Made by a program: the position numbers and the translations under genes. From an uncultured Anaerolineales bacterium (GTDB lineage Bacteria > Chloroflexota > Anaerolineae > Anaerolineales > RBG-16-64-43), in contig CAZFPL010000001.1 in assembly GCA_964521085.1 (NCBI GenBank), positions 35,469 to 99,468 of the forward strand: a stretch of DNA of 64,000 nucleotides, in the 5' to 3' direction. Below the pieces are notes generated by a model, which saw only the letters and a program-made list of their open reading frames with translations, had not been told where the DNA came from and ran no database searches. Numbering within the stretch: position 1 is the first letter of the stretch; each line of letters opens with the position of its first letter. Below, in pieces: positions 1 to 64,000 of this stretch.

Positions 1-696
1 CAGCGTCCCGATCCGCACCGGCCGGCGCGAACCGATGCGCTCCTCGATGATGTCGAGCATACGCTCGGTCGCTTTGCGCTTGGTGCGCACCTTGGCGATC
101 GCCTCCACTTTGCCTTCGTGAAGCGTGAGCAGCGGTTTCATGTTCAAAGCCGTTCCCAGAAATGCCGCCGCGCCGCCGATCCGTCCTCCGCGGTGAAGAA
201 ATTCCAGCGTGTCCACGACGAAGATCACGCCGCTGCATTCCACCGCCCGGCGGGCGGCCTGCGCGGCTTCCGCCAATCCGGCGCCGCTTTGCACGGCCCG
301 GGCGGCCGTGAGCGCGCAGAATCCCAATGCCATCGCCGTGGTGAGCGTGTCCACGATCTCAATCGAAGCGCCGGGAAAGGCCGCTTTGGCCTGAACCGCG
401 GAATCCACCGTGCCGGAAAGCTTGCTCGATATGAGCACCGCCAGGATGGAATCGCCGGCCGCGACGATCGGAGCGAAAACTTTCTTGAACTCGTCGGGGG
501 TCGTTTGCGACGTGGAAGGCATTACTTTGGCTGTTTTCAGACGCTTGTAAAATTCCGGCGGGGTGATTTCCACGCCGTCGAGGAATGTTTCGTTTCCCCA
601 GACTACCGTCAGCGGAACTATCTGCAATCCATGCTGCGTAACGAGCGGAGCGGGAATATAGGCGGTACTGTCCGTGATGACAACGGTTTTTCCCAT
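1..696 (-). CDS. DegV family fatty-acid-binding protein (3' end runs off the window)
   Basis: Manual translation from ATG at 696: MGKTVVITDSTAYIP...STSQTTP...SSKLSGT...DTLEFLHRGGRIG; GGAGGG ribosome-binding site upstream; close paralogue of 2264..3112. Confidence 0.9.
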   Translation of the reverse strand, partial: MGKTVVITDSTAYIPAPLVTQHGLQIVPLTVVWGNETFLDGVEITPPEFYKRLKTAKVMPSTSQTTPDEFKKVFAPIVAAGDSILAVLISSKLSGTVDSAVQAKAAFPGASIEIVDTLTTAMALGFCALTAARAVQSGAGLAEAAQAARRAVECSGVIFVVDTLEFLHRGGRIGGAAAFLGTALNMKPLLTLHEGKVEAIAKVRTKRKATERMLDIIEERIGSRRPVRIGTL

Positions 697-903
697 GCTG
701 TCCCTCCAAACGGAAAAAAGGTGGTTGGATCGGATTAAACCGTGCCGCGGAATGCAAACGCGGCCCGGCGCCGCTTTCAACAGTAGAAACACTCTTCCCG
801 GGCGGTTGGATGCGCGGATTGTTTTCACGGCTTGACTCTCCCGCAACGGGAGGGTGTACATTGCCTTTCCCATGCATCCGCATGAGGTTAAAGGAGAGGA
901 AAA

Positions 904-1968
904 ATGGAGAAATCGACCGTGAAACTGATCAGCCTGCCCCATAAGGTCTGCGGCCTAACCTGCATGATCAATGGCCTGGAAGACCTGTACGAGCAAAAGA
1001 CGGGCGTCCGCCCGCCCGACTGGCTGTTTTTGCACCTGAGCGGCTTATTGGGGTTCGTCTACATTAAGAATATGAACGCGCCCGCGCCGCGCATGGTTTT
1101 CTGGGGGATGCAGATCGCCAAATATCAATATGCGGAATTGGCGGACGTTGTCGGATTCCGGTGGCAAATGGCGTCAAACCGGGGGTTCCCGTATACGCTT
1201 CAGCGTGTCCGGAAGTCCATCGACGAAGGCACCCCCGCCATCCTGGGCGCTTTGGATATGTTTCATCTGCCCTACTACGGCCGGTTCTATCATAAAATCC
1301 ATGTGCCGATTCATCACGTGCTGATGGTGGGATACGACGACGAACGGGATGCCGCGCTCGTGCTCGATTGTGACCGGCCGGAGGTGCAGAGGGTTCCCTA
1401 TCCGGACCTGGAAGCGGCCTGGAACATCGACAACCCCGGCCTGGGGAAAAAGAACACCTTCTACACTTTTGAATTCCGGAATCGCCCTGCCGGGGTTGAG
1501 ACGATCGCCCGCCGGGGGTTGTCGAAACGGGCTGCGGCGATGCTCGAAGCGCCGGTGGGCATGTTGGGGATCAAGGGGATGCGTAAACTGGCCCGCGAGC
1601 TTCCCCATTGGCCGTCCGAGCTTGGACCCAAAGGGCTGGAAATCTCGCTCCGGCATCTGGCCGAGTTTACCGGTTTTCCCCCCGTGCCGCCGAACCGCCT
1701 TACGGGGTATGCCGCCCCGGATAATCACCGCGGCGGGCGCGAGGTCTTCGCCGGGCTGTTGCGGCGTCTGGCGGACCAGTACGCCGAGCCTTCCTGGGCG
1801 AAGGCGGCGGGATTGTTCGACCGTTCGGGTCAGGGGTTGGAAAAAGTGACTGACGCGGTCGTGGATTTTCTCCTGAAGAAGAACGACACCCTCGACAGCG
1901 CCGCTGACATCATTTCGGAAATTGCAGACCATGAAGAGCGGGCATTTCAAATCATTCGCTATGGATAG
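904..1968 (+). CDS. BtrH N-terminal/DUF4872-like papain-fold (C39-like) peptidase homologue
   Basis: 354 aa with Cys (GLTC), His (HHVLMVGYD) and Asp (VLDCD) at papain-like triad positions; AAGGAG SD upstream. Confidence 0.7.
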   Translation: MEKSTVKLISLPHKVCGLTCMINGLEDLYEQKTGVRPPDWLFLHLSGLLGFVYIKNMNAPAPRMVFWGMQIAKYQYAELADVVGFRWQMASNRGFPYTLQRVRKSIDEGTPAILGALDMFHLPYYGRFYHKIHVPIHHVLMVGYDDERDAALVLDCDRPEVQRVPYPDLEAAWNIDNPGLGKKNTFYTFEFRNRPAGVETIARRGLSKRAAAMLEAPVGMLGIKGMRKLARELPHWPSELGPKGLEISLRHLAEFTGFPPVPPNRLTGYAAPDNHRGGREVFAGLLRRLADQYAEPSWAKAAGLFDRSGQGLEKVTDAVVDFLLKKNDTLDSAADIISEIADHEERAFQIIRYG

Positions 1969-2018
1969 CGCGGTGCGGAGCAGGGCAGGATCGGCCGTTC
2001 TCCGGCCCGATCACACAT

Positions 2019-2052
2019 GCGCCCGATCCGGTTTGGATCGGGCGCTGTTTTT
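2019..2052 (+). terminator. Probable intrinsic terminator
   Basis: Perfect 11-bp stem GCGCCCGATCC/GGATCGGGCGC followed by TGTTTTT, 50 bp after the stop at 1968. Confidence 0.6.
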
Positions 2053-2263
2053 CGCCGTGCGCGATTCCTTTATCTCTATTATTGGTTGGGTAAAATTGTT
2101 GGCCGGATCTGTTTTGAGAGGTCAGATCCCTGTGTAAAAGGCGATGCCGATTGTTCCCGGGCCGACCCCCGCTTCGCATCCAGGTTGCCGTCAAAAACCT
2201 ATGCCGATGGCAACATGCTTCGCGGGGGCAAGCCTGCACTCCGGAATGATCGTTTCCCCTTAA

Positions 2264-3112
2264 CTAAATCCCGGCACAGAAGGCAATCCCTATCGTTCCC
2301 GGACCGACATGCGTTCCAATAGCCGGGCTGACTTCACTGAGGAAGCACTCATCCGGATGGAACCGGTCTTGCGCGGCTTTCATCAGTGCCTTCGCTTCTT
2401 CCGGGGCTGCAGCATGCAGCGGGCTGAGCCGCAGCGGACGCCGTCCCCTGATTTGTTCCTCGACTATATCCAGCATCCGCTCCGTGGCTTTGCCTTTTGT
2501 CCGCACGCTCTCCAGCGCTTCCACCTTGCCGTCCTGTACCGTTAAGATCGGTTTCAGGTTCAGGGCCGTGCCTAGAAACCGCTTTGCGCCGCCGATCCGC
2601 CCGCCGCGGTGCAGGAACTCAAGGGTGTCGACCACAAAAAGCACGTTGGTGCATTCAATGGCCTGACGGGCAACCTTCGCCGCCTCCGCCATTCCGGCGC
2701 CGGATTGCACGGCGCGCGCCGCGGCGAGGGCGATAAACCCGAGAGCCATCGCCGAACTGAGGGAATCCACCACCTCGATCGGAGCGGAGGGCATCGCCTT
2801 TTTTACCTGCATCGCGGAATCGATCGTACCGGAGAGTTTGCTGGAGATAAATACTCCCAGAATGGATTTTCCTTCCGCCAGGAACGGGGAGAAAATAATC
2901 GAGAATTCCTCAGGCGTCGTCTGGGAGGTGGTGGGTATTGATTTTGAATTTTTCAACCGGGCATAGAACTCCGTCGGGGTGATGTCCACCCCGTCGTGCA
3001 GGGTTTTTCCGTCCCAGATCACAGCCAGCGGTGCGACCTGCATGCCGTATTTCTTTGTTAGCTCTGGCGGGATATATGCGGTACTGTCCGTGACTACCAC
3101 GACTTTTTCCAT
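2264..3112 (-). CDS. DegV family protein
   Basis: True start MEKVVVVTDSTAYIP at 3112 with GGAGG SD; STSQ, SGT, GGRIG and C-terminal HVGPGTIG DegV motifs. Confidence 0.93.
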   Translation of the reverse strand: MEKVVVVTDSTAYIPPELTKKYGMQVAPLAVIWDGKTLHDGVDITPTEFYARLKNSKSIPTTSQTTPEEFSIIFSPFLAEGKSILGVFISSKLSGTIDSAMQVKKAMPSAPIEVVDSLSSAMALGFIALAAARAVQSGAGMAEAAKVARQAIECTNVLFVVDTLEFLHRGGRIGGAKRFLGTALNLKPILTVQDGKVEALESVRTKGKATERMLDIVEEQIRGRRPLRLSPLHAAAPEEAKALMKAAQDRFHPDECFLSEVSPAIGTHVGPGTIGIAFCAGI

Positions 3113-3258
3113 GGCTGTCCTCCAGGGTGTAAGACCTCGATTTCCAGGTATTATACCGGACAGGCGGGTATTCGGAAGTGAGGAAAGACAGGCTGTGGGA
3201 GTGATAACATGCTTCGTTTTGCATGGCAGGCTCCCGTTATGCGCCGGGAAATCCGCTG

Positions 3259-3288
3259 TTGACGGTTCTCTCCCGGCTACCGTACAAT
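3259..3288 (+). promoter_or_regulatory. Sigma70-like promoter for the thiS/ttuA operon
   Basis: TTGACG (3259-3264), 18-bp spacer, TACAAT (3283-3288); ATG follows 7 bp later. Confidence 0.55.
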
Positions 3289-3295
3289 GCCCCGC

Positions 3296-3505
3296 ATGGA
3301 AACTCAGGTCCCGAAAACCATCCTTCTTCACCGCGGAAAACGGTTTGAAGTCCGTAGTGGAACCACCTTGCGCGACGCCATCCGTAAAATCGGTCTCTCC
3401 CCCGAAGCCATTCTGGCCGCCAGGAACGGCGAACTCATCACCGACGACCGGATCCTGCTCGCGGGCGAGGAAATTCATCTCATCTCGGTGATTTCCGGAG
3501 GCTGA
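3296..3505 (+). CDS. ThiS/MoaD-like ubiquitin-fold sulfur carrier (TtuB-like)
   Basis: About 69 aa ending in VISGG; directly upstream of a TtuA-family gene; alternative start at 3287. Confidence 0.85.
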   Translation: METQVPKTILLHRGKRFEVRSGTTLRDAIRKIGLSPEAILAARNGELITDDRILLAGEEIHLISVISGG

Positions 3506-3507
3506 GG

Positions 3508-4497
3508 ATGAAGTGCCGCAAATGCGGGATTCCGGCCGCGATCAACATGCGCCAGCACAAACTGGCGTTGTGCCGTGCGCACTTCCTGGATTGGCTTCCG
3601 GAGCAGACGGAACGGGCGATCGAGCATTATAAAATGTTCGCGCGCGGGGAGAAGATCCTCGTCGCCGTAAGCGGGGGGAAGGATTCGCTCACCCTGTGGG
3701 ATGTGCTGCACCGGCTGGGGTACGCGGTCGACGGACTCTACATCGACCTGGGAGTCGACGAGCGGATCGGATATTCGGCGAAATCTCGCGCGCTGTGCGA
3801 AGGTTTTGCCGCCGCGCACGGGCTGCGGCTGCAGGTGGTCAGCGTGCCGCAGGAATACGGCGCGTCGATCCCCGAGGCGGCGCACCGGACGACGCGGGGC
3901 AAACATAAGCCCTGCTCGGTGTGCGGGCTGGTCAAACGCCATATCATGAACCGGATCTGCCGCGATCAGGAGTATGCCGCCCTGGCGACGGGGCACAACC
4001 TCGATGACGAAGCCGCGGTGCTCATGCACAACGCCATGACCTGGTCCGGGGGGTACCTCGCGCGGCAGTCCCCGGTCCTGCCCGCCACGCGCCCCGGGCT
4101 GGCGCGCAAGGTCAAGCCGTTTTGCCGGATCTACGAGCGCGAAACGGCGGCCTACGCCTTGATGCAAAAGATCGATTACATCTACGAGGAATGCCCGTTC
4201 TCCGAGGGCTCGTCCACGCTCTATTACAAAGACATCCTGAACCGGATCGAGGAAGACCGGCCGGGAGCGAAACTTCAGTTTTATCTTTCGTTCCTGCAAG
4301 CCAAGGACCAGGGTTTGTTCGCCCCCGGCGTATCCGGGGAAACGGACCTGCACGATTGCCCCTCCTGCACCCAGCCGACTTCCGCGCCGGGCAAATGCGC
4401 GTTTTGCAGATTGTGGGAAAGCCTCACCCTTAACTCCCCTTCTCCCGGCATCAGCCGGGAGAAGGGGTTGGGGGATGAGGGGGATAGGAGCATATGA
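3508..4497 (+). CDS. ttuA: tRNA 2-thiolation protein, TtuA/TIGR00269 (PP-loop ATPase) family
   Basis: N-terminal CxxC..C..H zinc finger, SGGKDS PP-loop, CSVC, GHNLDDE, CPF and C-terminal CxxC..CxxC; the last ~20 aa are read from a palindromic repeat. Confidence 0.85.
   Translation: MKCRKCGIPAAINMRQHKLALCRAHFLDWLPEQTERAIEHYKMFARGEKILVAVSGGKDSLTLWDVLHRLGYAVDGLYIDLGVDERIGYSAKSRALCEGFAAAHGLRLQVVSVPQEYGASIPEAAHRTTRGKHKPCSVCGLVKRHIMNRICRDQEYAALATGHNLDDEAAVLMHNAMTWSGGYLARQSPVLPATRPGLARKVKPFCRIYERETAAYALMQKIDYIYEECPFSEGSSTLYYKDILNRIEEDRPGAKLQFYLSFLQAKDQGLFAPGVSGETDLHDCPSCTQPTSAPGKCAFCRLWESLTLNSPSPGISREKGLGDEGDRSI
4422..4480. repeat. CCCCT(C/T)CTCCC-type palindromic element, copy 1
   Basis: CCTCACCC..CCCCTTCTCCCGGC-ATCA-GCCGGGAGAAGGGG..GGGGATGAGG; related copies at 9829, 10980, 14343, 59807. 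Confidence 0.8.
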
Positions 4498-5189
4498 AAC
4501 AAATCAGGTTCTTTCCGCTCGTCACCGCCGTTTTCGTCACCGCACTGATCGTTTCGAATATCGTCGCCGTCAAGCAGATCCAAATCGGGCCCTTCAAACT
4601 CACGGCGGCGCTGCTCATCTTCTCGGTGTCGTACATTTTCGGGGACGTGCTTACCGAAGTGTATGGATATGCCAAGGCGCGGCAGGTGATTTGGATCGGA
4701 TTCGGCTGCAACCTGCTGGCGGTGCTGGCGTTTATCTCGGCCGGGGCGCTTCCCGCTTCCTCTACCTGGGCGCTGCCGGGATACGATTCGCCCCAGGCTT
4801 CGCAAGCGGCCTACGATGCCATCCTCGGGTATACGCCGCTGATCCTCCTGGCTTCGTTCGCCGCTTACCTGGTCGGTGAATTCATTAATTCGTACGTGCT
4901 GGCCAAGATGAAGGTTTGGACCGGCGGGCGTCGCTTGTGGATGCGGACAATCGGTTCCACATTCGTGGCCCAGATTGCGGATACGGGGATTTTCATTGGG
5001 ATTATCGCGCTCGGCGGGCTGGTCGCTCCCGGCGATGTGCTGCCGATCATGCTCGGCGAATGGCTCTCCAAGATCGCCTATGAAGTGCTGGCCACGCCGG
5101 TCACCTATCAGATTGTGAACTGGCTTAAGCGGAAAGAGAACGAAGATTATTACGACCGGGATACGAATTTCACCCCGTTTGAATTCTAG
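4494..5189 (+). CDS. yhhQ: Queuosine precursor transporter (VUT/YhhQ family)
   Basis: SNIVAVK, YIFGDVLTEVYG, RTIGSTFVAQIADT and C-terminal DRDTNFTPF motifs; multiple TM helices. Confidence 0.92.
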   Translation: MKQIRFFPLVTAVFVTALIVSNIVAVKQIQIGPFKLTAALLIFSVSYIFGDVLTEVYGYAKARQVIWIGFGCNLLAVLAFISAGALPASSTWALPGYDSPQASQAAYDAILGYTPLILLASFAAYLVGEFINSYVLAKMKVWTGGRRLWMRTIGSTFVAQIADTGIFIGIIALGGLVAPGDVLPIMLGEWLSKIAYEVLATPVTYQIVNWLKRKENEDYYDRDTNFTPFEF

Positions 5190-5196
5190 ACCTTCG

Positions 5197-6087
5197 ATGA
5201 TGGAAAAAATACCTTCCATGCCGGTGAGTTTGACACTTATCGCATGGTTGCTTGCCGGCTGCGGAGGGACACCCAAATCCTCGGCTTCGGGGGAAACACC
5301 GGCCGGCATCTCCATTGCGGAGACGGCGCCCATTCCATCCGTAACCCTCTCCGAGATGCCTGCCGCCGAGGTGACGCAGAAACCATCCGCCGTGGATTCC
5401 GGATGGGAGTCCCTTGGCAGCGGATTGGAACGGCGGCGCATTACACTCCAGGATGCCGCGCGGACTGTGGTCGAAGAGATCATCCTCCTGCGGATCGACC
5501 CGGTTGTGTTTTCCTTCGACGTCGCCTATGATCCGCAGGGAAAGGAACTGGATGCCTGGCAATCCTCGACCGGCGCGGAGGTTGTCGTCAACGGAGGATA
5601 CTTCCGCAAAGAGCAGGGGGTGTTTGTGCCGGATGGTCTGATCGTTGCCGGCGGAAAGGTTTTCGGCGAGAGCTACGGGGATTTTGCCGGTATGCTGGCT
5701 GTCCGCGACACCGGCCCCGAAGTGCGTTGGTTGAAACTCCGGCCGTATGACCCGCAGGAACCGCTTCAAGCCGCCGTCCAATCCTTTCCGGTTTTACTCA
5801 AGCCGGGCGGTCAAATCGGCTTTCCGGAGGAAAGCGAGGATTACATCAGCGCGAGGCGCACGGTGGTCGGGCAGGACCGGACCGGGAGGATCGTTTTCCT
5901 GATCGCCTCCCGGGGATATTTCACCCTGCGCCGGCTCAGCGTGTACCTGTATGAATCCGATCTCGATTTGGACGTCGCGCTGAATTTGGACGGCGGACCG
6001 TCGAGCGGGGTGTTGATTGCCGATCCGCGGGAGACCGTCCCTGCGGAATCCATTCTGCCGATCGTGATAACGGTCCGACGAAAATAA
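5197..6087 (+). CDS. Phosphodiester glycosidase (NAGPA-like) family lipoprotein
   Basis: Lipobox LLAGC, VNGGYF, ARRTVVG, ALNLDGGPSS motifs. Confidence 0.8.
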   Translation: MMEKIPSMPVSLTLIAWLLAGCGGTPKSSASGETPAGISIAETAPIPSVTLSEMPAAEVTQKPSAVDSGWESLGSGLERRRITLQDAARTVVEEIILLRIDPVVFSFDVAYDPQGKELDAWQSSTGAEVVVNGGYFRKEQGVFVPDGLIVAGGKVFGESYGDFAGMLAVRDTGPEVRWLKLRPYDPQEPLQAAVQSFPVLLKPGGQIGFPEESEDYISARRTVVGQDRTGRIVFLIASRGYFTLRRLSVYLYESDLDLDVALNLDGGPSSGVLIADPRETVPAESILPIVITVRRK

Positions 6088-6097
6088 TCCGCCGGTG

Positions 6098-6982
6098 CTA
6101 CTCCACGACGGCGACTTGCGTTCTGTGCGAGTGATACCCTTCCACGGCAAACAGTATCAACGCCAGCCAGATTATTCCAAACCCGATCAATCGCTCCGTC
6201 GTCAGCGGTTCGTCGTATATCAACACGCCGATCAGGAAATACATCGTGGGCGCGATGTATTGCAGGACGCCGATCAGGAACAGCGTGATCCGCTGGGTCG
6301 CCGCGGCGAACATCAGCAGGGGGATCGCCGTGACCACGCCCGCTCCGATCATCAGGAGGTTTGACCATGCGCCGGAGTGAAGGAAGGCGCCCTGGCCCGT
6401 GGTCTCCACATATACCAGGTAGGCAAGCGCCGGAAGGAATAGGATCATCGTCTCCAGCGTCACGCTGTGGAGTGAATTAAGCGGCGCCACTTTCTGCACG
6501 AATCCATAGATCCCGAAGGAAAGCGCCAGGGTCAGTCCGATCCAGGGGAAATACCCGTAGGCGAAGGTCAGGTAGAGCATACCGGCTGCGGCCAGCCCGA
6601 TCGGGATCCATTGAAACGGTCGCAGGCGCTCGCGGAGGATCACCACCCCAAGCAGCATGGAGAGCAGCGGATTGATGAAATATCCCAGGCTGGTCTCCAC
6701 GATGTATCCGGCGTTGACCGCCCAGACGTAGGTCAGCCAGTTGATCGCCAGGAACACCGCCGCGATGCCGTAGACGAGCAGGATGCGTGGCGAGGAGATC
6801 TCGGAACGGAAGGCCTTGCCCTGGCGGAGCAGAAGTACGAGGATGATCATGAAGACGAACGACCACACGATGCGGTGGCCGAGCAGCTGCAGCGCCGGGA
6901 CGTGCTGAAGCGCCTTCCAATACATGGGGAAGAGGCCCCAGGTGAAATAGGCGCCGACCGCGTACCAGAAACCCTTATTCAT
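6098..6982 (-). CDS. rarD: EamA/DMT transporter, RarD family
   Basis: YFTWGLFPMYWK, HRIVWS, SLGYFINPL, LQYIAPT; about 10 TM helices. Confidence 0.92.
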   Translation of the reverse strand: MNKGFWYAVGAYFTWGLFPMYWKALQHVPALQLLGHRIVWSFVFMIILVLLLRQGKAFRSEISSPRILLVYGIAAVFLAINWLTYVWAVNAGYIVETSLGYFINPLLSMLLGVVILRERLRPFQWIPIGLAAAGMLYLTFAYGYFPWIGLTLALSFGIYGFVQKVAPLNSLHSVTLETMILFLPALAYLVYVETTGQGAFLHSGAWSNLLMIGAGVVTAIPLLMFAAATQRITLFLIGVLQYIAPTMYFLIGVLIYDEPLTTERLIGFGIIWLALILFAVEGYHSHRTQVAVVE

Positions 6983-7295
6983 GCACTTTGCTCCCGTCCA
7001 TCATTCGTTTCTCCACGCTGGCGATTTTCTCTTCCATCGTCTGATCCCGGTCGGTGCGCGTCCCGATTTTCAGCGTGGTGAAGATCCGCGGCGCGCCCAT
7101 CTGGTGGACGGTTTCGTGGCAGCGTTTGACCGCCGCAAAAACCGCATCCCATTCCCCTTCCAGGTTGGTGCCGTTGGCGTGCAGCTGGATTTTTAATCCT
7201 GCGTCGCGCAGGATCTTTTCGCATGCGGCGACGTACGGGCTAAGCGATACGCCGGCGCCGATGGGAACAATCGTGAAATCCGCGATCACCTTCAT
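6975..7295 (-). CDS. MTH1187/YkoF-like thiamine-binding protein
   Basis: MKVIADFTIVPIG..SLSPYVA..HANGTNLEGEW..GTRTDR; GGAGG SD upstream of the ATG at 7295. Confidence 0.88.
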   Translation of the reverse strand: MKVIADFTIVPIGAGVSLSPYVAACEKILRDAGLKIQLHANGTNLEGEWDAVFAAVKRCHETVHQMGAPRIFTTLKIGTRTDRDQTMEEKIASVEKRMMDGSKVHE

Positions 7296-7313
7296 AACGA
7301 CCTCCAATTTCCA

Positions 7314-7377
7314 TAAAACCTTTTTACTGCAAAGCCCGCCCTCGGTGGTCGGGCCGGGGGGCGCAAAGGGCGCAAAG
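7314..7377. repeat. Left arm of nonamer (CGCAAAGnn) inverted-repeat element bracketing the GxxExxY gene
   Basis: TAAAACCTTTTTACTGCAAAG-[24-nt GC hairpin]-CGCAAAGGGCGCAAAG; reverse complement nearly identical to 8711-8762 and 54806-54868. Confidence 0.85.
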
Positions 7378-7390
7378 AAAATTTTTGGAA

Positions 7391-7768
7391 TTATAAATTA
7401 TTCACCATCCGACGTATTCCGTCCTTTATCAGCCTGACATTCCAATTTATCAGAAAACCCAACCGGCAATCCCGCATGCGGAGATAGGTTAATAACTGGG
7501 CTTCGTGCAGCGGAAGCAGCATTTCAACAGATTTATTCTCGATAATAACAGAATTCTCGACGATCATATCCAAGCGATATCCGGGGATGATATTTAGAGT
7601 TCCGTATTTGATCGGCTGATCCACCTCGCTATCAACGTGAAGCCCTCGTTGCCGTAATTCGTGTGCCAGACATGTCTGATATGTAGATTCCAATAATCCC
7701 GGCCCAAGCGCTCGATGGACTTTTACCGATGCATCGACTATCTGTTTGCCGATCTGTTCAATATCCAT
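7391..7768 (-). CDS. GxxExxY protein (PD-(D/E)xK nuclease fold)
   Basis: GPGLLESTY motif, RLD..IIENK catalytic pattern, HEAQLLTYL; 125 aa; AT-richer than its flanks. Confidence 0.92.
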   Translation of the reverse strand: MDIEQIGKQIVDASVKVHRALGPGLLESTYQTCLAHELRQRGLHVDSEVDQPIKYGTLNIIPGYRLDMIVENSVIIENKSVEMLLPLHEAQLLTYLRMRDCRLGFLINWNVRLIKDGIRRMVNNL

Positions 7769-7796
7769 GTTCTCCCCCTTTTTCAATATTATAAAT

Positions 7797-7834
7797 CTTT
7801 GCGTTCTTTGTGGCTTTGCGGTGATAAGGTTTTA
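7797..7834. repeat. Right arm of the nonamer inverted-repeat element
   Basis: CTTTGCGTTCTTTGTGGCTTTGCGGTGATAAGGTTTTA; ends in the TAA stop of the ZIP gene. Confidence 0.75.
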
Positions 7835-8641
7835 CCCCAGCGCCACGTCCAACACCATCATCAGCACAAATCCCAGCATCGCGCCGATCGTCGCCGGATC
7901 GGTGTTCTTCTCGGATTGGGATTCCGGGATAAGCTCCTCGATCACGACGTAGATCATCGCGCCGGCGGCGAAGGCGAGGGCGTACGGAAGCAGCGGCCGG
8001 ACGAGGAGAACGGCGGTCGCGCCGAGCACCGCCGCAATCGGTTCCACAATCCCGGAAAGCTGCCCGTACCAGAAGGATCGCATCCGCGACATCCCTTCCC
8101 GCCGCAGCGGAATGGATACGGCGGCTCCCTCCGGAAAATTCTGCAGCCCGATCCCGAGTGCGAGTGCGACAGCCCCGGCGAGCGAGGCGGCGGGCAGCCC
8201 TGCGCCCACTGCGCCGAAGGCAACCCCGACCGCGAGTCCTTCGGGGATGTTATGCAGTGTGATGGCCAGAACCAGCAGGATCGAACGCTGCCAGCCGGTG
8301 CGGATGCCCTCGGCGTCCTCGATCGGTAGGCCGAGGTGCAGGTGCGGCAGGATCCGGTCCGCGCCCCACAGGAAGGCGCCGCCCAGGAGAAAGCCGACGG
8401 CTACGGGAATCCATTCCGGCAGCGGCCCCTCGGCGGCCATCTCGAGGGCGGGGGAAAGCAGCGACCAGAAGGAAGCGGCGATCATCACCCCGGCGGCGAA
8501 TCCGAGCATCGAGTTGAGCAGCCGGCGGTTCACCGAGCGGAAGAGAAAGACCATGGCGGCGCCCAGCGCGGTGACGAGCCAGGTGAAAAGGGTTCCCAGC
8601 AGGGCCTGGAGGATCGGGGAGAGCGAAGAGAACCATTCCAT
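7832..8641 (-). CDS. ZIP family divalent metal transporter (ZupT/GufA-like)
   Basis: [52 protein letters not shown]. Confidence 0.93.
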
Positions 8642-8655
8642 GATCCAGTACCTCC

Positions 8656-8762
8656 AAAAACCTTTTTACCGTAAAGACGCAAAGGGCGCCAAGAATTAAA
8701 ATTTAAAAACCTTTGCGCCCTTTGCGCCCCCCGGCCCGACCACCGAGGGCGGGCTTTGCGGT
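8656..8762. repeat. Empty nonamer inverted-repeat element
   Basis: AAAAACCTTTTTACCGTAAAGACGCAAAGGGCGCCAAG, 17-nt AT spacer, then CTTTGCGCCCTTTGCG..CTTTGCGGT. Confidence 0.85.
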
Positions 8763-8772
8763 GATGTTTTTC

Positions 8773-9819
8773 TTAGCATATCCTCGGAAGAAGTTCGCCC
8801 GGCAGCATGTCGATGATCCGCGTGCCGCCGATCGCCGTTCGCAGGTGGACGCGATGATGCGGTTCCTCCACCGCATGGCCGATGGCCGCCGCCTCACTCC
8901 CATAAGGATGCGACCGCATCGCCGCGAGAACCGCATCCGCGTCCTTCTTTGCGACGAATGCCGCCAGCTTGCCCTCGTTGGCGACGTACAGCGGATCGAA
9001 GCCGAGCATTTCGCAGGCCGCGCGCACAGGCCCATGCACGGGGATCGCCTGTTCCTCGAGTTCCACCCCGACCTTGGATTGCGCTGCGATTTCCACCAGC
9101 GTCGTCGCCAGACCGCCGCGGGTCGGATCGCGCAGGACGTGCACCTCGCCGGCGGCGACCATCTTCGCGACAAGATCGTTCAAGGGCGCGACGTCGCTCT
9201 TCAGGTCGGTTTCGAATCCCAGTCCTTCGCGCGCCGAAAGGACCGCGATGCCGTGGTCGCCGACCGCGCCGGAGAGCAGCACCACATCGCCGGGCCGGGC
9301 GCCATCCCCGGTTATCTTTACGCCGGGAACGAGCCGGCCGATGCCGGACGTATTAATAAAGAGGCCGTCCGCCTTGCCGCGTTCCACCACCTTTGTATCC
9401 CCCGCCGCCAAATACACGCCCGCTTCGTTGGCCGCTGCGCGGGCGGAGCGCAGGATGCGGTCGAGCGTTTCCAGCGGCAGCCCTTCCTCGAGGATGCAGC
9501 CGATGCTGAGCGCAACCGGCGTGGCGCCGACCATCGCCAAATCGTTGACGGTCCCGCAAACCGCCAGGCGCCCGATATCGCCGCCGGGGAAGAAGAGCGG
9601 CCGGACGACGTAACTGTCGGTGGTGAAGGCAAGACTACCGGCGCTGAATTCGAGGATCGCCGAATCATCAAGCGAACGGGGCGCGGAATCCCCGAGCGCG
9701 GGCAGGATCACCCGCTCGAGCAAGTCGTGACTCAGCCGGCCGCCCGACCCGTGGCCGAGTACCACACGCTCGCCGGGTTGGAGAGGCAGGGGGCAGGAGA
9801 AGGATTCGAAGTTGGGCAT
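8773..9819 (-). CDS. hypE: Hydrogenase maturation carbamoyl dehydratase HypE
   Basis: GHGSGG, TTDSYVVRPLFFPGGDIG, RDPTRGG, ANEG, C-terminal LPRIC. Confidence 0.96.
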   Translation of the reverse strand: MPNFESFSCPLPLQPGERVVLGHGSGGRLSHDLLERVILPALGDSAPRSLDDSAILEFSAGSLAFTTDSYVVRPLFFPGGDIGRLAVCGTVNDLAMVGATPVALSIGCILEEGLPLETLDRILRSARAAANEAGVYLAAGDTKVVERGKADGLFINTSGIGRLVPGVKITGDGARPGDVVLLSGAVGDHGIAVLSAREGLGFETDLKSDVAPLNDLVAKMVAAGEVHVLRDPTRGGLATTLVEIAAQSKVGVELEEQAIPVHGPVRAACEMLGFDPLYVANEGKLAAFVAKKDADAVLAAMRSHPYGSEAAAIGHAVEEPHHRVHLRTAIGGTRIIDMLPGELLPRIC

Positions 9820-9828
9820 GGAAGCTCC

Positions 9829-9888
9829 CCTCACCCCCCATCCCCCTCTCCCGGATTATTCCGGGAGAGGGGGAGCGAGGGGGTGAGG
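9829..9888. repeat. CCCCTCTCCC-type palindromic element, copy 2 (within the hypD 3' end)
   Basis: CCTCACCCCCCATCCCCCTCTCCCGGA-TTAT-TCCGGGAGAGGGGGAGCGAGGGGGTGAGG. Confidence 0.85.
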
Positions 9889-10964
9889 CGATATCTAAAA
9901 TACGCCGCGCAGGCGCCTTCAGCGCTGACCATCGGCGCGCCAAGCGGACAGGTCGGCGTGCATTCTTTTCCAAATGCCGGGCACTCGAGCGGTTTCTTCA
10001 CGCCCTGCAGCACTAGGCCGGCGATGCACAGGGGCGATTCCTTCGGCGCGATTTGCCCCACGTCGAACCGCTTTTCGGCGTCGAAGGGAGCCAGCACATC
10101 GCGCAGTTTCCAGCCGCTGCCGGGGATCACGCCGATCCCGCGCCAGGCGCGGTCGCATTCGACGAAGGCGCGCCCGATCGCATCCTGCGCGGAGCGGTTT
10201 CCCTCGCGCGAGACGGCCCGCGTATACGCGTTTTCCACTTCGTGACGGCCCCTTTCGAGCTGCCGCACCGCGCCTAATAATCCGCGCAGCAGATCCACCG
10301 GCTCGAAGCCGGTGACGACCATCGGCGCGCGGAACCTCGCCGCAAGCGGTTCATATTCCGTGTATCCCATCACCGTGCACACGTGACCGGCGGCCAGGAA
10401 GGCCTGAACGCGGTTGGTCGGGGAGGAGAGGATGGCTTCGATTGCGGGCGGTACGCGGACATGCGAAACCAGCATCGAAAAATTCCTGAGTCCGCGTTCC
10501 CTGGCCTGCAGAACCGTCATCGCGTTGGGCGGCGCGGTGGTTTCGAATCCGATCGCGAAGAAAACAACCTGCCGGTCCGGATTGGCCTCGGCGATCGTCA
10601 GCGCCTCGAGCGGGGAATACACCACGCGTACATCGCCGCCGCGGGCGCGCACGCCGAACAGGTCCTGCCCCGACCCGGGGACGCGCAGCATGTCGCCGAA
10701 CGAGGTGAAGATCACCTCCGGTCGCGAAGCAATCGCGATCGCGCGGTCGATCTGCTCGAGCGGCGTCACGCACACCGGGCAGCCCGGCCCGTGAACCAGT
10801 TCGATCTGCGCGGGGAGCATTCCGTCGAGGCCGTGCCGCAGGAAGGAATGCGTCTGCCCGCCGCAGATCTCCATGATCGTCCACGGTTTGGTCACCGTCC
10901 GCCGGATCTCTTCCAGCAGGGCGGCGGTCGCCTTCGGGTCGCGGTATTCGTCGAGGTATTTCAT
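9831..10964 (-). CDS. hypD: Hydrogenase maturation protein HypD
   Basis: Start [10 protein letters not shown]; [37 protein letters not shown]. Confidence 0.96.
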
Positions 10965-10979
10965 GTTTCTCCGCTGTCC

Positions 10980-11086
10980 TTTCCCCCTTTCCCAGCCTTC
11001 GCCCGGAGGAACACCGGGGCTTCGGCACCCCTCTCCCCCTTCCGGTTTCACGGGAAGGGGGAGAGGGGGAAGGGGCGAGGAGGTTA
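10980..11086. repeat. CCCCTCTCCC-type palindromic element, copy 3 (hypC-hypD spacer)
   Basis: CCCCTCTCCCCCTTCC..GGAAGGGGGAGAGGGG stem plus internal CCCGG-AGGAACA-CCGGG hairpin; abuts the hypC TAA. Confidence 0.8.
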
Positions 11087-11314
11087 GGACAATTCGCCCA
11101 TTTCGCGGAACACCTTCAGCGTCTCCTCGGCTTCGTCGGGAGAAAGCACGTTGAGCGCGAAGCCCGCGTGGACGATCACGTAATCGCCGATCTTCGCTTC
11201 GGGAACGTATGCCAGGCAGGCTTCCTTCACCACGCCGCCGTAATCGATCCGGCCCATGCGCATCGATCCGCTTTCATGGGTATCCAATATTTTTCCAGGC
11301 ACACCAAGGCACAT
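11084..11314 (-). CDS. hypC: Hydrogenase chaperone HypC
   Basis: MCLGVPG N-terminus, [11 protein letters not shown]. Confidence 0.96.
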
Positions 11315-13675
11315 TCAGACCTCCATCATCGCGGCAATCACTGCCTGCCCGAGCGCCAATCCCCCGTCGTTTGTGGGCACGCGGTGGTGAGTGTAAACCT
11401 CGAACCCCGCTTCCCGCAAGGAGCCCGTCGCGAGTTCCAGGAGCAGCGCATTCTGCCACACTCCGCCGGAAAGGACGACCTCGTGGATCCCGCGGCCGGC
11501 CCGGACCGACTCGGCCGCTCGCACCGCGATCGAACGCACCGTGTTGTGGAAGCGGGCTCCGATGCGGGGGGCGGATTCTCCACCCCGCACATCATGGATC
11601 ACCGCATCAAGCAAATCCCGCAGGCGGATGTTTTCCCCGTCGATTTGGAAAGGATACTCGCCCTTCTCGTCCATCCGGCTGCGTGCGAGTTCCTCGAGTT
11701 CGATGGCGCCCTGCGCCTCGTAATCGACCTCGGTGCAAACGCCGCTCAGCGCGGCGACGCAGTCGAACAGCCGCCCCAGGCTTGAGACCGGCGGGGTGTT
11801 CAGGCGGCGTCCCACCTGTGTGCGAACGATCTGCACCTGGCGCGCGGAGACACCGCGCAGAAACGGCAGATCGTCCACCGGCAGGCCGAGAGCCGATGCG
11901 AAGCCGACTGCGATCCGCCACGGATTGCGGGTCGCGGCGTCGCCGCCCGGGAGCGGGAGATATTCCAAATGCAGAACCCGTTCATATCGCCGGTAATCCG
12001 CCGCCAGGATTTCCGCGCCCCAGATTGCGCCATCGGCGCCGTACCCGGTCCCGTCGAAGGCAAGCGCGATCACCGGCTGATCCCCCGCCAGGCCGTTATC
12101 CGCCATGCAGGCGGCCGCATGCGCGTGGTGGTGCTGCACGGCGACGAGCTTGCGCCCGCCGGCATGGTCGCACGCCCAGCGCGTGCCGAGGTATCCGGGA
12201 TGCAGATCATGGGCGATGATCTTCGGCTCGGTATGGAATAGGCGCTGGTAGCGTTCGACCGCCTCCTCGAAGGCGGCGAGTGTTTCCGCGTTTTCCATGT
12301 CGCCGATGTGCGGGCTGAGGAAAGCGTAGCGCCCGCGCGCCAGGCAGAATGCGTTTTTCAATTCGCCGCCGACGGCCAGGATCGGCGGAACGTCGCGCGG
12401 CAGTGAAATCGGCGCGGGTGCATATCCGCGCGATCGGCGCAGGGGTTGTGTTTGTAGGGGCGATCCATGGATCGCCCTCGTTCCCATAGGGAAGACCCGC
12501 ACGACCGAATCATCACAGCGTTGGATGATCTCCCGGTCATGAAGGAGGAACGCGTCCGCCAGCGGCCCGAGCCGCGCGAGCGCCTCATCGTTCCCGATTG
12601 CGATCGGCTCCTCGCTCAGGTTGCCGCTGGTCATCACCAGCGCGGCGGGCGCGGATTCTTGGTCGAGTATCGGATCGCCCTGATGCAGAAGCAGGAGGTG
12701 CAGCGGCGAATAGGGCAGCATCACGCCGAGCGTTCCGTTGGCGGGCGCGACCTCTTCCGCAATCGGACAGGTAGCCCGCCGCCGCAGGATGACGATTGGT
12801 TTCTCCCGCCCGGCCAGCAGTGCGCGCTCAATGTCGTCCATCTCGCAATAGCTTTCCGCCGCGTCCAGGTCGCGGACCATCACGGCGAAGGGTTTGGCGC
12901 TGCGGTGTTTGCGCCTCCGCAGTTCACGGACCGCTTCGGCGTTGACCGCGTCGCACGCCAGGTGGAATCCGCCCATTCCGCGGATGGCCAGGATGCGGCC
13001 TTCGCGCAACAGGCAGCGTGCGGTCAATATTGGTTCATACGGGGATCGGTTTTGTAGGGGCACAGCGTGCTGTGCCCTTTCCGGCAAGGGCACAGCACGC
13101 TGTGCCCCTACCATCCACACCCGCGGCCCGCACGCCTGGCAGGCGACGGGCTGGGCGTCGAATCGGCGGTCGTTTGGATTTTCATATTCCGTTTTGCATT
13201 CCGGGCACATCGCGAACGGCGCCATGCTGGTCCGCGGCCGGTCGTACGGCACATCGCGGATGATCGTCAGGCGCGGACCGCAGTTGGTGCAATTGATGAA
13301 CGGGTAAAGGTAGCGTCGGTCGTCCGGGTCGAGAAGTTCGCGCGCGCAATCGCCGCAAATGGCGATATCCGGCGTGACCGGTTGAAAATCGCCGGGGCGG
13401 GGGACGGAGGCGCGGATCTCGAATGCGGAATACCCGGCTGCCGGGAGGGTCTCCCACTCGAGCGAATCGATGTGCGCCAGGGGCGGTGCTTCGGCGCGCA
13501 GCGCGGCAGTGAACTGATCCAGCTCGGCGGCATCCCCCTCGGCGGTGATCTCGACCGATCCCGAGGTGTTGCATACCCAGCCGCGGATCCCAAGCCGCGC
13601 GGCTAGGTTGTAGACGAACGGCCGGAAGCCGACGCCCTGTACCGTCCCGCTAATGCGGATTCTTCTGGCTTCCAT
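11315..13675 (-). CDS. hypF: Carbamoyltransferase HypF carrying two in-frame REP insertions
   Basis: Acylphosphatase GTVQGVGFRPF, two CxxC zinc fingers, GGFHLACDA, HHHAHA, DGTGYG, NDGGLALGQ. Confidence 0.95.
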   Translation of the reverse strand: MEARRIRISGTVQGVGFRPFVYNLAARLGIRGWVCNTSGSVEITAEGDAAELDQFTAALRAEAPPLAHIDSLEWETLPAAGYSAFEIRASVPRPGDFQPVTPDIAICGDCARELLDPDDRRYLYPFINCTNCGPRLTIIRDVPYDRPRTSMAPFAMCPECKTEYENPNDRRFDAQPVACQACGPRVWMVGAQRAVPLPERAQHAVPLQNRSPYEPILTARCLLREGRILAIRGMGGFHLACDAVNAEAVRELRRRKHRSAKPFAVMVRDLDAAESYCEMDDIERALLAGREKPIVILRRRATCPIAEEVAPANGTLGVMLPYSPLHLLLLHQGDPILDQESAPAALVMTSGNLSEEPIAIGNDEALARLGPLADAFLLHDREIIQRCDDSVVRVFPMGTRAIHGSPLQTQPLRRSRGYAPAPISLPRDVPPILAVGGELKNAFCLARGRYAFLSPHIGDMENAETLAAFEEAVERYQRLFHTEPKIIAHDLHPGYLGTRWACDHAGGRKLVAVQHHHAHAAACMADNGLAGDQPVIALAFDGTGYGADGAIWGAEILAADYRRYERVLHLEYLPLPGGDAATRNPWRIAVGFASALGLPVDDLPFLRGVSARQVQIVRTQVGRRLNTPPVSSLGRLFDCVAALSGVCTEVDYEAQGAIELEELARSRMDEKGEYPFQIDGENIRLRDLLDAVIHDVRGGESAPRIGARFHNTVRSIAVRAAESVRAGRGIHEVVLSGGVWQNALLLELATGSLREAGFEVYTHHRVPTNDGGLALGQAVIAAMMEV
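12454..12478. repeat. GTAG-type REP singlet inside hypF
   Basis: GTAG followed by perfect 20-bp palindrome GGGCGATCCATGGATCGCCC. Confidence 0.75.
13054..13111. repeat. GTAG-type REP doublet (REPIN-like) inside hypF
   Basis: GTAGGGGCACAGCGTGCTGTGCCCT and its exact reverse complement separated by 8 bp. Confidence 0.88.
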
Positions 13676-14324
13676 GCTTCACTTGCCCGACGATCCAATC
13701 CGCAAACGCGGGGAGGCCTTCGCCGGTCCGGCACGAAAGCGGGAAGGAGGCCAGCCCCGGGTTGAGGGCTTCCACGCCGCGGCGGAAGTAATCCATATTG
13801 AAAGGAACATAGGGAAGCAGGTCGGTCTTGTTGATCACCAGCGCCTGCACGCCGCGGTACATGCCGGGATATTTATAGGGTTTGTCGTCGCCTTCGGGGA
13901 TCGATGCGATGAGCAGGTTGAGATGCGTGCCGAGTTTGAACGCGGCCGGACAGACCAGGTTGCCGACGTTCTCCACAATCAGCAAGTCGATTCGCTCGAG
14001 GGGTAGAGAACCGAGCGCGCCGCGGACCATCACCGCGTCCAGGTGGCACTCGCCGCCGGTGTTGATCTGCACCGCCGGGATCCCGGCCGCAGCCGCCTTG
14101 TCGGCGTCGATCGATCCGGCCAGGTCGCCCTCGATCACGCCCAGCCGCAGGCGGCCTTGCAGCGCTTCGAGAGTCGCCAGGATCAGGCTGGTCTTCCCCG
14201 CACCGGGTGATGCCATCAGGTTGACGGCAAACACGCCGGCCGCATCCAAGGTGGCGCGATTTTCCTCGGCGACCTTGTCGTTGGCGGAAAGAATGTTTTC
14301 GACGATCGGGACGGTTTGCGGCAT
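13650..14324 (-). CDS. hypB: Hydrogenase nickel incorporation GTPase HypB
   Basis: Start MPQTVPIVENIL; SPGAGKT, CHLDA, ENVGNLVCPA, EGDDKP, NKTD. Confidence 0.96.
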   Translation of the reverse strand: MPQTVPIVENILSANDKVAEENRATLDAAGVFAVNLMASPGAGKTSLILATLEALQGRLRLGVIEGDLAGSIDADKAAAAGIPAVQINTGGECHLDAVMVRGALGSLPLERIDLLIVENVGNLVCPAAFKLGTHLNLLIASIPEGDDKPYKYPGMYRGVQALVINKTDLLPYVPFNMDYFRRGVEALNPGLASFPLSCRTGEGLPAFADWIVGQVKHGSQKNPH

Positions 14325-14342
14325 GATGATCCTTATCTGTCC

Positions 14343-14450
14343 TAACCCCCTCACCCCGCCTTCGCTCCGGAAGAGCACCGGAGCTTGCGGCACCCCTCTC
14401 CCCCTTCCCCTTATGGGGAAGGGGGAGAGGGGCAGGGGGAGCGGGGGTTA
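14343..14450. repeat. CCCCTCTCCC-type palindromic element, copy 4 (hypA-hypB spacer)
   Basis: Termini TAACCCCC...GGGGGTTA; core stem with TTAT loop; internal GCTCCGG-AAGAGCA-CCGGAGC hairpin. Confidence 0.85.
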
Positions 14451-14795
14451 GGATGGTTCAACCTCGATGCTCTCCACGGTCATCTCATCGCCGGCGATGA
14501 TCCGGAAGCGTTCGGATCGGCACTTCGGGCAGGCGAAGGAATCCTTGGGAAGTGCGAATTCGGTCGCGCAATCCAGGCACAGCGCGCGCGCCGGAACGCG
14601 TTCAAAGCGCAGTTCGGCCTTCTCGGCGATCGTATCCGCGGCGATCAGGTCCCAGTAGAAGCGGATCGAATCGTCGACCAGGCTCGAAAGCTGGCCGAGT
14701 TTGATCGTGATCGCGCTCACCCGGCCGGCGTTGGCCCGCCCGGCATGATCGAGCGTGATCCGTAAAATACTTTCGGTGACGGCCATCTCGTGCAT
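14448..14795 (-). CDS. hypA: Hydrogenase maturation nickel chaperone HypA
   Basis: MHE N-terminus, CLDC and CPKC zinc site, GDEM.VESIEV. Confidence 0.96.
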   Translation of the reverse strand: MHEMAVTESILRITLDHAGRANAGRVSAITIKLGQLSSLVDDSIRFYWDLIAADTIAEKAELRFERVPARALCLDCATEFALPKDSFACPKCRSERFRIIAGDEMTVESIEVEPS

Positions 14796-15221
14796 AATAA
14801 TTCGGACAAATTATATCAGATAATTAGAGGAGGGGAAACAAGTAGTATGCGGATTTTCGTAGGGAGTGGAAGCACATATTAGCGAGGACGAAAAACTATG
14901 GACAATACACAATTTACGAGGTGCCATCCAGAAAAAACCTATGTAATTTATTGGATAAAAGGCTGGAATAAGTATGGAATGAGGTTTAATGTAAAATCAT
15001 GAGCCATATTGGATTGGGCGAACGTGCTGCTGGTCTATTCTTGTTGAGGGATTATCGAAAAAGAATGGCGCGGAGTTTGCAGGAATAATCGGTTGGTTGA
15101 TATCTTCCTGGACGGGGCGTTATGGACGAGCGTAATTTGGAAATTGCGGGTGGAAGACCGGGCTTGAAACTTGCTTCCGATAACAAACGTAAACGACATC
15201 ATATGCAAGGAGGAATGGAAA

Positions 15222-15677
15222 ATGGAATCCGGGGATATTCGATCCATTATTCAGGAAAACCGGAAGGAGCACGAGCGTCTCCGGCGGCTTGTCGACCGGC
15301 TGACGGATGCCGAACTCCGGCGTTCCATGGATGCGGGCTGGACGGTCGCCGCGACGCTGGCGCATCTTGCGTTTTGGGATACGCGCGCCATCCTGTTGAT
15401 CGAAAAATGGAAGCGCGAGGGGATCGGACCCTCGCCCGCGGATACGGACATCATTAACGATTCGGCACGGGAATTATGCATGGCGATACCGCCGGAAGCG
15501 TCGGCCGATCTGGCGGTGGAAAAATCACTCGCCATCAACCGGGTGATAGAAAGCCTTACGCCCGAAATGATGGAACAAATTCAAACCACCGGCACGGCGG
15601 TCCATTTAACGCGATTCGAACACAAACGGATGCATCGGGAAGATATCGAACGAATTCTAGGGAAGGAGAGGGAATGA
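15222..15677 (+). CDS. DinB/mycothiol-dependent maleylpyruvate isomerase N-terminal-like protein
   Basis: GWTVAATLAHLAFWD and H..HREDI motifs; AGGAGG SD 8 nt before the ATG at 15222. Confidence 0.75.
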   Translation: MESGDIRSIIQENRKEHERLRRLVDRLTDAELRRSMDAGWTVAATLAHLAFWDTRAILLIEKWKREGIGPSPADTDIINDSARELCMAIPPEASADLAVEKSLAINRVIESLTPEMMEQIQTTGTAVHLTRFEHKRMHREDIERILGKERE

Positions 15678-18073
15678 ACCGAAGTCGATTTTTTACGACA
15701 TCGATCTGCCTCGCAGCATTTTTTCTGATGAACGGGTTTTGTCCGCCTTCCGCAGCGGAAGCCGGAGGAACGGCTGCTGTGCGGAATGCAAATGACGGAT
15801 CGCACGCTTTATTGGGCGATATCACGGCTATCGCGGCGGGAGGGTTTCACACCTGCGCGCTCACCACGGGCGGCGGAGTCAAATGCTGGGGCCCCGTTGG
15901 AGTAAATGGCATTCCGAAGGGCGAGACCGAGAAAATAGCAAGCAACGTGGCGGAAGATGTGCCCGGTCTCGGTAGCGGCATTACGGCGATCACGGCCGGG
16001 AGGAATCATACCTGCGCGCTCACCGCCGGCGGCGGGGTCAAATGCTGGGGCGCCAATGGGTTCGGCGAATTGGGAAACGGTCCGCACGAAGGCTCCCGCT
16101 GGCCGGTGGAAGTGACCGGGCTTTCGAGCGGAGTGAAAGCCATTGCGGCCGGAGGGGATCATACTTGCGCGCTCACGTCTCAGGGGGGAGTCAAATGCTG
16201 GGGCGAGAATCAATCCGGCGAGTTGGGGGTGAGCAGGAGTGTTTCCCATAACACGCCGGTGGATGTCGTCGGCATGGAAAGCGGTGTCGCGGCGATTGCG
16301 GCCGGGGATATTCACAACTGCACGCTCACCACCGGCGGCGGGGTCAAATGCTGGGGCGCGAACAGCGACGGCCGTCTTGGCGATGGCACGACCGAGGATT
16401 CGTACCAGCCGGTGGATGTGGTCGGCTTGGAAAGCGGTGTCACGGCGATTGCGGCCGGCTTTTCAACCATGTGCGCGGTCACCACTGCCGGCGGCTTGAA
16501 ATGCTGGGGAATGGAAACCGTAGGCTTACCCGGCAATCCCATTCCCGGGATTCACAATATACCCACGGATGTACCGGGGTTGGAAAACGGCATTCTTGCG
16601 GTCGCCATGAACTATGGAACCATCTGCGTACTTGGGAAAAGCGGCGGGGTCAAATGCTGGGGGAGGAATCCATACCAAAAAACGATCGAGACGCCCATGG
16701 ATATCAAAGGATTGACGAGCGGTGTCGCCGCGATCGCTTCGGGAGACCGCCATACGTGCGCGGTTACGAAGGATGGAGGGGTTAAATGCTGGGGGGATAA
16801 TACCTACGACCAGCTGGGGAACGGCACGACCGGGGATACCCGAGAGCTCACGCCGGTAGATGTTCGTGGATTTGCGGAACCCGTTTCCGGGATCGTTCTC
16901 GGCGTGGCGCATACCTGCGTGATTGCGAAGGATGGGAACGTGCAATGCGTGGGGGCCAACTGGTCCGGCCAGCTGGGCGACGGCACGACCGAGGAACACA
17001 CCATGCCGGTGAAGGCGGTCGGTTTGGGAAGCGGCGTCCGGCAAGTGACGGCCGGATACGATTTCACCTGCGCGCTGACGGCGTATTGGGCGGTCAAATG
17101 CTGGGGCGAAAATGAGAATGGCCAGCTGGGGGATGGATCGCTTGCGGACCAACATATACCGGTGGATGTGGACCGTATGTCCCATGGGATCTGGAGTATA
17201 GCCGCCGGCGCAAGCCACGCCTGCGCGCTCACGGATCAGGGGGAAGTCGAATGCTGGGGGGATAACTATCAAGGCCAGCTGGGGGATGGGACTACCATCA
17301 GCGCCAGCCATCCGCTGAAAATAAAGGAACTCGCCTCCGGCGTGCAGGCGATTACGGCCGGGATGCGTCACACCTGCGCTCTCATGCCGGCCCGCGGCGT
17401 CAAATGCTGGGGCGGAAACGATTACGGCCAGCTTGGCGATGGAACAAACATACAGCGGGCAACACCTGTGGATGTGGCGGGTTTACAGGAGCCTGTCACG
17501 GCGATTGCCGCAGGGCCCGATTTTACCTGCGCGCTCACCTCTTCCGGGGGAGTCAAATGCTGGGGTGCCAATCGGGATGGAGAACTCGGCGATGGGACAT
17601 TCACTTCCCGCAGCCTGCCGGTGGATGTGACCGGCCTTGCAGGCAGTGTGAACGCGATCGCCGCCGGATACAGTCACGCTTGTGCGCTGACGGCGGACGG
17701 CGGGGTCGAATGCTGGGGGCGCAATGCGGACGGCCAATTGGGCGATGGCACCATCGAAAACCGGAACACGGCGGTCGAAGTGTTCGGATTAACGAGCGGC
17801 ATTGTAAAAATCGCGGCCGGGGGAGCGCACACCTGCGCCATTACGAAAAACGGAGGAGTTAAATGCTGGGGATCTATTGACTATGGCAGAGACGACATGA
17901 GCATGGGCGAACCGACGGGTGTGTTGGACGGTCCGATCCAGCCCATTCCGTCAGTGCTGCTGATCGCAACAGGCATCCTGGCCGTGGTGATTGTTTTCCT
18001 TGGGGTGCTTCTTTTCCTGTGGAGAAGAAAGGCTCCCACGAGCGGCGCCAAGCCCGCCAAAGTTGCTTCCTGA
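15674..18073 (+). CDS. RCC1/BLIP-II-like repeat surface protein (two propellers, signal peptide, C-terminal TM anchor)
   Basis: About 14 repeats of AG..HTCALT..GGVKCWG.N..GQLG; N-terminal signal ending AEA; C-terminal hydrophobic helix followed by RRK. Confidence 0.88.
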   Translation: MNRSRFFTTSICLAAFFLMNGFCPPSAAEAGGTAAVRNANDGSHALLGDITAIAAGGFHTCALTTGGGVKCWGPVGVNGIPKGETEKIASNVAEDVPGLGSGITAITAGRNHTCALTAGGGVKCWGANGFGELGNGPHEGSRWPVEVTGLSSGVKAIAAGGDHTCALTSQGGVKCWGENQSGELGVSRSVSHNTPVDVVGMESGVAAIAAGDIHNCTLTTGGGVKCWGANSDGRLGDGTTEDSYQPVDVVGLESGVTAIAAGFSTMCAVTTAGGLKCWGMETVGLPGNPIPGIHNIPTDVPGLENGILAVAMNYGTICVLGKSGGVKCWGRNPYQKTIETPMDIKGLTSGVAAIASGDRHTCAVTKDGGVKCWGDNTYDQLGNGTTGDTRELTPVDVRGFAEPVSGIVLGVAHTCVIAKDGNVQCVGANWSGQLGDGTTEEHTMPVKAVGLGSGVRQVTAGYDFTCALTAYWAVKCWGENENGQLGDGSLADQHIPVDVDRMSHGIWSIAAGASHACALTDQGEVECWGDNYQGQLGDGTTISASHPLKIKELASGVQAITAGMRHTCALMPARGVKCWGGNDYGQLGDGTNIQRATPVDVAGLQEPVTAIAAGPDFTCALTSSGGVKCWGANRDGELGDGTFTSRSLPVDVTGLAGSVNAIAAGYSHACALTADGGVECWGRNADGQLGDGTIENRNTAVEVFGLTSGIVKIAAGGAHTCAITKNGGVKCWGSIDYGRDDMSMGEPTGVLDGPIQPIPSVLLIATGILAVVIVFLGVLLFLWRRKAPTSGAKPAKVAS

Positions 18074-18157
18074 TTGCCGGGGGAGCCTTCTCCCAAGGTC
18101 ATGAAGTAACGTGACATGTGTGTGGATTCTTTCTCGAGCTGACACTCCGAAAGGTTG

Positions 18158-18172
18158 GACCATCGACCATGG
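18158..18172. repeat. Heptamer-repeat arm (left), inverted partner of 18592-18606
   Basis: GACCATCGACCATGG is the exact reverse complement of CCATGGTCGATGGTC. Confidence 0.7.
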
Positions 18173-18237
18173 ACGCTTGACAATCGCCCCGCGTCGATGG
18201 TCCGCCTGAATCAACTATACGGAATAGGCTTATCCCA

Positions 18238-18483
18238 TTGATGGTACCTTCAGGCAGCGATCTTGGTTTCACCTATCGAATTGTCAAGCGGGGTGAAGTG
18301 CAATTGATTCATCACGGCCGCCTGGCCGTAATCCTTCGCGGGGAACGGGCGCAGGATTTCCTCTTGGAAGTCGAGGAGTGCAGCGATTCGGATGCACAGC
18401 AGCTTATGGCGCGCCTGAGCGGTAACTATAAACGCGGCAACGAACGCACCGCGAAGAATCATCCCCGCAACCGCGGTGGATAG
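18238..18483 (+). CDS. Small hypothetical protein
   Basis: About 80 aa, protein-like composition ending MARLSGNYKRGNER; start uncertain. Confidence 0.6.
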   Translation: MMVPSGSDLGFTYRIVKRGEVQLIHHGRLAVILRGERAQDFLLEVEECSDSDAQQLMARLSGNYKRGNERTAKNHPRNRGG

Positions 18484-18549
18484 CAGCCCCGCGCCCCAGC
18501 ATGGCTTCAAGTAACTCCCCAATAAAAACCCATGCCCGCGATTGTATTT

Positions 18550-18609
18550 CCATGGTCCATCGTCCATGGTCCGTGGTCGAATGTCGATGGCCCATGGTCG
18601 ATGGTCGAC
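18550..18609. repeat. Degenerate 7-bp tandem repeat tract (CCATGGT/CCATCGT/CCGTGGT/CGATGGT)
   Basis: Run of heptamer units read directly from the sequence. Confidence 0.75.
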
Positions 18610-18680
18610 TATAATAAAGGAACAACCGACGCAGGTTTAAACACGCGCAGGAACGATTCAACTCCAACGAGGAGATCCCC

Positions 18681-19649
18681 ATGCGTTTGACCGGCACTTT
18701 CCTTGACGAAATTTCGCACGACATCCCGCACCAGAATTGGGGGCCGGAGGAATGGGAGCGGGATTTCGGCGCCATGCGCGCGATCGGGATCGACACCGTG
18801 ATCCTGATCCGCTCCGGCCATAAGCGCTGGCTGACCTACCCCTCGGACGTCCTCATCGAACGCGAAGGCTGTTACCGCCCGCCGCTGGATCTGGTGGACA
18901 TGTTCCTCACGCTCGCCGAGCTTCACGGGATGGCATTCTACTTCGGTACGTATGATTCCGGCCGCTACTGGTCCGCCGGCGAGTTCCAGAAGGAGGTCGA
19001 TCTCAACCGCGCCGTAGTCGATGAAGTGTGGGCGCGCTATGGGAAACGCGCGGCGTTCAAAGGCTGGTACCTTGCCCAGGAGGTCAGCCGCCGCACCAAG
19101 GGGATCATCGAGCTGTACGCCAAGATGGGCCGCCACTGCAAGGATTTCTCCGGAAAATTGCCGGTGCTCATCTCGCCCTGGATCGATGGGCCGAAGTCGG
19201 CGAGTTCTTATGACGCGCTGACGGATAAAGGCGGAGGGATCTCGCTGGCCGAGCATGAAGCGGAGTGGGGGGAGGTTATGGGGGGCATCCGCGGCGCGGT
19301 CGATATCGTCGCTTTCCAGGACGGGCATGTGGATTTCCACGCGCTGCCGGATTTCCTGGCCGTGAACAAAGCCCTGGCGGATAAGAACGGCCTGCACTCG
19401 TGGAGTAACGTCGAAACCTTCGACCGCGATATGCCGATCAAGTTCCCGCCCATCAAATGGGAAAAACTGCTCCTCAAGCTCGAGGCCGCGCGCAAGGCGG
19501 GCGCGGAGAAGGCGATTACCTTCGAGTTCTCGCATTTCCTCAGCCCGCATTCGTCCTATCCGCAGGCCGGGCACCTCTTCCGCCGCTACTGCGAATATTT
19601 CGCAATCCAACCCGGCTGGAGAGAGCCGCCCAAACGCGTTCCACTGTAA
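18681..19649 (+). CDS. DUF4434 domain protein (putative glycoside hydrolase-like TIM barrel)
   Basis: [46 protein letters not shown]. Confidence 0.85.
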
Positions 19650-19666
19650 AGGAGGCGCTTTTCACC

Positions 19667-20839
19667 ATGACCGCCTACGCCGAACTCGCCGATCAATACC
19701 GACGCGCGCTGCTTGAGGATGTAATCCCATTCTGGGAGCGGCACTCCGTCGACCGCGAGTGCGGCGGTTTTTTCACCTGCCTGGACCGTGACGGGACCGT
19801 GTTCGACACCGACAAGTTCGTGTGGCTGCAGGCGCGGCAGGTTTGGACCTTCTCGATGCTCTACAACCGCATCGAACCGCGGCCGGCCTGGCTGGAAATC
19901 GCCCGCCACGGCGCGGATTTCCTCATTCGGCACGGCCTCGCGCCCGACGGCAACTGGTATTTCTCGCTGACCCGCCAGGGCCGGCCGCTCGTCCAGCCCT
20001 ACAATGTCTTCTCGGATTGTTTCGCGGCGATGGCGCTGGGTCAGTATTCACTCGCGGCGAAAGATGAAAAGGCCGCCGAGTTTGCGCGGACGACCTACCG
20101 CAATATCCTGCGCCGGCAGGAGAATCCGAAAGGGATCTATAACAAACTGGTTCCCGGAACGCGCCCGCTGAAGAATTTCGCGCTGCCGATGATCCTGTGC
20201 AACTTGGCGCTCGAACTCGAGCGCTTGCTCCCGCCGGAGGAGACGGAAGCCACGATCGACGAGTGCGTGACGGCTGTGCCGGGCCGGTTCCTCGACCCGC
20301 AGCGGAATATCATCCTCGAAAACATCGCGCCGGACGGAAGCCGGGTGAATTCGTTCGAAGGGCGTTTGCTCAACCCGGGGCATGCGATCGAGGCGATGTG
20401 GTTCCTGATGGACATCGGCATCCGCCGCGGGGACCGGGCTCTGATCGAGAAGGCCGTGGGAGTGGTGCTTTCGACGCTCGAATTCGCCTGGGACAACGAG
20501 TACGGCGGCCTGTTCTATTTTCTCGACCGCCTCGGCCGTCCGCCGCAGCAGCTGGAGTGGGATCAGAAGCTGTGGTGGGTGCACATCGAAACGCTGATCG
20601 CGCTGAGTTTGGGCTTCGCCCGAACCAAACGCGCGGAGTGCTGGGAGTGGTACGAGCGCGTGCATGAATATACCTGGAAGCATTTTCCCGATCCCAAGTT
20701 GGGCGAGTGGTATGGCTACCTCAACCGCCGGGGCGAAGTCCTTTTACCGCTCAAGGGTGGAAAGTGGAAAGGCTGCTTCCACGTCCCGCGCGGTTTGTTC
20801 CGCTGCTGGAAGATTTTCGAGACCTTGGCGGATTCATAA
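19667..20839 (+). CDS. N-acylglucosamine 2-epimerase (AGE) family
   Basis: [49 protein letters not shown]; GGAGG SD. Confidence 0.92.
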
Positions 20840-20934
20840 ATGGCAAGACGTTGTCAGTCGATCGGGCGGATATCCCGCATTTCCAACGATCCTATGGAAC
20901 AATTTTGGGGTGGCAGTCGGACGGGTCTGTTTGG

Positions 20935-20987
20935 AAGCCCGGCGGAGGCCGGGCTTGGTATGCCAGCCCGGGGCTTCAGCCCCGGGC
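20935..20987. repeat. Two adjacent GC-rich hairpins (terminator or REP-like)
   Basis: AAGCCCGGC/GCCGGGCTT and GCCCGGGGC-TTCA-GCCCCGGGC. Confidence 0.45.
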
Positions 20988-21041
20988 GGTGGGATTCCAC
21001 CGGTGGTTTCGTCTCGATGATTCCTGTTTGAGTGGGCGCCT

Positions 21042-21803
21042 GTGGTAATGGAATTCACCGCTCTTCTCCAAAAGGATCTTCTCGCGCTCGGCGTGCGCTC
21101 CGGCGGACTGCTGCTCGTCCACAGTTCGCTGCGTTCGCTGGGGCGGGTGCCCGACGGGGCGGAAACGGTCGTCCGCGGATTGCTTGCCGCGCTCGGACCG
21201 GAGGGCACGCTGCTCATGCCCGCGCTGACCTTCGAGCGGGTGACGCCCGATAATCCGGTCTTCGACATCCGCTATACGCCTTCCATTGTGGGGGTCATCC
21301 CCGAAACCTTCCGCACGCGTCCCGGCACACTTCGCAGTTTGCATCCGACGCATTCGGTGTGCGCCGCCGGGCCGCTGGCCGCGGCGCTGATTAAAGCACA
21401 TGCATCCGATACGACCCCTTGCGGTCCGAACTCGCCGTTCCGGGCGCTTCCCGAACGCGGCGGGCAGATACTCTTTTTGGGATGCGGCCTGGAAGCGAAC
21501 ACGTCCATGCACGCCGTCGAAGAAATCGTCGTGCCCTCGTATCTCTACGATCCCCCGATCCAGTACCGGCTGATCCTCGCCGACGGATCGTCGCAGACGA
21601 AAACTTACACGCCGCACAACTTCCGCGGGTGGCGCCAGCGCTACGACCGCGTGGCGGAGATCCTGCGCCCCCCGGATTTGATCCGCGCCACCGTTGCGGG
21701 TGCCGTGTCGATCCTGCTCGACGCGGCGGCGATGTGGGATGCGGCGCTAGCAGCGCTGCGCCGGGATCCGCTGTTTTTTATCGAGAAGGCGGATGCGGGG
21801 TGA
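21042..21803 (+). CDS. AAC(3)/YokD family N-acetyltransferase homologue
   Basis: LLVHSSLRSLG, GTLLMP, RSLHPTHS, NTSMHAVE; start may be the ATG at 21048. Confidence 0.88.
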   Translation: MVMEFTALLQKDLLALGVRSGGLLLVHSSLRSLGRVPDGAETVVRGLLAALGPEGTLLMPALTFERVTPDNPVFDIRYTPSIVGVIPETFRTRPGTLRSLHPTHSVCAAGPLAAALIKAHASDTTPCGPNSPFRALPERGGQILFLGCGLEANTSMHAVEEIVVPSYLYDPPIQYRLILADGSSQTKTYTPHNFRGWRQRYDRVAEILRPPDLIRATVAGAVSILLDAAAMWDAALAALRRDPLFFIEKADAG

Positions 21804-22069
21804 AGGCAGCGGTTTACCCGACTGTGTTTCCAATAGGCCGGCCGAAACCCCTTTCCTTGGAGTGTATAAATGCAAGGGGAAATCCCGTCAGACCTTTCGG
21901 TCTGAGGCTCGACTTTCCCGACAATGGAGGCCGGAATGTTTGAATTATGATACATTGGAGTGAAGGAAGTATCATCCGGTAAGCGAAAAAGAGAAACAGG
22001 TACGAAGGACTACCCTCTTCTACTTGCATCAGAAGCATACGACCAATCGATTAGGGAAAGGACGGAACC

Positions 22070-22243
22070 ATGACCAATCCGCCGTCTGCCGCACCGACCA
22101 AGGGAAAAATACCCACCATAATCGTGATCCTGTTAATCCTTCTGGCTGTTTGTATCGTATTACCCTGTTGTATTATTGTCCTCCTGTCCTTGCTTGGACC
22201 CGCCGTCGGCAACGTTTTTTCGGATATCATCATCAGCATCTAA
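22070..22243 (+). CDS. 57-aa membrane protein with Flp-pilin-like C-terminus (absent from the ORF track)
   Basis: Manual translation MTNPPSAAPTKGKIPTIIVILLILLAVCIVLPCCIIVLLSLLGPAVGNVFSDIIISI; AAAGGA SD. Confidence 0.7.
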   Translation: MTNPPSAAPTKGKIPTIIVILLILLAVCIVLPCCIIVLLSLLGPAVGNVFSDIIISI

Positions 22244-22720
22244 GGGCTGATTCCCTGAAGGGATCGGCGGCGAGCGGATTCTGCAGCCCGCCCACGAATG
22301 GATGTCAGCCGCCCTAATAAACGGATTCCCGAATCGGTTGTGTCGATTCTCCGGCCGAGAGATTAAGTATCCCATTAATTCTACGTTGAAGTTTGAGGGC
22401 AAGGGAAAGAAAGGTTAGAAATTCTAATAGAATCAACAGGTTGCTGAAAAAGACGCCAAAGGGGGTCCGGCAGTGGTTAATGCGAAAGCAGAAGCCAGAA
22501 TGGATTCTTTCCTTGAATTGATCCTTACCACCCCCGACTTGAATCTGGATGCGAAATGGACCAATTGATCGCCGACCTGCAGCTTATTTTATTTCCACCC
22601 GGGGGATGATGTTACGGATTGGATTGCCTCCGAATAGAAAAGCTTGTCCTGTATTTTTTCACCGCTTGAAGATTGAATTATTTTCCCCTTCCAAAATAAT
22701 TTTGCATGGAGGGATGTTCC

Positions 22721-23410
22721 ATGAGCGGCCATTCGCAAAAAATCCAGGTTTATATTGAAACCGGAATCAAAAAGACCTTCGCCGCTGCGCTCGATTGGCC
22801 GGGCTGGTGCCGTTCCGGCCGGGATGAAGCGGCGGCGATCCGGACACTGGCCGGGTATGGATCGCGATACGGGCGCGTCCTCCAAGCGGCGGGGCTGGAT
22901 TTCCAGCCGCCGGCGGATGAATCGACCTTTGTGGTCATCGAACGCCTGATGGGGGATGCGACAACCGATTTCGGATCGCCTGGTCAGCCCCCGTCAGCGG
23001 ATTCGCAACCGATGGGCAAATCGGAGCTTGAGCGTTCCGGCGCGATCCTGAAAGCCTGCTGGCGGGCGTTCGACCGGGCGGCGGAATCCACGGCCGGCCG
23101 GGAACTTCGAAAAGGTCCGCGCGGCGGCGGTCGCACTTTAATGGAAATCACCCGCCATTTGCTCGAGGCCGACACGGCTTACCTGGGAAAGATCGGTTGG
23201 CCGGGTAAACTGGAGTCGGGTGGGGATGGGGCGGCTGAGTTTCGCCGTATGCGCGCGGCAATCCTCGACGGCTTGGTTGCGGCAGCGGCGGGCAAACTAC
23301 CGTCCAAAGGCCCGCGCGGCGGCTCGCGCTGGACGGCGCGCTACTTTGTCCGGCGCGTCGCCTGGCATGCGCTGGACCATGCGTGGGAGATCGAAGATCG
23401 CACCGGTTAA
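22721..23410 (+). CDS. Conserved hypothetical protein (DinB-like C-terminal half)
   Basis: GGAGGG SD; FAAALDWPGWCRSG, two KGPRGG motifs, RRVAWHALDHAWEIED. Confidence 0.75.
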   Translation: MSGHSQKIQVYIETGIKKTFAAALDWPGWCRSGRDEAAAIRTLAGYGSRYGRVLQAAGLDFQPPADESTFVVIERLMGDATTDFGSPGQPPSADSQPMGKSELERSGAILKACWRAFDRAAESTAGRELRKGPRGGGRTLMEITRHLLEADTAYLGKIGWPGKLESGGDGAAEFRRMRAAILDGLVAAAAGKLPSKGPRGGSRWTARYFVRRVAWHALDHAWEIEDRTG

Positions 23411-23653
23411 TCGGAGTTTCCGTCGGCCGAAAATTAAAAATCAACTTTTAACAAGGCAATGATGACGGGTCATGGACGAAGGTGGCCGTAATTTCCTCAA
23501 ATGTAGGTGATGTTATTGAGATGTCATGATCAAGGCAATTGCAAATCGATGTAACTGATTTGTCATGCGAGACGCATCAGGGTACAGGCTGGCCGAAATC
23601 AGCCGTTTTTTTTAATTACTCGAGGGCGGCCGTCATATGCCTGTTTCAAGATT

Positions 23654-23681
23654 GTCACTTCCCCGTAACAACTCGGAAACA
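23654..23681 (+). promoter_or_regulatory. 11-bp-period direct-repeat box (OmpR/PhoB-type)
   Basis: GTCACT-N5-GTAACA-N5-GAAACA, 48 bp upstream of the RCC1 lipoprotein start. Confidence 0.5.
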
Positions 23682-23728
23682 GGATTACCGATAAAATAGG
23701 TTGAAACGTCCTTCCGCGAGGAGACGGC

Positions 23729-26134
23729 ATGAAAATCCATTATTTCAATCCCATGAAGTGGATCATCCCTTTTATTTTCCTGACGCTCGCCGGTTGCGGG
23801 GGGCCCGGACCGGCCGACGGAACAGCGGCCGCCGGCAGGGAGACTTTGTCCGAGGTTTCATCCTGGACCGCTTTGCCGGACAACACGCAAACACCGATGC
23901 CTTCTTCGACGTCTACGCGTACGCCGGCTTCAAGTCTGTCGGCAATCGCGGCCGCCGCGGGCCGGAGACATACCTGCGTGATCGTTGACAAGAACAACGT
24001 TAAATGCTGGGGAGAGAACGAGGATGGACAGCTCGGCGACGGGACGACCGTTCAGAAAAGTTTTGCCGTGGATGTCCTCGGCCTGGACGAAGGCATAACC
24101 GAAATCGCGGCCGGGTATAACCATACCTGCGCCCTGACCGGCTCCGGCGGGGTGCGATGCTGGGGGAATAACGCCTTCGGCCAATTGGGCGATGACACCC
24201 AGACCAGCCGCAGCAGGCCTGTGATGGTTCCGCTTCCGGGTTCCATAGTCGCTGTTTCCGCCGGAACCCTGCACTCGTGCGCTGCAACCCGCCGCGAGAT
24301 TTATTGTTGGGGCATCGTGGAATACCAATATCTCGAGGGCGAGGATGTGGTGGGCATCTCCTTCAAGCCCTACCGTGTCGATGTCGGCAATATCCCCGCC
24401 GATGAGCAGATCATTTCGATCGGATCCGGATTTGCGCATGATTGCGTTCTTACGGATCAGGGAAGCGTGTATTGCTGGGGGCGGAACGACATCGGCCAGC
24501 TCGGCCGGGGGCCGGCCACCTACGCCGATAATGTTCCGGATAGGGTCCTTGGAATTACCGGCCCCGTTGTCAAACTGGCGGTGGGAGGGTCGCATACCTG
24601 CGTGATCCAGGATGACCATATGGTGGCTTGTTGGGGATACAACAAGTACGGCCAACTGGGTAGTTCCCATACCGGCGAGGAAGGTCAGCCGGCGAAAATT
24701 GCGGGCTTGAAATATGTGACCGATCTCTCGGCGGGTGCATACCATACCTGCGCAATCCTTTCCGACGGCGGGGCCAAGTGCTGGGGCGATAACCGGTATC
24801 ACCAGCTGGGCGGAGAGCAGACGGCTTTGGGAAACATCGCGGACATTGCCGGCAAATTCCGGTCGATTGCTGCGGGCGGTTCTCATACCTGCGCCCTGAC
24901 CGAGAACGGCGGGGTTGAGTGCTGGGGGAACAATAAGTTCGGGCAGTTGGGGGAGAGCGCCATTTCCACCAAAGGTACGCCTGTGCCGACTCGGACCAAA
25001 ACAATCATCCCGCCAAAGACCCCTGATGCGCCGACGCCCACTCCGGAACCATCCAACTTCGTAGTCTCCATCGCCGCCGGACGCTATCATACGTGTGTGG
25101 TCACCGAATCGGGCGGCGTGAAATGCTGGGGCAAGAACGAACATGGAGAATTGGGCAACGGAACCAATAGCGACAGCAGCGTCCCGGTGGATGTGGTCGG
25201 GTTGCAGCGTGGGGTGCGGGCGGTGGTTGCGGGTTGGGGGCACACCTGCGCGCTGATAGATTCCGGCGGGGTGAAGTGCTGGGGGTATAACGATAACGGC
25301 GAACTGGGCAACGCTTTTAACAGCAACAGCAACATCCCGGTGGATGTCAGCGGGCTGGACGGCGGCGTGATCTCCATCGATGCGGCCGACGATCACACCT
25401 GCGTGGTGCTTGCCGGCGGTAATGTGGGATGCTGGGGCTACAACGAATACGGCCAGTTGGGGGATGGCGCGACCGTCGATCGAAATGTGCCGGTGTATGT
25501 CCCCGGTCAGCCGGTCGGGGCGCATGCGGTCGCGGCCGGCTGGGGGCACACTTGTGCGCTGCTTGCGACCGGTGGAGTCAAGTGCTGGGGAAATAACGAA
25601 CTTGGCCAGTTGGGGGATGGATCCGACGCGGAGAACCGGACGAAGCCGGTTTATGTGTCCGGCATGACCTACGATGTATCCGCGATCACCGCCGACGGCG
25701 GCCACACCTGCGCGCTGAAGACAAACGGGATTGTGATGTGCTGGGGGGCCAACAAGTACGGCCAGCTCGGCGACGGGACCGGCGAGATCCGCAAGGTCCC
25801 CGTTGCCGTGGCCGGATTGAATATGAAAGTCTGGAAACTCGTCGCCGGATGGAACACCACCTGCGCGATAGGAGAGGCGGGAGAGCTGGCCTGCTGGGGA
25901 TGGAATTACTACGGCCAGCTGGGGAACGGAATCCGTACGACCAGCGCCCGGCCGGTGGTGGCGGGCGAAATGATGTACGGGGTGGTTGATGCCGCGCTCG
26001 GTTGGGGGCATACCTGTGTGATCACCGACACGGGCGGCGTGCAATGCTTCGGATTGAACGAGTTCGGCCAGCTCGGCGACGGCACAACCGAAAACGGGTA
26101 TCTGCCCTTGGATGTGATCGGTTTAAGCGGTTGA
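23729..26134 (+). CDS. RCC1-repeat lipoprotein, two propellers
   Basis: Lipobox LAGC, Thr/Pro stalk, about 14 CWG.N..GQLG repeats with a Thr/Pro linker between propellers. Confidence 0.9.
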   Translation: MKIHYFNPMKWIIPFIFLTLAGCGGPGPADGTAAAGRETLSEVSSWTALPDNTQTPMPSSTSTRTPASSLSAIAAAAGRRHTCVIVDKNNVKCWGENEDGQLGDGTTVQKSFAVDVLGLDEGITEIAAGYNHTCALTGSGGVRCWGNNAFGQLGDDTQTSRSRPVMVPLPGSIVAVSAGTLHSCAATRREIYCWGIVEYQYLEGEDVVGISFKPYRVDVGNIPADEQIISIGSGFAHDCVLTDQGSVYCWGRNDIGQLGRGPATYADNVPDRVLGITGPVVKLAVGGSHTCVIQDDHMVACWGYNKYGQLGSSHTGEEGQPAKIAGLKYVTDLSAGAYHTCAILSDGGAKCWGDNRYHQLGGEQTALGNIADIAGKFRSIAAGGSHTCALTENGGVECWGNNKFGQLGESAISTKGTPVPTRTKTIIPPKTPDAPTPTPEPSNFVVSIAAGRYHTCVVTESGGVKCWGKNEHGELGNGTNSDSSVPVDVVGLQRGVRAVVAGWGHTCALIDSGGVKCWGYNDNGELGNAFNSNSNIPVDVSGLDGGVISIDAADDHTCVVLAGGNVGCWGYNEYGQLGDGATVDRNVPVYVPGQPVGAHAVAAGWGHTCALLATGGVKCWGNNELGQLGDGSDAENRTKPVYVSGMTYDVSAITADGGHTCALKTNGIVMCWGANKYGQLGDGTGEIRKVPVAVAGLNMKVWKLVAGWNTTCAIGEAGELACWGWNYYGQLGNGIRTTSARPVVAGEMMYGVVDAALGWGHTCVITDTGGVQCFGLNEFGQLGDGTTENGYLPLDVIGLSG

Positions 26135-26204
26135 ATCATCGGGAACGGATGACGGAATAGGAAGCGCAGAGAACGACTCCGGCACCAGGGGAAGAAACGC
26201 CGGG

Positions 26205-26250
26205 AAAGGAAAGGGCGGCCTGCACCAGATCGGCCGTTCTTTCCTTTTTT
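26205..26250 (+). terminator. Intrinsic terminator
   Basis: AAAGGAAAGGGCGGCC/GGCCGTTCTTTCCTTT stem followed by T-run. Confidence 0.6.
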
Positions 26251-26364
26251 AATTCGATCAAGCGCGCCATGATTCTTCCAAGGCGCATTTTTTCGTAGGC
26301 CGCGCGAAGGGCGATCAACGGCTGTTCGCCGATTTCCGTCGCTTCACACGATGGAATATCCCGT

Positions 26365-26403
26365 GTTTCAATTCTGTAACATGCCGGTAACAGTAAAGTT
26401 GCA
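26365..26403 (+). promoter_or_regulatory. 11-bp-period direct-repeat box
   Basis: GTTTCA, GTAACA, GTAACA, GTTGCA at 26365/26376/26387/26398. Confidence 0.65.
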
Positions 26404-26473
26404 GAAGCCGCATAAAATTATTATCGGGAATAGGGATATTTGTCACGATATCCCACAAGGAAGGACGAAATCC

Positions 26474-27814
26474 ATGCGCCAAAATTTTTCTTTCATCAAA
26501 TGGGTCGCGGGCGGATTGGTTCTGAGTGCCTGCACGTTTTCCCTCTCGCTGGTGCCCAATCCGACGGCGACCCCCATCGTGCCTACGCCCACTCGGACAA
26601 TGACGAGCACGGTTACGGCGACGGCATCGCCCACCGCCGTTCCGCCCACGCCGACCCCCACCGGTACCAAGACGCCCGTCACCCCCGTCACGCTGGATCC
26701 GGCGGCCGCGCCGAAAGGGGATATTGCCTTCGAGAAGGGAACCTACAACGAGGACGGCGTGTATTTGGTCACGCCGAAGATCAAAGGCCGTGGAACACTC
26801 GATTTTCTGTACGGGCAGGTGTCCGATCCCGAGTGGTCGCCGGACGGAAAACGGATTGCTTTGAGATTGTACCGGTGGAGGGAGATTTCGGAGACTTCTT
26901 CCTACTGGGTGGATGATATCGCCGTGATCAACCGCGATGGGAGCGGTTTTAAAAAGTTGACCAAGATGGAGAAAGGCGACCGGTTGTGGGAATTCACCTG
27001 GTCGCCCGACGGCCGCTGGATCGCCGTGGTCCGCTCCAAGATGGACCCCAATTACATCTTCTACGATCACGCCGTATGGATCATCAAGACCGACGGGTCC
27101 GGCATGATGAAAAAGATCGGAGATACCACAAGCAGCGATGCCCATGTGGATTGGTTCCCGGACAGCAAGCGTCTGGCCTATCTGGATCCGGGGGGACTGC
27201 TGGTGATTGCCTCCATCGACACCGGCGAGACGATAACGATGGATTTAGTCGATTCGCCGGAGGAGAAGTATCGGATCTTCGATGTCTCGGCGGATGGAAA
27301 ATCAGTGGCGTATCTGGAATATTCCGACAAGGAATATTCCCTTCGCATGGTCAACCTGGAGGGCTTCCAAGAGGGCGACGAGCCTGAGGAAGTGATCCTG
27401 TTCGAAGGCACGATGGAAGATATTAAATTAATTATTCCGATGGCGGGTGACCTTTCCTTGTCGCCGGACGGCGGGTGAGAGATTTATTTCCTCACCGAAC
27501 CCGGAAAAGCCACCCTCCAGCTTTTTTCCATCGGGAGTTCCGAACCCGTCACCCTTGCGGAGCTTACTGATTACTCTCCCGATTTGGAGCGGTTGGATCC
27601 CCAAATCGATAGGCTCATCCCCGCGTCTCCGAATTGGAAACCCGGCTGGTCGTCGGACGGCGAGTGGATCGTGTATGCGACGGCCATCTCGGGGCAGGGT
27701 TGGGAAAACGGGAATATCTACATCGTCAACGCCGATCAGGCCTTGGCCGGCACGATCGAACCCATCCTGGTGGCGGAGCACGGAAGGCGGCCGGATTGGC
27801 AGCCGGCGGTATGA
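26474..27814 (+). pseudogene. TolB/PD40-like propeller lipoprotein interrupted by an in-frame TGA at 27476-27478
   Basis: Lipobox LSAC and WSPDG repeats; the frame stays open after the TGA and aligns colinearly with paralogue 27948..29294 to its C-terminus (PDWQP). Confidence 0.8.
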
Positions 27815-27839
27815 AAGACGCAGCGGCCGAATTTACTGT

Positions 27840-27878
27840 GTATCCATTCCGTAACAGGCTCGTAACAGCCAAGTTGCA
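27840..27878 (+). promoter_or_regulatory. 11-bp-period direct-repeat box (duplicated promoter)
   Basis: GTATCC, GTAACA, GTAACA, GTTGCA at 27840/27851/27862/27873; downstream ~70 bp resembles 26400-26476. Confidence 0.65.
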
Positions 27879-27947
27879 GAAGTTGCATAAAATTATTCTC
27901 GGGAACCAGGATAACATTCACGAGATACTCAACAAAGGATGAAAACC

Positions 27948-29294
27948 ATGCGCAAACCTTTTCTCTTTTTCACATGGCTGGCGGGCGGATTGGCCCTCGG
28001 GGCCTGCACTTTTTCGCTCTCGCTGGTGCCCGACCCGACTTCGACTCCCGTCGTGCCAACCATCACCCTGACCCGGACGATCACCCTTACGGCGGCGGAT
28101 TCGCCTACCGCCATGCCGCCCACGCTGACCCCTACCAACAGCCGGGTGCCTGCCACTCCTATCAGCTTGGATCCGGATGCCGTGCCGAAGGGATCGATCG
28201 CCTACGATCGGGGAACTTATGGGGAGGATGGAATTTATCTGGCGGCCGCCAATGCGGCCAAGCCGGGTGCGCTGAGCTATCTGACCCGCGCCGGATTCGA
28301 ACCCGTTTGGTCGCCCGATGGGAAATCGATAGCTGTCCATGTGGTCCGGTTCGAGAACTCACCGTCCGGCTCCATGACCTGGGTGGATGATATCGGCGTG
28401 ATCAACAGCGATGGAAGCGGCTTTAAAAAACTGACCCAGATGCAGTCCGGCGACCGGTTGTGGGAGTTTGCTTGGTCGCCCGACGGCCGGTGGATCGCCG
28501 TGGTCCGATGCAAGATGGAAGCCGTCCCCAACGGCCTCAGTTACTCGGACGCGGCGGTGTATGTCCTCAAGTCCGACGGTTCCGATACGATGAAGCGCAT
28601 CGCCGATGTCAGGGATTTCGAATCCCACATCGAATGGTTCCCGGACAGCGAGTATTTGGGTTTCCTGGATCCGGGCGGCCTGTTCACCATCGCGTCCATC
28701 TCGACGGGGGAACGGATTACGATGGGCGATACGCAGGCGCCGGATTTCAGCCATCAGACTTTTTCGATTTCACCGGATGGAAATAACCTGTTCTATGTGA
28801 CCTACACTTCCACGGATTTCACCCTGAAAAAAGCCCGCCTCGAAGGACTCCAGAAGGGGGAAACGTGGCAAGAGACGGTTCTATATACCGGACCGTTGGA
28901 GTCAATCGGCATTTTCACCCCGATGGCGGGCGATCTTGAATCATCGCCGGACGGCACCCGCCTGCTTTTTGTCCAAAGCGAGGGCGGCAAGGCGGTGTTG
29001 CGGCTTTTACCCATCGGGAGTGATGATCCCGTCACTCTTGCGGAGCTTTCGGATTGTTCCGATGCGGCCAAAGAGCTCGATCCCAGCGTACGTTATGCGT
29101 GCTGGTCTCCCAACTGGAAACCCGGTTGGTCGTCGGACAGCCAATGGATCATGTATGCGACAGCCGTTTGCGGATCGGGCTGGGAAAGTGGGAATATCTA
29201 CATCCTCAATTCGGCGAAGGTCCTAAGCGGCTCGATCTCTCCGGTCCTGCAGGCGAAAGGCGCCAGATACCCGGATTGGCAGCCGGTGGGATGA
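27948..29294 (+). CDS. TolB/PD40-like beta-propeller lipoprotein
   Basis: Lipobox LGAC, Thr/Pro stalk, repeated (P/A)xWSPDG and C-terminal PDWQP. Confidence 0.88.
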   Translation: MRKPFLFFTWLAGGLALGACTFSLSLVPDPTSTPVVPTITLTRTITLTAADSPTAMPPTLTPTNSRVPATPISLDPDAVPKGSIAYDRGTYGEDGIYLAAANAAKPGALSYLTRAGFEPVWSPDGKSIAVHVVRFENSPSGSMTWVDDIGVINSDGSGFKKLTQMQSGDRLWEFAWSPDGRWIAVVRCKMEAVPNGLSYSDAAVYVLKSDGSDTMKRIADVRDFESHIEWFPDSEYLGFLDPGGLFTIASISTGERITMGDTQAPDFSHQTFSISPDGNNLFYVTYTSTDFTLKKARLEGLQKGETWQETVLYTGPLESIGIFTPMAGDLESSPDGTRLLFVQSEGGKAVLRLLPIGSDDPVTLAELSDCSDAAKELDPSVRYACWSPNWKPGWSSDSQWIMYATAVCGSGWESGNIYILNSAKVLSGSISPVLQAKGARYPDWQPVG

Positions 29295-29407
29295 GAACCC
29301 TTCCAGGAAATTCGGGATGAGGAGTTCCTGAACCGGAAATCCATCCAGGGTGGCATGCTGGGAATTTGGATAATTGGAGGAATCCGGATGGATTGGATTT
29401 GTATAGA

Positions 29408-29446
29408 AAGAAGACGGCGAAGTCGAAAACCGCCGCCTTCTTTTTG
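29408..29446 (+). terminator. Probable intrinsic terminator
   Basis: AAGAAGACGGCG/CGCCGCCTTCTT imperfect stem followed by TTT. Confidence 0.5.
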
Positions 29447-29534
29447 TTTGCCTCCCGGTTCAATCCGGTCCGGGCGTGTCGAAATTGACACATCCCCGTA
29501 GCAATCCTGTTACGCGATTCTGATAGAATCCCCG

Positions 29535-30701
29535 TTGATGAGTGAAAACAGGGTTATTAAGCGGATATCGGGTGTCGGAATGCGGCTGCGAGGGTTGCTG
29601 CGGCCGCGCAACCTTCTATTGGCAATGCCTGTGGTTCTGGCCCTCGTGTGCATCGGGGTGTATGCCGGGATCCGATCCTACGCGCCCGCCGCCCCGCACG
29701 AGGAGCCGACGGCGAGCTTGACGCCTTTCCAGCCCGCAACCGACACGCCCGACTCGCCCGGACCTTCTCCCACCCGGGGACCGACCGTAACCGTTCCCAC
29801 TCCGCTGCCCCTCGCCACGCCGACCCCCTCGGGCATCGCTCCGCCCTGGGCTCCCTATGCCGGTCCGATCCATCCGGCTTCCACGCAAATCCCCACCCCC
29901 GCCGAAGAGATCGATCCGGGCGGGGATTCACTCACCCTTGCCCTGCTCGGGATCGATAAAACCGAGACCAAAGGCGCCTACCGCACCGATGCGATCATGA
30001 TCCTCTACCTCGACCGGGCGCGCAAAACCGTCGCGGTGATTTCCTTTCCGCGCGATTTGTATGTATACATCCCCGCCTACGGCATGCAGCGCATCAACAT
30101 CGCATTTCAGGAGGGCAAGGCCCTCAACTATCCAGGCGGAAGCTTCGCGCTGTTCCGGGATACGATGCTATACAATTTCGGCCTGCGGATCGATCATTAC
30201 GCGCTGATGAACTTCCAGGGTTTCAAGGATATGATCGACCGGCTCGACGGGATCGACGTGGAGGTCGCCAGGACTCTCACCGACTATCGGATGGGATATG
30301 GCAACTACACGATGGAGGCTGGGGAGCGGCACATGGATGGATCGACGGCGTTGTGGTACGTGCGCGCGCGGCAAACCACCAGCGATTTCGACCGCACGCG
30401 CCGCCAGCAGGAGGTGATCATGGCGATCGCGCAGCGCTTGATGGATATGCGCGCGATTCCCAACCTGCCGGGCTTTTTCAGGATTTTCATGGAGTATTTC
30501 GAAAGCGACCTGACCCTCGACATCATCACCCCCTTTGCGGATATGGCGGGCTCCGTGTCGCTTTCCTCGCTCCGCCGCTACCGGGTCACCTTCCCGGAAG
30601 GCTGCAGCAATTGGACGACCCCCGAAGGGGGAATGGTCCTCCTTCCGAAATACGATGCGATTCACGCGATGCTGGAAGAGGCTATTAACCCGCCCGAATG
30701 A
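29535..30701 (+). CDS. LCP (LytR-CpsA-Psr) family glycopolymer transferase
   Basis: N-terminal TM helix; LLGID, RTDAIM, SFPRDLYV, RIN, YVRAR, SDFDRTRRQQ. Confidence 0.92.
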   Translation: MMSENRVIKRISGVGMRLRGLLRPRNLLLAMPVVLALVCIGVYAGIRSYAPAAPHEEPTASLTPFQPATDTPDSPGPSPTRGPTVTVPTPLPLATPTPSGIAPPWAPYAGPIHPASTQIPTPAEEIDPGGDSLTLALLGIDKTETKGAYRTDAIMILYLDRARKTVAVISFPRDLYVYIPAYGMQRINIAFQEGKALNYPGGSFALFRDTMLYNFGLRIDHYALMNFQGFKDMIDRLDGIDVEVARTLTDYRMGYGNYTMEAGERHMDGSTALWYVRARQTTSDFDRTRRQQEVIMAIAQRLMDMRAIPNLPGFFRIFMEYFESDLTLDIITPFADMAGSVSLSSLRRYRVTFPEGCSNWTTPEGGMVLLPKYDAIHAMLEEAINPPE

Positions 30702-30745
30702 CAAAAACCGATGAGGACCGCGTGCGTTCCCTGAGGTGGGATTTC

Positions 30746-32056
30746 ATGGTTAAGAATTTTTCCACCGCCATGAGCGTGGTATTTCTCCTTTCCGGCTGCG
30801 GCACGCTGAAGATCAACATCGATTACCAGAACACCCCGGTTCCCGCGAGTTCGGAATCCCGACCGGATTTTGCGGAGACGCTTGACGCGATTTCCACGTG
30901 GACCTCGACCCCCTCGGGGTCTCCCGCGCTCTCGGAAACTCCGACGGGGATTATTCCTTCAGCCGTGAAGAATGACGTCGTTGCTGTGGCGGCAAGCCGG
31001 AATCACACCTGCGCGGTGACGAACGCCGGCAGGGTGAAGTGCTGGGGCAACAACGAGCACGGCCAACTGGGAAACGGCAGCATGGTCAATAGCAACATTC
31101 CGGTCGACGTGATCGGATTGACGGACGCGAAGGCGATCACGGCCGGATGGGGGCACGTTTGCGCGCTTACCGCCGGCGGCGGGGTGAAATGCTGGGGATA
31201 CAATGCCAACGGCGAATTGGGCAACGGTAAAAACGCGGACAGCAGCAGTCCGGTGGATGTCCAGGGGCTGGCTTCGGGAATAGTCGCCATCGATGCAGGC
31301 GACGATCATACCTGCGCGGTGACCAACTCCAACAGACTGAAGTGTTGGGGAAAGAACGCTTTCGGCCAATTGGGCGACTGGACGAAAATCAACCGCAGCG
31401 TGCCGGTCGAATCGCCTTTTTTTGGGGGCGGGGTGGCGGACGTTTCGGCGGGATGGGGTCACACATGCGTCCAGACAGCCGAAGGCTGGGCGAAGTGCTG
31501 GGGGAACAACGCATACGGACAGATGGGTTTCGGCAAGCTGACGGATATCCACCTTCCTGCGGAAGATGTGGTCAACCTGAACGGGAGGGTGCTCGCAGTC
31601 ACGGCGGATGGGAGCCAGACCTGCGCGCTCACCGCCGGAGGCGGAGCACAATGCTGGGGGAACAACCGCTACGGCCAATTGGGGGACGGAACGACCCAGA
31701 AGCAGTATGAACCGGTCCAAGTGACGGGATTGACCTCGGGCGTTGGAAAAATCGAAGCCGGTTGGAATCATACTTGTGCGGTGACCAGCGGGGGCGAGAT
31801 GAAGTGCTGGGGATGGAACTTCTACGGCCAACTCGGCGACGGGACGACGGTCAACCAGAACGTGCCGGCGCGCGTGGAGTATCTGACGAACGGGGTGAAA
31901 GAAATCGCCCTGGGCTGGGGGCATACCTGCATGGTGACCGAACTCGGCGGGGTGAAATGCTGGGGCTTGAACGGATCCGGCCAACTCGGCGACGGCACCT
32001 GGGCTGACAGCATGGTCCCGCTCACGGTCATCGGCCTCGGATCGGACGTCCGGTGA
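30746..32056 (+). CDS. RCC1-repeat lipoprotein, one propeller
   Basis: Lipobox LSGC followed by GTLKINIDY; 7 RCC1-like repeats. Confidence 0.9.
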   Translation: MVKNFSTAMSVVFLLSGCGTLKINIDYQNTPVPASSESRPDFAETLDAISTWTSTPSGSPALSETPTGIIPSAVKNDVVAVAASRNHTCAVTNAGRVKCWGNNEHGQLGNGSMVNSNIPVDVIGLTDAKAITAGWGHVCALTAGGGVKCWGYNANGELGNGKNADSSSPVDVQGLASGIVAIDAGDDHTCAVTNSNRLKCWGKNAFGQLGDWTKINRSVPVESPFFGGGVADVSAGWGHTCVQTAEGWAKCWGNNAYGQMGFGKLTDIHLPAEDVVNLNGRVLAVTADGSQTCALTAGGGAQCWGNNRYGQLGDGTTQKQYEPVQVTGLTSGVGKIEAGWNHTCAVTSGGEMKCWGWNFYGQLGDGTTVNQNVPARVEYLTNGVKEIALGWGHTCMVTELGGVKCWGLNGSGQLGDGTWADSMVPLTVIGLGSDVR

Positions 32057-32107
32057 ATTTTATCCTGCGATGAAAGAGTGCGCCATGATATTGTCAGAAG
32101 GTGGAAT

Positions 32108-34549
32108 ATGAAAGCAAGACGTTGCCTGACCCTGGGATTATGCCTTCTCCTTTCCGGTTGCGGGACGCTGCAGATCGATATTGATTACGGATGGACCCCG
32201 GCCGTTACCGGATCGGAATCCACACCCGCGGTGGTCTCCTCCCCGGTGGAGGATGGACAAACTCCCGTTTCAACAGCCACGGTACAACCCACGGCCGCAA
32301 CAGCGCAAACCCCTTCCCCGACCTCGATCGTTCCGCTCATCCTGCATGCGGTCGCCATCTCCTCCGGCGAGAAGCATACCTGCGTGGTAACGGACATGGG
32401 CGGCGTGAATTGCTGGGGGAACAACGAACACGGCCAGCTGGGGAACGGGACCATGGTGAACAGCAACGTTCCCGTGGAGGTGAAGGGGGTGGAAAACGTC
32501 AAGGCGGTTGCGGCGGGCTGGGCGCATGTGTGCGCGCTCACCAAAGACGGCGGGGTGAAGTGCTGGGGATACAACAAGAACGGCGAGCTGGGCAACGGGA
32601 AAACCGTAGACAGCAGCCTTCCGGTGGAGGTGAATGGCCTTTCCTCCGGGGTGGCGGCCATCGCGACGAAGGAGGATCACACCTGTGCGGTCACCGAAGC
32701 GGGCGCGGTGAAGTGCTGGGGCTACAACGAATTCGGCCAGCTGGGGGATGGAACCAAAACGAGCCGCAGTGTGCCGGTGGATGTCCAGGGATTGACGGGC
32801 AATGCCGTGGAAGCGGTCGCGGGTTGGGGTCACACCTGTACGTTATCAGCCGGCGGCGGCGTGCAGTGCTGGGGAAACAACGTGTACGGCCAATTGGGGT
32901 ACGGCCAGGAGGTCACCCTCCGCCTTTCGCCGGTGGATGTTCTGGAAATGCAAAGCGGAGTGATCGGAATCAGCGCCGCCGGCGGCCAGACCTGCGTGCT
33001 TTCCACCGGCGGCGGGGTTCGCTGCTGGGGCAACAATAAATACGGCCAGTTGGGGGATGGGACGAGCGAAATCCGATACAGCCCGGTCGCGGTCGACGGC
33101 CTTGCGCAAGGCGTCGCCAAGGTGGTGGCGGGTTGGAATCATACCTGCGCCGTGATGGGGAACGGCGAATTGAAATGCTGGGGCTGGAATTATTACGGCC
33201 AGCTGGGGGATGAAACCAAAGCCACCCAAAGCCGGCCGGTGAACGTCCGGAGATTGATGGAGGACGCGGTCGATGTGGCCCCCGGATTGGCGCACACCTG
33301 CGCCATCACGGCTGCCGGCGGGGTGAAATGCTGGGGGCGGAATGATTCCGGGCAGTTAGGCGAGGGCACCAACCTCGACAGCATTGTGCCGCTGAGCATA
33401 ACCGGGTTGCGCTCGTCCCTCATTCCCCCGCCGACCAACGGGTCCGCGGGCAAAGCGCGGGCCGTGGCGGCCGGCGCCGCGCATGCCTGCGCCCTGACCG
33501 GTTCTGGCGGCGTGAAGTGCTGGGGGAGGAACGACCACGGTCAGTTGGGCAACGGCACGCAGGCGGCAAGCCTTGCCCCGGTGAGCGTCATCGGGTTGAC
33601 CCAGGCGGTCGTTGCCGTATCGGCCAGCATGACCCATACCTGCGCGCTCACAAGCGCCGGCGGAGTGAAATGCTGGGGGCAGAATTTGTACGGCGGGCTG
33701 GGAGACGGTTCGATCAGCGACCGGTCGGAGCCAGTGGACGTCGTCGGATTAAACAGCGGGGTGTTCGCCGTATCAACCGGAGGCGGTTTCACCTGCGCCC
33801 TGATGGAGGATGGCCGGGTGAAGTGCTGGGGGTACAACCAAAAAGGAGCTTTGGGAGACGGCACCACGGCGGACCGCTTCACTCCGGTGGATGTCGAGGG
33901 ATTGGGAAGCGATAATTCCGCCATCGCCAGCGGTGCGGAACATGCCTGCGTTTTGACGACCAGCGGTGGAGTGAAGTGCTGGGGGTCGAATGATTATGGA
34001 CAACTGGGGGATGGAAAGGTGGTGAGTCGGGGGAAACCGGGGTTTGTAGTCGGGGTTACAAGCGGCGCCCGCGGGATTTCCGCCGGATGGTCCCATACCT
34101 GCGCGGTGTTGATCGAAGGCGGAATCCTGTGCTGGGGCGCGAATGGAACCGCCCAGCTCGGGGACGGCACCCAGGGGGAAGAAAAAACCTTTCCCGTGAT
34201 CGTCGCCGGATTGACGGAGAATATGATCCTTGTCGGCGCCGGCGACAATCATACCTGCGCATTAACCGCGCAGGGAGGCGTATGGTGCTGGGGGAGCAAT
34301 ACGTACGGCCAGTTGGGAGACGGGATGTTCTTCTACGGATCGGGCGACTCCGCGGTGGATTGGAGTCCCCTTCCGGTCGCGGTTATCGGGTTGGAAACCG
34401 GCGGCGTGGCTGTCTCCGCCGGATCGAACTTCACCTGCGCAATGACGACTCTCCTGCAGGTGAAGTGCTGGGGTTCGAACACATACGGTCAGTTGGGAAA
34501 CGGCACGACGGTGGATCGGAATATCCCCGTTCTGGTGGCGGGGCTGTAA
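32108..34549 (+). CDS. RCC1-repeat lipoprotein, two propellers
   Basis: Lipobox LSGC followed by GTLQIDIDY; about 14 repeats. Confidence 0.9.
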   Translation: MKARRCLTLGLCLLLSGCGTLQIDIDYGWTPAVTGSESTPAVVSSPVEDGQTPVSTATVQPTAATAQTPSPTSIVPLILHAVAISSGEKHTCVVTDMGGVNCWGNNEHGQLGNGTMVNSNVPVEVKGVENVKAVAAGWAHVCALTKDGGVKCWGYNKNGELGNGKTVDSSLPVEVNGLSSGVAAIATKEDHTCAVTEAGAVKCWGYNEFGQLGDGTKTSRSVPVDVQGLTGNAVEAVAGWGHTCTLSAGGGVQCWGNNVYGQLGYGQEVTLRLSPVDVLEMQSGVIGISAAGGQTCVLSTGGGVRCWGNNKYGQLGDGTSEIRYSPVAVDGLAQGVAKVVAGWNHTCAVMGNGELKCWGWNYYGQLGDETKATQSRPVNVRRLMEDAVDVAPGLAHTCAITAAGGVKCWGRNDSGQLGEGTNLDSIVPLSITGLRSSLIPPPTNGSAGKARAVAAGAAHACALTGSGGVKCWGRNDHGQLGNGTQAASLAPVSVIGLTQAVVAVSASMTHTCALTSAGGVKCWGQNLYGGLGDGSISDRSEPVDVVGLNSGVFAVSTGGGFTCALMEDGRVKCWGYNQKGALGDGTTADRFTPVDVEGLGSDNSAIASGAEHACVLTTSGGVKCWGSNDYGQLGDGKVVSRGKPGFVVGVTSGARGISAGWSHTCAVLIEGGILCWGANGTAQLGDGTQGEEKTFPVIVAGLTENMILVGAGDNHTCALTAQGGVWCWGSNTYGQLGDGMFFYGSGDSAVDWSPLPVAVIGLETGGVAVSAGSNFTCAMTTLLQVKCWGSNTYGQLGNGTTVDRNIPVLVAGL

Positions 34550-34619
34550 GGATCCGCGTTGGATCGCCTCCTGGGCTTTAATCGTTATCCTGACACGGTT
34601 TCGCTCGATGAGGATGCCC

Positions 34620-36113
34620 ATGCACAGAAAGTGCTTCGCGTTGCTTCTGATTTTGTTTCTCGCCGGATGCGGCACGCTGAAGGTCGATGTGGATTTTGGA
34701 TCGACGCCCGGCAATTCTGAAGCGGGCTCTACGCCGACCCCCGTGGTCCTTCCGGTTGTCGGCGCGGATACCCCGACCGGAACCGCAACGCCGCCGGCCG
34801 CACAGCCTTCCGAGTCGACGGCAACGGCAGGCGTTCCGCCTGTGTTGCGGGCGACAGCTGTTGCATCGGGCAGGGCGCATACCTGCGTCGTGACCAACGC
34901 CGGCGGGGTGAAATGCTGGGGGAAGAATGAACACCGCCAATTGGGGAACGGCGGCGTGGTCAACAGCAATATTCCGGTGGACGTGAACGGCCTGGGCGAT
35001 GTGAAGGCGGTCGCGGCGGGCTGGGAGCACACCTGCGCGCTGACAAACGCCGGCGGGGTGAAATGCTGGGGATTCAACCAGAATGGCGAATTGGGAAACG
35101 GGGTAATTAATGATAGCGGCGTGCCGGTTGATGTAAGCGGCCTGACTTCGGGTGTGTGGGCGATCGAAGCGGGGGACGATCACACCTGTGCGCTCACCGA
35201 CCAGGGCGAAGCAAAGTGTTGGGGATCCAACCGGTTTGGCCAGCTCGGCGACGGATCGACGACCAGCCGAAGCGTCCCGGTGGCGGTTCAGGGAATCTCG
35301 GGCAGGGCGTCGGCCGTTGTGGCGGGTTGGGGACATACATGCGTCCTGACCGACGAGAAGAGCGTCAAGTGCTGGGGCGATGACGAATACGGGCAGTTGG
35401 GATACGGCCAAACGGAGGATTACCGATTCACACCGATGGATGTGATGGGTCTGGTCCGCAGCGTGGTGCGGATCTCCGCGGACGGCGGCCAGACGTGCGC
35501 GCTGACGATCTATGGGGGGGTAAGCTGCTGGGGCAGCAACAAATACGGGCAGCTGGGTGATGGAACTACGGAAACCCGGAACAGCCCGGTGCAGGTCGCG
35601 GGGTTGACCCAGGACGTGATTGATATCGCGGCCGGTTGGAACCACACCTGCGCGCTCGTCAGCGGCCGCGGGATGGAATGCTGGGGCTGGAATTACTTCG
35701 GGCAATTGGGCGACGGCACGAAGGCGTCGCGGACCACGCCGGTCGATGTCTACGGATTATCGGAAAGCGTCGATGCGATGGGCGTCGGCTGGGCCCACAC
35801 CTGCGTGGTGACCGACCTCGGCGGCGTGAAATGCTGGGGGGCGAATGAATCCGGCCAGCTCGGTGACGGCACGAACCTCGACAGCCAGGTGCCGCTGACG
35901 GTCGACGGGATGGGCGGAGCCCCGTTGCCTTCCGAGGCGGCCGAACCCTCGAATTCCGCAACCCCTGCACCGTCAAGTACGAATATAAAATCAAAAACTC
36001 CGACACGAACCAAGACGGCCGCAACCAGTGATCATACATACACCATTTCGGCGTCGACCCCCTCTCCAAGAGGGCTGACCAAACCGACGAATACCTTCAC
36101 CCCGGAGCATTAA
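34620..36113 (+). CDS. RCC1-repeat lipoprotein, one propeller plus C-terminal Thr/Ser tail
   Basis: Lipobox LAGC followed by GTLKVDVDF; 7 repeats; start could be 34608 or 34614. Confidence 0.88.
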   Translation: MHRKCFALLLILFLAGCGTLKVDVDFGSTPGNSEAGSTPTPVVLPVVGADTPTGTATPPAAQPSESTATAGVPPVLRATAVASGRAHTCVVTNAGGVKCWGKNEHRQLGNGGVVNSNIPVDVNGLGDVKAVAAGWEHTCALTNAGGVKCWGFNQNGELGNGVINDSGVPVDVSGLTSGVWAIEAGDDHTCALTDQGEAKCWGSNRFGQLGDGSTTSRSVPVAVQGISGRASAVVAGWGHTCVLTDEKSVKCWGDDEYGQLGYGQTEDYRFTPMDVMGLVRSVVRISADGGQTCALTIYGGVSCWGSNKYGQLGDGTTETRNSPVQVAGLTQDVIDIAAGWNHTCALVSGRGMECWGWNYFGQLGDGTKASRTTPVDVYGLSESVDAMGVGWAHTCVVTDLGGVKCWGANESGQLGDGTNLDSQVPLTVDGMGGAPLPSEAAEPSNSATPAPSSTNIKSKTPTRTKTAATSDHTYTISASTPSPRGLTKPTNTFTPEH

Positions 36114-36339
36114 TAGAAACCGCATGATTCCGTGCCGGATGTTTCAAAACTGTTGCAGTCCCGATGAAGGACGGTAAAACAACGGGACATGATCCGGGAC
36201 GACTAATCGAAACCAACTTAAAATAATATTCGTTAATTCACATCGAAGACACCGGCCGGTCGGACCTTGGCTCAGCCTGCACCCGAAGTCGGGATTGGAG
36301 ACGCCGTCCGCCGCCGGGAAAACCCTGCAGAGTCTGGCG

Positions 36340-37019
36340 ATGCTGCGCCGATTGACATTTACCCTTGGTTTGCTTTTATTCCTTGCTGGATGCGGCACGG
36401 TGAAAATTGACCTGGATTCCCAATTGACCCTTTCGCATTCCAAGCCGAGTTCCACCCCCGCCGTCTCGAGCCCATCCGTGATTACCGACATGTTGACGTC
36501 AACATTTTCCCAGACTTTGTTCCCGACACTCCTGCGACGTATTCTCCGCCGATAGCGCCGTCCGATACGGCAACACCTTCCCCTTCAATCACCTCCTCGC
36601 CGTCAAATACGGCAACCACTGTCCCATCGAGGACCTCCACGCGCACCCGAACCGACGCGCCGCCCGAAAAGGTGCAGACGCTGACCGACACCCCTGCGCC
36701 GACGGACACTCTTGCAATAGCAGATACCCAGACCACAACTCCTATTATTTTGGAACCCCAATCACCGACCGCCACATGTACCCGGACAGAAACGATGACG
36801 CGAACTGGAACGCGTACACCGACCGAAACGCGTACATCGACAATGACGGGAACATCGGATACGCCAACACGTACCCTAACCACAACGCGTACACCAACAC
36901 GGACTTCGACCGAAACCACAGAAGAGACCGTGACCCCTGCACCGACACGATCGAAAACGCCCATAACTCCGATTTCGTGCGGTTGCCAATGGCAAAACGC
37001 ATACCTTCATTCTCGATAA
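36340..37019 (+). pseudogene. Thr-rich lipoprotein split by a -1 frameshift; no propeller domain
   Basis: Lipobox LAGC-GTVKIDLD in one frame stops at 36555; the Thr/Pro-rich continuation PDTPATYSPP...TRTPTRT runs in another frame to 37019. Confidence 0.65.
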
Positions 37020-37224
37020 AAATTTTTAACCTGTCATCGTATGGGGCATAAACGCAAGTATGGGGTAATCGGTACCAATGTAGAAGTTGGAGATTTTCCG
37101 AAGCAAATCAGGTCGGTTTTGGAAGATAAGAATAATTTATCGGGTCCACTGTCATTAAGGGCGAGTCGGCTCCCTGGCGCATGAGCCCGGTCTCCCCATG
37201 AAAATCCCTGGGGTAGCGGTTTTT

Positions 37225-38172
37225 TTATTCCCCTTGTTTCGTCTTCTGAAGAATGTGCATCGATACCGGCAGTGTGACCGCGAACACGGTACCCCGCGCG
37301 CCGTCCCGCCGGCTGCGGACCGTCACTGTCCCCTCATGCCGCTCCACCACGCGCCGGACCAGCGCCAGCCCGAGCCCGCTGCCTTCGTATCCGCGCGCGT
37401 TCGAGCCGCGGTAGAGTTCTTCGAACAGGCGCGGGATTTCCTCCGCTGGAATCCCCGGACCGGTGTCGGCGATTTCCACCTGCACATGGCGGGCTTGTTC
37501 CATCGCCCGCACCTCCACCGTATCCTGCTTGCCGGTGTACTTCATCGCGTTCTCGATCAGGTTGAAAAACGCCAGGCTGAGCAGGTCGCGGTCGCCGATG
37601 ATTTCCGGCAGCGGCCAGGGGACGCTGGGAACCACCAGGCGCAGATCCCTCCCGCTTCCCGAGGGGTGCGCCCGCACGGCGTCTACGGTTTCCTGCAGCA
37701 ATTGGCCGAGGTTGACTTTGTCATATTCCAGCGCGATTTCTTCCAAATCCGCAAGCTTTCGCAATCCGGCGGTGAGTCGGGTCAGACGCTCCACCTGGTG
37801 CTGGATATCGGGAATGGCCGAAGGCGTGGCACCGGATGCGCCGGCGCCTTCCAAATTGGCCAACGCCGCCCGGATGCCCGTCAACGGATTCTTTAATTCG
37901 TGATCCAGCCGGCGCAGGAAGCGCCGCTGAGCCTCGGCCTGTTTCTTCCGCTCGCGGGAAAGGCTGAGTTCGGATCGGGAGGCGTTCCGATGCCGGATCA
38001 GGACGATCGAAACCCACACGACGCTGATGAGAATGCCGCTGAAGAACGCCAGCAGGCCGAAATCGATCTTGATCACGAGCAGGGGGAGCGGTCGAAGCGT
38101 CTGTTGCAGGACGGTCATGATCGCCAGCCCGATTGCCGCCGGCACGAGAGCGATTGCGACGCGCAGTTTCAT
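37225..38172 (-). CDS. Sensor histidine kinase (2 TM helices, HisKA + HATPase_c)
   Basis: DHELKNPLT H-box, NLIENAMKY, DTGPGI, GSGLGL. Confidence 0.93.
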   Translation of the reverse strand: MKLRVAIALVPAAIGLAIMTVLQQTLRPLPLLVIKIDFGLLAFFSGILISVVWVSIVLIRHRNASRSELSLSRERKKQAEAQRRFLRRLDHELKNPLTGIRAALANLEGAGASGATPSAIPDIQHQVERLTRLTAGLRKLADLEEIALEYDKVNLGQLLQETVDAVRAHPSGSGRDLRLVVPSVPWPLPEIIGDRDLLSLAFFNLIENAMKYTGKQDTVEVRAMEQARHVQVEIADTGPGIPAEEIPRLFEELYRGSNARGYEGSGLGLALVRRVVERHEGTVTVRSRRDGARGTVFAVTLPVSMHILQKTKQGE

Positions 38173-38888
38173 TGCTCGCCTTCCACCGGAGCGCGGAACC
38201 GGTATCCTTCGCCGGTGACGGTTTCGATGAACTGCGGTTCCTCGGCTTCATCCCCCAGCGCGCGGCGCAGCTCGGCGATGCGGGTGTCCACCGCGCGCGT
38301 CCCGGCGGGGTAATCCCATCCCCAGACCGCATCCAGCAGCCGTTCGCGCGTGATCAACTCGTCCGGATGAGTCATCAGGTATTCCAGAAGCGAAAGCGCT
38401 TTGGGCGTCAGGGGCAGGATGTTCCCGCCCAGCGTCACCCGCCGCGCGCGCCGGTCAAGGACCAAACCGGCGGAGGTGATCTTCCAGGCGGAGGAAAGCG
38501 AGACCGGCGAGCCTTGCGCGCGCCGCAGAACCGCCCGGACGCGGGCCAGCAGTTCGCGGGGATCGAACGGCTTGTTAAGGTAATCGTCCGCCCCTTCCTC
38601 GAGGGCCATCGCGCGCTCTCCGGCTTCTCCCACCTGGGTCAGCAGGATGACCGGCAGGTGGTTGCCCTGGGAACGCAGGGTGCGGAGCACCGCCCGGCCG
38701 TCCATTTCCGGCATGAGTACGTCCAGGATGACCAGGTCGGGAGAATCTTTTACCACGCCCTCCAGCGCTGCTTTGCCGTTGGCCGCGCATTGCACGCTGT
38801 ATCCCGCGCGTTCCAAAAACGCGCTCAGGTGCTCCGTGATCGAAGGTTCGTCGTCGACCAGAAGGATTTTAGCAATCGGTTGGGACAT
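38169..38888 (-). CDS. OmpR/PhoB family response regulator
   Basis: LLVDDE, ILDVLMP, GADDYLNKPF, winged-helix ERLLDAVWG..IETVTGEGYRF. Confidence 0.95.
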   Translation of the reverse strand: MSQPIAKILLVDDEPSITEHLSAFLERAGYSVQCAANGKAALEGVVKDSPDLVILDVLMPEMDGRAVLRTLRSQGNHLPVILLTQVGEAGERAMALEEGADDYLNKPFDPRELLARVRAVLRRAQGSPVSLSSAWKITSAGLVLDRRARRVTLGGNILPLTPKALSLLEYLMTHPDELITRERLLDAVWGWDYPAGTRAVDTRIAELRRALGDEAEEPQFIETVTGEGYRFRAPVEGEQ

Positions 38889-39203
38889 AATTCGTTTGCC
38901 CTTGTGAATGCCGCAGACGGATGAGGTATATGATACTGTGTTTTTCCCCGAAGCGGTACTGCGATGCATGGGTCGAATTCCAGCCGGTGTCCGCTGCAAT
39001 TCGTGCAGCCGGACCGTGAAATTCTCGTGACGATGGCTGCCATCCTATCCGGGATGCGAATTTAAGCGCATGGAAAAGCGCCTGGGGGAAAAATGAAATC
39101 TTGGTTTACAATATACTGCGCCTTGGAGATCGGGCATCCCATAGGCGGTTCAGAGCCGGGAAAGCGCATCGAATACATCATGCTGTATCCTGCAGGAGGA
39201 AGA

Positions 39204-40328
39204 ATGCACAGTAAGTCTGTCAGTCTTATCGCGGCATCCGTGATTCTTTTTATTTTTGCATCCTCATGCAAACCCAAGGTTCCCGTCTCGGAGCCGCTTG
39301 CGGTTTCCAGGATCGCGGCCGGCGGGAACCAAACGTGCATAGTGGATAAGGGGAAAGCGAAATGCTGGGGGGAAAACGACGGCGGGCAGTTGGGAGAAGG
39401 GACGTTCGAGAATAGAAACACGCCGGTCGATGTGACGGTCCTGGCGGACGAAATTTCCTTTATCTCGGTGGGATACAAGCACACCTGCGTGTTGACCAAA
39501 AACGGCGACGTGATGTGCTGGGGAGGCGGTTGGACCGGCCGCTTGGAAGGCGGAACGGATGGAGGATATCGGGCGGTTGCCGCGGGTGGTTTCCACACCT
39601 GCCTGGTGACTCGCGCCGGAGGTGCGCAGTGCTGGGGTGGAAACGCCCTTTCCGGTATGGGAAACGATACGGAGGGAGATCCCGGCACGCCCGCCGATGT
39701 TACCGGATTGACCGACGGGATCCAGGGAATAAGCGCGGGGGTGGAGTTCTCCTGCGCAATCCACAACGGGGGCGCGATATGTTGGGGATTGAACGACGCC
39801 GGCCAATTGGGTGACGGAACCTTCACCAGTTCTTTGGATCCAAGGGAAGTTCTCGGATTGACGTCCGGGGTTAAAGCCATCGTTGCGGGAGTGTTCCATA
39901 CCTGCGCGCTGACGGCGGGGGGAGAGGTGTGGTGTTGGGGAGAGAATTTATCGGGAGAACTGGGTGACGGCTCCTATCAAAGCAGCCCGGTCCCGGTGAA
40001 AGTGGGCGGTTTGGAGGCAGGAATCCAAGCGGTTGTCGTCGGGGGCAGTCATACCTGCGTGTTAACCAAAGCGGGCGGTGTGAAGTGCTGGGGAGGGAAT
40101 GCCGGCGGCCAATTGGGAGATGGCACGACGACCGATCGGAATGTTCCCGCGGATGTCAGCGGGTTGACCAGCGGTGTGGTTGCCATCGCGGCGGGAGGAA
40201 GCCACACTTGCGCGATGATGAGTGATGGTTCGGTGAAATGCTGGGGGCAGAACGAAGAAGGCCAGTTGGGGAACGGCACCAATACAAGCAGCAACACGCC
40301 GGTAAACGTTACCTTCCCGGCGGCTTAG
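39204..40328 (+). CDS. RCC1-repeat lipoprotein, one propeller
   Basis: GGAGG SD; lipobox ASSC; 7 repeats, one shortened. Confidence 0.88.
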   Translation: MHSKSVSLIAASVILFIFASSCKPKVPVSEPLAVSRIAAGGNQTCIVDKGKAKCWGENDGGQLGEGTFENRNTPVDVTVLADEISFISVGYKHTCVLTKNGDVMCWGGGWTGRLEGGTDGGYRAVAAGGFHTCLVTRAGGAQCWGGNALSGMGNDTEGDPGTPADVTGLTDGIQGISAGVEFSCAIHNGGAICWGLNDAGQLGDGTFTSSLDPREVLGLTSGVKAIVAGVFHTCALTAGGEVWCWGENLSGELGDGSYQSSPVPVKVGGLEAGIQAVVVGGSHTCVLTKAGGVKCWGGNAGGQLGDGTTTDRNVPADVSGLTSGVVAIAAGGSHTCAMMSDGSVKCWGQNEEGQLGNGTNTSSNTPVNVTFPAA

Positions 40329-41599
40329 GGGAAAGTCGGAAACGATCCCTCGCCGGCGCCGGCGGAAATCAAGATCGCATCATCCTGTCCGGCGCCGGCG
40401 CTTTGCGTGTTGCCGGCGATATATACCCGGTCTCGGAACAGGGCAATCCCGTGGGCGCCTTCGTTTTCCGGGCCGCCCCACATCCGGGACCAAATCAGAT
40501 TGCCGTCGCGGTCATACCGCAGGAGTACGAAATCCATTCCGCCCCCGCCGCCGTAGCTGTCGGAAGCGCCGGCGATGAAAATGTCCCCCGACGGGCCGAT
40601 CGCAACCGCTCGCGCATCCTCACTTCCCTTTCCTCCCCACAACTGTTCCCAAATCAGTTTCAGGTTTTTATCCCACTTCCTGAGAAAAATCTGCCCGCCG
40701 TTGCCCCGGTCGACCGTCAACCCGACGGTGAACAGGTATGTTCCGTCGCTGGTCATCCCCAGTGCGTCCGTGCCGATCGGACCGTCCCAGACGGTATGCG
40801 AAAGGTATTCGCCCGTTTGCTTCGAGAAACGGGCAAGCAAACCCTGTCCGCCCAGGAGATAATTTTCTCCGTCGTACCGTCCGGCGACATAAATGGCATC
40901 GGCATCCACCACCATCTGTCCATCCGCCTGGTCCCATCCGCCTCCGCCCCAGGTGTTCGCCCAGATTAAATTCCCCTGCCGATCCAATTTCAGGACGGCG
41001 AGATCGTTCCCGGTTGTTTCTCCGGTTGTCCAACCGGAGAGATATAGATAATCTCCATCGGCGACCAGTCCGTCCACTTCTTCATAGCCGAATCCCTGGC
41101 TCCAGGTGAATTCCCATGCCGCGCTGCCGTCCTCGGTATTTAGCGCCAACACTGCCATGTCCGCTTCCATCAGGTTGACGGCCGAGGTGTAGGTGAGTCC
41201 GCCGACGTAGGCGTAGGCTCCGGCGACGGTTACGATAAATGCTTTCTCCATAAACTTTCCACCCCAACGCGTCTGCCAGAGTTCGGTTCCATCCGGGGCG
41301 AATTTGTAGATCACCATATCGGCGAACGGTTCTTTGACCGCCTGTTGAAATGAAGCGAAGTAGATGTTTCCGGCGCGATCGACATCCACTCCCCAGCCCT
41401 GATCCAGCTTGGATCCGCCGCGGAGGACGAACCAGGGGGTAAACGAATCGCCGACGGGGGATTGGTTTGCAGTCGATATCGAGGAGGCGGAAAACAGACT
41501 GGGCGTGATTGGACGCGCCGGTGAGGCGATACAGCCGAAGATCATCAGCTGCATGACGGAGGCCAAGAAGACGATTTCGGGAAGCGGTTTCTTCTTCAT
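40325..41599 (-). CDS. Beta-propeller (SBBP-like) lipoprotein
   Basis: Lipobox IFGC; repeats of K(F/L)D..GNLIW...WGG...(D/E).A..(I/V). Confidence 0.75.
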   Translation of the reverse strand: MKKKPLPEIVFLASVMQLMIFGCIASPARPITPSLFSASSISTANQSPVGDSFTPWFVLRGGSKLDQGWGVDVDRAGNIYFASFQQAVKEPFADMVIYKFAPDGTELWQTRWGGKFMEKAFIVTVAGAYAYVGGLTYTSAVNLMEADMAVLALNTEDGSAAWEFTWSQGFGYEEVDGLVADGDYLYLSGWTTGETTGNDLAVLKLDRQGNLIWANTWGGGGWDQADGQMVVDADAIYVAGRYDGENYLLGGQGLLARFSKQTGEYLSHTVWDGPIGTDALGMTSDGTYLFTVGLTVDRGNGGQIFLRKWDKNLKLIWEQLWGGKGSEDARAVAIGPSGDIFIAGASDSYGGGGGMDFVLLRYDRDGNLIWSRMWGGPENEGAHGIALFRDRVYIAGNTQSAGAGQDDAILISAGAGEGSFPTFP

Positions 41600-41714
41600 G
41601 GAATTCCGATATCAGTGCGAGAATATCTGCAGGATGGTGTCGGTTGCCGATGTGCGGGGAGTATGTAAAAAAGCGCGGATGGATCGATCACATAATATCG
41701 TGATGGTGAAAATC

Positions 41715-42722
41715 TCAAGCGGTCGGTAAATACCGCTTGAATGCCTCCATCTGGTGTAAAACGAGCTCGGCTCCGATGGCCAGGCAGCCGACCGGTTCCT
41801 CGGCCAGGTAGGCCGGAATTCCGGTGACGTCGGTCAGGTAGCGGTCCATGCCGCGCAGCAGGGCTCCGCCGCCGCACAGCATGATGCCGCGGTCGATGAT
41901 GTCGGACGTCAATTCCGGGGGGGTATGTTCGAGGGTGGTGCGGACACAGCCGACAATCTCCTCCAGCGGTTCCTCGAACGCTTCCACCACATCCGCCGTG
42001 GAGATGCTGACCGTCCGGGGAAGATTGTTGACCTGATCCCGGCCCTGGATTTCAAGGCTTTCGTTCGGCTCGATGGGTGTGGCGGCGCCGATCCGCAGCT
42101 TGACTTCCTCCGCCACCATTTCGCTGATCACCACGCCGTATTTCCGGCGGACGTAGGCGGCCAGCAGTTCATCCAGCCTTCTCCCGCCCATGCGGACGGT
42201 GTTGGCCACCACCGGGCCGTTCATCGTGATCACCGATGCCTCGGCCACGCCCCCTCCCAGGTATACGACCATGTTGCCCGAGGGGGTGGAAATCGGCAGG
42301 CCGGCGCCGACCGCGGCGGCGAGAGTCCGCGTAACCAGGAATACTTCGCGGCAACCGGCGCGCAGAACCGCCTCGCTGGCGGCGCGGCGCTCCACGCTTG
42401 TGATCCCGTGCGGAATGGTCACCATCGCCCGCGGCTTGAAGAGGCTGATCGCACCGCACACTTTGCGGATGAACCAGGTTAGAAGCACCTGGGCGACTTC
42501 GAAATCGGCGATCGCACCGTATTGAAGCGGATGAACCACTTCATACCCTTCGGGCACCCGGCCGTACATGTGCCGGGCCTGCTCGCCCACTTCCACGACT
42601 TTCTGTTCATCCACGTCGATCACCACCATCGTCGGTTCGCTCAGGACGATCTGCCCGCCCTCGGCGATGATGGTGTTGACTGTGCCCAGGTCGATCCCCA
42701 GTTCTTTATAGAATAAAGCCAT
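41715..42722 (-). CDS. mreB: MreB/Mbl-like actin homologue with degenerate catalytic motifs
   Basis: GIDLGTVNT, IADFE, ITSVERRA, PPELTSDI, GGGALLRG; the usual EEP and DIGGGT motifs read TRT and YLGGGV. Confidence 0.88.
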   Translation of the reverse strand: MALFYKELGIDLGTVNTIIAEGGQIVLSEPTMVVIDVDEQKVVEVGEQARHMYGRVPEGYEVVHPLQYGAIADFEVAQVLLTWFIRKVCGAISLFKPRAMVTIPHGITSVERRAASEAVLRAGCREVFLVTRTLAAAVGAGLPISTPSGNMVVYLGGGVAEASVITMNGPVVANTVRMGGRRLDELLAAYVRRKYGVVISEMVAEEVKLRIGAATPIEPNESLEIQGRDQVNNLPRTVSISTADVVEAFEEPLEEIVGCVRTTLEHTPPELTSDIIDRGIMLCGGGALLRGMDRYLTDVTGIPAYLAEEPVGCLAIGAELVLHQMEAFKRYLPTA

Positions 42723-42858
42723 ATTGTGTCAGGTCACTCTCCCGGCAATAGTGCAGGTTTTTTCTTGGGTTCGGGGGGTAATTGTACCCTATTAGACCGG
42801 GGCGGTCTTAAGACTGTCTCGATCCGGCTTCGATTACAATTATGCTTCGGGAGTGGAA

Positions 42859-45177
42859 ATGTCCACGAAAAAGTTTTGGATCAGGTTGGTTCTCATCGCG
42901 TCTTTCGGGGCGTTCCTAGCTTCCTGCGGCTCCTCCGAAAAAGCCACGCTGACGGTTACTTCCGAAGTAAAAGCGTCGACGGCGACCATCCGGATCGCAT
43001 CCCCATCGCCGACGGTTCCTCCGTTGGAACGCAGCGCCGTACTTCCCCTGACACTGGGCGGAAACCACACCTGCGCGATGACCATCGGGGACGGGGTCGT
43101 GTGCTGGGGCAATAACCGGTACGGGCAATTGGGGAATGGAACGTTCCTCAACAGCAGTGTCCCGACGGAGGTCAGCCGGATGACCTCCGGTGTGATCGCG
43201 ATCGCGGCCGGTTGGGCGCATACCTGCGCGCTCCGAAGCAGCGGCGGATTGGAATGCTGGGGAACCAATACGAAGGGTCAATTGGGTGATTCCACCACCA
43301 CCGACAGCCGTTCGCCGGTGGCGATATTCGGACTCTCCGGAGGGGTGAAGTCTGTCACGGCGGGGCACCGCCATACCTGCGCGCTGATGGAAGGGGGCGG
43401 GGTGAAATGCTGGGGGGAGAACGCATCCGGCGGAGTGGGCGACGGGACAAGCATCAACCGCAGCGCCCCGGTGGATGTGCCGGGCATGACCGGCGGCGCG
43501 ACGGCGCTCGAGGCCGGCGCCGGCCACACCTGCGCTTTGATGGAAGGCGGCGCTGTGAAATGTTGGGGATGGAATGCCGGCGGTCAATTGGGGAATGGAA
43601 CCGTCACCGACAGCCGGCTTCCGGTGGATGTCGGCGGCCTCCCGGGACCTGCGCAGTCTATCGCGGCGGGCGATCAGCACACCTGCGCCCTGCTTGCGGA
43701 TGGATCGGTTGTATGCTGGGGCGCGAATGCCAGCGGTCAATTGGGAAACGGAACCCGAAACCGGAGCAGCACGCCTGTCCCGGTCGGCGGTTTGTCCGCC
43801 GCTTTGGAAATTGCCGCCGGCGGCGCGCATACCTGCGCACTTTTAACCGACGGGGAAGTGAAATGCTGGGGCGACGACCAATCCGGTCAGTTGGGCGACG
43901 GTGGCTACGATAATCGGAGCACTCCGGTGGCCGTCAGCGGGCTGACGGGCGAAGTCGATCATATCGCAGCGGGGTTCAGCCACACTTGCGCGAGCATGAT
44001 GGACCGGCGTATCCAATGCTGGGGATGGAATACCGAAGGCCAGCTGGGCGATGGAACGGTCAAAGGCCGCCGGATCCCCGGGGACGTGCTGGGATTCACC
44101 GGCGGGGCTGCAGTGATCTCCGTCGGGTGGTCGAACACCTGCGCGCTCCTCATGACAACCGGCGGGATTCGATGTTGGGGATTGAATGGAGGAGGCCAGC
44201 TGGGTGACGGGAAGTTTGCCGACAGCAGTTCCCCGGTGGGGGTGAGCGGGCTCGCTTCCGGGAGGATTTCCGTGGCGGTCGGCGGCGCCCACGTCTGCGC
44301 GCTTTCCGGAAGGGGCGGCGTGAAGTGCTGGGGACGCAACGACCGCGGCCAGCTCGGCAGCGGGACGAATGCGGATCAGAACACGCCGATCGACGTCGCT
44401 GGTTTGCCGGAAGAGGTCGTCGCGGTCGCGGCCGGGAAGGATCATACGTGCGCCCTTACGTTCCATGGCGGGGTGAAGTGCTGGGGGGCGAACGAGTTCG
44501 GCCAGCTGGGAAACGGAACCACGGCGGACAGCGCCAAACCGGTGGATGTCAGCGGACTCTCCGAAGGGATCAGCGCGATCGCCATGGGGGGCGGCCACAC
44601 CTGCGCGTTGACCAGGAACGGCGGAGTGAAGTGCTGGGGCTCGAACAAATACGGACAACTCGGCGACGGCACGCTGGAGAACCATTCTGCGCCGGTCGAC
44701 GTCAGCGGATTGACCGCCGATGTCAATTCCGTTTCGGCGGGCGGATTCCATACCTGCGCGATGGTCTCCGGGGTGACTTTGAAATGCTGGGGGTGGAATG
44801 CGTACGGCCAGCTGGGCGACAGCACCGCCACCGACCGCACCATGCCGGCGAACGTCATGTGGCTGGCGGGCACCCCCGCCCTTGTTTCAGCCGGGTACGA
44901 TTTCACCTGCGCCATCATGCGCTCCGGCAGCCTGCGCTGCTGGGGAAACAACGAGTTCGGCCAGCTTGGAGACGGGTCCACCACGACCCACCAGACGCCC
45001 GTGGATGTGCGGGGGCTCAAGTACAAGGTGATCTTCCTCGCGGCGGGATTTTATTCCACCTGCGCGGTCACGACCGACGGGCAATCGAAATGCTGGGGAA
45101 ACAACATCTACGGCCAACTCGGCAACGGCGCCACTTCCAACAGCAACATGCCGGTGGATGTGATCGGTTTGGAGTGA
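42859..45177 (+). CDS. RCC1-repeat lipoprotein, two propellers
   Basis: Lipobox LASC; about 14 repeats. Confidence 0.9.
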   Translation: MSTKKFWIRLVLIASFGAFLASCGSSEKATLTVTSEVKASTATIRIASPSPTVPPLERSAVLPLTLGGNHTCAMTIGDGVVCWGNNRYGQLGNGTFLNSSVPTEVSRMTSGVIAIAAGWAHTCALRSSGGLECWGTNTKGQLGDSTTTDSRSPVAIFGLSGGVKSVTAGHRHTCALMEGGGVKCWGENASGGVGDGTSINRSAPVDVPGMTGGATALEAGAGHTCALMEGGAVKCWGWNAGGQLGNGTVTDSRLPVDVGGLPGPAQSIAAGDQHTCALLADGSVVCWGANASGQLGNGTRNRSSTPVPVGGLSAALEIAAGGAHTCALLTDGEVKCWGDDQSGQLGDGGYDNRSTPVAVSGLTGEVDHIAAGFSHTCASMMDRRIQCWGWNTEGQLGDGTVKGRRIPGDVLGFTGGAAVISVGWSNTCALLMTTGGIRCWGLNGGGQLGDGKFADSSSPVGVSGLASGRISVAVGGAHVCALSGRGGVKCWGRNDRGQLGSGTNADQNTPIDVAGLPEEVVAVAAGKDHTCALTFHGGVKCWGANEFGQLGNGTTADSAKPVDVSGLSEGISAIAMGGGHTCALTRNGGVKCWGSNKYGQLGDGTLENHSAPVDVSGLTADVNSVSAGGFHTCAMVSGVTLKCWGWNAYGQLGDSTATDRTMPANVMWLAGTPALVSAGYDFTCAIMRSGSLRCWGNNEFGQLGDGSTTTHQTPVDVRGLKYKVIFLAAGFYSTCAVTTDGQSKCWGNNIYGQLGNGATSNSNMPVDVIGLE

Positions 45178-45194
45178 TGGGAGTTAAAAAAAAT

Positions 45195-45777
45195 CTACGT
45201 CCATTGGGTTTCTGAACAAGTGATTTGGCAGGCTTCACATACAAAAAAGTAAAGCGTGGCATAGTATTCGATACTACTGTTGAATGGATCCGCCAGATCC
45301 TTGTTCCGATTGTGGATATCCAGCGAATCGGATGAAAGTTGAAGGATGAACCGCATCGGCTTCCGGCATTTCGGGCAGGAAGGATGTTCTGGACTCTGCA
45401 GCCAGACCGGATCGCCTCCCGCCAGGGTCGGCGTGTAATCGAGATTCTCCGGCACATTTCCTTCCCCCCCACGCAATCGAGGCTTTGCTCTCGGGATTGC
45501 ATTGGTCTTCGATAAATCCGCGCTTGTCAAAATGGCGCGCCCGCAGGATTTCCACCGCCGGTTCGCCCTCGAATCGAACAAAAAACGGATCTTCATAGTA
45601 ACAATCCAAGCATCGGATGATGCGATACCATCCGCTCTCGCCGCGGCCGACCGCCTTCTTCGGGACTACGAGCAGCTCCTGACAAGGTTTCTTGCACGAG
45701 ACGCAGGTCAGGGATGAAGGGGTGAGTGACACGATCGTATCGGTTTCTCCAGCCGGGCGAAGGTATCCGGTATACAT
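45195..45777 (-). pseudogene. Cys-rich YwqG/DUF1963-like protein split at a G7 homopolymer
   Basis: 5' ORF (CVSC, CLDC) and 3' ORF (GGDPVWLQ..CPKC..MRFILQL..LYFFVCEAC) join into 193 aa if one G of the run at 45464-45470 is removed. Confidence 0.65.
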
Positions 45778-45829
45778 TCATGTCTCCGAGTAAACCGAGG
45801 CGGTCTACAAGACCGCCTTGGTCTTTGGA

Positions 45830-46513
45830 CTATGCCATCCTGCGGATTCTGACTTCGATTCCCGTTTCATTCTTCAATAGCGCCGCAACCCGTGCGATGT
45901 CGGTTTCTCCGTAATGATACGGGTAGAGAATCCGGGGCCGGAACGATCGGACGGCGTCCGCCGCCATTTCGGGCGACATCGTATAGGGCAGATTTACCGG
46001 CAGAAATGCGATATCGATATCCTTGAGATTTCTCATTTCGGGAATGTTTTCGGTGTCCCCGGCGATGTACACCCGTATATTCCCGAACGTCAGGATGTAG
46101 CCGTTGCCTTCCCCCCGGATATGGAAGGGCTTCCCGTTTCCCCTTTTGTGGACGATATTGTAGGCCGGCACCGCTTCGACTTTGATATCGTCGACCGTGC
46201 GCGTGTCGCCGTTTCCGATCAGGATCCAACCGGCGAGTTTGGAGATGCAAACCATGGGGAGCAGCAGCTGTGTCTTTTCCGTGCGAACTCCGGCGACCGC
46301 CTGCGGATCGCAATGATCTCCGTGTTCGTGGGTAATCAGGATGATGTCCGCCTTGGGAAGGGCGGAGTAATCCGCCACTTCGCTGAATGGATCCGCGTAG
46401 ATTTCTTTTCCGGCGAAGGTGAACCGCAGGCTCCCATGTCCGAGGAAGGTGATCGTGAGATCGCCCGCGGAGGTGGGAATGGAATCTGATTCGAACGGTT
46501 CTTTGGGAGTCAT
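45830..46513 (-). CDS. MBL-fold metallo-hydrolase
   Basis: LGHGS, ITHEHGDHCD, YIAGDT, PYHY. Confidence 0.9.
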   Translation of the reverse strand: MTPKEPFESDSIPTSAGDLTITFLGHGSLRFTFAGKEIYADPFSEVADYSALPKADIILITHEHGDHCDPQAVAGVRTEKTQLLLPMVCISKLAGWILIGNGDTRTVDDIKVEAVPAYNIVHKRGNGKPFHIRGEGNGYILTFGNIRVYIAGDTENIPEMRNLKDIDIAFLPVNLPYTMSPEMAADAVRSFRPRILYPYHYGETDIARVAALLKNETGIEVRIRRMA

Positions 46514-46557
46514 CTTTTTTTCCTTGCTGATGCAGAAAATCCGGATGCCGGCCGCGG

Positions 46558-47430
46558 TTATTTTGCTTTCAAGAATCTTGTTATGGATTCCCCGACGCGT
46601 CCGGGTTGGTCGAAGTGGAGGAGGTGGCCGGCATCCGGCACCGGTTCTGCTTCAATGCCCGGGATAAGGGCTTTGGCCTGCTGCAACGCGGCACGGGCAT
46701 CGTACAGGATTTCCTTCTCGCCCACCAGGAGGAGAGTCGGAATGTGAAGCTGTTTCCATTCGGCCGTCTCGATCACAGGCCGCATCACGCTCTTGGAGCG
46801 CAAAGCCGTCACGCCGGTTACGAACGCTTCGTGGACGGGATCGCCGCGGGTATATCCTTTGACGGACGCCCCGGCCAGGAACCACTCCGCCGCCCCGCGC
46901 GAGGAGGAAAGCAGCATCGGCATTCCGCGGATCATCCAGTGAATGGTGAAGGGGGCGAGCGGCAGGCCTGGGCACAGCAGCACGAGACGGTTGACCCGTT
47001 GGGGGAAGCGCAGGGCAAAATTGACAGCCAGGAATCCCCCGTACGACATCCCCAGGAGCTGTGTTTTTTCGATTTTTAAACCCGTGAGAAGGTCGTCGAG
47101 CCAGTCGGCATAATCGACGCGGCTGGCGGGCATCCGGTCTGGAATGCTTTTCCCCACATCGCCCATCACGTCCACTGCGTACACCCGGTTGGTCCGGCTC
47201 AGGCCGGCGATATTGTGGAACCAGTCGGTCGAGCTGGTGAAATTTCCGGGCAGGAGAATCAAGGGAGGGGCGGCGACCGCACCGCTGGCGTTGACATGTG
47301 TTTTTCCGAAGCGGGTCGGTATAAGTATGCCGGTGGACGGCACAGGCCACCGGCTGAAGACCGCATCGTAGGCTGCCATGTAATCGGCCTCGCGGATGGG
47401 ATTTTTATAAATGGATAGTGCATTCGACAT
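46558..47430 (-). CDS. Alpha/beta hydrolase (carboxylesterase-like)
   Basis: GMSYGG nucleophile elbow, GEKE, AGHLL; CAGGAG SD. Confidence 0.9.
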   Translation of the reverse strand: MSNALSIYKNPIREADYMAAYDAVFSRWPVPSTGILIPTRFGKTHVNASGAVAAPPLILLPGNFTSSTDWFHNIAGLSRTNRVYAVDVMGDVGKSIPDRMPASRVDYADWLDDLLTGLKIEKTQLLGMSYGGFLAVNFALRFPQRVNRLVLLCPGLPLAPFTIHWMIRGMPMLLSSSRGAAEWFLAGASVKGYTRGDPVHEAFVTGVTALRSKSVMRPVIETAEWKQLHIPTLLLVGEKEILYDARAALQQAKALIPGIEAEPVPDAGHLLHFDQPGRVGESITRFLKAK

Positions 47431-47542
47431 GACGGAACTCCTGTTTTGACGTTTATTTTCCGAGGGGATGTACTCTGAGCGCCTTGTGGATATTGCGCAT
47501 ATCCTCAACCGTTCGCCGGGGCGGATGCCCCCGAGTGGAATT

Positions 47543-48277
47543 TTATTTCGATCCCGCGGGCGTCAATTGCGCCAGATAATTCCCGTCTTCTTTTTGAGAA
47601 ACCACCCGGCAAGAGAACCCCGCTTTCCCGGCGTGCTCGGTAAGGGTTTCCGCATCCACGTGCAGCCAGCCGAAGAGCGGCCCGCGCAGCCCCTTGTATT
47701 CGAATTGCATCCGGATTTCTCCGAAGTAGCGGCTTGCCCGGCGGTTGGCCTCGTGATACGACAGATGCATGGGGTCATTGGTCCGCCGGACATCGAGCGA
47801 GTCAAACAGAAGCTGGCCGTTCGTTTTTATCAAAGTGCGGGCATGGCGGAGGAACCGATCCAATCCGGAAACTGTTTCCACCATCCCGATCCCGTGCAGC
47901 ATCATCAACAGGGTGTCGCAGGGGCTGCCGTTGAAGTCGTACACATTCACAAGCCGTGTGCTCACGACACCCCGCTGCTTCATGATCTCAACCGCCTGGG
48001 GCGAAATATCGATTGCCAGGACGCTTAATCCCCGTTCCTGCAGGGCCAGGCTGTGGCATCCGGTGCCCGCGCCGATGTCGAGCACGTCCCCTGCGCAAAG
48101 CTCCATCGCTTTCTGTTCGATTTCGGAGAATGCGGAGAATTTCCGGAAGAACACCGCGGCCGGCAGCGTACTCGTAAATCCATCATCGCGGTGGACGATG
48201 ATCGTCGCCTCCTTTTCGCCGTGCTGAAAATCGATCAACGCCTGTCCAAATGGATCCATCGATTTCGTATCCATCAT
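47543..48277 (-). CDS. Class I SAM-dependent methyltransferase
   Basis: VLDIGAGTG, AIDIS, MMLHGIG. Confidence 0.9.
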   Translation of the reverse strand: MMDTKSMDPFGQALIDFQHGEKEATIIVHRDDGFTSTLPAAVFFRKFSAFSEIEQKAMELCAGDVLDIGAGTGCHSLALQERGLSVLAIDISPQAVEIMKQRGVVSTRLVNVYDFNGSPCDTLLMMLHGIGMVETVSGLDRFLRHARTLIKTNGQLLFDSLDVRRTNDPMHLSYHEANRRASRYFGEIRMQFEYKGLRGPLFGWLHVDAETLTEHAGKAGFSCRVVSQKEDGNYLAQLTPAGSK

Positions 48278-48325
48278 TCTTCCTCCGGCAGAATTTCGAA
48301 TGATAAGGACCGCACGTCTGCAAGG

Positions 48326-49093
48326 TTAATCCAAATCCAACGCGGTCGCCCGGCGCGGCATTCTCCAAAGGATCAGGGCCAGGTTGATGAGTAGGACGAC
48401 GGTGAAAACCGCTTCTCCGCCCTGGATGGGAAAATTCAACAACTCTTTATCCTGCATAAGATTGAAGACGAAGTGAAATCCGATCACCCATCCCAGATTT
48501 CCGCGCCGGATCACCACCTCGCCGAACAGGAGGCCGATCAGAAAGGCGTAGAGGAAAGCGAACAAGTAGTAATCCGGATTCAGAAAATGGAGAGCGGAAA
48601 ACACCACCGCCGAAACGACCATCGCGGTCCGCACGCCAAGCGGATTCTTGAGGATCAAGAGAATGTATCCGCGGAACAGAGTCTCCTCAGTGAGGGCCAC
48701 CAGCAGCCAGTATACGAGCATGCCCAGGAGGGAAAGAAAGGATAACCCCCGGCCGATCTCCCCGGGATCGATCTCACCGGTGAGGAACACCATTCCCGCC
48801 GCGACCAACCCGATCGACAGGCCCCCCCATACCAATCCCAAGAGGAGGTCTTTCCAAAAGGCGTCATCCCTGAGGTTGAGTCCGATAAAGGCCGGGGATT
48901 TTCGAGAGATCAGCAGTTCCGAGCCGACCGCCGCGAGTATCGCCAGGTTAAATGCATATTCCCCGCCTGCCTCGATATTCAGCGCGGTAGCAAGCAGGGC
49001 GAAAAGGATCGCGTAGATGAATGTAAGAACAATGACCCGCACGATTTTCCACCCCGACCGCAATTCTTTCTGATTGGTAAACAACACATTCAT
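48326..49093 (-). CDS. CPBP (CAAX/Abi) family intramembrane metalloprotease
   Basis: EETLFRG, FSALH, GFHFVFN; multiple TM helices. Confidence 0.9.
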   Translation of the reverse strand: MNVLFTNQKELRSGWKIVRVIVLTFIYAILFALLATALNIEAGGEYAFNLAILAAVGSELLISRKSPAFIGLNLRDDAFWKDLLLGLVWGGLSIGLVAAGMVFLTGEIDPGEIGRGLSFLSLLGMLVYWLLVALTEETLFRGYILLILKNPLGVRTAMVVSAVVFSALHFLNPDYYLFAFLYAFLIGLLFGEVVIRRGNLGWVIGFHFVFNLMQDKELLNFPIQGGEAVFTVVLLINLALILWRMPRRATALDLD

Positions 49094-49237
49094 CGTTAAT
49101 ATCTCCACAAAGGGGTTTTTTCCTCCACGTCGGAAAACCGTAGTCTGTCCTTCGTCAGAGGGATGTCCGGAAATTATATCCGATGAGAACGATTTCATCG
49201 TGGGAGGGGCTTGTTTTCATCCGATGGTTGCTTTTTG

Positions 49238-50278
49238 TTAAGACATCGAAATGACTTCGTACGTCTCCCATATGAATAGCTGAAAAGCCATTCCATTCTC
49301 CCGCAGGGAACCGTCTTCATTCATCAGCGCTTTCGCTTTGGGCCCGTCGATGCTGTACCAAACCGCGTTCGACAGACCCAACTCCAGCACTTTTCCCATC
49401 AGTGCGGTCACGACAGCGGGATCGATTTCGTGCTGCCCGATTTCGTTGGTGATGACGGGCAGCCGGATCTGATCCTGCAGGAAGTCCACCGTTTCTTCCA
49501 AGGCTTTGGGGTCTTCGATATACCAATGGAAATTAATATAGTCCGCGCCGGAAGCGGGGATGACTGCCAGAAGAGCTTTTCCCCTTTCGATTTGTTCGCG
49601 GGCCGCCTGAGAATCCAGCCGGTTTTGTTCGTCGGGAGAAAAAACCCGCTGCGAAAACTCCTCCGCGCTGGAGTCCGCTCCGATTTCGAGGTAATGGTCA
49701 TAGCCCAGCGATGCCGCCAGCAGGCTGACCATGCCCCCGTCGGTGCACGGAATGCCGCGGGAATGCGCTGCGTCGCAGGCTGTTTTCAATTCCTCTCCAT
49801 ATTCCGCGGGGCTGCCCTGGTAGAACAAGTCGGAGTTCTCTTCATTTTCCACGACCAGCAGGGAGGGGCGGCACCGGTCCAGAATGGATCCGACCGTCTC
49901 GGCAAAACGGGATAAATCCTGCGGAGGCGTGGATGCCTGCCCGCCGCTGCCTTTGTTCCGCACGGTCAGGATGACCTTTAAGCCGGCCCGTTGGGCGGCG
50001 TCGCATTCTTCGCTGGCACCCGCCCAACTCTCGACGAAAATGGCATTTGGGCGGAAGGAGGCCGCTCCCAGCTGCCGGACGAGTTCCAGGCGTTTCTCGA
50101 TCGTCATCTTCGGCGCTCCGATCATCAGCCCGAAGGGATTATCCCGGATTTCCGAAGGCGATGCGGGACTGGATGCAGGAGCGGACGGCGTCGCGGGTGG
50201 AGAATTCCGGAGGAAATCCAACGGTTTGCATCCTATGAGTAAAAGGAGGAAGAGGATGGCAATTCTGTGAAAGCGCAC
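49238..50278 (-). CDS. Putative clan GH-A glycoside hydrolase lipoprotein
   Basis: GTG start, lipobox LIGC; ENEEN acid/base-like and ITNEIG nucleophile-like motifs, NFHWY. Confidence 0.65.
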   Translation of the reverse strand: MRFHRIAILFLLLLIGCKPLDFLRNSPPATPSAPASSPASPSEIRDNPFGLMIGAPKMTIEKRLELVRQLGAASFRPNAIFVESWAGASEECDAAQRAGLKVILTVRNKGSGGQASTPPQDLSRFAETVGSILDRCRPSLLVVENEENSDLFYQGSPAEYGEELKTACDAAHSRGIPCTDGGMVSLLAASLGYDHYLEIGADSSAEEFSQRVFSPDEQNRLDSQAAREQIERGKALLAVIPASGADYINFHWYIEDPKALEETVDFLQDQIRLPVITNEIGQHEIDPAVVTALMGKVLELGLSNAVWYSIDGPKAKALMNEDGSLRENGMAFQLFIWETYEVISMS

Positions 50279-50366
50279 GTTTTCTAATCCCTGCCGTCGC
50301 CCGCGGATGGACGCCGGGCTTTCCAGTGAATCCCCGGAAAGAATCCCGGTAAAAATCACCTGCCCA

Positions 50367-51116
50367 TTATTGTGCGGCCGGCGAATATCCTGCAGCGTCG
50401 GGGGTGGCTCCGATGTTTCGATCGTCATCGGTCATGCCGGAAATTCCCAAAAACCAATACCCATCGTGCAGAACATGCTCGCGAAAGTGCATTTCAATCG
50501 GGGAAGGGAAGATCGGACCGTCGGTCACTAAGGTGTGATATTCGCCGGACTCGCCGGAAGGATCGACCCCGAGTTTCTCCAACTCCGAGACGGCGTTCTC
50601 ATCGATCATTCTCCCCAGCCATTCCGATCCCAAGGTATCGGCCTTGGTTACGACGATGGTCGCCTTGAAACCAAGCCGGATGAATTCCTCTAGCAATTTC
50701 CGGCGCGGGTGTTTCCACAGCGGATGGCGGGCGCGCATGCCGCGTGCGCCGCATACGCGCCGGCACCAATCGCGGTGATCTTCTATGTCGATGTCTCCAA
50801 ACACGCCGGTTTCGATACCGTCTGTTTGGAATTCGCCAAGCATCTCCGAAAACACCGTTTCATAGGCCTCCCACGACGCAGATCGAAAATCGATCGGAAT
50901 CCCGATTTGCCGAGCCTGTTCCTCAAGCAGGTATCGGGGCAGCCCGTGAGAGCGCGACGCGCGGCCATCCTCTCTCATCATGGTAAACAACCGCTTGGGA
51001 GAGCCGCCCTCCCGGATCGCCCGGTGCAGGGCCAGGCACGAATCCTTCCCTCCGCTCCACGAGCAGAAGAAAGGATGCCCTGCGACGGATTCGTTATTCG
51101 GTTCGGACATTTTCAC
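50367..51116 (-). CDS. Diphthamide synthase-like (DUF71/ANH) PP-loop ATPase
   Basis: SWSGGKDS, RSHG, FGDID, DPSGESGEYHTLVTDGPIF. Confidence 0.88.
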   Translation of the reverse strand: MKMSEPNNESVAGHPFFCSWSGGKDSCLALHRAIREGGSPKRLFTMMREDGRASRSHGLPRYLLEEQARQIGIPIDFRSASWEAYETVFSEMLGEFQTDGIETGVFGDIDIEDHRDWCRRVCGARGMRARHPLWKHPRRKLLEEFIRLGFKATIVVTKADTLGSEWLGRMIDENAVSELEKLGVDPSGESGEYHTLVTDGPIFPSPIEMHFREHVLHDGYWFLGISGMTDDDRNIGATPDAAGYSPAAQ

Positions 51117-51202
51117 CTGGATGGTCGGATGTGCACCCTCGCGCCTTCGGCCTATTTATCCGGCCGTGGCGTGCACAGGGCGGCTCACCGCATTCCATCG
51201 AT

Positions 51203-52405
51203 CTATCTCGCCTCCTCGAACCGGAAGCGCAAGACGGCCAGAACGTAGGCTCCCAGCGCGTAGAGTCCCAGGATTCCTGCGGGAACAAGAATGGTTTTCC
51301 AATCCGCGCCGCGCAGGATGATATCCTGAAATCCTTGGATTGCCCATGCGCTGGGCGTCGCATGGCCGATTGCGGCGTAGGTCTTGCCGGCCAGGTCGAG
51401 GGAGATAAACGCCCCGCCCAGAAATATGAACACCAGCGTGCCGGCCATCACGAGAAGGACCACCTGGTTTTCATCCCTGGCCAGGGCGCCGATGAGTAAA
51501 CCGAAACCGGCCGACCACAGGGCGAGTGCGCCCGCCATGAGCAGCACCGCCGCCGGATCATGCCAGTAGTCCAGGCCGGCGGCGAGTTGGCCGAAGATGG
51601 TTAAAAGAATCAGCTGTAGGAAGCACATCACAAACATCGCCAGGGTGTGTCCGGCGATAATCTCGGCTCGGCGGATGTCTGTCGTCAGCATGCGGGCCAG
51701 CGTCCGCGAGCGGCGCTCGGCCAGCAGGAGGTAGCCGGGCGTGATCATCCCGATGGTGACGAAGATGACCATCATGCCTGGTGAGGCCTGCGCGAAACCG
51801 TCCGGCTCGCCGGCGGCGAGCCCGGAGGACTCCAAGGAAACCTTGACGCGCGGATCCCCCCACGCGCGGACCGCATCCGCAAGCGACTGGAGCAGGTATT
51901 CCTGCCGCGCCGCATCACTTTCGAAACGGCCGTGCACTTCGGCGCTCAACCGCGCAGCCTGCACCGCCCCGAGCAGCCGCGTCGCCGCAAGCTGGATCGC
52001 CCGGTCCGCCGCCTGCCCGGCGGGCGTACCGCGGTCGATGATCAGGGTCATTTGGGGCGATCCTCCCCCCAAAGTCGATTCGCTGAATCCGTCCGGGATG
52101 ACGATCGCTGCGGCCGCTTTTTGCGAACGGACCAGTTTGTCAAGCGCCGCCGTGTCCTTTTGCCCCGGGTCTGTCGGATGAATTGTCTCCGAATAATCGA
52201 GGAGCGTTTTGAAATACGCGCCGAGGACGCCGTCATCCTCCACGACTACGGCGACCGGCAGGCGCGGATCGTCCCCGCCGTTCTGATCGAAGATGACGCC
52301 CATCAATCCGGTGAAGAGCACGGGCATGATGAGAAGGAACAATGCGGATTTCTTCTGCCGCAATATTTGAGAAAGATCCTTCATCGCTATGTGAAAGATA
52401 CGCAT
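51203..52405 (-). CDS. ABC-2 type exporter permease
   Basis: N-terminal TM, large extracytoplasmic loop, five C-terminal TM helices, ERRSRTLARM. Confidence 0.9.
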   Translation of the reverse strand: MRIFHIAMKDLSQILRQKKSALFLLIMPVLFTGLMGVIFDQNGGDDPRLPVAVVVEDDGVLGAYFKTLLDYSETIHPTDPGQKDTAALDKLVRSQKAAAAIVIPDGFSESTLGGGSPQMTLIIDRGTPAGQAADRAIQLAATRLLGAVQAARLSAEVHGRFESDAARQEYLLQSLADAVRAWGDPRVKVSLESSGLAAGEPDGFAQASPGMMVIFVTIGMITPGYLLLAERRSRTLARMLTTDIRRAEIIAGHTLAMFVMCFLQLILLTIFGQLAAGLDYWHDPAAVLLMAGALALWSAGFGLLIGALARDENQVVLLVMAGTLVFIFLGGAFISLDLAGKTYAAIGHATPSAWAIQGFQDIILRGADWKTILVPAGILGLYALGAYVLAVLRFRFEEAR

Positions 52406-52430
52406 GGTGTTTGCCTTTCAAAAAAAGGAT

Positions 52431-53696
52431 TTAGGCGAATTTTGTGTTCATTTTTCTGAGGCCGATCAGCAGGAAGATCAAACCCATTCCTGTTGCCACG
52501 GCGGCTGGAACGACCGCTTCCCCCAAGCTGCCGGCGTGCATGGCTGCCGTAAATCCGCGCACGATCCAACCCTGGGGCGTGAACAGGTTGATCGTTTTAA
52601 AAAGCGCGGGCACATTGGCAAACGAGGTGGTCATCGTCCCGCCGGCCATTCCGGTGAGGATCACCGCGCCGCCCATGACCAGGAATGCCTGGCGGGTGGA
52701 ATGCATGAAGGCAATCAACATCACCCCGAAACCGCCGGCGGAGACAACCAACCCCAGCCCGTTGAGGATGACCGGCATGGGGTCGCCCCAATCAATCCCG
52801 AACAGAAGCTTCCCGATCCCGATCAACAGGACGGTCTGAAGGCTCAAGAGGAGCGCGACGGCGGCGAATTTACCGGTTAGGATAGCGGATTTTGTTGCGG
52901 GAGTCCGGAATAAGCGTGCCAGGGTGCCCTGCTCCTGTTCGCGAAGTATCGACTGAGCCGAAATGGCTCCGACAAAGAAGGCGAAGAAGACCAGCATGCC
53001 GAGCATGACAGGACCGATCTGTGCCTTCATGACGGATTCGGACTTTTCCGCTTTTGCCGAGGTCTCGTAGTGAAGGGCTGGATGGACATCCCGCTGGAGG
53101 CTCTCCCCGATCGATTGCGCCCACTCCCCATACCGTTGCATGACGATCTGGCGCGCAGCGGGGTCGAACGGTGCGCCCAGTTCCGCGGCACCCGCCCCGG
53201 CCGTGTCGGCGGCGATGAGTGCGCCGGCGAATCCGTCGAGGAAATTGGTCACGATGTCGCGGACGACGGCGGGGCCGAGCGTGAGTGCCGGATCATGATA
53301 GATTTCAATATCGGCCCGCTCCTCCTCGTGGAAAAGGGCCGCGGTGAAACCGGGCGGGATGATCACGGCGACGTCTGTTTGGCGATTGTCCACGGCGGCG
53401 CGCGCGGCGGCTTCGGATTTTTCCTCGGTGACTTCGACCAGATCCCCCAATCCCTCAGCATGAAACATGTCTACGAGCAAATCCCCGGCCAGGAAATCGG
53501 GATATTCCTTCACGGGGCGGTCGAGGTTTACGATCCGCACACGCGTTGCCTGCACGTCGAATCCCTGCGAAAGGTTGCTGAACGCCAGGTAGGGCAGGCC
53601 GGCTTCCAAAAGCGGCAGGATCAGCATAAAGGCCAGCACGATGGGACTGCGCAGCGAACGTGCCAGGTCTTTGAGGGTGATGGATGCGATGCTCAT
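52431..53696 (-). CDS. ABC-2 type exporter permease
   Basis: Same topology; EQEQGTLARL, FTPQGW. Confidence 0.9.
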   Translation of the reverse strand: MSIASITLKDLARSLRSPIVLAFMLILPLLEAGLPYLAFSNLSQGFDVQATRVRIVNLDRPVKEYPDFLAGDLLVDMFHAEGLGDLVEVTEEKSEAAARAAVDNRQTDVAVIIPPGFTAALFHEEERADIEIYHDPALTLGPAVVRDIVTNFLDGFAGALIAADTAGAGAAELGAPFDPAARQIVMQRYGEWAQSIGESLQRDVHPALHYETSAKAEKSESVMKAQIGPVMLGMLVFFAFFVGAISAQSILREQEQGTLARLFRTPATKSAILTGKFAAVALLLSLQTVLLIGIGKLLFGIDWGDPMPVILNGLGLVVSAGGFGVMLIAFMHSTRQAFLVMGGAVILTGMAGGTMTTSFANVPALFKTINLFTPQGWIVRGFTAAMHAGSLGEAVVPAAVATGMGLIFLLIGLRKMNTKFA

Positions 53697-53705
53697 GATT
53701 TTCTC

Positions 53706-54650
53706 CTAATCCCGCAGCGCTTTGCCGGTCAAATGAAGGAAGACCGCTTCCAGATCCGGTTCCTGGACGTCCATGCCGGTGATGTGCGTCTCCTCCCGGG
53801 CGGCGGATTCGAACAGGGTGGGCAGGACGCGCGTGCTGTCCTTCACCAGCAGACGGACGCTTCCATTCTCTTCACTCACCGAATGCACTCCGGCCAGCAT
53901 GCGCCACATCCCGAGCAGGCCGGCCGGTTTGCGGCTGAGGGTCAGCGAGATGCGATGCAGCCCGCCGACAATCCGGATCAGTTCGCCGTGCGTGCCTTGG
54001 GCGATGAGTTTGCCGTGATCCATGATCGCGATGCGGTGCGATAGTTCCTGCGCTTCTTCCATGTAGTGGGTGGTGTAGAGCACGGTGACGCCGCGGGCGT
54101 TGAGTTCTTTGATCCCGTCGAGGATGCGCCGCCGGCTTTGCGGATCGATGCCGACGGTCGGCTCGTCGAGGATGACGATTTTCGGCTCGTGGAGCAGGGC
54201 GATGCCGATGTTGAGCCGCCGCTGCATGCCCCCGGAATATTTCCCGGCGCGTTCGTTCCGACGGTCGGTCAAGCCCGTCAGGTCGAGGACTTCATCGACG
54301 CGGCGTTTAAGCCGGCTTCCGCGCAGGCCGTACATGCGGCCCCAGAAGACCAGGTTTTGCTGCGCGCTCAGGTCGTCGTAGATTGCGATCTCCTGCGGGA
54401 CGACGCCGAGATTCCGCTTGACGGATTGCGGCGCGCGGAGGATCGAGTGGCCCATCAGCAGGGCGTCGCCCGCGCTCGGCGGAAGAAGGCAGGAAAGCAT
54501 GGAGATGGTTGTGCTTTTCCCGGCGCCGTTGGGGCCGAGCAGGCTGAAGATTTCGCCTTCCCGGACGGTGAAATCGAGGTTTTGCACGGCGGTGAAACCG
54601 CCATAGGTTTTTCGCAATCCTTGCACTTGGATGGCATACGAGTCGGTCAT
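53706..54650 (-). CDS. ABC exporter ATP-binding protein
   Basis: GPNGAGKS, YSGGMQRR, LDEPTVG, THYMEE. Confidence 0.95.
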   Translation of the reverse strand: MTDSYAIQVQGLRKTYGGFTAVQNLDFTVREGEIFSLLGPNGAGKSTTISMLSCLLPPSAGDALLMGHSILRAPQSVKRNLGVVPQEIAIYDDLSAQQNLVFWGRMYGLRGSRLKRRVDEVLDLTGLTDRRNERAGKYSGGMQRRLNIGIALLHEPKIVILDEPTVGIDPQSRRRILDGIKELNARGVTVLYTTHYMEEAQELSHRIAIMDHGKLIAQGTHGELIRIVGGLHRISLTLSRKPAGLLGMWRMLAGVHSVSEENGSVRLLVKDSTRVLPTLFESAAREETHITGMDVQEPDLEAVFLHLTGKALRD

Positions 54651-54704
54651 GGGCGGTCCTTTCTGTGTTGCGCCCATGGTAGCGGTTGGGAGGGTGATTT
54701 GTGT

Positions 54705-54720
54705 TCACCCGATCGGGTGA
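54705..54720. promoter_or_regulatory. Perfect 16-bp palindrome, candidate LuxR-type operator
   Basis: TCACCCGATCGGGTGA, 55 bp upstream of the ABC operon start. Confidence 0.5.
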
Positions 54721-54770
54721 TCGGGGAGGGTGGTTCTGTAACCATGGATTACATGGTTGTCCCTAGTGAA

Positions 54771-54868
54771 AAAATCTTTCTCGCCTCAAAGAATCTCAAA
54801 GATTCCTTCGCGTTCTTTGCGCCCCCCGGCCCGACCACCGAGGGCGGGCTTTGCGGTAAAAAGGTTTT
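54771..54868. repeat. Empty nonamer inverted-repeat element (left arm degenerate)
   Basis: CTCAAAGAATCTCAAAG ... CTTTGCGCCCCCCGGCCCGACCACCGAGGGCGGGCTTTGCGGTAAAAAGGTTTT. Confidence 0.8.
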
Positions 54869-54925
54869 ATAGGGGCTCGGATATGGAATTAATCGTTGGA
54901 AGGAAACAGGCGGAGGACACTGAAC

Positions 54926-57553
54926 TCACAAAAGGTTCAATTCCTGCGCACGCAAGAGCGCCTGGCTGCGGTTGTGGACTCCCAGTTTGGTGAAGATGCT
55001 CTTAACGTGCGCCTTCACCGTGTTGAGAGAAACATAAAGGCTTTCGGCGATTTCGGGATTGGAACGGCCTGCCGCCAGCAGGCGCAGCACTTCCAGCTCG
55101 CGTTCGCTGAGTGGTTCTACCAGCTGAGATTGACCGGTGGGAGCAGGTCGGGCGATGCGTTCGGCCAGGCCGGATTTCGGCGCCAGCCTGCGGATCAGCG
55201 CCGCCGCAGGCTCTCCCTCGTCAAGGTATATCCGCGTATAACCTTCCGGCTCGGACAATGAAATGGCACGCTCCAACTGTTCCTTCGCGCGCGGATCATC
55301 CGGACGCTGCACCGCAAAATTGACCGCTCGCAGCAGGCTGGATTCAATCTCCGAGGTGCGGCTGCCGCTGCCGGCCGCTTTCTGCTGGATCCGTTCCAGT
55401 AAGCTGTCAGCCTGATCGAATTCTCCCTCCGCGGTCAACACGCGTGCCAGGGTAAGCAGGCCGGCCTCGCGGTAGAAGACCGGGGTCTCATCCTTGGAGT
55501 ACCCGCTCTCGCGCGCCCAGCGGGCGGCCGCTTCCGGATTTCCGGAGGCCAGCCAAATCCGCGCCTGCTGCAGCATCACGGAATCCAACGACCAAGCTGA
55601 AATCTCGCTGGCCACGCGGCGGGCTTTCTCAAGGATCGCGCCGGCGGCATTGAACTCGCCCCGCCCGCGCTGGATGCGCGCCAGCACGATGTAGGCGGTC
55701 ATCAGGAGATCGGCTTGGCCGAGCAGTTCGCACATTTCGACGCCCTTGACCGCATATTCCAGGGCTTCGTCCAGGCGGTCCCATTCGCGCAGGATATCCG
55801 CCAGGTGGGCGTAGGCATAGCCCGGCGCGAGCATGACGGATGAATCGGTCAGGCATAGGCCGTCTTCGTAGATCTGATAGGCGTCGCGCAGACGCCCCCG
55901 CGCGGCGGAAATCTGTGCCAGCCCCACGCTGCCGAGCATGGCATTGAATTGGTTTCCGCCTGCCAGGCTGAGTGATTTGGCCCGTTCAAACGAACCAATG
56001 GCTGATGAAAAATCGCCGGCATACCCGAAGGCAGCTCCCTGAATCATTGCCGTCGTGGCGCTGATGACAAAATCCTCCGGCGTCAGCCGCCCCAGGGCGT
56101 CGCCGGCATGGCCGATGGCTTCCGGAATAGCTCCTTGTAGGAAACCCACTTGCGCGCGGATGGCGGCGGCATACCCTCGGATTCGGTCTGCTTCGGCCGC
56201 GGGAGTCTTGCCTGCCTGGAGCGCCGCCTCCGCCTCCTGCAGGCGGGATTCGATCTTGCCGGCCTCCCCGGTCAGAATGAGCAGCCAAGCATCGAGCACG
56301 CACAACCAGGGGTGATTTCGGATTGTTTCGTCCGGGAGGGCGCGCAGCCATTTAATAAGTGTTCCGAGTTCGCTGCGGGCCAACATGTCGAAGAAGTTCC
56401 GATCAACTATCTGCGCCGCGCGTTCAAACTCCTTCGCAGCCAGGGCATGGTGGATCGCCCCGGCAGGATCATTGTTTTGTTCGAACCAGTCCGCCGCGCG
56501 GCGGTGCAAATCGGGTGGCGCAGCGGGTGATTTCTCGCGCAGTTGCCGTACTAGCAGATCCGAAAAAAGAGGGTGATAGCGGTACCAGCGCCGATCCTGA
56601 TCCAGCGGGAGCAGGAAGAGGTTGGCCGACTCAAGCCGCTCGAGCATCGTTCGCCCGTCTTGCCGGCCGGTCAGGGAGTCGCACAATGGAGCGCACAGCC
56701 GCTCGAGGATGCATGTGTTCAGCAAAAAGGAGCGAATTTCCTCCCTCTCGCGCTGCAGCACTTCTTCCAACAGATAATCCAAGACAAAGCGGTTGCTTCC
56801 GGTGAAGGCCTGGATAAAACCGGAGAGATCCGGATTGCCCTGCATCGAAAGCGCGGCCATCTGCAATCCGGCGATCCAGCCCTCGGTGCGTTCCTCGAGC
56901 GCGGCGATGTCGGCCGCGGAAAGCGGGAGTTTCATCGACCGGGTCAGGAACTCGGCCGCTTCCTCGGGCGTGAAACGCAGATCCGAAAGGCGGATCTCGG
57001 CCAATTGCCGGCGCGCGCGCAAGCGGGCCAGGGGCAGGTCCTCGGGGTCGGTGCGGGTGCCGATCACGATTTTCAGCTCTTCGGGCATGTGCTCGATGAA
57101 GAATCCCAATCCTTCATGGATCGGAGCGGCGGTCACCAAGTGCAGGTCATCGAGCGCAAGCAGGCAGGGAGAGTCGGAAGGCGCAGCGGAAAGCTCATTA
57201 ATCAGGATTGTGAGAATCGCTTGCGGCGGGATGGGACGCGAGGCGGTCAACATCGGCACGATATCCCGGCCTGCCGTCGGCCACAGCTTCTGGAGCGCGG
57301 CGGTGAAATACGACCAGAAGCGCACCGGGTCGTTGTCTCCCTCGTCGAGTTCCAGCCAGGCCGCGGGTCGTCCGGAGTCGCCGAGCAACCAGTGCGCCAT
57401 TAATGTCGTTTTCCCGAATCCTGCGGGAGCCGAAAGCAGGATCACCCGGCCTTCCACGCCGGCCTCAAGCTTTTCCAGAAGCCGCGGGCGGAGGACCGTC
57501 CCGCTTCGAATCGGGGGAATGACCAATTTTGTGGCTACGAGAGGAAGTTGCAT
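54926..57553 (-). CDS. MalT-like STAND ATPase/TPR/LuxR transcriptional regulator
   Basis: APAGFGKTT, LDDLH, TEGWIAGL, YRYHPLF, C-terminal LSERELEVL..SNPEIA..TVKAH. Confidence 0.93.
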   Translation of the reverse strand: MQLPLVATKLVIPPIRSGTVLRPRLLEKLEAGVEGRVILLSAPAGFGKTTLMAHWLLGDSGRPAAWLELDEGDNDPVRFWSYFTAALQKLWPTAGRDIVPMLTASRPIPPQAILTILINELSAAPSDSPCLLALDDLHLVTAAPIHEGLGFFIEHMPEELKIVIGTRTDPEDLPLARLRARRQLAEIRLSDLRFTPEEAAEFLTRSMKLPLSAADIAALEERTEGWIAGLQMAALSMQGNPDLSGFIQAFTGSNRFVLDYLLEEVLQREREEIRSFLLNTCILERLCAPLCDSLTGRQDGRTMLERLESANLFLLPLDQDRRWYRYHPLFSDLLVRQLREKSPAAPPDLHRRAADWFEQNNDPAGAIHHALAAKEFERAAQIVDRNFFDMLARSELGTLIKWLRALPDETIRNHPWLCVLDAWLLILTGEAGKIESRLQEAEAALQAGKTPAAEADRIRGYAAAIRAQVGFLQGAIPEAIGHAGDALGRLTPEDFVISATTAMIQGAAFGYAGDFSSAIGSFERAKSLSLAGGNQFNAMLGSVGLAQISAARGRLRDAYQIYEDGLCLTDSSVMLAPGYAYAHLADILREWDRLDEALEYAVKGVEMCELLGQADLLMTAYIVLARIQRGRGEFNAAGAILEKARRVASEISAWSLDSVMLQQARIWLASGNPEAAARWARESGYSKDETPVFYREAGLLTLARVLTAEGEFDQADSLLERIQQKAAGSGSRTSEIESSLLRAVNFAVQRPDDPRAKEQLERAISLSEPEGYTRIYLDEGEPAAALIRRLAPKSGLAERIARPAPTGQSQLVEPLSERELEVLRLLAAGRSNPEIAESLYVSLNTVKAHVKSIFTKLGVHNRSQALLRAQELNLL

Positions 57554-57663
57554 ATCAGGATTTTAACATCAGCGGGGAAGAATCGGAAAGCGGCTGCATG
57601 ATCTTCTTGCACTCTGCGGCCATCTCCTTTCCCGGCGGCATTCCGGATAACCGGATCACCATG

Positions 57664-58938
57664 CTATGCGGATGCCGTTATTGGCGGTGTTTTCTGGCTG
57701 AGTCCGGCTGCGACGCGGAGGAGGTATCCGAATCCCACACCTCCCAAGGAGCAGGCTTTGGCAGGTAGGAAGGGATGACGCATCGCTTCCAGGCTTTCTC
57801 CCGTTACTGGAATTTCATCCAACCGGTTCGTCCCCAATCCGCTCTTGCAGGCCATGGTGAGGTAGTTGTTGGTGTGGGTGAAGGGCAATGTTTTCGATGC
57901 CGCCTGCGGATCGAAACCCATCAGGGCGGTGGACACGCCATCGGTCGCCACTGGATCCCTGCCGGCGGCCAATATTCCCGGTTTGATTTGAGTCAGCGCC
58001 GGATCCCACGGTCCGGCGCCGCCTTCGCAGGTGATCACGCCGTCGATCACGGCGAGATCAATCGGCCGCGCCTGGTTCAGATCCAGTATCACATCCGGCA
58101 GGCGCGTGTCGTAGTCGTGGGAGCCGTGCAGCGCGGTGCGGGAGCTGTCATCCGCCCGGAGCATGTATTCAAATAAGGGGGTCAAGCCGATCAGGTTCTT
58201 CATCGCCAGGGTCACGCCCATGACGGAGTGGCATTTCAATTTGGCCACTGAAATGAACACATCCAATTCCTGCAGAAGGCCGTTGAGAGCGAACTCGTTG
58301 TAGATTCGGGCTTGCTTGCCCACGGGAAATACGGCAAAACCCGAGTAGGGCGCCGGTTTGCTGAGATTGATCAATTTGGCACCCAGCGGGCGGGCCATTT
58401 CCGCATAGCCCCATTTGTCCCAGGAGGTTTCGTCGGCGATCCCATCCATGATATACAGCGGACCGGCGCCCGCGTCCGTCAGCCACTCGCATAAGACTCC
58501 GACGACCGCGGGGTGGGTTGCAAACAATTCCGTAGCTGCGGGTTTATCCGGATCATCCCACCAAGGCCCCCCGGTGAGGTTGGCCTTGAGTCCCACCCGC
58601 GCGCCCGATTTGACCAAACCGCTCAATCCGCCCAGGCCGTCAAGCATAGCCCGCCATTTCGTGCGCAATTCCTTGGCGTCGTAGGTTTTCGCCCGGCCCA
58701 AAGCCACGGTGGCGCGCGGCACCACACTGGAAGTCACCGATGGGGGAGTGAGTGATGCGGTGCGGGTGAGGGTAGGGGTGGTTGTCGGAGGCAGGCGGGT
58801 GAAGGAAGCGGTGAGTTCCGTTGGGCTGGGGGTGTGTTCGTCGGAGCGCGGGCTGCAAGAGGCCGCCACCGCCAGACCGCTTACGCCCAACCATTTCAGG
58901 AATCGCCGTCGACTTAGTCTGATCGAGTTTTTGGTCAT
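57664..58938 (-). CDS. DUF362 domain protein with Tat signal and lipobox
   Basis: SRRRFLK Tat motif, AASC, GLKANL, THPAVV, KLKCH..TLAMKNLIG, DPVATD. Confidence 0.85.
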   Translation of the reverse strand: MTKNSIRLSRRRFLKWLGVSGLAVAASCSPRSDEHTPSPTELTASFTRLPPTTTPTLTRTASLTPPSVTSSVVPRATVALGRAKTYDAKELRTKWRAMLDGLGGLSGLVKSGARVGLKANLTGGPWWDDPDKPAATELFATHPAVVGVLCEWLTDAGAGPLYIMDGIADETSWDKWGYAEMARPLGAKLINLSKPAPYSGFAVFPVGKQARIYNEFALNGLLQELDVFISVAKLKCHSVMGVTLAMKNLIGLTPLFEYMLRADDSSRTALHGSHDYDTRLPDVILDLNQARPIDLAVIDGVITCEGGAGPWDPALTQIKPGILAAGRDPVATDGVSTALMGFDPQAASKTLPFTHTNNYLTMACKSGLGTNRLDEIPVTGESLEAMRHPFLPAKACSLGGVGFGYLLRVAAGLSQKTPPITASA

Positions 58939-59198
58939 CTCATCCTCTCACATTGCCTGGGTGGAGCTTGTCCCCATCCCTTAGAACTCGTTTGGCGGTT
59001 CAACCGCTTGCCGTACTGCTGCTGGGTGTCATTCTAGCCCCGCCAGGCAAAGCCGGTTGTGACCGCTGGTTGATTCTGTGTTCAAAGTTATCAACCTTCA
59101 AGAATTCATTAACCATGAGAGTTGCCTGTTATCCTGACTCCGGATTCGGAATCGAATTATATTTATAAGTGCAGTATATTCAATTGCTATTTGGAATG

Positions 59199-59226
59199 TG
59201 TTACGGTCGTATGACAATTCTGCAAC
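59199..59226 (-). promoter_or_regulatory. 11-bp-period direct-repeat box upstream of the DUF362 gene
   Basis: Minus strand GTTGCA-N5-GTCATA-N5-GTAACA. Confidence 0.4.
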
Positions 59227-59377
59227 ATGAATCTTTAGTGATTAAGGTCTATCGATAAGACGATTTTCACCATCCATAAATCTGTTTTCCCCCCGCAGCG
59301 GTTTCCAGGCAATCAAAGGCGGAGATCAAACGCTTCTCTGCCCGACGTGGAGAATCAGCCTCCGAAAACGGCGGATG

Positions 59378-59788
59378 CTACTTGCGGTATTTCTTCGCCG
59401 CTTCCAGCCGCAATTGCGAACGCCGCAGAGATGAAAGCGCTTTGAGGTAAGCTTCGGTCTTCTCGGCAGGAGCATTTTTAAGCAGTTCCTCCGCCCGCGA
59501 CTTGGCGGCCTCGGCTCGCGCCACGTCGATTTCTTCGACCCGTTCCCCCACGTCCGCCAACACGGTCACCTCATCCGGCAGGACTTCCATAATCCCGCCC
59601 GCGATTGCGAAGGCTTCCTCTTTGCCTGCGTATTTAACCAACAGGATGCCGTACGAAAGCGTCGTCAGAAGCGGCGTGTGGTGGGGGAGAATTCCAAGCA
59701 CGCCCTCGCTTCCGGGGGCGACAACCATGTCCACGTCTCCGGAAAAAAGAGGTCGATCCTGGGTGACGATGTCGCAGCGAATGGGCAC
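59378..59788 (-). CDS. atpC: F1 ATP synthase epsilon subunit
   Basis: GVLGILPHHTPL, GGIMEV, EEIDVARAE. Confidence 0.96.
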   Translation of the reverse strand: MPIRCDIVTQDRPLFSGDVDMVVAPGSEGVLGILPHHTPLLTTLSYGILLVKYAGKEEAFAIAGGIMEVLPDEVTVLADVGERVEEIDVARAEAAKSRAEELLKNAPAEKTEAYLKALSSLRRSQLRLEAAKKYRK

Positions 59789-59806
59789 TGGAGAGTCCTT
59801 TTCTTT

Positions 59807-59879
59807 CCCTCATCCTGTCGGAAGACCACCGACTCCCTTCTCCCAGCTTATGCTGGGAGAAGGGTTGGGGATGAGGGGG

Positions 59880-59882
<3 letters not shown>
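59807..59882. repeat. CCCTTCTCCC-type palindromic element, copy 5 (atpD-atpC spacer)
   Basis: CCCTTCTCCCAGC-TTAT-GCTGGGAGAAGGG, internal GTCGG-AAGACCA-CCGAC hairpin; abuts the atpD TAA. Confidence 0.85.
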
Positions 59883-61425
<1,543 letters not shown>

Positions 61426-62340
61426 TCATTTTCCGCGCTTCGTGGATTCCGCCGTGAGCGCCTCGGTGCCGGCGGCGATATCCAGCAAATCACCGGTGAT
61501 GTTCTGTTGGCGCATTTTGTTATAGACCAACTGCAGCCCGTTGATCAGTTCGACGGCGTTGTCGGTGGCGTTGCGCATCATCACCATCCGGGCCGCGTGC
61601 TCGCTGGCGAGCGATTCGAGTATGCATTCGTAGATTTCAAGCGAGACCAGCCGGTGGATGACCAAATCGAGCAGCTGCGTCTGTCCCGGCTCGAAAATGT
61701 ATCCGGGTCCTGCGGCCTTCGTGCGCTCTACGACCCCTTCCGGAGCGGCTTGCGCCGAAGAATTGATATCGGGAATCGGAAGCAGTTGCTGCACCGTCGG
61801 GCGCTGCTGCATCATGTTGATGAATTTTGTATAGACGATGTGAACCTGGTCCGCTTTCCCGCCGGAGTATTCCTCGATCGCCAGCCGGCCGATTGCGGAT
61901 ACGTCGCTGTAGGAGGGCGCGGCCGGAAGGCGGCTGAATTCGGCGGTGATCGGAACCCCTGCGCGCTGGAGCATCTCCCGCCCCTTGCGGCCGATGACGA
62001 TGTAGTGGATCGTCTCCGCTACCTCCGCGAAATGCAAAAGCGATTGGCGCACCACGCCGGCGTTGTAGGCGCCCGCCAGCCCGCGATCTCCGCTGACGAC
62101 GATCACGAGAATCCCGGCGGCCCGTTTTTGCTGCACCAGCATCGGGTGCCGGATTGTGCTGCGCCGGTCGGCCAGATGGTCGAGCACCTCGAGCGCCTTA
62201 TCCGCATAGGGGCGCGTGGCCATCACCGCGGCCTGCGCCTTGCGGACTTTGCTCGCGCTCACCGTCTGCAGTGCGCGCGTCACCTGGGCGATGTTGCGGA
62301 CGCTCCGGATGTGGAGCCGCATTTCCCGAAGGGAAGCCAT
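61426..62340 (-). CDS. atpG: F1 ATP synthase gamma subunit
   Basis: IAQVTRAL, GDRGLAGAYN, ASEHAARM, RQQNITGDL. Confidence 0.97.
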   Translation of the reverse strand: MASLREMRLHIRSVRNIAQVTRALQTVSASKVRKAQAAVMATRPYADKALEVLDHLADRRSTIRHPMLVQQKRAAGILVIVVSGDRGLAGAYNAGVVRQSLLHFAEVAETIHYIVIGRKGREMLQRAGVPITAEFSRLPAAPSYSDVSAIGRLAIEEYSGGKADQVHIVYTKFINMMQQRPTVQQLLPIPDINSSAQAAPEGVVERTKAAGPGYIFEPGQTQLLDLVIHRLVSLEIYECILESLASEHAARMVMMRNATDNAVELINGLQLVYNKMRQQNITGDLLDIAAGTEALTAESTKRGK

Positions 62341-62346
62341 TCGTGT

Positions 62347-64000
<1,654 letters not shown>

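Follow-up and report, generated by a model that had tools for sequence, protein, structure and literature searches.

Two inverted REPs that fold into one long hairpin, the REPIN, have been proposed to replicate as a unit, moved in trans by a RAYT that is present as a single copy (Bertels & Rainey 2011, PLoS Genet 7:e1002132, PMC3116915). REPs of TnpA_REP subclass 2.4, or RAYT group 4, carry a GT[AG]G foot, and the base of their stem is formed by three consecutive G-C pairs. In-frame copies are found within genes, tnpA_REP itself (motifs NH[IFV]H, WQ, and YIxNNP) being a notable case, and double-foot forms (GTAG...CTAC) were predicted to result when an inverted dimer loses its central part (Quentin et al. 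2018, BMC Genomics 19:475, PMC6006769). Intragenic GTAG REPs have been described as GC-rich stem-loops that lie singly or as dimers within known genes, sometimes two per gene, in phyla that include Chloroflexi and Cyanobacteria; they encode 20 to 30 amino acids, flexible linkers or loops were proposed to accommodate them, and genes for replication and repair predominate among the reported hosts (in Opitutus, Thauera, Thioalkalivibrio, and other genera; Di Nocera, De Gregorio & Rocco 2013, BMC Genomics 14:522, PMC3733652). In-frame GTAG REPs, dimers included, are already published, and the hypF case described here is of this known kind.

The host gene lies in a 64-kb stretch of DNA, analysed as a whole and referred to below as the window, where hypB, hypC, hypD, and hypE adjoin hypF (Table 1). 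The HypF open reading frame (ORF) scored 764 bits against the equivalog model TIGR00143 hypF (cut-off of 466); acylphosphatase, two zinc-finger motifs, and YrdC-like and Kae1-like domains were all found, and the protein could be aligned from end to end with solved structures 3vth and 4g9i. Judged by its sequence, HypF is intact and functional-looking.

Table 1. Coordinates of the hypF elements and of neighbouring genes in the window
Feature	Positions	Strand	Description
hypE	8773..9834	-	AIRS and AIRS_C domains
hypD	9831..11051	-	listed ORF probably over-long at its 5' end
hypC	11084..11314	-
hypF	11315..13675	-	carbamoyltransferase HypF, 786 aa, full set of domains
Third REP unit (site 2), singlet	12454..12478	+	GTAG + GGGCGATCC-AT-GGATCGCCC + T
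Inverted REP dimer, REPIN-like pair (site 1)	13054..13111		58 nt, encodes HypF residues 189-208
Left REP unit	13054..13078	+	GTAG + GGGCACAGC-GT-GCTGTGCCC + T
Segment absent from the near-identical X2 contig	13069..13098		30 nt, between 9-nt direct repeats GCTGTGCCC
Spacer between site-1 units	13079..13086		TTCCGGCA
Right REP unit	13087..13111	-	inverted exact copy of the left unit
hypB	13650..14393	-	CobW/HypB/UreG GTPase domain; operon neighbour upstream of hypF; listed ORF start probably too far upstream

The site-1 element consists of GTAGGGGCACAGCGTGCTGTGCCCT and its inverted copy, with 0 mismatches and an 8-nt spacer. The original prediction of two exact 25-bp inverted copies was confirmed, and the complementarity proved to be longer than it had stated: T13079 pairs with A13086, giving 26 contiguous base pairs around a 6-nt loop (13080-13085). 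The whole is a near-perfect palindrome with GTAG/CTAC feet as its outer ends, and each unit alone forms a 9-bp hairpin with GTAG at the outer end. Folding of a 98-nt RNA segment gave -70.7 kcal/mol (z of -9.5) and that of a 78-nt DNA segment gave -36.7 kcal/mol (z of -11.3). The hypF hairpins were computed to be very stable (-58.5 kcal/mol for the 26-bp transcript hairpin within the ORF, and -14.7 kcal/mol), and, going by sequence, the 26-bp hairpin may slow translation or serve as a double-strand RNase substrate.

Several other identities of the pair were ruled out. There is no array that would make it a CRISPR repeat; it lies within an ORF and has no T-run, as a terminator would; and a chance palindrome is countered by the folding scores (z of about -10) and by the absence of any match in 100 dinucleotide-preserving shuffles. 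A search of Rfam over positions 11000-15000 returned no known RNA family at the E-value threshold, the sub-threshold matches being generic miRNA-precursor hairpins only.

The pair is translated in frame as VGAQRAVPLPERAQHAVPLQ, V189-Q208, one residue beyond the end originally proposed (about 189-207). This peptide begins just past the last CxxC (C179, C182) of the second zinc finger and precedes the YrdC-like domain, so that its placement in the linker after the zinc fingers holds. A further GTAG hairpin, overlooked in the original prediction, was found at site 2, in the linker that joins the YrdC-like and Kae1-like domains; its sequence, GTAGGGGCGATCCATGGATCGCCCT, encodes RAIHGSPLQ (residues 400-408). 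The site-1 dimer thus belongs to a set of three REP units in hypF, all of the form GTAG + GGGC-N5-N2-N5'-GCCC, with stems of 9 to 10 bp and a GGG/CCC stem base. The 24-nt REP is free of stop codons in five of its six reading frames. Residues 192-208 and 397-419 were modelled by AlphaFold2 as coil with a pLDDT of <50, between domains, and both REP sites fall opposite gaps when HypF is compared with 3vth and 4g9i.

We regard the 58-nt element as probably an inverted GTAG-type REP dimer, of the type associated with RAYT subclass 2.4, lying in frame in a HypF linker that was colonised anciently and has since been remodelled. The exact site-1 24-mer is dispersed: at least 120 metagenome contigs carry it, amid unrelated flanks of 30-70% GC, and so do 7 viral contigs. 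Among the 120 listed metagenome copies, 104 were not within a long ORF, in keeping with the assignment of the element to a GTAG family that is normally extragenic; the hypF copies fall in the intragenic minority already known for this family. The same 24-mer was also found in frame in UvrD, an APH kinase, a DUF7948/SBBP protein, CobB/CbiA (between domains), and a histidine kinase. The right-unit 31-mer occurred in four unrelated metagenomes with differing flanks, and when the bare 60-nt element was searched in a read index, by a sample of 3 words, the only matches were other loci carrying this right-hand 31-mer. A literature full-text search for GTAGGGGC returned unrelated primer matches only.

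RAYT genes were present at 7 of the 120 listed 24-mer loci (706 kb) and at one locus (L025) of a sister family. Strict HuH/Y motif patterns had detected no RAYT anywhere; the looser WQRxYYE motif and a small profile were required. These genes have the motifs VMPNH[FI]HG, WQRxYYE, and YIxNNP; the REP lies next to or within the gene, and in six of them (L126, L129, L147, L226, L229, and L025) in-frame REP peptides (RGTACCAP, GTARRAPT, and GTARCAPT) follow VMPNHxHG. All three proteins tested (L147, L126, and L226) exceeded the cut-off of PF01797. The protein of L147, the only one compared with NCBIfam, had as its best match NF047646, REP-associated tyrosine transposase, at 59 bits, below the cut-off of 80. 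By their motifs and in-frame REP inserts, the RAYT genes at 24-mer loci match subclass 2.4 of Quentin 2018, which suggests that the site-1 REP type accompanies RAYT/TnpA_REP of that subclass (Bertels group 4). These loci come from organisms other than that of the hypF genome. The window itself yielded no RAYT by motif scans and hmmsearch of 708 ORFs, as had been predicted, and its other 61.6 kb held no second copy of either hypF REP type.

A second pair with the 8-nt spacer TTCCGGCA was found neither in the window nor among the 120 listed metagenome loci nor by the read-index search; REP pairs with different spacers were seen at locus L138 and in contigs of two runs (X3 and X7). Double-foot forms occur in a shorter hypF allele described below (run X2), in one orthologue (P0006), and among the metagenome copies, many of which end in CCCCTAC. 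Separately, a scan of genome contigs with a 3-nt-centre pattern returned the sister family, 29-nt palindromes in Nostoc, Calothrix, Chloroflexi, Acidobacteriota, and others; since this pattern differs from the hypF unit, which has a 2-nt centre, its matches provide context only.

Comparison with sister taxa showed related GGGC...GCCC palindromes in about 33 Anaerolineales HypF orthologues (70-82% identity). Essentially all orthologues in this range carry them in both linkers, with stems that differ yet are compensated. The orthologues have 1 to 4 units, and their linkers measure 26-70 and 12-60 aa. The outer junction of the right unit, CCCCTAC|AA on the sense strand, is common to P0004 and P0006, and P0002 and P0003 have it in degenerate form (CTGC or ATAC foot). 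The orthologue P0004, from an independent assembly, has a decayed homologous pair of 52 nt at site 1. More distant HypF orthologues, solved ones included, lack the palindrome inserts, as judged from protein alignments and PDB sequences; the element is therefore not a segment conserved as protein across HypF, and the original prediction stands in this respect. Because palindromes occupy the same sites across the clade and the P0004 pair has decayed, we consider the colonisation of the hypF linkers to be old. Six hypF genes (14 kb) contained 13 REP-type hairpins, compared with one GTAG-footed hairpin in 109 kb of flanks; in two relatives, 40 kb flanking hypF held only one GTAG REP. With no copy in the window outside hypF and a single GTAG REP in the relatives' flanks, the hypF-bearing genomes look REP-poor, which counts against the REP-family reading.

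The same comparison can be read in another way, namely, that the palindromes are an exapted, gene-specific element, held by selection on the nucleic-acid hairpin, evolving in place and no longer mobile. Its role could be that of a translational pause at domain boundaries that aids co-translational folding, or of a processing or stability signal in the hyp mRNA. Both sites are domain boundaries, both are occupied throughout the clade despite synonymous saturation, the hairpins are very stable, and REP hairpins are about 100 times denser in hypF than in the 109 kb of flanks. Across six orthologous site-1 units, 98% of cells were paired and all five variable pairs had changed on both sides, a covariation reached by 0 of 500 shuffles, with one G-U intermediate in the P0004 stem. 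The site-2 unit also speaks for this reading: its 21-mer is identical in four orthologues whose surrounding linker codons vary and which share only 58-72% identity at four-fold degenerate sites, and its type was found neither in 1.59 Mb of other loci nor in viral contigs. For a unit identical in four diverged orthologues and found nowhere else, selection on the hairpin fits better than mobility. Against exaptation, however, unit number, length, and sequence vary widely among orthologues, which resembles drift rather than a tuned signal; half of the site-1 element is missing in a near-identical strain (X2); the site-1 unit exactly matches a REP that is widely dispersed and has RAYT partners; distant HypF proteins, including those with solved structures, need no insert; and palindrome-templated repair or REP replacement would give the same covariation without function. 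Taken as an account of the hypF palindromes, selection on the hairpin strikes us as unlikely. We are likewise doubtful of the broader proposal that the hairpins were exapted as domain-boundary pause or processing signals or that resident REPs serve as homing targets. In the homing variant, new REP variants would repeatedly overwrite the coding site, which could amount to concerted evolution of a linker driven by a domesticated transposase.

A soil metagenome run (X2) provided a 1951-nt contig that differs from the window by 2 substitutions in 1044 nt and by 30 nt fewer at 13069. This allele, known from the assembled contig rather than from reads, retains one 28-nt double-foot REP, in frame and 10 codons shorter. 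A narrow comparison (251 nt, 93% likeness) had missed the contig owing to the 30-nt gap, and wider comparisons show it. Since so close a relative holds a single REP, the pair itself appears to be a young and variable state.

The original prediction had taken perfect symmetry to imply a recent insertion, that is, RAYT-mediated arrival of a whole REPIN at an empty hypF site in this lineage. The perfect 26-bp symmetry, the match to the dispersed "master" REP sequence, and the polymorphism of the pair among near-identical genomes are what such an event would leave. Orthologues at 78-82% identity already hold palindromes with the same right junction, however, the decayed P0004 pair among them; the alternative X2 allele is not empty but has a single REP; and no identical dimer with the 8-nt spacer was found among the listed metagenome loci or by the read-index search. 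Deletion from the dimer also fits better than insertion, because the 30 nt lie between 9-nt direct repeats and include spacer sequence that singlets do not have. We therefore consider fresh insertion quite improbable: of the claimed recency, the youth of the element's present state stands, and its recent arrival is not supported.

In the best-matching run (X1), Logan contigs end at 13057 and restart at 13088, no public Logan contig covers 13058-13087, and for the centre of the pair the evidence is the window's own assembly together with the homologous pair in P0004. Mis-assembly at the palindrome, with a single 28-nt REP as the true form, would account for these breaks and for the singlet alone in X2, but it is very improbable, given that the spacer sequence cannot be derived from the singlet, that the contig runs into correct hypF on both sides with the frame kept, and that P0004 has its independently assembled pair at the same place; a depth of ~4-5x at the pair and the strong hairpin suffice as a cause of the contig breaks.

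Under the favoured reading of an anciently colonised and remodelled REP site, an ancestor of the clade would have acquired REPs in two linkers that tolerate insertion, with a RAYT cleaving and joining single strands at GTAG. The peptide V-G-A-x-x-x-x-P-L would have been tolerated as a loop, and only events that kept the frame would have survived. Units would later have been gained and lost, with both stem arms changing as the palindrome templated its own correction or as other REP variants took the place of the unit, and a dimer could become a double-foot REP if slippage occurred from one 9-nt direct repeat GCTGTGCCC to the other at the hairpin base. Perfect symmetry would then reflect recent turnover or homogenisation rather than first arrival.

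That such insertions offer a route to new peptide sequence, as originally suggested, is reasonable and already published (Di Nocera 2013, PMC3733652; Quentin 2018, PMC6006769). What hypF adds is a clade-wide time axis: two interdomain linkers were colonised, their palindromes then expanded and decayed and their stems changed with compensation, and a dimer-to-double-foot collapse is seen as alleles, so that REP turnover within a coding region becomes measurable. The same 24-nt REP supplies linker peptide to proteins of unrelated bacteria (HypF, UvrD, CobB, a kinase, and a histidine kinase), landing in loops, and hypF is a clean natural example of selfish palindromes becoming protein sequence. 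The patterns VGAxxxxPL, RGTAxxAPT, and GHSxLCPY in annotated proteins can serve as flags of REP-derived segments. The existing picture of REPs, RAYTs, and HypF is left unchanged.

Among known systems, the hypF pair resembles a REPIN in its inverted REPs, short spacer, and single long hairpin (26-bp stem, 6-nt loop). In Pseudomonas, REPINs are longer and their spacers run to tens of nucleotides; they are extragenic, with many copies at fixed spacing; the hypF pair differs in its 8-nt spacer, its intragenic position, and its lack of a second copy with the same spacer in the window, the listed loci, or the read index. Rickettsia palindromic elements (Ogata et al. 2000) and the in-frame Coxiella MITEs (Wachter et al. 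2018) are reportedly selfish palindromes that lie in frame within functional genes and add surface peptide. They belong to other families, are longer, and have no GTAG foot and no known RAYT partner; Rickettsia palindromic elements and classical MITEs measure 70-300 bp, with terminal inverted repeats and a family-specific consensus. The hypF element, with 58 nt, 25-nt GTAG hairpins, and no separate terminal inverted repeats, would be like them in function only, by analogy.

Closer are the intragenic REPs of Di Nocera 2013 (PMC3733652), which, like those of hypF, are single and dimeric GTAG stem-loops within genes, with linkers or loops as their proposed place; hypF is not known to be among the hosts reported there, and that study neither traced a site across orthologues nor described dimer and singlet alleles. 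Compared with subclass 2.4 (PMC6006769), the hypF copy has no tnpA_REP nearby or in the 64-kb window, and the link rests on loci of other organisms. The hypF REP family nevertheless has the foot, the stem base, and the double-foot forms of that subclass, and the X2 allele corresponds to the dimer-to-double-foot conversion predicted by Quentin 2018 (PMC6006769), so that the predicted deletion is here seen.

The repeat in hypF has the architecture of a REP dimer. The left unit, GTAGGGGCACAGCGTGCTGTGCCCT, and its exact reverse complement flank the spacer TTCCGGCA, and a search of the window allowing ≤3 mismatches found only these two copies in 64 kb; 0 of 100 dinucleotide-preserving shuffles contained a 25-mer match. 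Each unit alone forms a 9-bp hairpin that carries its GTAG on the outer side, and the pair is complementary over 26 contiguous pairs around a 6-nt loop. Predicted folding energies were -58.5 kcal/mol for the 58-nt sense-strand RNA, -70.7 kcal/mol (z = -9.5) for a 98-nt RNA segment over the pair, and -36.7 kcal/mol (z = -11.3) for the DNA strand. The pair is translated as VGAQRAVPLPERAQHAVPLQ (residues 189-208), immediately following the second zinc finger's final CxxC (site 1). A third GTAG hairpin in the same gene lies between the conserved DDSVVR and RRSRGY motifs, at the two ends of the linker joining the YrdC-like part to the Kae1-like part (site 2), and the other 61.6 kb of the window held no further GTAG-GGGC hairpins. 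The original prediction of two exact inverted 25-bp copies, 8 bp apart and in frame in hypF, thus agrees with the sequence, the shuffles, and the open reading frame (ORF); an intragenic in-frame GTAG REP dimer is a real, well-described kind of feature.

Features located in the window and in compared loci
Locus	Position	Strand	Feature	Details
Window	11315..13675	-	hypF ORF	786 aa; TIGR00143 hypF, 764 bits (cut-off 466)
Window	13054-13078	+	Left REP unit	Site 1
Window	13087-13111		Inverted REP unit	Site 1
Window	12454-12478		Third GTAG hairpin	GTAGGGGCGATCCATGGATCGCCCT; RAIHGSPLQ, residues 400-408
Window	12600-12640		Matched hypF stretch
Window	15476-18073	+	RCC1-repeat ORF	865 aa
Window	4436-4467, 9841-9874, 11027-11069, 14393-14432, 59835-59864		Polypyrimidine/polypurine hairpins
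L121	3662-3693		Related hairpin	Within called 3' end of hypC, at boundary with next gene
L122	12603-12634, 13825-13866		Similar hairpins	Between hypC and hypD; between hypD and hypE
L189	1882-4161	-	Hybrid histidine kinase	Four REP-like units in frame, two of them the exact 24-mer
L243 (P0002 hypF)	~1526-1557		Site-2 palindrome	Altered feet
L245 (relative encoding P0007)	13788-13819		Intergenic double-foot GTAG REP	GTAGGGGCGCATGGCCATGCGCCCCTAC; between hypD and hypE

The HypF ORF, adjoined by hypB, hypC, hypD, and hypE on the same strand, matches the solved structures of HypF (3vth and 4g9i) over its full length, and its residues without counterpart in either fall at exactly the two REP sites. 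In an AlphaFold2 model (38-sequence alignment; mean pLDDT of 78, pTM of 0.71), residues 192-208 and 397-419 had pLDDT values of <50 and no secondary structure, and the domains on either side were well predicted. Both REP-encoded segments are inserts in loops, and the peptide most likely forms a neutral loop. That the 26-bp RNA duplex within the ORF affects translation or is an RNase III-type substrate is speculation.

Other features of the region were also recorded. An ORF of RCC1 and RCC1-like-domain repeats (12 RCC1_2 stretches) lies on the strand opposite hypB, ~1.1 kb from the start listed for hypB (14393). A ~40-nt stretch of hypF is matched by many unrelated metagenome contigs at 90-95% identity, with divergence beyond it and depth of up to 53 in sequencing run X7; the stretch probably codes for VMTSGN, a highly conserved motif of many HypF genes, rather than being a repeat. 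Hairpins of another, unrelated repeat family lack the GTAG foot and pair a polypyrimidine arm with a polypurine arm (stems of 13-18 bp; consensus CCCCTCTCCCCCTTCC..GGAAGGGGGAGAGGGG); three window copies stand at hyp operon gene boundaries (upstream of hypB and at the hypC/hypD and hypD/hypE junctions).

Across public data, the site-1 GTAG repeat is widely dispersed: at least 120 metagenome contigs (JGI/ENA) and 7 viral-collection contigs contain the exact 24-mer GTAGGGGCACAGCGTGCTGTGCCC. Among the matches listed, flanks are unrelated and span 30 to 70% G+C, so many different hosts carry the 24-mer; many copies face an inverted second REP with the same or a related stem, e.g., GGGCACGGCGCGCCGTGCCCCTAC, and 104 of the 120 lie where no long ORF spans the repeat, as expected from the claim that GTAG REPs are normally extragenic. 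The right-unit 31-mer was found in four unrelated metagenomes, with flanks differing on both sides. At many loci among the matches listed (L134, L171, L172, L184, L198, L216, L218, L228, L233, and others), the REP or REP pair is centred in a longer conserved palindrome, TATAGCGATTGCCAAAAGTTTTTTCCGAT ... GAAATTACTTTGGGCAACCCCTAT, forming a composite nested repeat. The 29-nt double-foot palindromes of a sister family, GTAGGGGCACAGC-NNN-GCTGTGCCCCTAC (genome contigs, L001-L120), are frequent in Nostoc, Calothrix, Scytonema, Stigonema, and Leptolyngbya, with further members in Chloroflexus, Anaerolineae, Acidobacteriota, Latescibacterota, and Gemmatimonadaceae, so different phyla share essentially a single REP stem sequence.

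In other hosts, the repeat is linked to RAYT (TnpA_REP, the REP-associated HUH-type transposase). RAYT-like genes of ~180-200 aa with the motifs VMPNH[FI]HG, WQRxYYE, and YIxNNP were present in 7 of 120 listed loci (706 kb in all) and in sister-family locus L025, and the REP adjoins the gene or sits in frame within it (peptides RGTACCAP, GTARRAPT, and GTARCAPT). All three proteins tested exceeded the Pfam cut-off for PF01797 (Y1_Tnp); the best NCBIfam match, for the L147 protein, was NF047646, REP-associated tyrosine transposase, at 59 bits, under the 80-bit equivalog cut-off. Among the matches listed, the frequency of ~1 such gene per 100 kb at 24-mer loci is far above the 1-2 TnpA_REP genes per genome reported by Quentin et al. 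(2018, PMC6006769), an excess that by inference reflects REP-RAYT association. The window had been described as lacking a RAYT, and motif scans of it found none; in an hmmsearch of its 708 stop-to-stop ORFs of ≥50 aa, using a profile of four RAYT-like proteins, the sole match was the REP itself read in antisense (E = 0.026).

The REP unit is stop-free in five of six frames (VGAQRAVP, RGTACCA, GHSTLCPY, GTARCAP, and AQHAVPL), the only stop-bearing frame being G/TAG. Other intragenic in-frame copies, which the original prediction had proposed counting, do exist: other organisms carry the same 24-mer in frame in genes verified with Pfam. These encode a UvrD helicase (copy following UvrD_C), a kinase of the APH family, a DUF7948/SBBP protein (copy in an interdomain stretch), a CobB/CbiA amidotransferase (between CbiA and GATase_3), and the hybrid histidine kinase of L189, whose units (RGTASRAP, KGTARRAH, and KGTARCAPT twice) lie between HisKA_2 and the matched part of HATPase_c.

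Both hypF sites are occupied across a clade. All of the ~33 closest HypF proteins (70-82% identity; Anaerolineales where the source names them) are length-variable at both sites, and most have recognisable REP peptides, up to four in a row (VGAQRAISVRAQRAVPLQ, GARHASPLQ, GAQHAAPLQ, RAIHGSPLQ, and VGAHGGAPVQ). Among the 120 best database homologues, the motif was never seen in more distant HypF (≤64% identity), whose linkers are as short as 31-33 and 11-13 residues. DNA of five orthologues contains 1-3 nearly perfect GGGC...GCCC palindromes per site, with varying upper stems (ACAGC, GAGGC, GCAGC, GGACG, GTACA, and others). The site-1 right junction is CCCCTAC/AA in orthologues P0004 and P0006 and degenerate (CTGC/AA, ATAC/AA) in P0002 and P0003, and P0004 has a homologous, decayed REP pair at this site. 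Across six orthologous site-1 units, pairing holds in 98% of cells and 5/5 variable pairs are altered on both sides, with one G-U intermediate; 0/500 shuffles reached these pairing and covariation values. Since four-fold degenerate sites among these genes are only 58-72% identical, the palindromes are not simply young. In six loci, 14 kb of hypF contained 13 REP-type hairpins, whereas the 109 kb of flanks had a single GTAG-footed one, the intergenic L245 REP, indicating that the neighbourhoods are REP-poor and that hypF is a retention hot spot.

At site 2 of P0002, the feet are altered symmetrically (GTAG to GCAG, CTAC to CTGC), so that the 32-nt palindrome CTGCAGGGGCACGGCATGCCGTGCCCCTGCAG is perfect, a hint of palindrome-templated correction. 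Four orthologues have the same site-2 unit, AGGGCGATCCATGGATCGCCC, although their synonymous sites are saturated, and its type was found nowhere else, either in 1.59 Mb of other loci or in viral contigs. Because such identity is compatible with hairpin-level selection, or with an as yet unseen reservoir of the site-2 REP in these genomes, we give some weight to exaptation, in which the hypF palindromes are kept by selection on a nucleic-acid hairpin, but we consider it improbable.

The pair is polymorphic. A 1951-nt contig assembled from soil-metagenome run X2 (an assembly rather than reads) matches window positions 12300-13373 with two substitutions and lacks 30 nt at 13069; the deletion is bounded by two 9-nt direct repeats, GCTGTGCCC, and leaves GTAGGGGCACAGCGTGCTGTGCCCCTAC, a lone double-foot REP that keeps the frame and makes the gene shorter by ten codons. 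An assembly artefact at the pair is unlikely: although Logan contigs of X1, the run best matching the window, end at 13057 and restart at 13088 at ~4-5x depth, so that the pair centre is without independent confirmation, a singlet could not have given rise to the spacer, hypF continues correctly and in frame on either side, and P0004 has the homologous pair. The REP site in hypF is old and the pair state young. Perfect symmetry had been read as recent insertion, which does not fit the clade-wide occupancy, the four-fold site identities, or the decayed P0004 pair; together with identity to the widespread "master" sequence, it points to recent homogenisation or replacement rather than first insertion. 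First arrival, in the clade ancestor, would have been by TnpA_REP-type single-strand cleavage and joining at GTAG, with only frame-keeping events in permissive linkers surviving. Later remodelling may have occurred through slippage across the hairpin and through palindrome-templated correction or swap for other REP variants.

The value of hypF as a case study lies in a two-site hot spot traced through a clade, together with a dimer-to-double-foot allele. The RAYT-like genes and REPs at metagenome loci have the features of TnpA_REP subclass 2.4 (Bertels group 4), with its NH[IFV]H, WQ, and YIxNNP motifs and REPs whose stem base consists of three G-C pairs (Quentin et al. 2018, PMC6006769). The same study describes double-foot REPs with GT[AG]G and C[TC]AC, one per end, and frame-preserving REP insertions within tnpA_REP itself, and the X2 allele is the dimer-to-double-foot conversion that it proposed on paper. 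Di Nocera et al. (2013, PMC3733652) report that more than half of intragenic GTAG REPs are dimers or groups encoding 20-30 aa, at times with two insertions per gene, and suggest linker or loop placement. The in-frame 24-mer copies agree with that account, and the nested palindromes resemble the GTAG-15 dimers of A. variabilis, which that paper places within long palindromes.

Follow-up and report, generated by a model that had tools for sequence, protein, structure and literature searches.

We report that the gene cluster at positions 23729-45177 of the window (the whole 64,000-nucleotide stretch of DNA analysed here) is probably a variable expansion, in part putatively co-regulated, of surface lipoproteins of a very common family, and not a new conserved envelope machine. 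Specifically, it probably represents a lineage-specific and still-changing expansion of proteins with RCC1-like domains (RLD), together with a few other propeller lipoproteins, in a variable stretch of a conserved housekeeping backbone of an uncultured Anaerolineales bacterium. The six RCC1-repeat genes of this island encode nine seven-bladed propellers by the period of their blade motifs (2+1+2+1+1+2), and in Pfam RCC1, RCC1_2 and WD40_RLD score far over threshold in all six. The same stretch also encodes two propeller lipoproteins of the PD40/TolB type, one SBBP-like propeller, an LCP transferase, an OmpR-type two-component system and MreB. These counts bear out the original prediction; what it had missed are a seventh RCC1 gene (15674-18073), a relic gene (36340-37019) and the nonsense truncation of one PD40 gene. 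All RCC1 genes are on the same strand, and when RCC1_0 is counted there are seven copies in 30 kb. Rfam and tRNA scans identified no RNA genes in the window. The genes are:

15171..15677, + strand, DinB_2-family gene upstream of and overlapping RCC1_0 (PF12867 6e-07, over cut-off)
15674..18073, + strand, RCC1_0: signal peptide, two RCC1-like propellers, C-terminal transmembrane anchor (WD40_RLD 1.8e-134)
23729..26134, + strand, RCC1_A lipoprotein: 801 aa, lipobox LAGC, Thr/Pro/Ser stalk, two propellers
26474..27805, + strand, PD40_1 propeller lipoprotein: ORF 26351-27478, lipobox LSAC, in-frame TGA at 27476-27478
27939..29294, + strand, PD40_2 propeller lipoprotein: lipobox LGAC, Thr/Pro stalk (PD40 1.9e-13, 50 bits)
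29538..30701, + strand, LCP (LytR-CpsA-Psr) glycopolymer transferase: ORF from 29535, N-terminal membrane anchor, ~95-aa Pro/Thr linker
30746..32056, + strand, RCC1_B lipoprotein: ORF 30698-32056, 452 aa, lipobox LSGC, one propeller
32108..34549, + strand, RCC1_C lipoprotein: ORF 32078-34549, 823 aa, lipobox LSGC, two propellers
34608..36113, + strand, RCC1_D lipoprotein: 501 aa, lipobox LAGC, one propeller and a C-terminal Thr/Pro/Ser tail
36340..37019, + strand, relic lipoprotein gene: signal peptide, LAGC lipobox, GTVKIDLD motif, Thr/Pro stalk (family D20)
37225..38172, - strand, histidine kinase: HisKA and HATPase_c
38169..38888, - strand, OmpR-family response regulator: REC and Trans_reg_C, stop overlapping the kinase start by 4 nt
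39204..40328, + strand, RCC1_E: ORF 39093-40328, 411 aa, one propeller, TTACAAT-type promoter
40325..41599, - strand, SBBP-like propeller lipoprotein downstream of mreB: lipobox IFGC (NCBIfam LipL53-family SBBP 1.9e-12; CylK propeller 1.7e-10)
41715..42722, - strand, MreB: PF06723 (MreB_Mbl) 8e-108, covering 2-326 of 327 model positions
42859..45177, + strand, RCC1_F lipoprotein: ORF 42853-45177, 774 aa, lipobox LASC, two propellers, TTACAAT-type promoter
59369..63993, - strand, atpA-atpG-atpD-atpC (tblastn 54-81% identity to the atp genes of loci L007/L010)

Propeller proteins and their relatives

A protein was called a lipoprotein if its signal peptide closed with a lipobox, [LVI][ASTVI][GAS]C; reading the translations directly, we assigned RCC1_A, B, C, D and F, PD40_1, PD40_2 and the SBBP-like protein to this group. 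RCC1_0, which lies outside the island, has no lipobox and is not a lipoprotein. Thr/Pro/Ser-rich linkers were likewise read directly from the translations, and the expectation of lipoproteins mostly on Thr/Pro stalks holds except for RCC1_E, which has a non-canonical lipobox (ASSC) and is alone among the RCC1 proteins in having no stalk. Following the lipobox, a conserved motif, C-G-T-L-K-I-D-I-D-Y-G, is common to the RCC1 paralogues encoded in the LCP operon. These features suggest that the RCC1 proteins are exported and lipid-anchored on the cytoplasmic membrane, and that extended linkers would place them in or above the wall.

The blade motif has a period of ~51 aa (spacing 50-52 aa) and carries the signature HTC...CWGxNxxGQLG with two Cys that are invariant in every blade. 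Each protein has one or two propellers, and across the RCC1 proteins, the seventh included, WD40_RLD scores 222-620 bits (cut-off 150) with 5-14 repeats per protein. An AF2 model of RCC1_B (pLDDT 94.6, pTM 0.91) has 28 strands, i.e. seven blades of four strands, and superimposes on UVR8 with TM 0.95 and rmsd 1.4 A at 32% identity, and on HERC2, RPGR and RCC1 with TM 0.83-0.88; the propellers are canonical RLDs. They share the compact seven-bladed fold with plant UVR8 and animal HERC/RPGR, their closest solved structures, and the seven ~51-aa blades and one or two propellers with COG5184 ("alpha-tubulin suppressor-like RCC1 family protein"). Unlike UVR8, the island proteins have two invariant Cys in each blade and are predicted to lie outside the cytoplasm on lipid anchors. 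In the A2/B/C1/D subfamily, blades 2, 4, 6 and 7 have Trp within GWxHT motifs; the UVR8 motif is GWRHT, whereas the island propellers have GWGHT, GWNHT or GWAHV and never the Arg, and we rejected UVR8-like photoreception on this ground. Nor is there reason to infer GEF activity. Ran or another defined exchange partner would not be expected for a bacterial protein outside the cytoplasm.

Family members are very numerous, with at least 7606 matches at E<=1e-30, and relatives number in the thousands, including Anaerolineae, Caldilineaceae, Oscillochloris and Solirubrobacterales. Among repetitive propellers the RCC1/BLIP-II group is mostly bacterial (PMC9218822). What sets the island apart from other bacterial RLD proteins is the seven copies in 30 kb, several of them Pro/Thr-stalked lipoproteins, the group in an LCP operon and the common putative operator. 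The propellers may serve to bind glycans or proteins, in which case divergence among paralogues would widen the ligand range. The paralogues are 37-62% identical in protein and 60-80% in DNA, and long near-identical repeats are absent. Because the DNA repeats are just 60-80% identical, recent duplication or gene conversion was rejected; the divergence is old.

PD40_1 is interrupted: homology runs on past the TGA to 27805, which makes it a truncated gene or a pseudogene, and a metagenome contig of independent origin has the TGA as well. The AF2 model of PD40_2 is all-beta (pLDDT 65.8) with best matches to S9-peptidase and TolB propellers; the model, built from only three sequences, is mediocre, so these matches are indicative only. 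The two proteins had been described as TolB-like, in keeping with their PD40 repeats and the TolB fold match of PD40_2, but the TolB equivalog TIGR02800 gives just 36 bits where its cut-off is 343. The PD40 genes have neither tol nor pal genes nearby, and only the repeat type is common to TolB, S9-peptidase propellers and the island proteins, which are stand-alone, stalked and without a peptidase domain. Similarly, the SBBP-like protein has only the repeat type in common with Leptospira LipL53, whose model gives 47 bits against a cut-off of 400. The relic at 36340-37019 is frame-broken and has no propeller; together with the nonsense allele of PD40_1 it makes up the gene decay in the island.

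Gene content varies among relatives. RCC1_E is the only RCC1 gene kept beside mreB in all five close relatives, and RCC1_F is found in 3/6, the two-component system in 4/5, SBBP in 1/5 and PD40 in none; PD40 genes occur in this species only, and SBBP in this species and L004 only. The number of propellers also differs at the same gene position (452 aa here, 855 aa in L023). Ten RCC1 homologues, taken from further Chloroflexota or further MAGs, lie in unrelated contexts, directly beside an RR-HK pair in two cases and beside an ECF sigma pair in one; a Caldilineaceae homologue lies amid MurNAc-recycling genes and adjoins a PF00144 beta-lactamase-family gene. The window has two cases of a DinB_2 gene upstream of an RCC1 gene, and the external contexts have one in ten, in a Caldilineaceae genome.

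LCP-RCC1 operon and housekeeping backbone

The LCP assignment is well over cut-offs (PF03816 2e-37, 129 bits, cut-off 24.6; TIGR00350 107 bits, cut-off 62.3), its transmembrane segment was read from the sequence, and several Arg are invariant among five orthologues (positions in the alignment only). LCP domain and N-terminal membrane anchor are as in TagT/U/V, Cps2A and Actinomyces oris LcpA. It differs from these named enzymes in having no equivalog match (TagU model 76 bits, cut-off 441), a long Pro/Thr linker and downstream partners that are lipoproteins and not sortase substrates. A. oris LcpA glycosylates GspA, a genetically linked surface protein, and LCP enzymes of B. subtilis have been identified as partners of MreB (PMC7831098); linkage of the LCP gene with surface protein genes here echoes lcpA-gspA, and mreB-LCP linkage echoes the reported TagTUV-MreB association.

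RCC1_B would start at ATG 30746, 44 nt past the LCP stop; since this later ATG is preceded by a Shine-Dalgarno sequence (GAGGTG), an initial reading of a 4-nt overlap as translational coupling was withdrawn. An RCC1 gene lies directly downstream of LCP in 12 of the 14 loci with an LCP at least 65% identical (~9 lineages), and in none of the 76 loci with a more distant LCP (<=58% identical). Adjacency stable across ~9 lineages could reflect real functional coupling, and if so the cluster would be more than accretion. Co-occurrence of RCC1, LCP and MreB across Chloroflexota, suggested as a check, did not hold: besides the 0/76 distant LCP loci, none of the ten RCC1 homologues is near LCP or MreB.

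The mreB-LCP linkage itself is not tied to RCC1. Twelve loci of more distant relatives have it although RCC1 genes are absent for ~20 kb around, and there atpC directly precedes mreB. Loci L007-L011, L013 and L014 run from the atp genes through mreB, rex, obg, nadD and x to LCP, with no RCC1 (atpAGDC being complete only where the locus extends far enough), and in L039, L042 and L044-46 mreB is ~4-5 kb from LCP, again without RCC1. The atpAGDC-mreB-...-LCP backbone is conserved in relatives that have no RCC1. MreB had been taken for a variant paralogue, and nothing that we tested marks it as either: NF010539 gives 378.6 bits (cut-off 293), TIGR00904 359.6, just below its cut-off of 365.75, and the solved MreB proteins of Caulobacter, Geobacillus and Thermotoga match at E 2e-85. 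A pattern scan, which a divergent copy could escape, gave one mreB locus per genome. These data, with the backbone synteny, point to an ordinary housekeeping orthologue that is merely a neighbour.

Promoter element and two-component system

RCC1_A, PD40_1, PD40_2 and the LCP-RCC1 operon are preceded by a common (class-1) element in which four 11-bp GTNACA repeats stand in phase and the -10 box follows ~10 nt downstream. The elements, and a further gene near one of them, are:

23642..23697, + strand, class-1 promoter of RCC1_A: four GTNACA units then TAAAAT, conserved upstream of the orthologue in L023
26364..26419, + strand, class-1 promoter of PD40_1
27840..27894, + strand, class-1 promoter of PD40_2, a duplicate of the PD40_1 promoter
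29476..29529, + strand, class-1 promoter of the LCP operon, TAGAAT 8 nt before ATG
36140-36190, degenerate class-1 element upstream of the relic gene
59184-59227, - strand, class-1-like element
57664..58938, - strand, DUF362 lipoprotein: Tat signal, Thr/Pro stalk

The left half of the island would comprise three or four transcription units, i.e. RCC1_A, PD40_1, PD40_2, and LCP with RCC1_B/C/D. With TAGAAT 8 nt before its ATG, the LCP mRNA is probably leaderless; this spacing was read in four lineages only (the window, L005, L006 and L022), and the element is conserved in L006, L022-24 and L026-29. The class-1-like element is ~230 nt upstream of the DUF362 gene, which is therefore only a possible regulon member. 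GTAACA-N5-GTAACA (<=2 mismatches) has 12 matches in the window against 0.8 expected, 11 of them in class-1 promoters, and a three-unit score finds class-1 promoters only in the 64 kb (0-2 matches in shuffles); promoters of the window itself served to define the operator, so these statistics are partly circular. The element is also kept in orthologous promoters at 65-80% protein identity.

The original prediction of a regulated system fits part of the island, which has this common response-regulator-type element, but mreB, RCC1_E and RCC1_F have a promoter type different from that of the LCP block. RCC1_E, RCC1_F and the regulator gene share no k-mers with the other island promoters and have a TTACAAT-type -10 box instead. 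No operator was found in front of the regulator's own gene, and generic scans for consensus promoters and terminators gave no more matches than shuffles.

Direct hexamer repeats with 11-bp periodicity resemble the operators of WalR, PhoP, MtrA and RpaB, and a pattern TGTWAH-N5-TGTWAH has been described (PMC4168254). TGTAAC-N5-GGTAAC fits it but for one base, and the PD40, RCC1_A and LCP promoters have 0-1 mismatch per TGTWAH pair, a likeness of sequence pattern that makes the element a putative operator. The island element differs in having four phased units, where operators of the WalR/PhoP type have two. Its geometry would suit an activating OmpR-family regulator like WalR, MtrA, PhoP or RpaB, and the nearby two-component system is the obvious candidate regulator of the class-1 promoters. 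The best NCBIfam matches of the regulator are PhoB, RpaB, MtrA, OmpR and YycF, all under cut-offs. The kinase has neither the PAS nor the extracellular domains of WalK and PhoR. Its topology, read from the sequence, has helices at residues ~4-22 and ~36-59, an outer loop of ~13 aa and HisKA from residue 81; where intramembrane sensing is defined by two transmembrane helices, a loop <25 aa and no other input domain, the kinase is predicted to be of this architecture. A Pho regulon was rejected: the best matches to PhoB/PhoR are far under cut-off, the kinase has no PAS domain and there are no pst genes nearby.

An RCC1_E-type gene adjoins the two-component system in every locus that has one (L003, L004, L006, L015 and L023), and in L005 and L020 it stands beside mreB and LCP with the two-component system absent. 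In the window RCC1_E is divergent from the two-component system and not co-transcribed with it. DNA runs with island sequence are soil and freshwater-sediment metagenomes only; no RNA run contains it, so operons, co-regulation and surface exposure are all inferred.

Competing explanations and meaning of the locus

The MtrAB-LpqB arrangement provides a precedent for a sensor accessory, and RCC1_E might likewise be an extracytoplasmic co-sensor of the kinase, with the regulator turning on the class-1 promoters. The short outer loop, the missing stalk of RCC1_E, its constant place beside the two-component system, the RCC1 genes elsewhere beside RR-HK and ECF sigma pairs, the MtrA and YycF/WalR matches of the regulator and the likeness to TGTWAH-N5-TGTWAH (PMC4168254) all agree with this. 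We still regard it as unlikely, since RCC1_E-type genes persist in L005 and L020 without a two-component system, the genes are divergently transcribed, the regulator's own promoter has no operator and its family matches are all under cut-offs. Unlikely, too, is a dedicated envelope system in which LCP would load glycopolymer onto the Thr/Pro stalks or the adjoining wall, the RCC1 propellers would form a regulated coat and MreB would pattern its insertion. It would account for LCP followed by RCC1 lipoprotein genes in most loci of the clade, for the one operator common to LCP and stalked lipoprotein genes, and for the conserved post-lipobox motif, and it has the LcpA-GspA and B. subtilis LCP-MreB precedents (PMC7831098). 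Against it, the MreB-LCP linkage is older than the RCC1 genes, the mreB promoter is of a different class, RCC1 homologues elsewhere have no such neighbours, and the content is highly variable and includes decaying copies. Moreover, Pro/Thr linkers are found on LCP itself and on unrelated lipoproteins of the organism, so they are not marks of a specific substrate. Of the combined envelope system first proposed, export, membrane tethering and stalks stand as predictions and the LCP-RCC1 pair is well kept, but most components are unlinked in relatives, an observation that had been named beforehand as refuting the proposal.

Mere co-location, with unrelated accessory genes in a recombination-prone gap and the repeat element as a duplication remnant, is likewise improbable. 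Variable content among close relatives, pseudogenes, heterogeneous flanks and the clearly duplicated PD40 promoters are what it predicts, but the element is conserved in orthologous promoters and keeps a constant spacing to the -10 box across genes that are not paralogous (RCC1_A, PD40 and LCP), and all RCC1 genes are on one strand. Least probable is that the proteins are a set of inhibitors akin to BLIP-II, directed at beta-lactamases or penicillin-binding proteins. BLIP-II, which had been put forward as the precedent, is bacterial, secreted and of the same propeller superfamily, and one Caldilineaceae homologue has the PF00144 neighbour; its profile matches, however, are 1.4e-15 to 2.3e-13 (53-60 bits) against 2.4e-73 (250 bits) for UVR8, a single-sequence search (phmmer) gave no match at E<=0.001, and the 50 best fold matches do not include BLIP-II. 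Its chains have 273-287 aa for seven blades, compared with ~360 aa and four-strand blades of ~51 aa here, and it is a small, secreted, single soluble propeller where the island proteins are predicted to be membrane-tethered and are often double. BLIP-II is a remote superfamily relative only.

An expansion of propeller lipoproteins in a conserved backbone is thus the reading we prefer. It is improbable that the two-component system, with RCC1_E as its outside sensor, turns on leaderless LCP and stalked propeller lipoproteins via the GTNACA operator, LCP possibly modifying the stalks; if true, it would mean programmed surface-coat remodelling in monoderm Chloroflexota, in one Anaerolineales clade. 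The locus bears on the poorly understood envelopes of Chloroflexota and on the RCC1-like propellers that abound in bacteria. It reveals no conserved machine that is new, nor should MreB be counted into one; what it offers is a clade-restricted LCP-RCC1 operon, a concrete operator candidate common to stalked lipoprotein genes, and a clear example of surface proteins evolving by birth and death within a housekeeping backbone.

RCC1-repeat genes of the island

The gene inventory originally predicted for 23729-45177 of the window agrees with the ORF list, the translations and the Pfam scans. Six RCC1-repeat genes (RCC1_A to RCC1_F, or A-F) encode nine propellers, with 14 blades each in A, C and F and 7 each in B, D and E, and Thr/Pro/Ser-rich linkers and lipoboxes are seen in the translations of the island proteins. 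A seventh gene, RCC1_0, lies beyond this range.

RCC1-repeat genes and neighbouring island genes (window coordinates, strand)
15674-18073, +: RCC1_0, two propellers, signal peptide, C-terminal membrane anchor
23729-26134, +: RCC1_A, 14 blades
26474-27478 (to in-frame TGA; homology to 27805), +: PD40_1, PD40-repeat lipoprotein
27939-29294, +: PD40_2, PD40-repeat lipoprotein, paralogue of PD40_1
29535-30701, +: LytR-CpsA-Psr (LCP) transferase
30698-32056 (ORF), +: RCC1_B, 7 blades, likely start 30746 from Shine-Dalgarno
32078-34549 (ORF), +: RCC1_C, 14 blades, likely start 32108 from Shine-Dalgarno
34608-36113, +: RCC1_D, 7 blades
37225-38172, -: histidine kinase
38169-38888, -: OmpR-type regulator
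39093-40328, +: RCC1_E, 7 blades, non-canonical lipobox, without stalk
40325-41599, -: SBBP-like propeller
41715-42722, -: MreB
42853-45177, +: RCC1_F, 14 blades

With the starts of B and C placed by Shine-Dalgarno, LCP, B, C and D are spaced ~44-60 nt apart. The blade signature, CWGxNxxGQLG, recurs with a period of 50-52 residues, and the plus strand carries every one of the 64 blade motifs of the 64-kb window. Aligning the eleven propeller units of the window gave 37-62% identity among them, with A2, B, C1 and D (numbers denoting the first or second propeller of a protein) as the tightest group, and two invariant Cys in every blade (HTC ... CWG), i.e., 14 per propeller; GWxHT motifs are present in blades 2, 4, 6 and 7 of the A2/B/C1/D subfamily. 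The DNA copies of the units are 60-80% identical, and hence the duplications are old.

The AF2 model of RCC1_B, for which the alignment consisted of paralogues from the window only, has 28 predicted strands (pLDDT 94.6), and its closest fold match is plant UVR8 (TM 0.95, rmsd 1.4 Å), with HERC2, RPGR and RCC1 next in rank. UVR8 was also found by sequence, both in single-sequence (2e-54) and profile searches (2e-73), while BLIP-II was reached by profile search only (1e-13 to 1e-15). The RCC1 proteins of the window are canonical RCC1-like domains and BLIP-II is their distant cousin, which is likewise how BLIP-II has been described in relation to RCC1-like domains (PMC9218822).

In RCC1 lipoproteins from the LCP operon, and in relatives of these, the lipidated Cys is followed by a common peptide, C-G-T-L-K-I-D-I-D-Y-G-x-T-P, encoded at 30785-30840, 32147-32200, 34656-34710 and 36377-36433 in the window and also present in the related loci L006, L015, L022-L025 and L028; it was not found in RCC1_A, E or F. 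Decayed copies are present as well. The gap 36114-37224 contains a lipoprotein relic (36340-37019) with a signal peptide, LAGC lipobox, GTVKIDLD motif and Thr/Pro stalk, where the frame is broken and no propeller is left; its post-lipobox motif is that of B, C and D (C-G-T-[LV]-K-[IV]-[DN]-[ILV]-D). PD40_1 is truncated by an in-frame TGA at 27476-27478, after which 109 further codons still align in frame with PD40_2, and the same TGA occurs in an independent sediment metagenome contig. The mediocre AF2 model of PD40_2 is all-beta, with S9-peptidase and TolB propellers as the top predicted fold matches, and PD40_2 scores far under the TolB equivalog cut-off of the NCBIfam model.

A DinB_2-family gene is located immediately 5' of an RCC1 gene at 15171-15677 and 22706-23410 of the window and also in the Caldilineaceae locus L101 (9136-9651), an arrangement seen in only one of ten external contexts examined. 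Elsewhere in the window, a hydrogenase maturation cluster (hypE, hypD, hypF, hypB-like and hypA; 8773-14795, minus strand) suggests that the organism has a [NiFe]-hydrogenase.

Conservation of the neighbourhood

MreB relatives from species-representative genomes, all Anaerolineales or Chloroflexota MAGs, were sorted into tier 2 (MreB 91-94% and other proteins 65-90% identical) and tier 3 (MreB ~70% identical). In tier 2, an RCC1_E-type gene adjoins mreB in all five loci, RCC1_F is present in three of six, the two-component system in four of five and the SBBP gene in one of five, while PD40 genes were found in none; one locus (L005) has just mreB - RCC1 - LCP - NAT - epimerase - DUF4434. Tier-3 loci run atp genes (atpAGDC in those long enough) - mreB - rex - obg - nadD - x - LCP - large kinase, and lack RCC1 genes over ~20 kb. 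The window retains this backbone: atpA, G, D and C (63993-59369) and mreB share a strand, with accessory genes filling ~16.6 kb from atpC to mreB and ~11 kb from mreB to LCP. MreB was originally taken to be a variant or paralogue; the retained atp - mreB - LCP synteny, 378.6 bits on the NCBI MreB model (cut-off 293) and 2e-85 to solved MreBs instead argue that it is the housekeeping orthologue.

An alignment of LCP orthologues used as query gave 80 metagenome loci. Where LCP is ≥65% identical (11 loci), RCC1 sequence always follows it directly (intact in nine, a short fragment only in L026 and L030), and where LCP is ≤58% identical (69 loci) it never does; five distant metagenome loci have mreB ~4-5 kb from LCP without RCC1. 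When genome loci are added the split is 12/14 versus 0/76, suggesting that the LCP-RCC1 operon is stably kept in one narrow clade of about nine lineages and does not characterise the order or phylum. At one position the gene length varies by lineage (452 aa in the window, 855 in L023, 846 in L015 and 487 in L006), as does propeller number. In the RCC1-bearing clade, LCP is adjoined by a block of DUF4434, N-acylglucosamine 2-epimerase and aminoglycoside-N-acetyltransferase-family genes (window 18681-21803; L005, L022, L029), which may represent a sugar-related neighbourhood.

The family itself is large. Of 8000 candidates scored in a search with RCC1_B, at least 7606 proteins reached E≤1e-30; many bear the name 'alpha-tubulin suppressor-like RCC1 family protein', and the sources include Anaerolineae, Caldilineaceae, Oscillochloris, Solirubrobacterales and numerous metagenomes. 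Around ten homologues on long contigs (4-10 kb each side) the neighbours include an ECF sigma pair, WYL and ArsR regulators, two different RR-HK pairs, a DinB_2 gene, a second RCC1 gene, a helicase, M42 peptidases, and MurNAc-recycling genes with a PF00144 gene; neither LCP nor MreB was found within this distance (0/10). In the Caldilineaceae locus L104 (GCA_046328715.1) a two-propeller homologue lies amid MurNAc-recycling genes (AnmK, NamZ, SIS/MurQ-like, amidohydrolase) and adjoins a PF00144 beta-lactamase-family gene. Against a linked RCC1, LCP and MreB system stand the mreB-LCP pairs without RCC1 in tier 3, the 76 distant LCP loci and these ten RCC1 contexts.

A shared promoter element

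Comparison of upstream regions revealed four phased 11-bp units 5' of RCC1_A, PD40_1, PD40_2 and LCP (class-1 element), with the consensus yGTwaCA (G 19/20, T 17/20, C 18/20, A 16/20) and the final unit stopping ~10 nt ahead of a TAAAAT or TAGAAT box. GTAACA-N5-GTAACA with ≤2 mismatches has 12 matches versus 0.8 expected: the promoters of RCC1_A, PD40_1 and PD40_2 account for ten, and the relic and a DUF362 gene are each preceded by one. Scoring three units across the 64 kb returned only the RCC1_A, PD40_1, PD40_2, LCP and DUF362 promoters (shuffles, 0-2 matches). Since the pattern was derived from the very sites scored, its conservation in relatives is stronger evidence than the window counts: the element still precedes LCP in L006, L022-24 and L026-29, as well as the RCC1_A orthologue of L023, and was not found in tier-3 LCP promoters. 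In four lineages (window 29524-29540, L005, L006 and L022) TAGAAT precedes the LCP ATG by exactly 8 nt, which suggests a leaderless LCP mRNA.

The best family matches of the nearby regulator are PhoB, RpaB, MtrA, OmpR and YycF, all sub-threshold. RCC1_E, RCC1_F and mreB have a different conserved box (TTACAAT or TACAAT) without repeats, and the island would therefore not be a single regulon, with mreB outside the shared element. Outside the island, a class-1-like element (59184-59227, minus strand) is positioned ~230 nt upstream of the DUF362 gene (57664-58938, minus strand), which adjoins atpC 14 kb from the island and encodes a Tat-signal lipoprotein with a Thr/Pro stalk; a lipoprotein (lipobox LAGC) with a phosphodiester glycosidase (NAGPA) domain at 5179-6087 is without the element.

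Possible role at the cell envelope

Export and lipid anchoring are most likely for the RCC1 and other propeller proteins. Pro/Thr linkers, which are generic in this organism (on LCP itself and on unrelated lipoproteins), would hold the propellers within or beyond the wall, where these would bind glycan or protein ligands. The repertoire would be tuned by duplication, divergence and loss, and some members, along with LCP, would answer an envelope-related two-component signal. A putative tighter LCP-RCC1 coupling would have precedents in an LCP-MreB association and in a linked surface protein glycosylated via LcpA (PMC7831098). RCC1_E may have an MtrAB-LpqB-like role. The genes behind the 'undescribed envelope system' of the original prediction are real, while its reading as a system is for the most part not borne out; the protein family is very common, and what is new in the cluster is its local arrangement, with one regulatory lead that can be tested.

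Follow-up and report, generated by a model that had tools for sequence, protein, structure and literature searches.

Can an MreB actin that has lost both of its catalytic acidic residues still serve the lineage that carries it, and if so, as what kind of MreB? The question is raised by a gene in a 64,000-nucleotide stretch of an uncultured Anaerolineales genome (contig CAZFPL010000001.1, hereafter the window), which an initial annotation made from the sequence alone had described as an MreB paralogue. Here we consider in turn whether the gene is intact, whether the substitutions are shared and under selection, whether the gene is a paralogue at all, and what its altered site would be expected to do.

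An intact MreB with an altered catalytic centre

The open reading frame at 41715..42722 on the minus strand starts with ATG and encodes 335 amino acids. It matches the Pfam family PF06723 (MreB_Mbl) over profile positions 2-326 of 327 with an E-value of 8e-108 (360.5 bits, cut-off 27) and scores 378.6 bits against NCBIfam NF010539 "rod shape-determining protein MreB" (cut-off 293), while its score against TIGR00904 lies marginally under the cut-off (359.6 versus 365.75). The nearest solved structures by HMMER are the MreBs of C. crescentus, G. stearothermophilus and T. maritima (E-values 2e-85 to 2e-82), with C. crescentus MreB (4cze) the best match at 2e-85. An AlphaFold2 model built from a 41-sequence alignment (mean pLDDT 87.7, pTM 0.84) shows the four-subdomain actin-like fold, and Foldseek superposes it on T. 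maritima MreB, at a TM-score of 0.96 and an rmsd of 1.4 Å for 1jcf and 0.95-0.96 for the T. maritima MreBs overall. As modelled, the gene encodes a complete MreB fold, and its product is an intact, strongly conserved MreB of a soil and sediment Chloroflexi lineage.

Members of the MreB family contact the membrane through a hydrophobic loop or an N-terminal amphipathic helix, assemble in an ATP-dependent manner into antiparallel double filaments, and have ATPase activity. The residues L94-F95-K-P-R of the window MreB align with L93-F94-K-P-R of T. maritima MreB, in which L93/F94 form the hydrophobic loop for direct membrane binding. No Pfam matches to mreC or mreD were found among the scanned window open reading frames (several short ones lay outside the scan) or among the called genes at the loci of relatives. 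As canonical Chloroflexota mreB loci are likewise without these genes, their absence is a trait of the phylum and not evidence against membership in the MreB family.

Reading of the DNA and alignment to 4cze located the changes in the catalytic centre precisely. Codon 132 (42327..42329, minus strand) is CGG, placing an arginine in LVTRTLAAAVG at the position of the catalytic glutamate (C. crescentus E140, E. coli E143, G. stearothermophilus E136). Codon 154 (42261..42263, minus strand) is TAC, placing a tyrosine in VVYLGGGVA at the position of the phosphate-2 aspartate (C. crescentus D162, E. coli D165, G. stearothermophilus D158), a residue that contributes to Mg2+ coordination. In the HMMER alignment, "flvtrtlaaavgaglp" stands opposite "glidepmaaaigaglp" of C. 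crescentus MreB, and "mvvylgggvaea" stands opposite "mvvdigggttev". Both losses had been claimed in the initial annotation, as LIEEPMAAAIG changed to LVTRTLAAAVG and VVDIGGGTT changed to VVYLGGGVA, and both are borne out. A third loss, which it had left unmentioned, is seen at codon 159 (GTG, 42246..42248, minus strand), where valine occupies the position of the catalytic threonine (C. crescentus T167, E. coli T170) and is followed by A160 and E161. The E...T-X-[D/E] catalytic motif, conserved in 95.8% of non-Spiroplasma MreBs (PMC9597168), reads R132...V159-A160-E161 here, with the final acidic residue alone retained. The nucleotide-binding motifs are kept, as had also been stated for the phosphate-1 and adenosine motifs: DLGT (D11, G13 and T14, with the aspartate encoded by GAC at 42690..42692 on the minus strand), the glycines at 156-158, and GGGALL at 284-289.

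A clade under purifying selection

When 5.8 billion proteins were searched and the matches taken as 90% protein clusters, 24 clusters stood at 69-92% identity to the window MreB, and the next were at 61% or less. Tyr154 is found in all 24 clusters and Arg132 in 23, the exception (P0007) having glycine. Two metagenome-assembled genomes (MAGs) in GTDB, one at 93% identity (L005) and one with a partial sequence (L006), carry both residues. In the 29 sequences of this R/Y clade, Tyr154 is encoded by TAC or TAT in every case and Arg132 by CGG, CGC or CGA in 28, with the remaining one (P0007/L092) having a GGC glycine codon. The clade is monophyletic in a neighbour-joining tree, and its alignment has a mean column identity of 78%. 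Y154, D11, G13, T14, G156-158, E161, G284-286, Glu319 and F95 are invariant, including the glycines of the phosphate-2 and adenosine motifs, while position 159 is occupied by V, A, T or G.

Pairwise dN/dS (Nei-Gojobori) was 0.051 between the window gene and its 93%-identical relative and about 0.07-0.15 for most other within-clade pairs, with values up to 0.28 in pairs that include L004, a frameshift-prone long-read assembly. The low dN/dS and the synonymous codon use indicate that Arg132 and Tyr154 are maintained by selection. In addition, two independent Logan contigs encode a protein identical to the window MreB. Together with the clade-wide conservation, this rules out assembly error as the source of the substitutions. 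The initial annotation had suggested an MreB phylogeny as the check on whether the substitutions define a clade, and the 24 clusters and two MAGs, monophyletic and under purifying selection, show that they do. One of the outcomes that it had named as refuting, in which the changes would be unique to this assembly with signs of relaxed selection, did not occur: relatives at 69-93% identity share them, and dN/dS is mostly 0.05-0.15.

The gene is the atp-linked orthologue of Chloroflexota mreB

The upstream flank of the gene was compared with that of other Chloroflexota mreB genes. Searches with tblastn using the proteins of an atp-linked locus (L001) recovered the F1 ATP synthase genes, the ancestral upstream neighbours of this mreB, at 59360..63993 on the minus strand, in the order atpA (63993-62350), atpG (62322-61444), atpD (61277-59883) and atpC (59788-59360). 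A segment of about 16.6 kb (42723-59359) parts mreB from atpC in the window and is missing in relatives at about 70% identity. Its main block (45195..58938, minus strand) encodes, by Pfam, an MBL-fold protein, a hydrolase, a methyltransferase, a CAAX protease, a Diphthami_syn_2 protein, an ABC-2 transporter, a MalT/LuxR regulator and a DUF362 protein. The segment, whose genes are unrelated to this locus and which also takes in the RCC1 gene described below, is an insertion between atpC and mreB in the window genome.

Elsewhere, mreB closely follows the ATP synthase genes. It starts 3-50 nt past atpC in L001, L087, L089 and L090, and the clade members that are about 70% identical have it 38-50 nt past atpC on the same strand, with convergent rex and then obg-nadD after it (P0018, P0010 and P0023, the last from "Chloroflexi bacterium RBG_16_64_43", GCA_001796965.1). 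A further member (P0014) has the same atp-mreB-rex-obg-nadD order with a few additional genes, and an identical locus is present in the nearest relatives outside the R/Y clade, P0083 (Q/Q at the glutamate and aspartate positions) and P0030 (E/D). Of the Chloroflexota loci among the matches listed in a GTDB scan, 30 had a complete upstream flank, and in 22 of these mreB lay no more than 4 kb downstream of atpC; the arrangement was also seen in one Eremiobacterota MAG. An atp-proximal mreB occurs in one Thermoanaerobacterales MAG (L078) as well. No terminator-like site was predicted between atpC and mreB in L001, and co-transcription of the two genes is possible.

On the basis of this synteny, the window mreB is orthologous to the mreB found behind atpAGDC across the Chloroflexota. 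The term "paralogue" in the initial annotation is not supported, as the gene occupies the conserved atpAGDC-mreB-rex-obg-nadD locus and no separate paralogue clade was seen. Several candidates for such a paralogue were considered and rejected. The non-atp-linked mreB genes of L022, L031, L024 and L029 were considered as mreBCD-type paralogues, and their neighbours included no MreC or MreD by Pfam; for L022, a protein search recovered a single tight group of Caldilineae proteins, with the atp-linked L038 among them. Likewise, the varied active-site types among the best 120 matches were considered as within-genome paralogues, and P0083 and P0030 proved to share the atp-rex-obg-nadD locus. Literature searches for MreB variants, or for the number of MreB copies, in Anaerolineae and Chloroflexota found nothing relevant.

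These observations bear directly on the alternative that the R/Y protein plays an accessory part as a pseudo-ATPase, capping, regulating or co-polymerising with a canonical MreB whose gene lies at another place in the genome. Systems of several MreBs with a low-ATPase member are known, for example Spiroplasma MreB1-5, and 64 kb of the genome is visible, in which tblastn found no second mreB, so that a canonical copy could sit elsewhere. However, the gene is located in the ancestral atp-linked locus that holds the canonical MreB in other Chloroflexota, the non-atp-linked Chloroflexota MreBs group with the linked ones of related taxa and form no clade of their own, and no tandem or nearby second mreB was found by tblastn in the loci of relatives that were checked. 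Among the matches listed in the GTDB scan, which included two clade members, no assembly had two loci. We consider an accessory paralogue unlikely and treat the gene below as the atp-linked orthologue.

Neighbouring genes and expression

The initial annotation had noted that mreB is divergently transcribed from an RCC1 lipoprotein gene. This gene pair is real, with a 774-residue protein encoded at 42853..45177 on the plus strand that contains 14 Pfam RCC1 repeats and a lipobox-like N-terminus (...FLASCGSS), but a functional tie between the two is not supported. The RCC1 gene, one of seven in the 64-kb window, stands beside mreB only in the 93%-identical relative, where the RCC1 protein is 71% identical; clade members with about 70% identity have mreB directly after atpC instead. 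The pairing appears to be incidental.

On the other side of mreB, 115 nt downstream and on the same strand, lies a gene (40325..41599, minus strand) for a 424-residue beta-propeller lipoprotein with an N-terminus reading ...MIFGCIAS and weak matches to PQQ_2/DUF5122. Homologues at 65% identity are found directly downstream of R/Y mreB in L091 and L092 and are absent in L005, and no terminator-like site was predicted between mreB and this gene. A functional link is possible but unsupported. Promoter scans found no promoter, and the sequence runs in which the window mreB was found were DNA metagenomes only, with no RNA runs among them.

Turnover of the catalytic site across Anaerolineales

Outside Anaerolineales, the atp-linked MreBs are canonical and read EDTTE at five key columns. 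Within the order, the orthologues show a range of states at these columns, namely ED[A/C/V]SE, EDVTQ, E[V/T/N/G/I]VTQ, Q[D/H/Q]VTQ, QC..Q and RY..E. Judged from these alignments, the R/Y pair is one outcome of a wider turnover of the catalytic site in Anaerolineales orthologues. The large "..VTQ" group is the sister of the R/Y clade, and it appears that the catalytic threonine was lost first and the glutamate and aspartate later. Single-nucleotide paths exist for these changes, from E through Q to R and from D to Y either directly or through H or N.

The same columns were examined in 143 cluster representatives at 50% identity, chosen as nearest to the window MreB. The catalytic glutamate is kept in 94 and the phosphate-2 aspartate in 114, and the phosphate-1 aspartate is kept in 135 of 136 representatives. 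Arginine occupies the glutamate column in three cases, each of which retains the aspartate, and tyrosine at the aspartate column occurs in none of the 143. In this sample, loss of catalytic residues from divergent MreB-like clusters is not rare, and the pairing of Arg with Tyr is specific to the clade.

The R/Y clade differs from canonical and other Anaerolineales MreBs at six well-conserved columns while retaining 52 near-universal MreB columns. The six are E. coli R74 to Tyr, His or Phe (His64 in the window MreB); V115 to Ala; E132 to Arg; P133, the proline after the glutamate, to Thr, Ser or Ala; D154 to Tyr; and G319, the connect-2 glycine in the C-terminal "ARGGG" helix, to Glu. Taken as a set of aligned residues, this signature looks like coordinated remodelling of the cleft. 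The R74 column showed a modest association with the catalytic residues across the 143 representatives (Fisher p about 0.003, uncorrected for phylogeny), which serves as a lead only.

A remodelled cleft could also mean that the site has been rewired and not disabled, with Arg132, possibly together with Tyr154 and Glu319, providing an alternative or Mg2+-independent catalysis and leaving a competent ATPase or GTPase. In favour of this, some six clade-specific substitutions occur together at conserved columns, and four or more of these lie within or next to the catalytic motifs. With the invariance of Tyr154 and Glu319 and the near-invariance of Arg132, the pattern looks like remodelling rather than random loss, and E161 from the T-X-[D/E] pair is retained. 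However, the natural clade member with Gly132 shows that this arginine is not strictly required, the position of the catalytic threonine is free to vary within the clade, and the sister lineages carry chemically unrelated residues (Q, H, C, V, T, N, G, I), which suggests a group-wide relaxation of the constraint on catalysis. A rewired, competent enzyme is in our assessment distinctly unlikely.

Predicted properties of the R/Y MreB

Published variants give some expectation of how such a protein would behave. In G. stearothermophilus MreB, E136A lowers ATPase activity 55-fold with normal polymerisation and slow disassembly, and this mutant binds ATP, forming the most thermostable complex; D158A lowers the ATPase 3-fold, and nucleotide binding is lost altogether when a bulky side chain is placed in the cleft (G14E, G160R; bioRxiv 10.64898/2026.07.23.740262). 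A companion preprint (2026) describes a cycle in which ATP binding leads to assembly, hydrolysis and ADP exchange lead to disassembly, and nucleotides exchange within filaments. Spiroplasma MreB3, which is naturally without the E...T-X-[D/E] motif, releases Pi at a rate that can hardly be measured, yet its polymerisation is nucleotide-dependent (PMC9597168).

The account that we favour, with some reserve, is that the R/Y MreB is the atp-linked orthologue with a rebuilt site, which binds ATP, polymerises, hydrolyses slowly and forms long-lived filaments. ATP would still be bound, with DxGT, GGG and GGGxLL all kept, and polymerisation would take place on the membrane, with the insertion loop L94-F95 and the conserved core positions retained; it is the invariant phosphate and adenosine motifs together with this loop that favour the model. 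Hydrolysis of ATP would be expected to be very slow, as the site would have neither the general base nor the residues that position water, and would be one Mg2+ ligand short. The filaments would in turn be longer-lived, and their turnover would proceed through nucleotide exchange or partner proteins and not through intrinsic hydrolysis. From the published mutants and Spiroplasma MreB3, "hydrolysis-poor" is a reasonable prediction for the R/Y protein. The stronger terms of the initial annotation, "hydrolysis-dead" and "static scaffold or co-polymer regulator", are conjectural.

ATP binding cannot simply be assumed, since Arg and Tyr are bulky and the bulky G14E and G160R changes block binding in G. 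stearothermophilus MreB. Some hydrolysis might also survive, should Arg132 help to stabilise the transition state. The G14E and G160R precedent lends some weight to a further alternative, in which Arg and Tyr fill the cleft, no nucleotide enters and the protein forms a constitutive, nucleotide-independent polymer or scaffold. The invariance of D11, G13, T14, G156-158 and G284-285 is hard to explain if phosphate and adenosine are not bound, and we regard a nucleotide-free scaffold as highly improbable. Gene decay under relaxed selection, or error in sequencing or assembly, is effectively refuted by the 335-residue frame that is intact in every full-length clade member, the dN/dS of 0.05-0.15 in most pairs, the identical protein in independent assemblies and the persistence of the changes across 69-93% identity.

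A broader proposal is advanced tentatively. The R/Y protein may be the sole MreB of these filamentous, peptidoglycan-walled Anaerolineales, in which the hydrolysis machinery would have been shed across the order (E to Q or R; D to N, C, H, Q, V or Y; T to V, A or C) under strong purifying selection. If so, these bacteria would show naturally that rod or filament morphogenesis can proceed without ATP hydrolysis by MreB itself. Turnover would be set by exchange with the ATP/ADP pool, notable given the location of the gene behind the ATP synthase genes.

Significance

What ATP hydrolysis contributes to MreB function is under active investigation (2026 preprints), and in the R/Y clade arginine and tyrosine have been fixed under purifying selection at both of the positions that laboratories mutate to kill hydrolysis. 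The sister lineages, with a dozen other states, make up a natural allelic series for probing what hydrolysis is for. Should the R/Y protein be the only MreB, hydrolysis would be dispensable for shape determination across a whole clade; should it be one of two, it would be a second, independent low-ATPase specialist beside an active MreB, after Spiroplasma MreB3. Of greater interest is that the catalytic centre has turned over across the order, in a protein that may be the sole MreB of these filamentous bacteria. There is also a practical consequence, as the presence or absence of MreB serves as a rod-shape marker in the naming of MAGs, and variants of the R/Y type fall just below the TIGR00904 cut-off.

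Comparison with known systems

The window protein is of equal length to canonical MreB from C. crescentus (4CZE-4CZM), T. maritima (1JCE-1JCG) and G. stearothermophilus (7ZPT/8AZG), with 42-45% identity and TM-scores of 0.90-0.96, and like these it keeps DxGT, GGG, GGGxLL and the L-F membrane loop. Unlike them, the R/Y clade has Arg for Glu and Tyr for Asp, the window protein has Val for the catalytic Thr, and R74, the proline after the glutamate and the connect-2 glycine are also changed. B. subtilis Mbl (9a51_A) is among the closest structural matches (TM 0.94, 41% identity), and its gene also lies near the atp operon on the chromosome; Mbl has canonical catalytic residues, whereas the window MreB does not.

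Within the order, the other atp-linked Anaerolineales orthologues (P0083 with Q/Q..VTQ, P0030 with E/D..CSE, and L007-L015 with Q/C) share the locus, the length of 335 residues and 51-61% identity. These are also altered at the site, but none has Arg132 or Tyr154, and the sister group has Gln161 where the R/Y clade has Glu161.

The engineered mutants of G. stearothermophilus and B. subtilis (E136A, D158A) and of E. coli (D165) alter the same two positions as the R/Y clade; the E136A protein binds ATP, polymerises and gives stabilised filaments, and the D158A protein has a mild ATPase defect. The mutants are single laboratory changes to alanine, whereas the R/Y clade carries large residues at both positions, fixed by selection and accompanied by second-shell changes.

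The best functional analogue is Spiroplasma MreB3 (PDB 7E1C/7E1G), likewise a natural MreB without the E...T-X-[D/E] motif. It is 29% identical to the window MreB (7e1g) and has Asp for Glu, Lys for Thr and Ser or Thr for the final Glu where the window protein has R, V and E, which places the latter outside the MreB3 clade. Loss of the phosphate-2 aspartate is unreported in MreB3, while the window MreB has Tyr154 there. Moreover, MreB3 belongs to a set of five paralogues in a swimming bacterium that has no cell wall, whereas the window gene is an atp-linked orthologue in a walled, filamentous phylum. Set beside these systems, the R/Y MreB is a new natural variant among the low-ATPase or altered-site MreBs, and not a new kind of system.

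Synteny of mreB with the ATP synthase genes

Among the loci listed in the GTDB scan (L007-L054, L062 and L078), most of the sampled Chloroflexota have mreB directly behind a conserved atpA-G-D-C series, and the same order was also found in one Eremiobacterota MAG and one Thermoanaerobacterales MAG. To our knowledge, this synteny between ATP synthase genes and a bacterial actin has not been described previously. While the spacing between atpC and mreB is only 38-50 nt in relatives of approximately 70% identity, the two genes in the window are separated by approximately 16.6 kb of unrelated genes (42723-59359), which encode an ABC-2 transporter, a MalT/LuxR regulator, a CAAX protease, a methyltransferase, hydrolases, and an RCC1 protein. 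A portion of this insert is common to the window and L005, a GTDB MAG whose MreB is 93% identical. In two contigs from ENA long-read assemblies (L004 and L090), the upstream atp genes are broken into several short open reading frames, most likely due to frameshift errors of those assemblies; the mreB reading frame is intact in both.

Catalytic-site variety and multi-domain MreB proteins

Among Anaerolineales orthologues of the window MreB (proteins P0025-P0120; loci L007-L015, L026, L089, and L090), at least 10 different residue combinations were observed at the catalytic columns (Glu, Asp, Thr, and Glu), with states at the key columns such as QQVTQ, QHVTQ, EVVTQ, QCASQ, and EDCSE, and overall identity is still approximately 57-66%. 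Outside the window, the representative search yielded a 1010-residue protein (P0241) that begins with a Ser/Thr protein kinase domain and continues with two MreB domains; the C-terminal one of these two has catalytic state Q/A. Two MreB stretches are also present in P0242 and P0245 (approximately 490 residues), and these double-MreB proteins could be either genuine fusions or products of faulty gene calling.

Neighboring genes and the RCC1-repeat cluster

Directly downstream of mreB lies a beta-propeller lipoprotein gene (40325-41599, reverse strand) with weak PQQ_2/DUF5122 similarity. L091 and L092, two further members of the clade, carry a 65% identical gene at this place, and L005 does not. 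Elsewhere (11315-14393 on the reverse strand and 21042-21803 on the forward strand), the window contains hydrogenase maturation genes (hypF and a hypB/cobW-type GTPase) as well as an aminoglycoside 3-N-acetyltransferase family gene. The window contains seven RCC1-repeat (beta-propeller) genes in a stretch of 30 kb (15476-18073, 23729-26134, 30698-32056, 32078-34549, 34608-36113, 39093-40328, and 42853-45177), and both of the two inspected have lipoprotein or secretion-type N-termini. A similar cluster also occurs in L005. The cluster in the window is a marked local expansion of a repeat otherwise mostly associated with eukaryotes.
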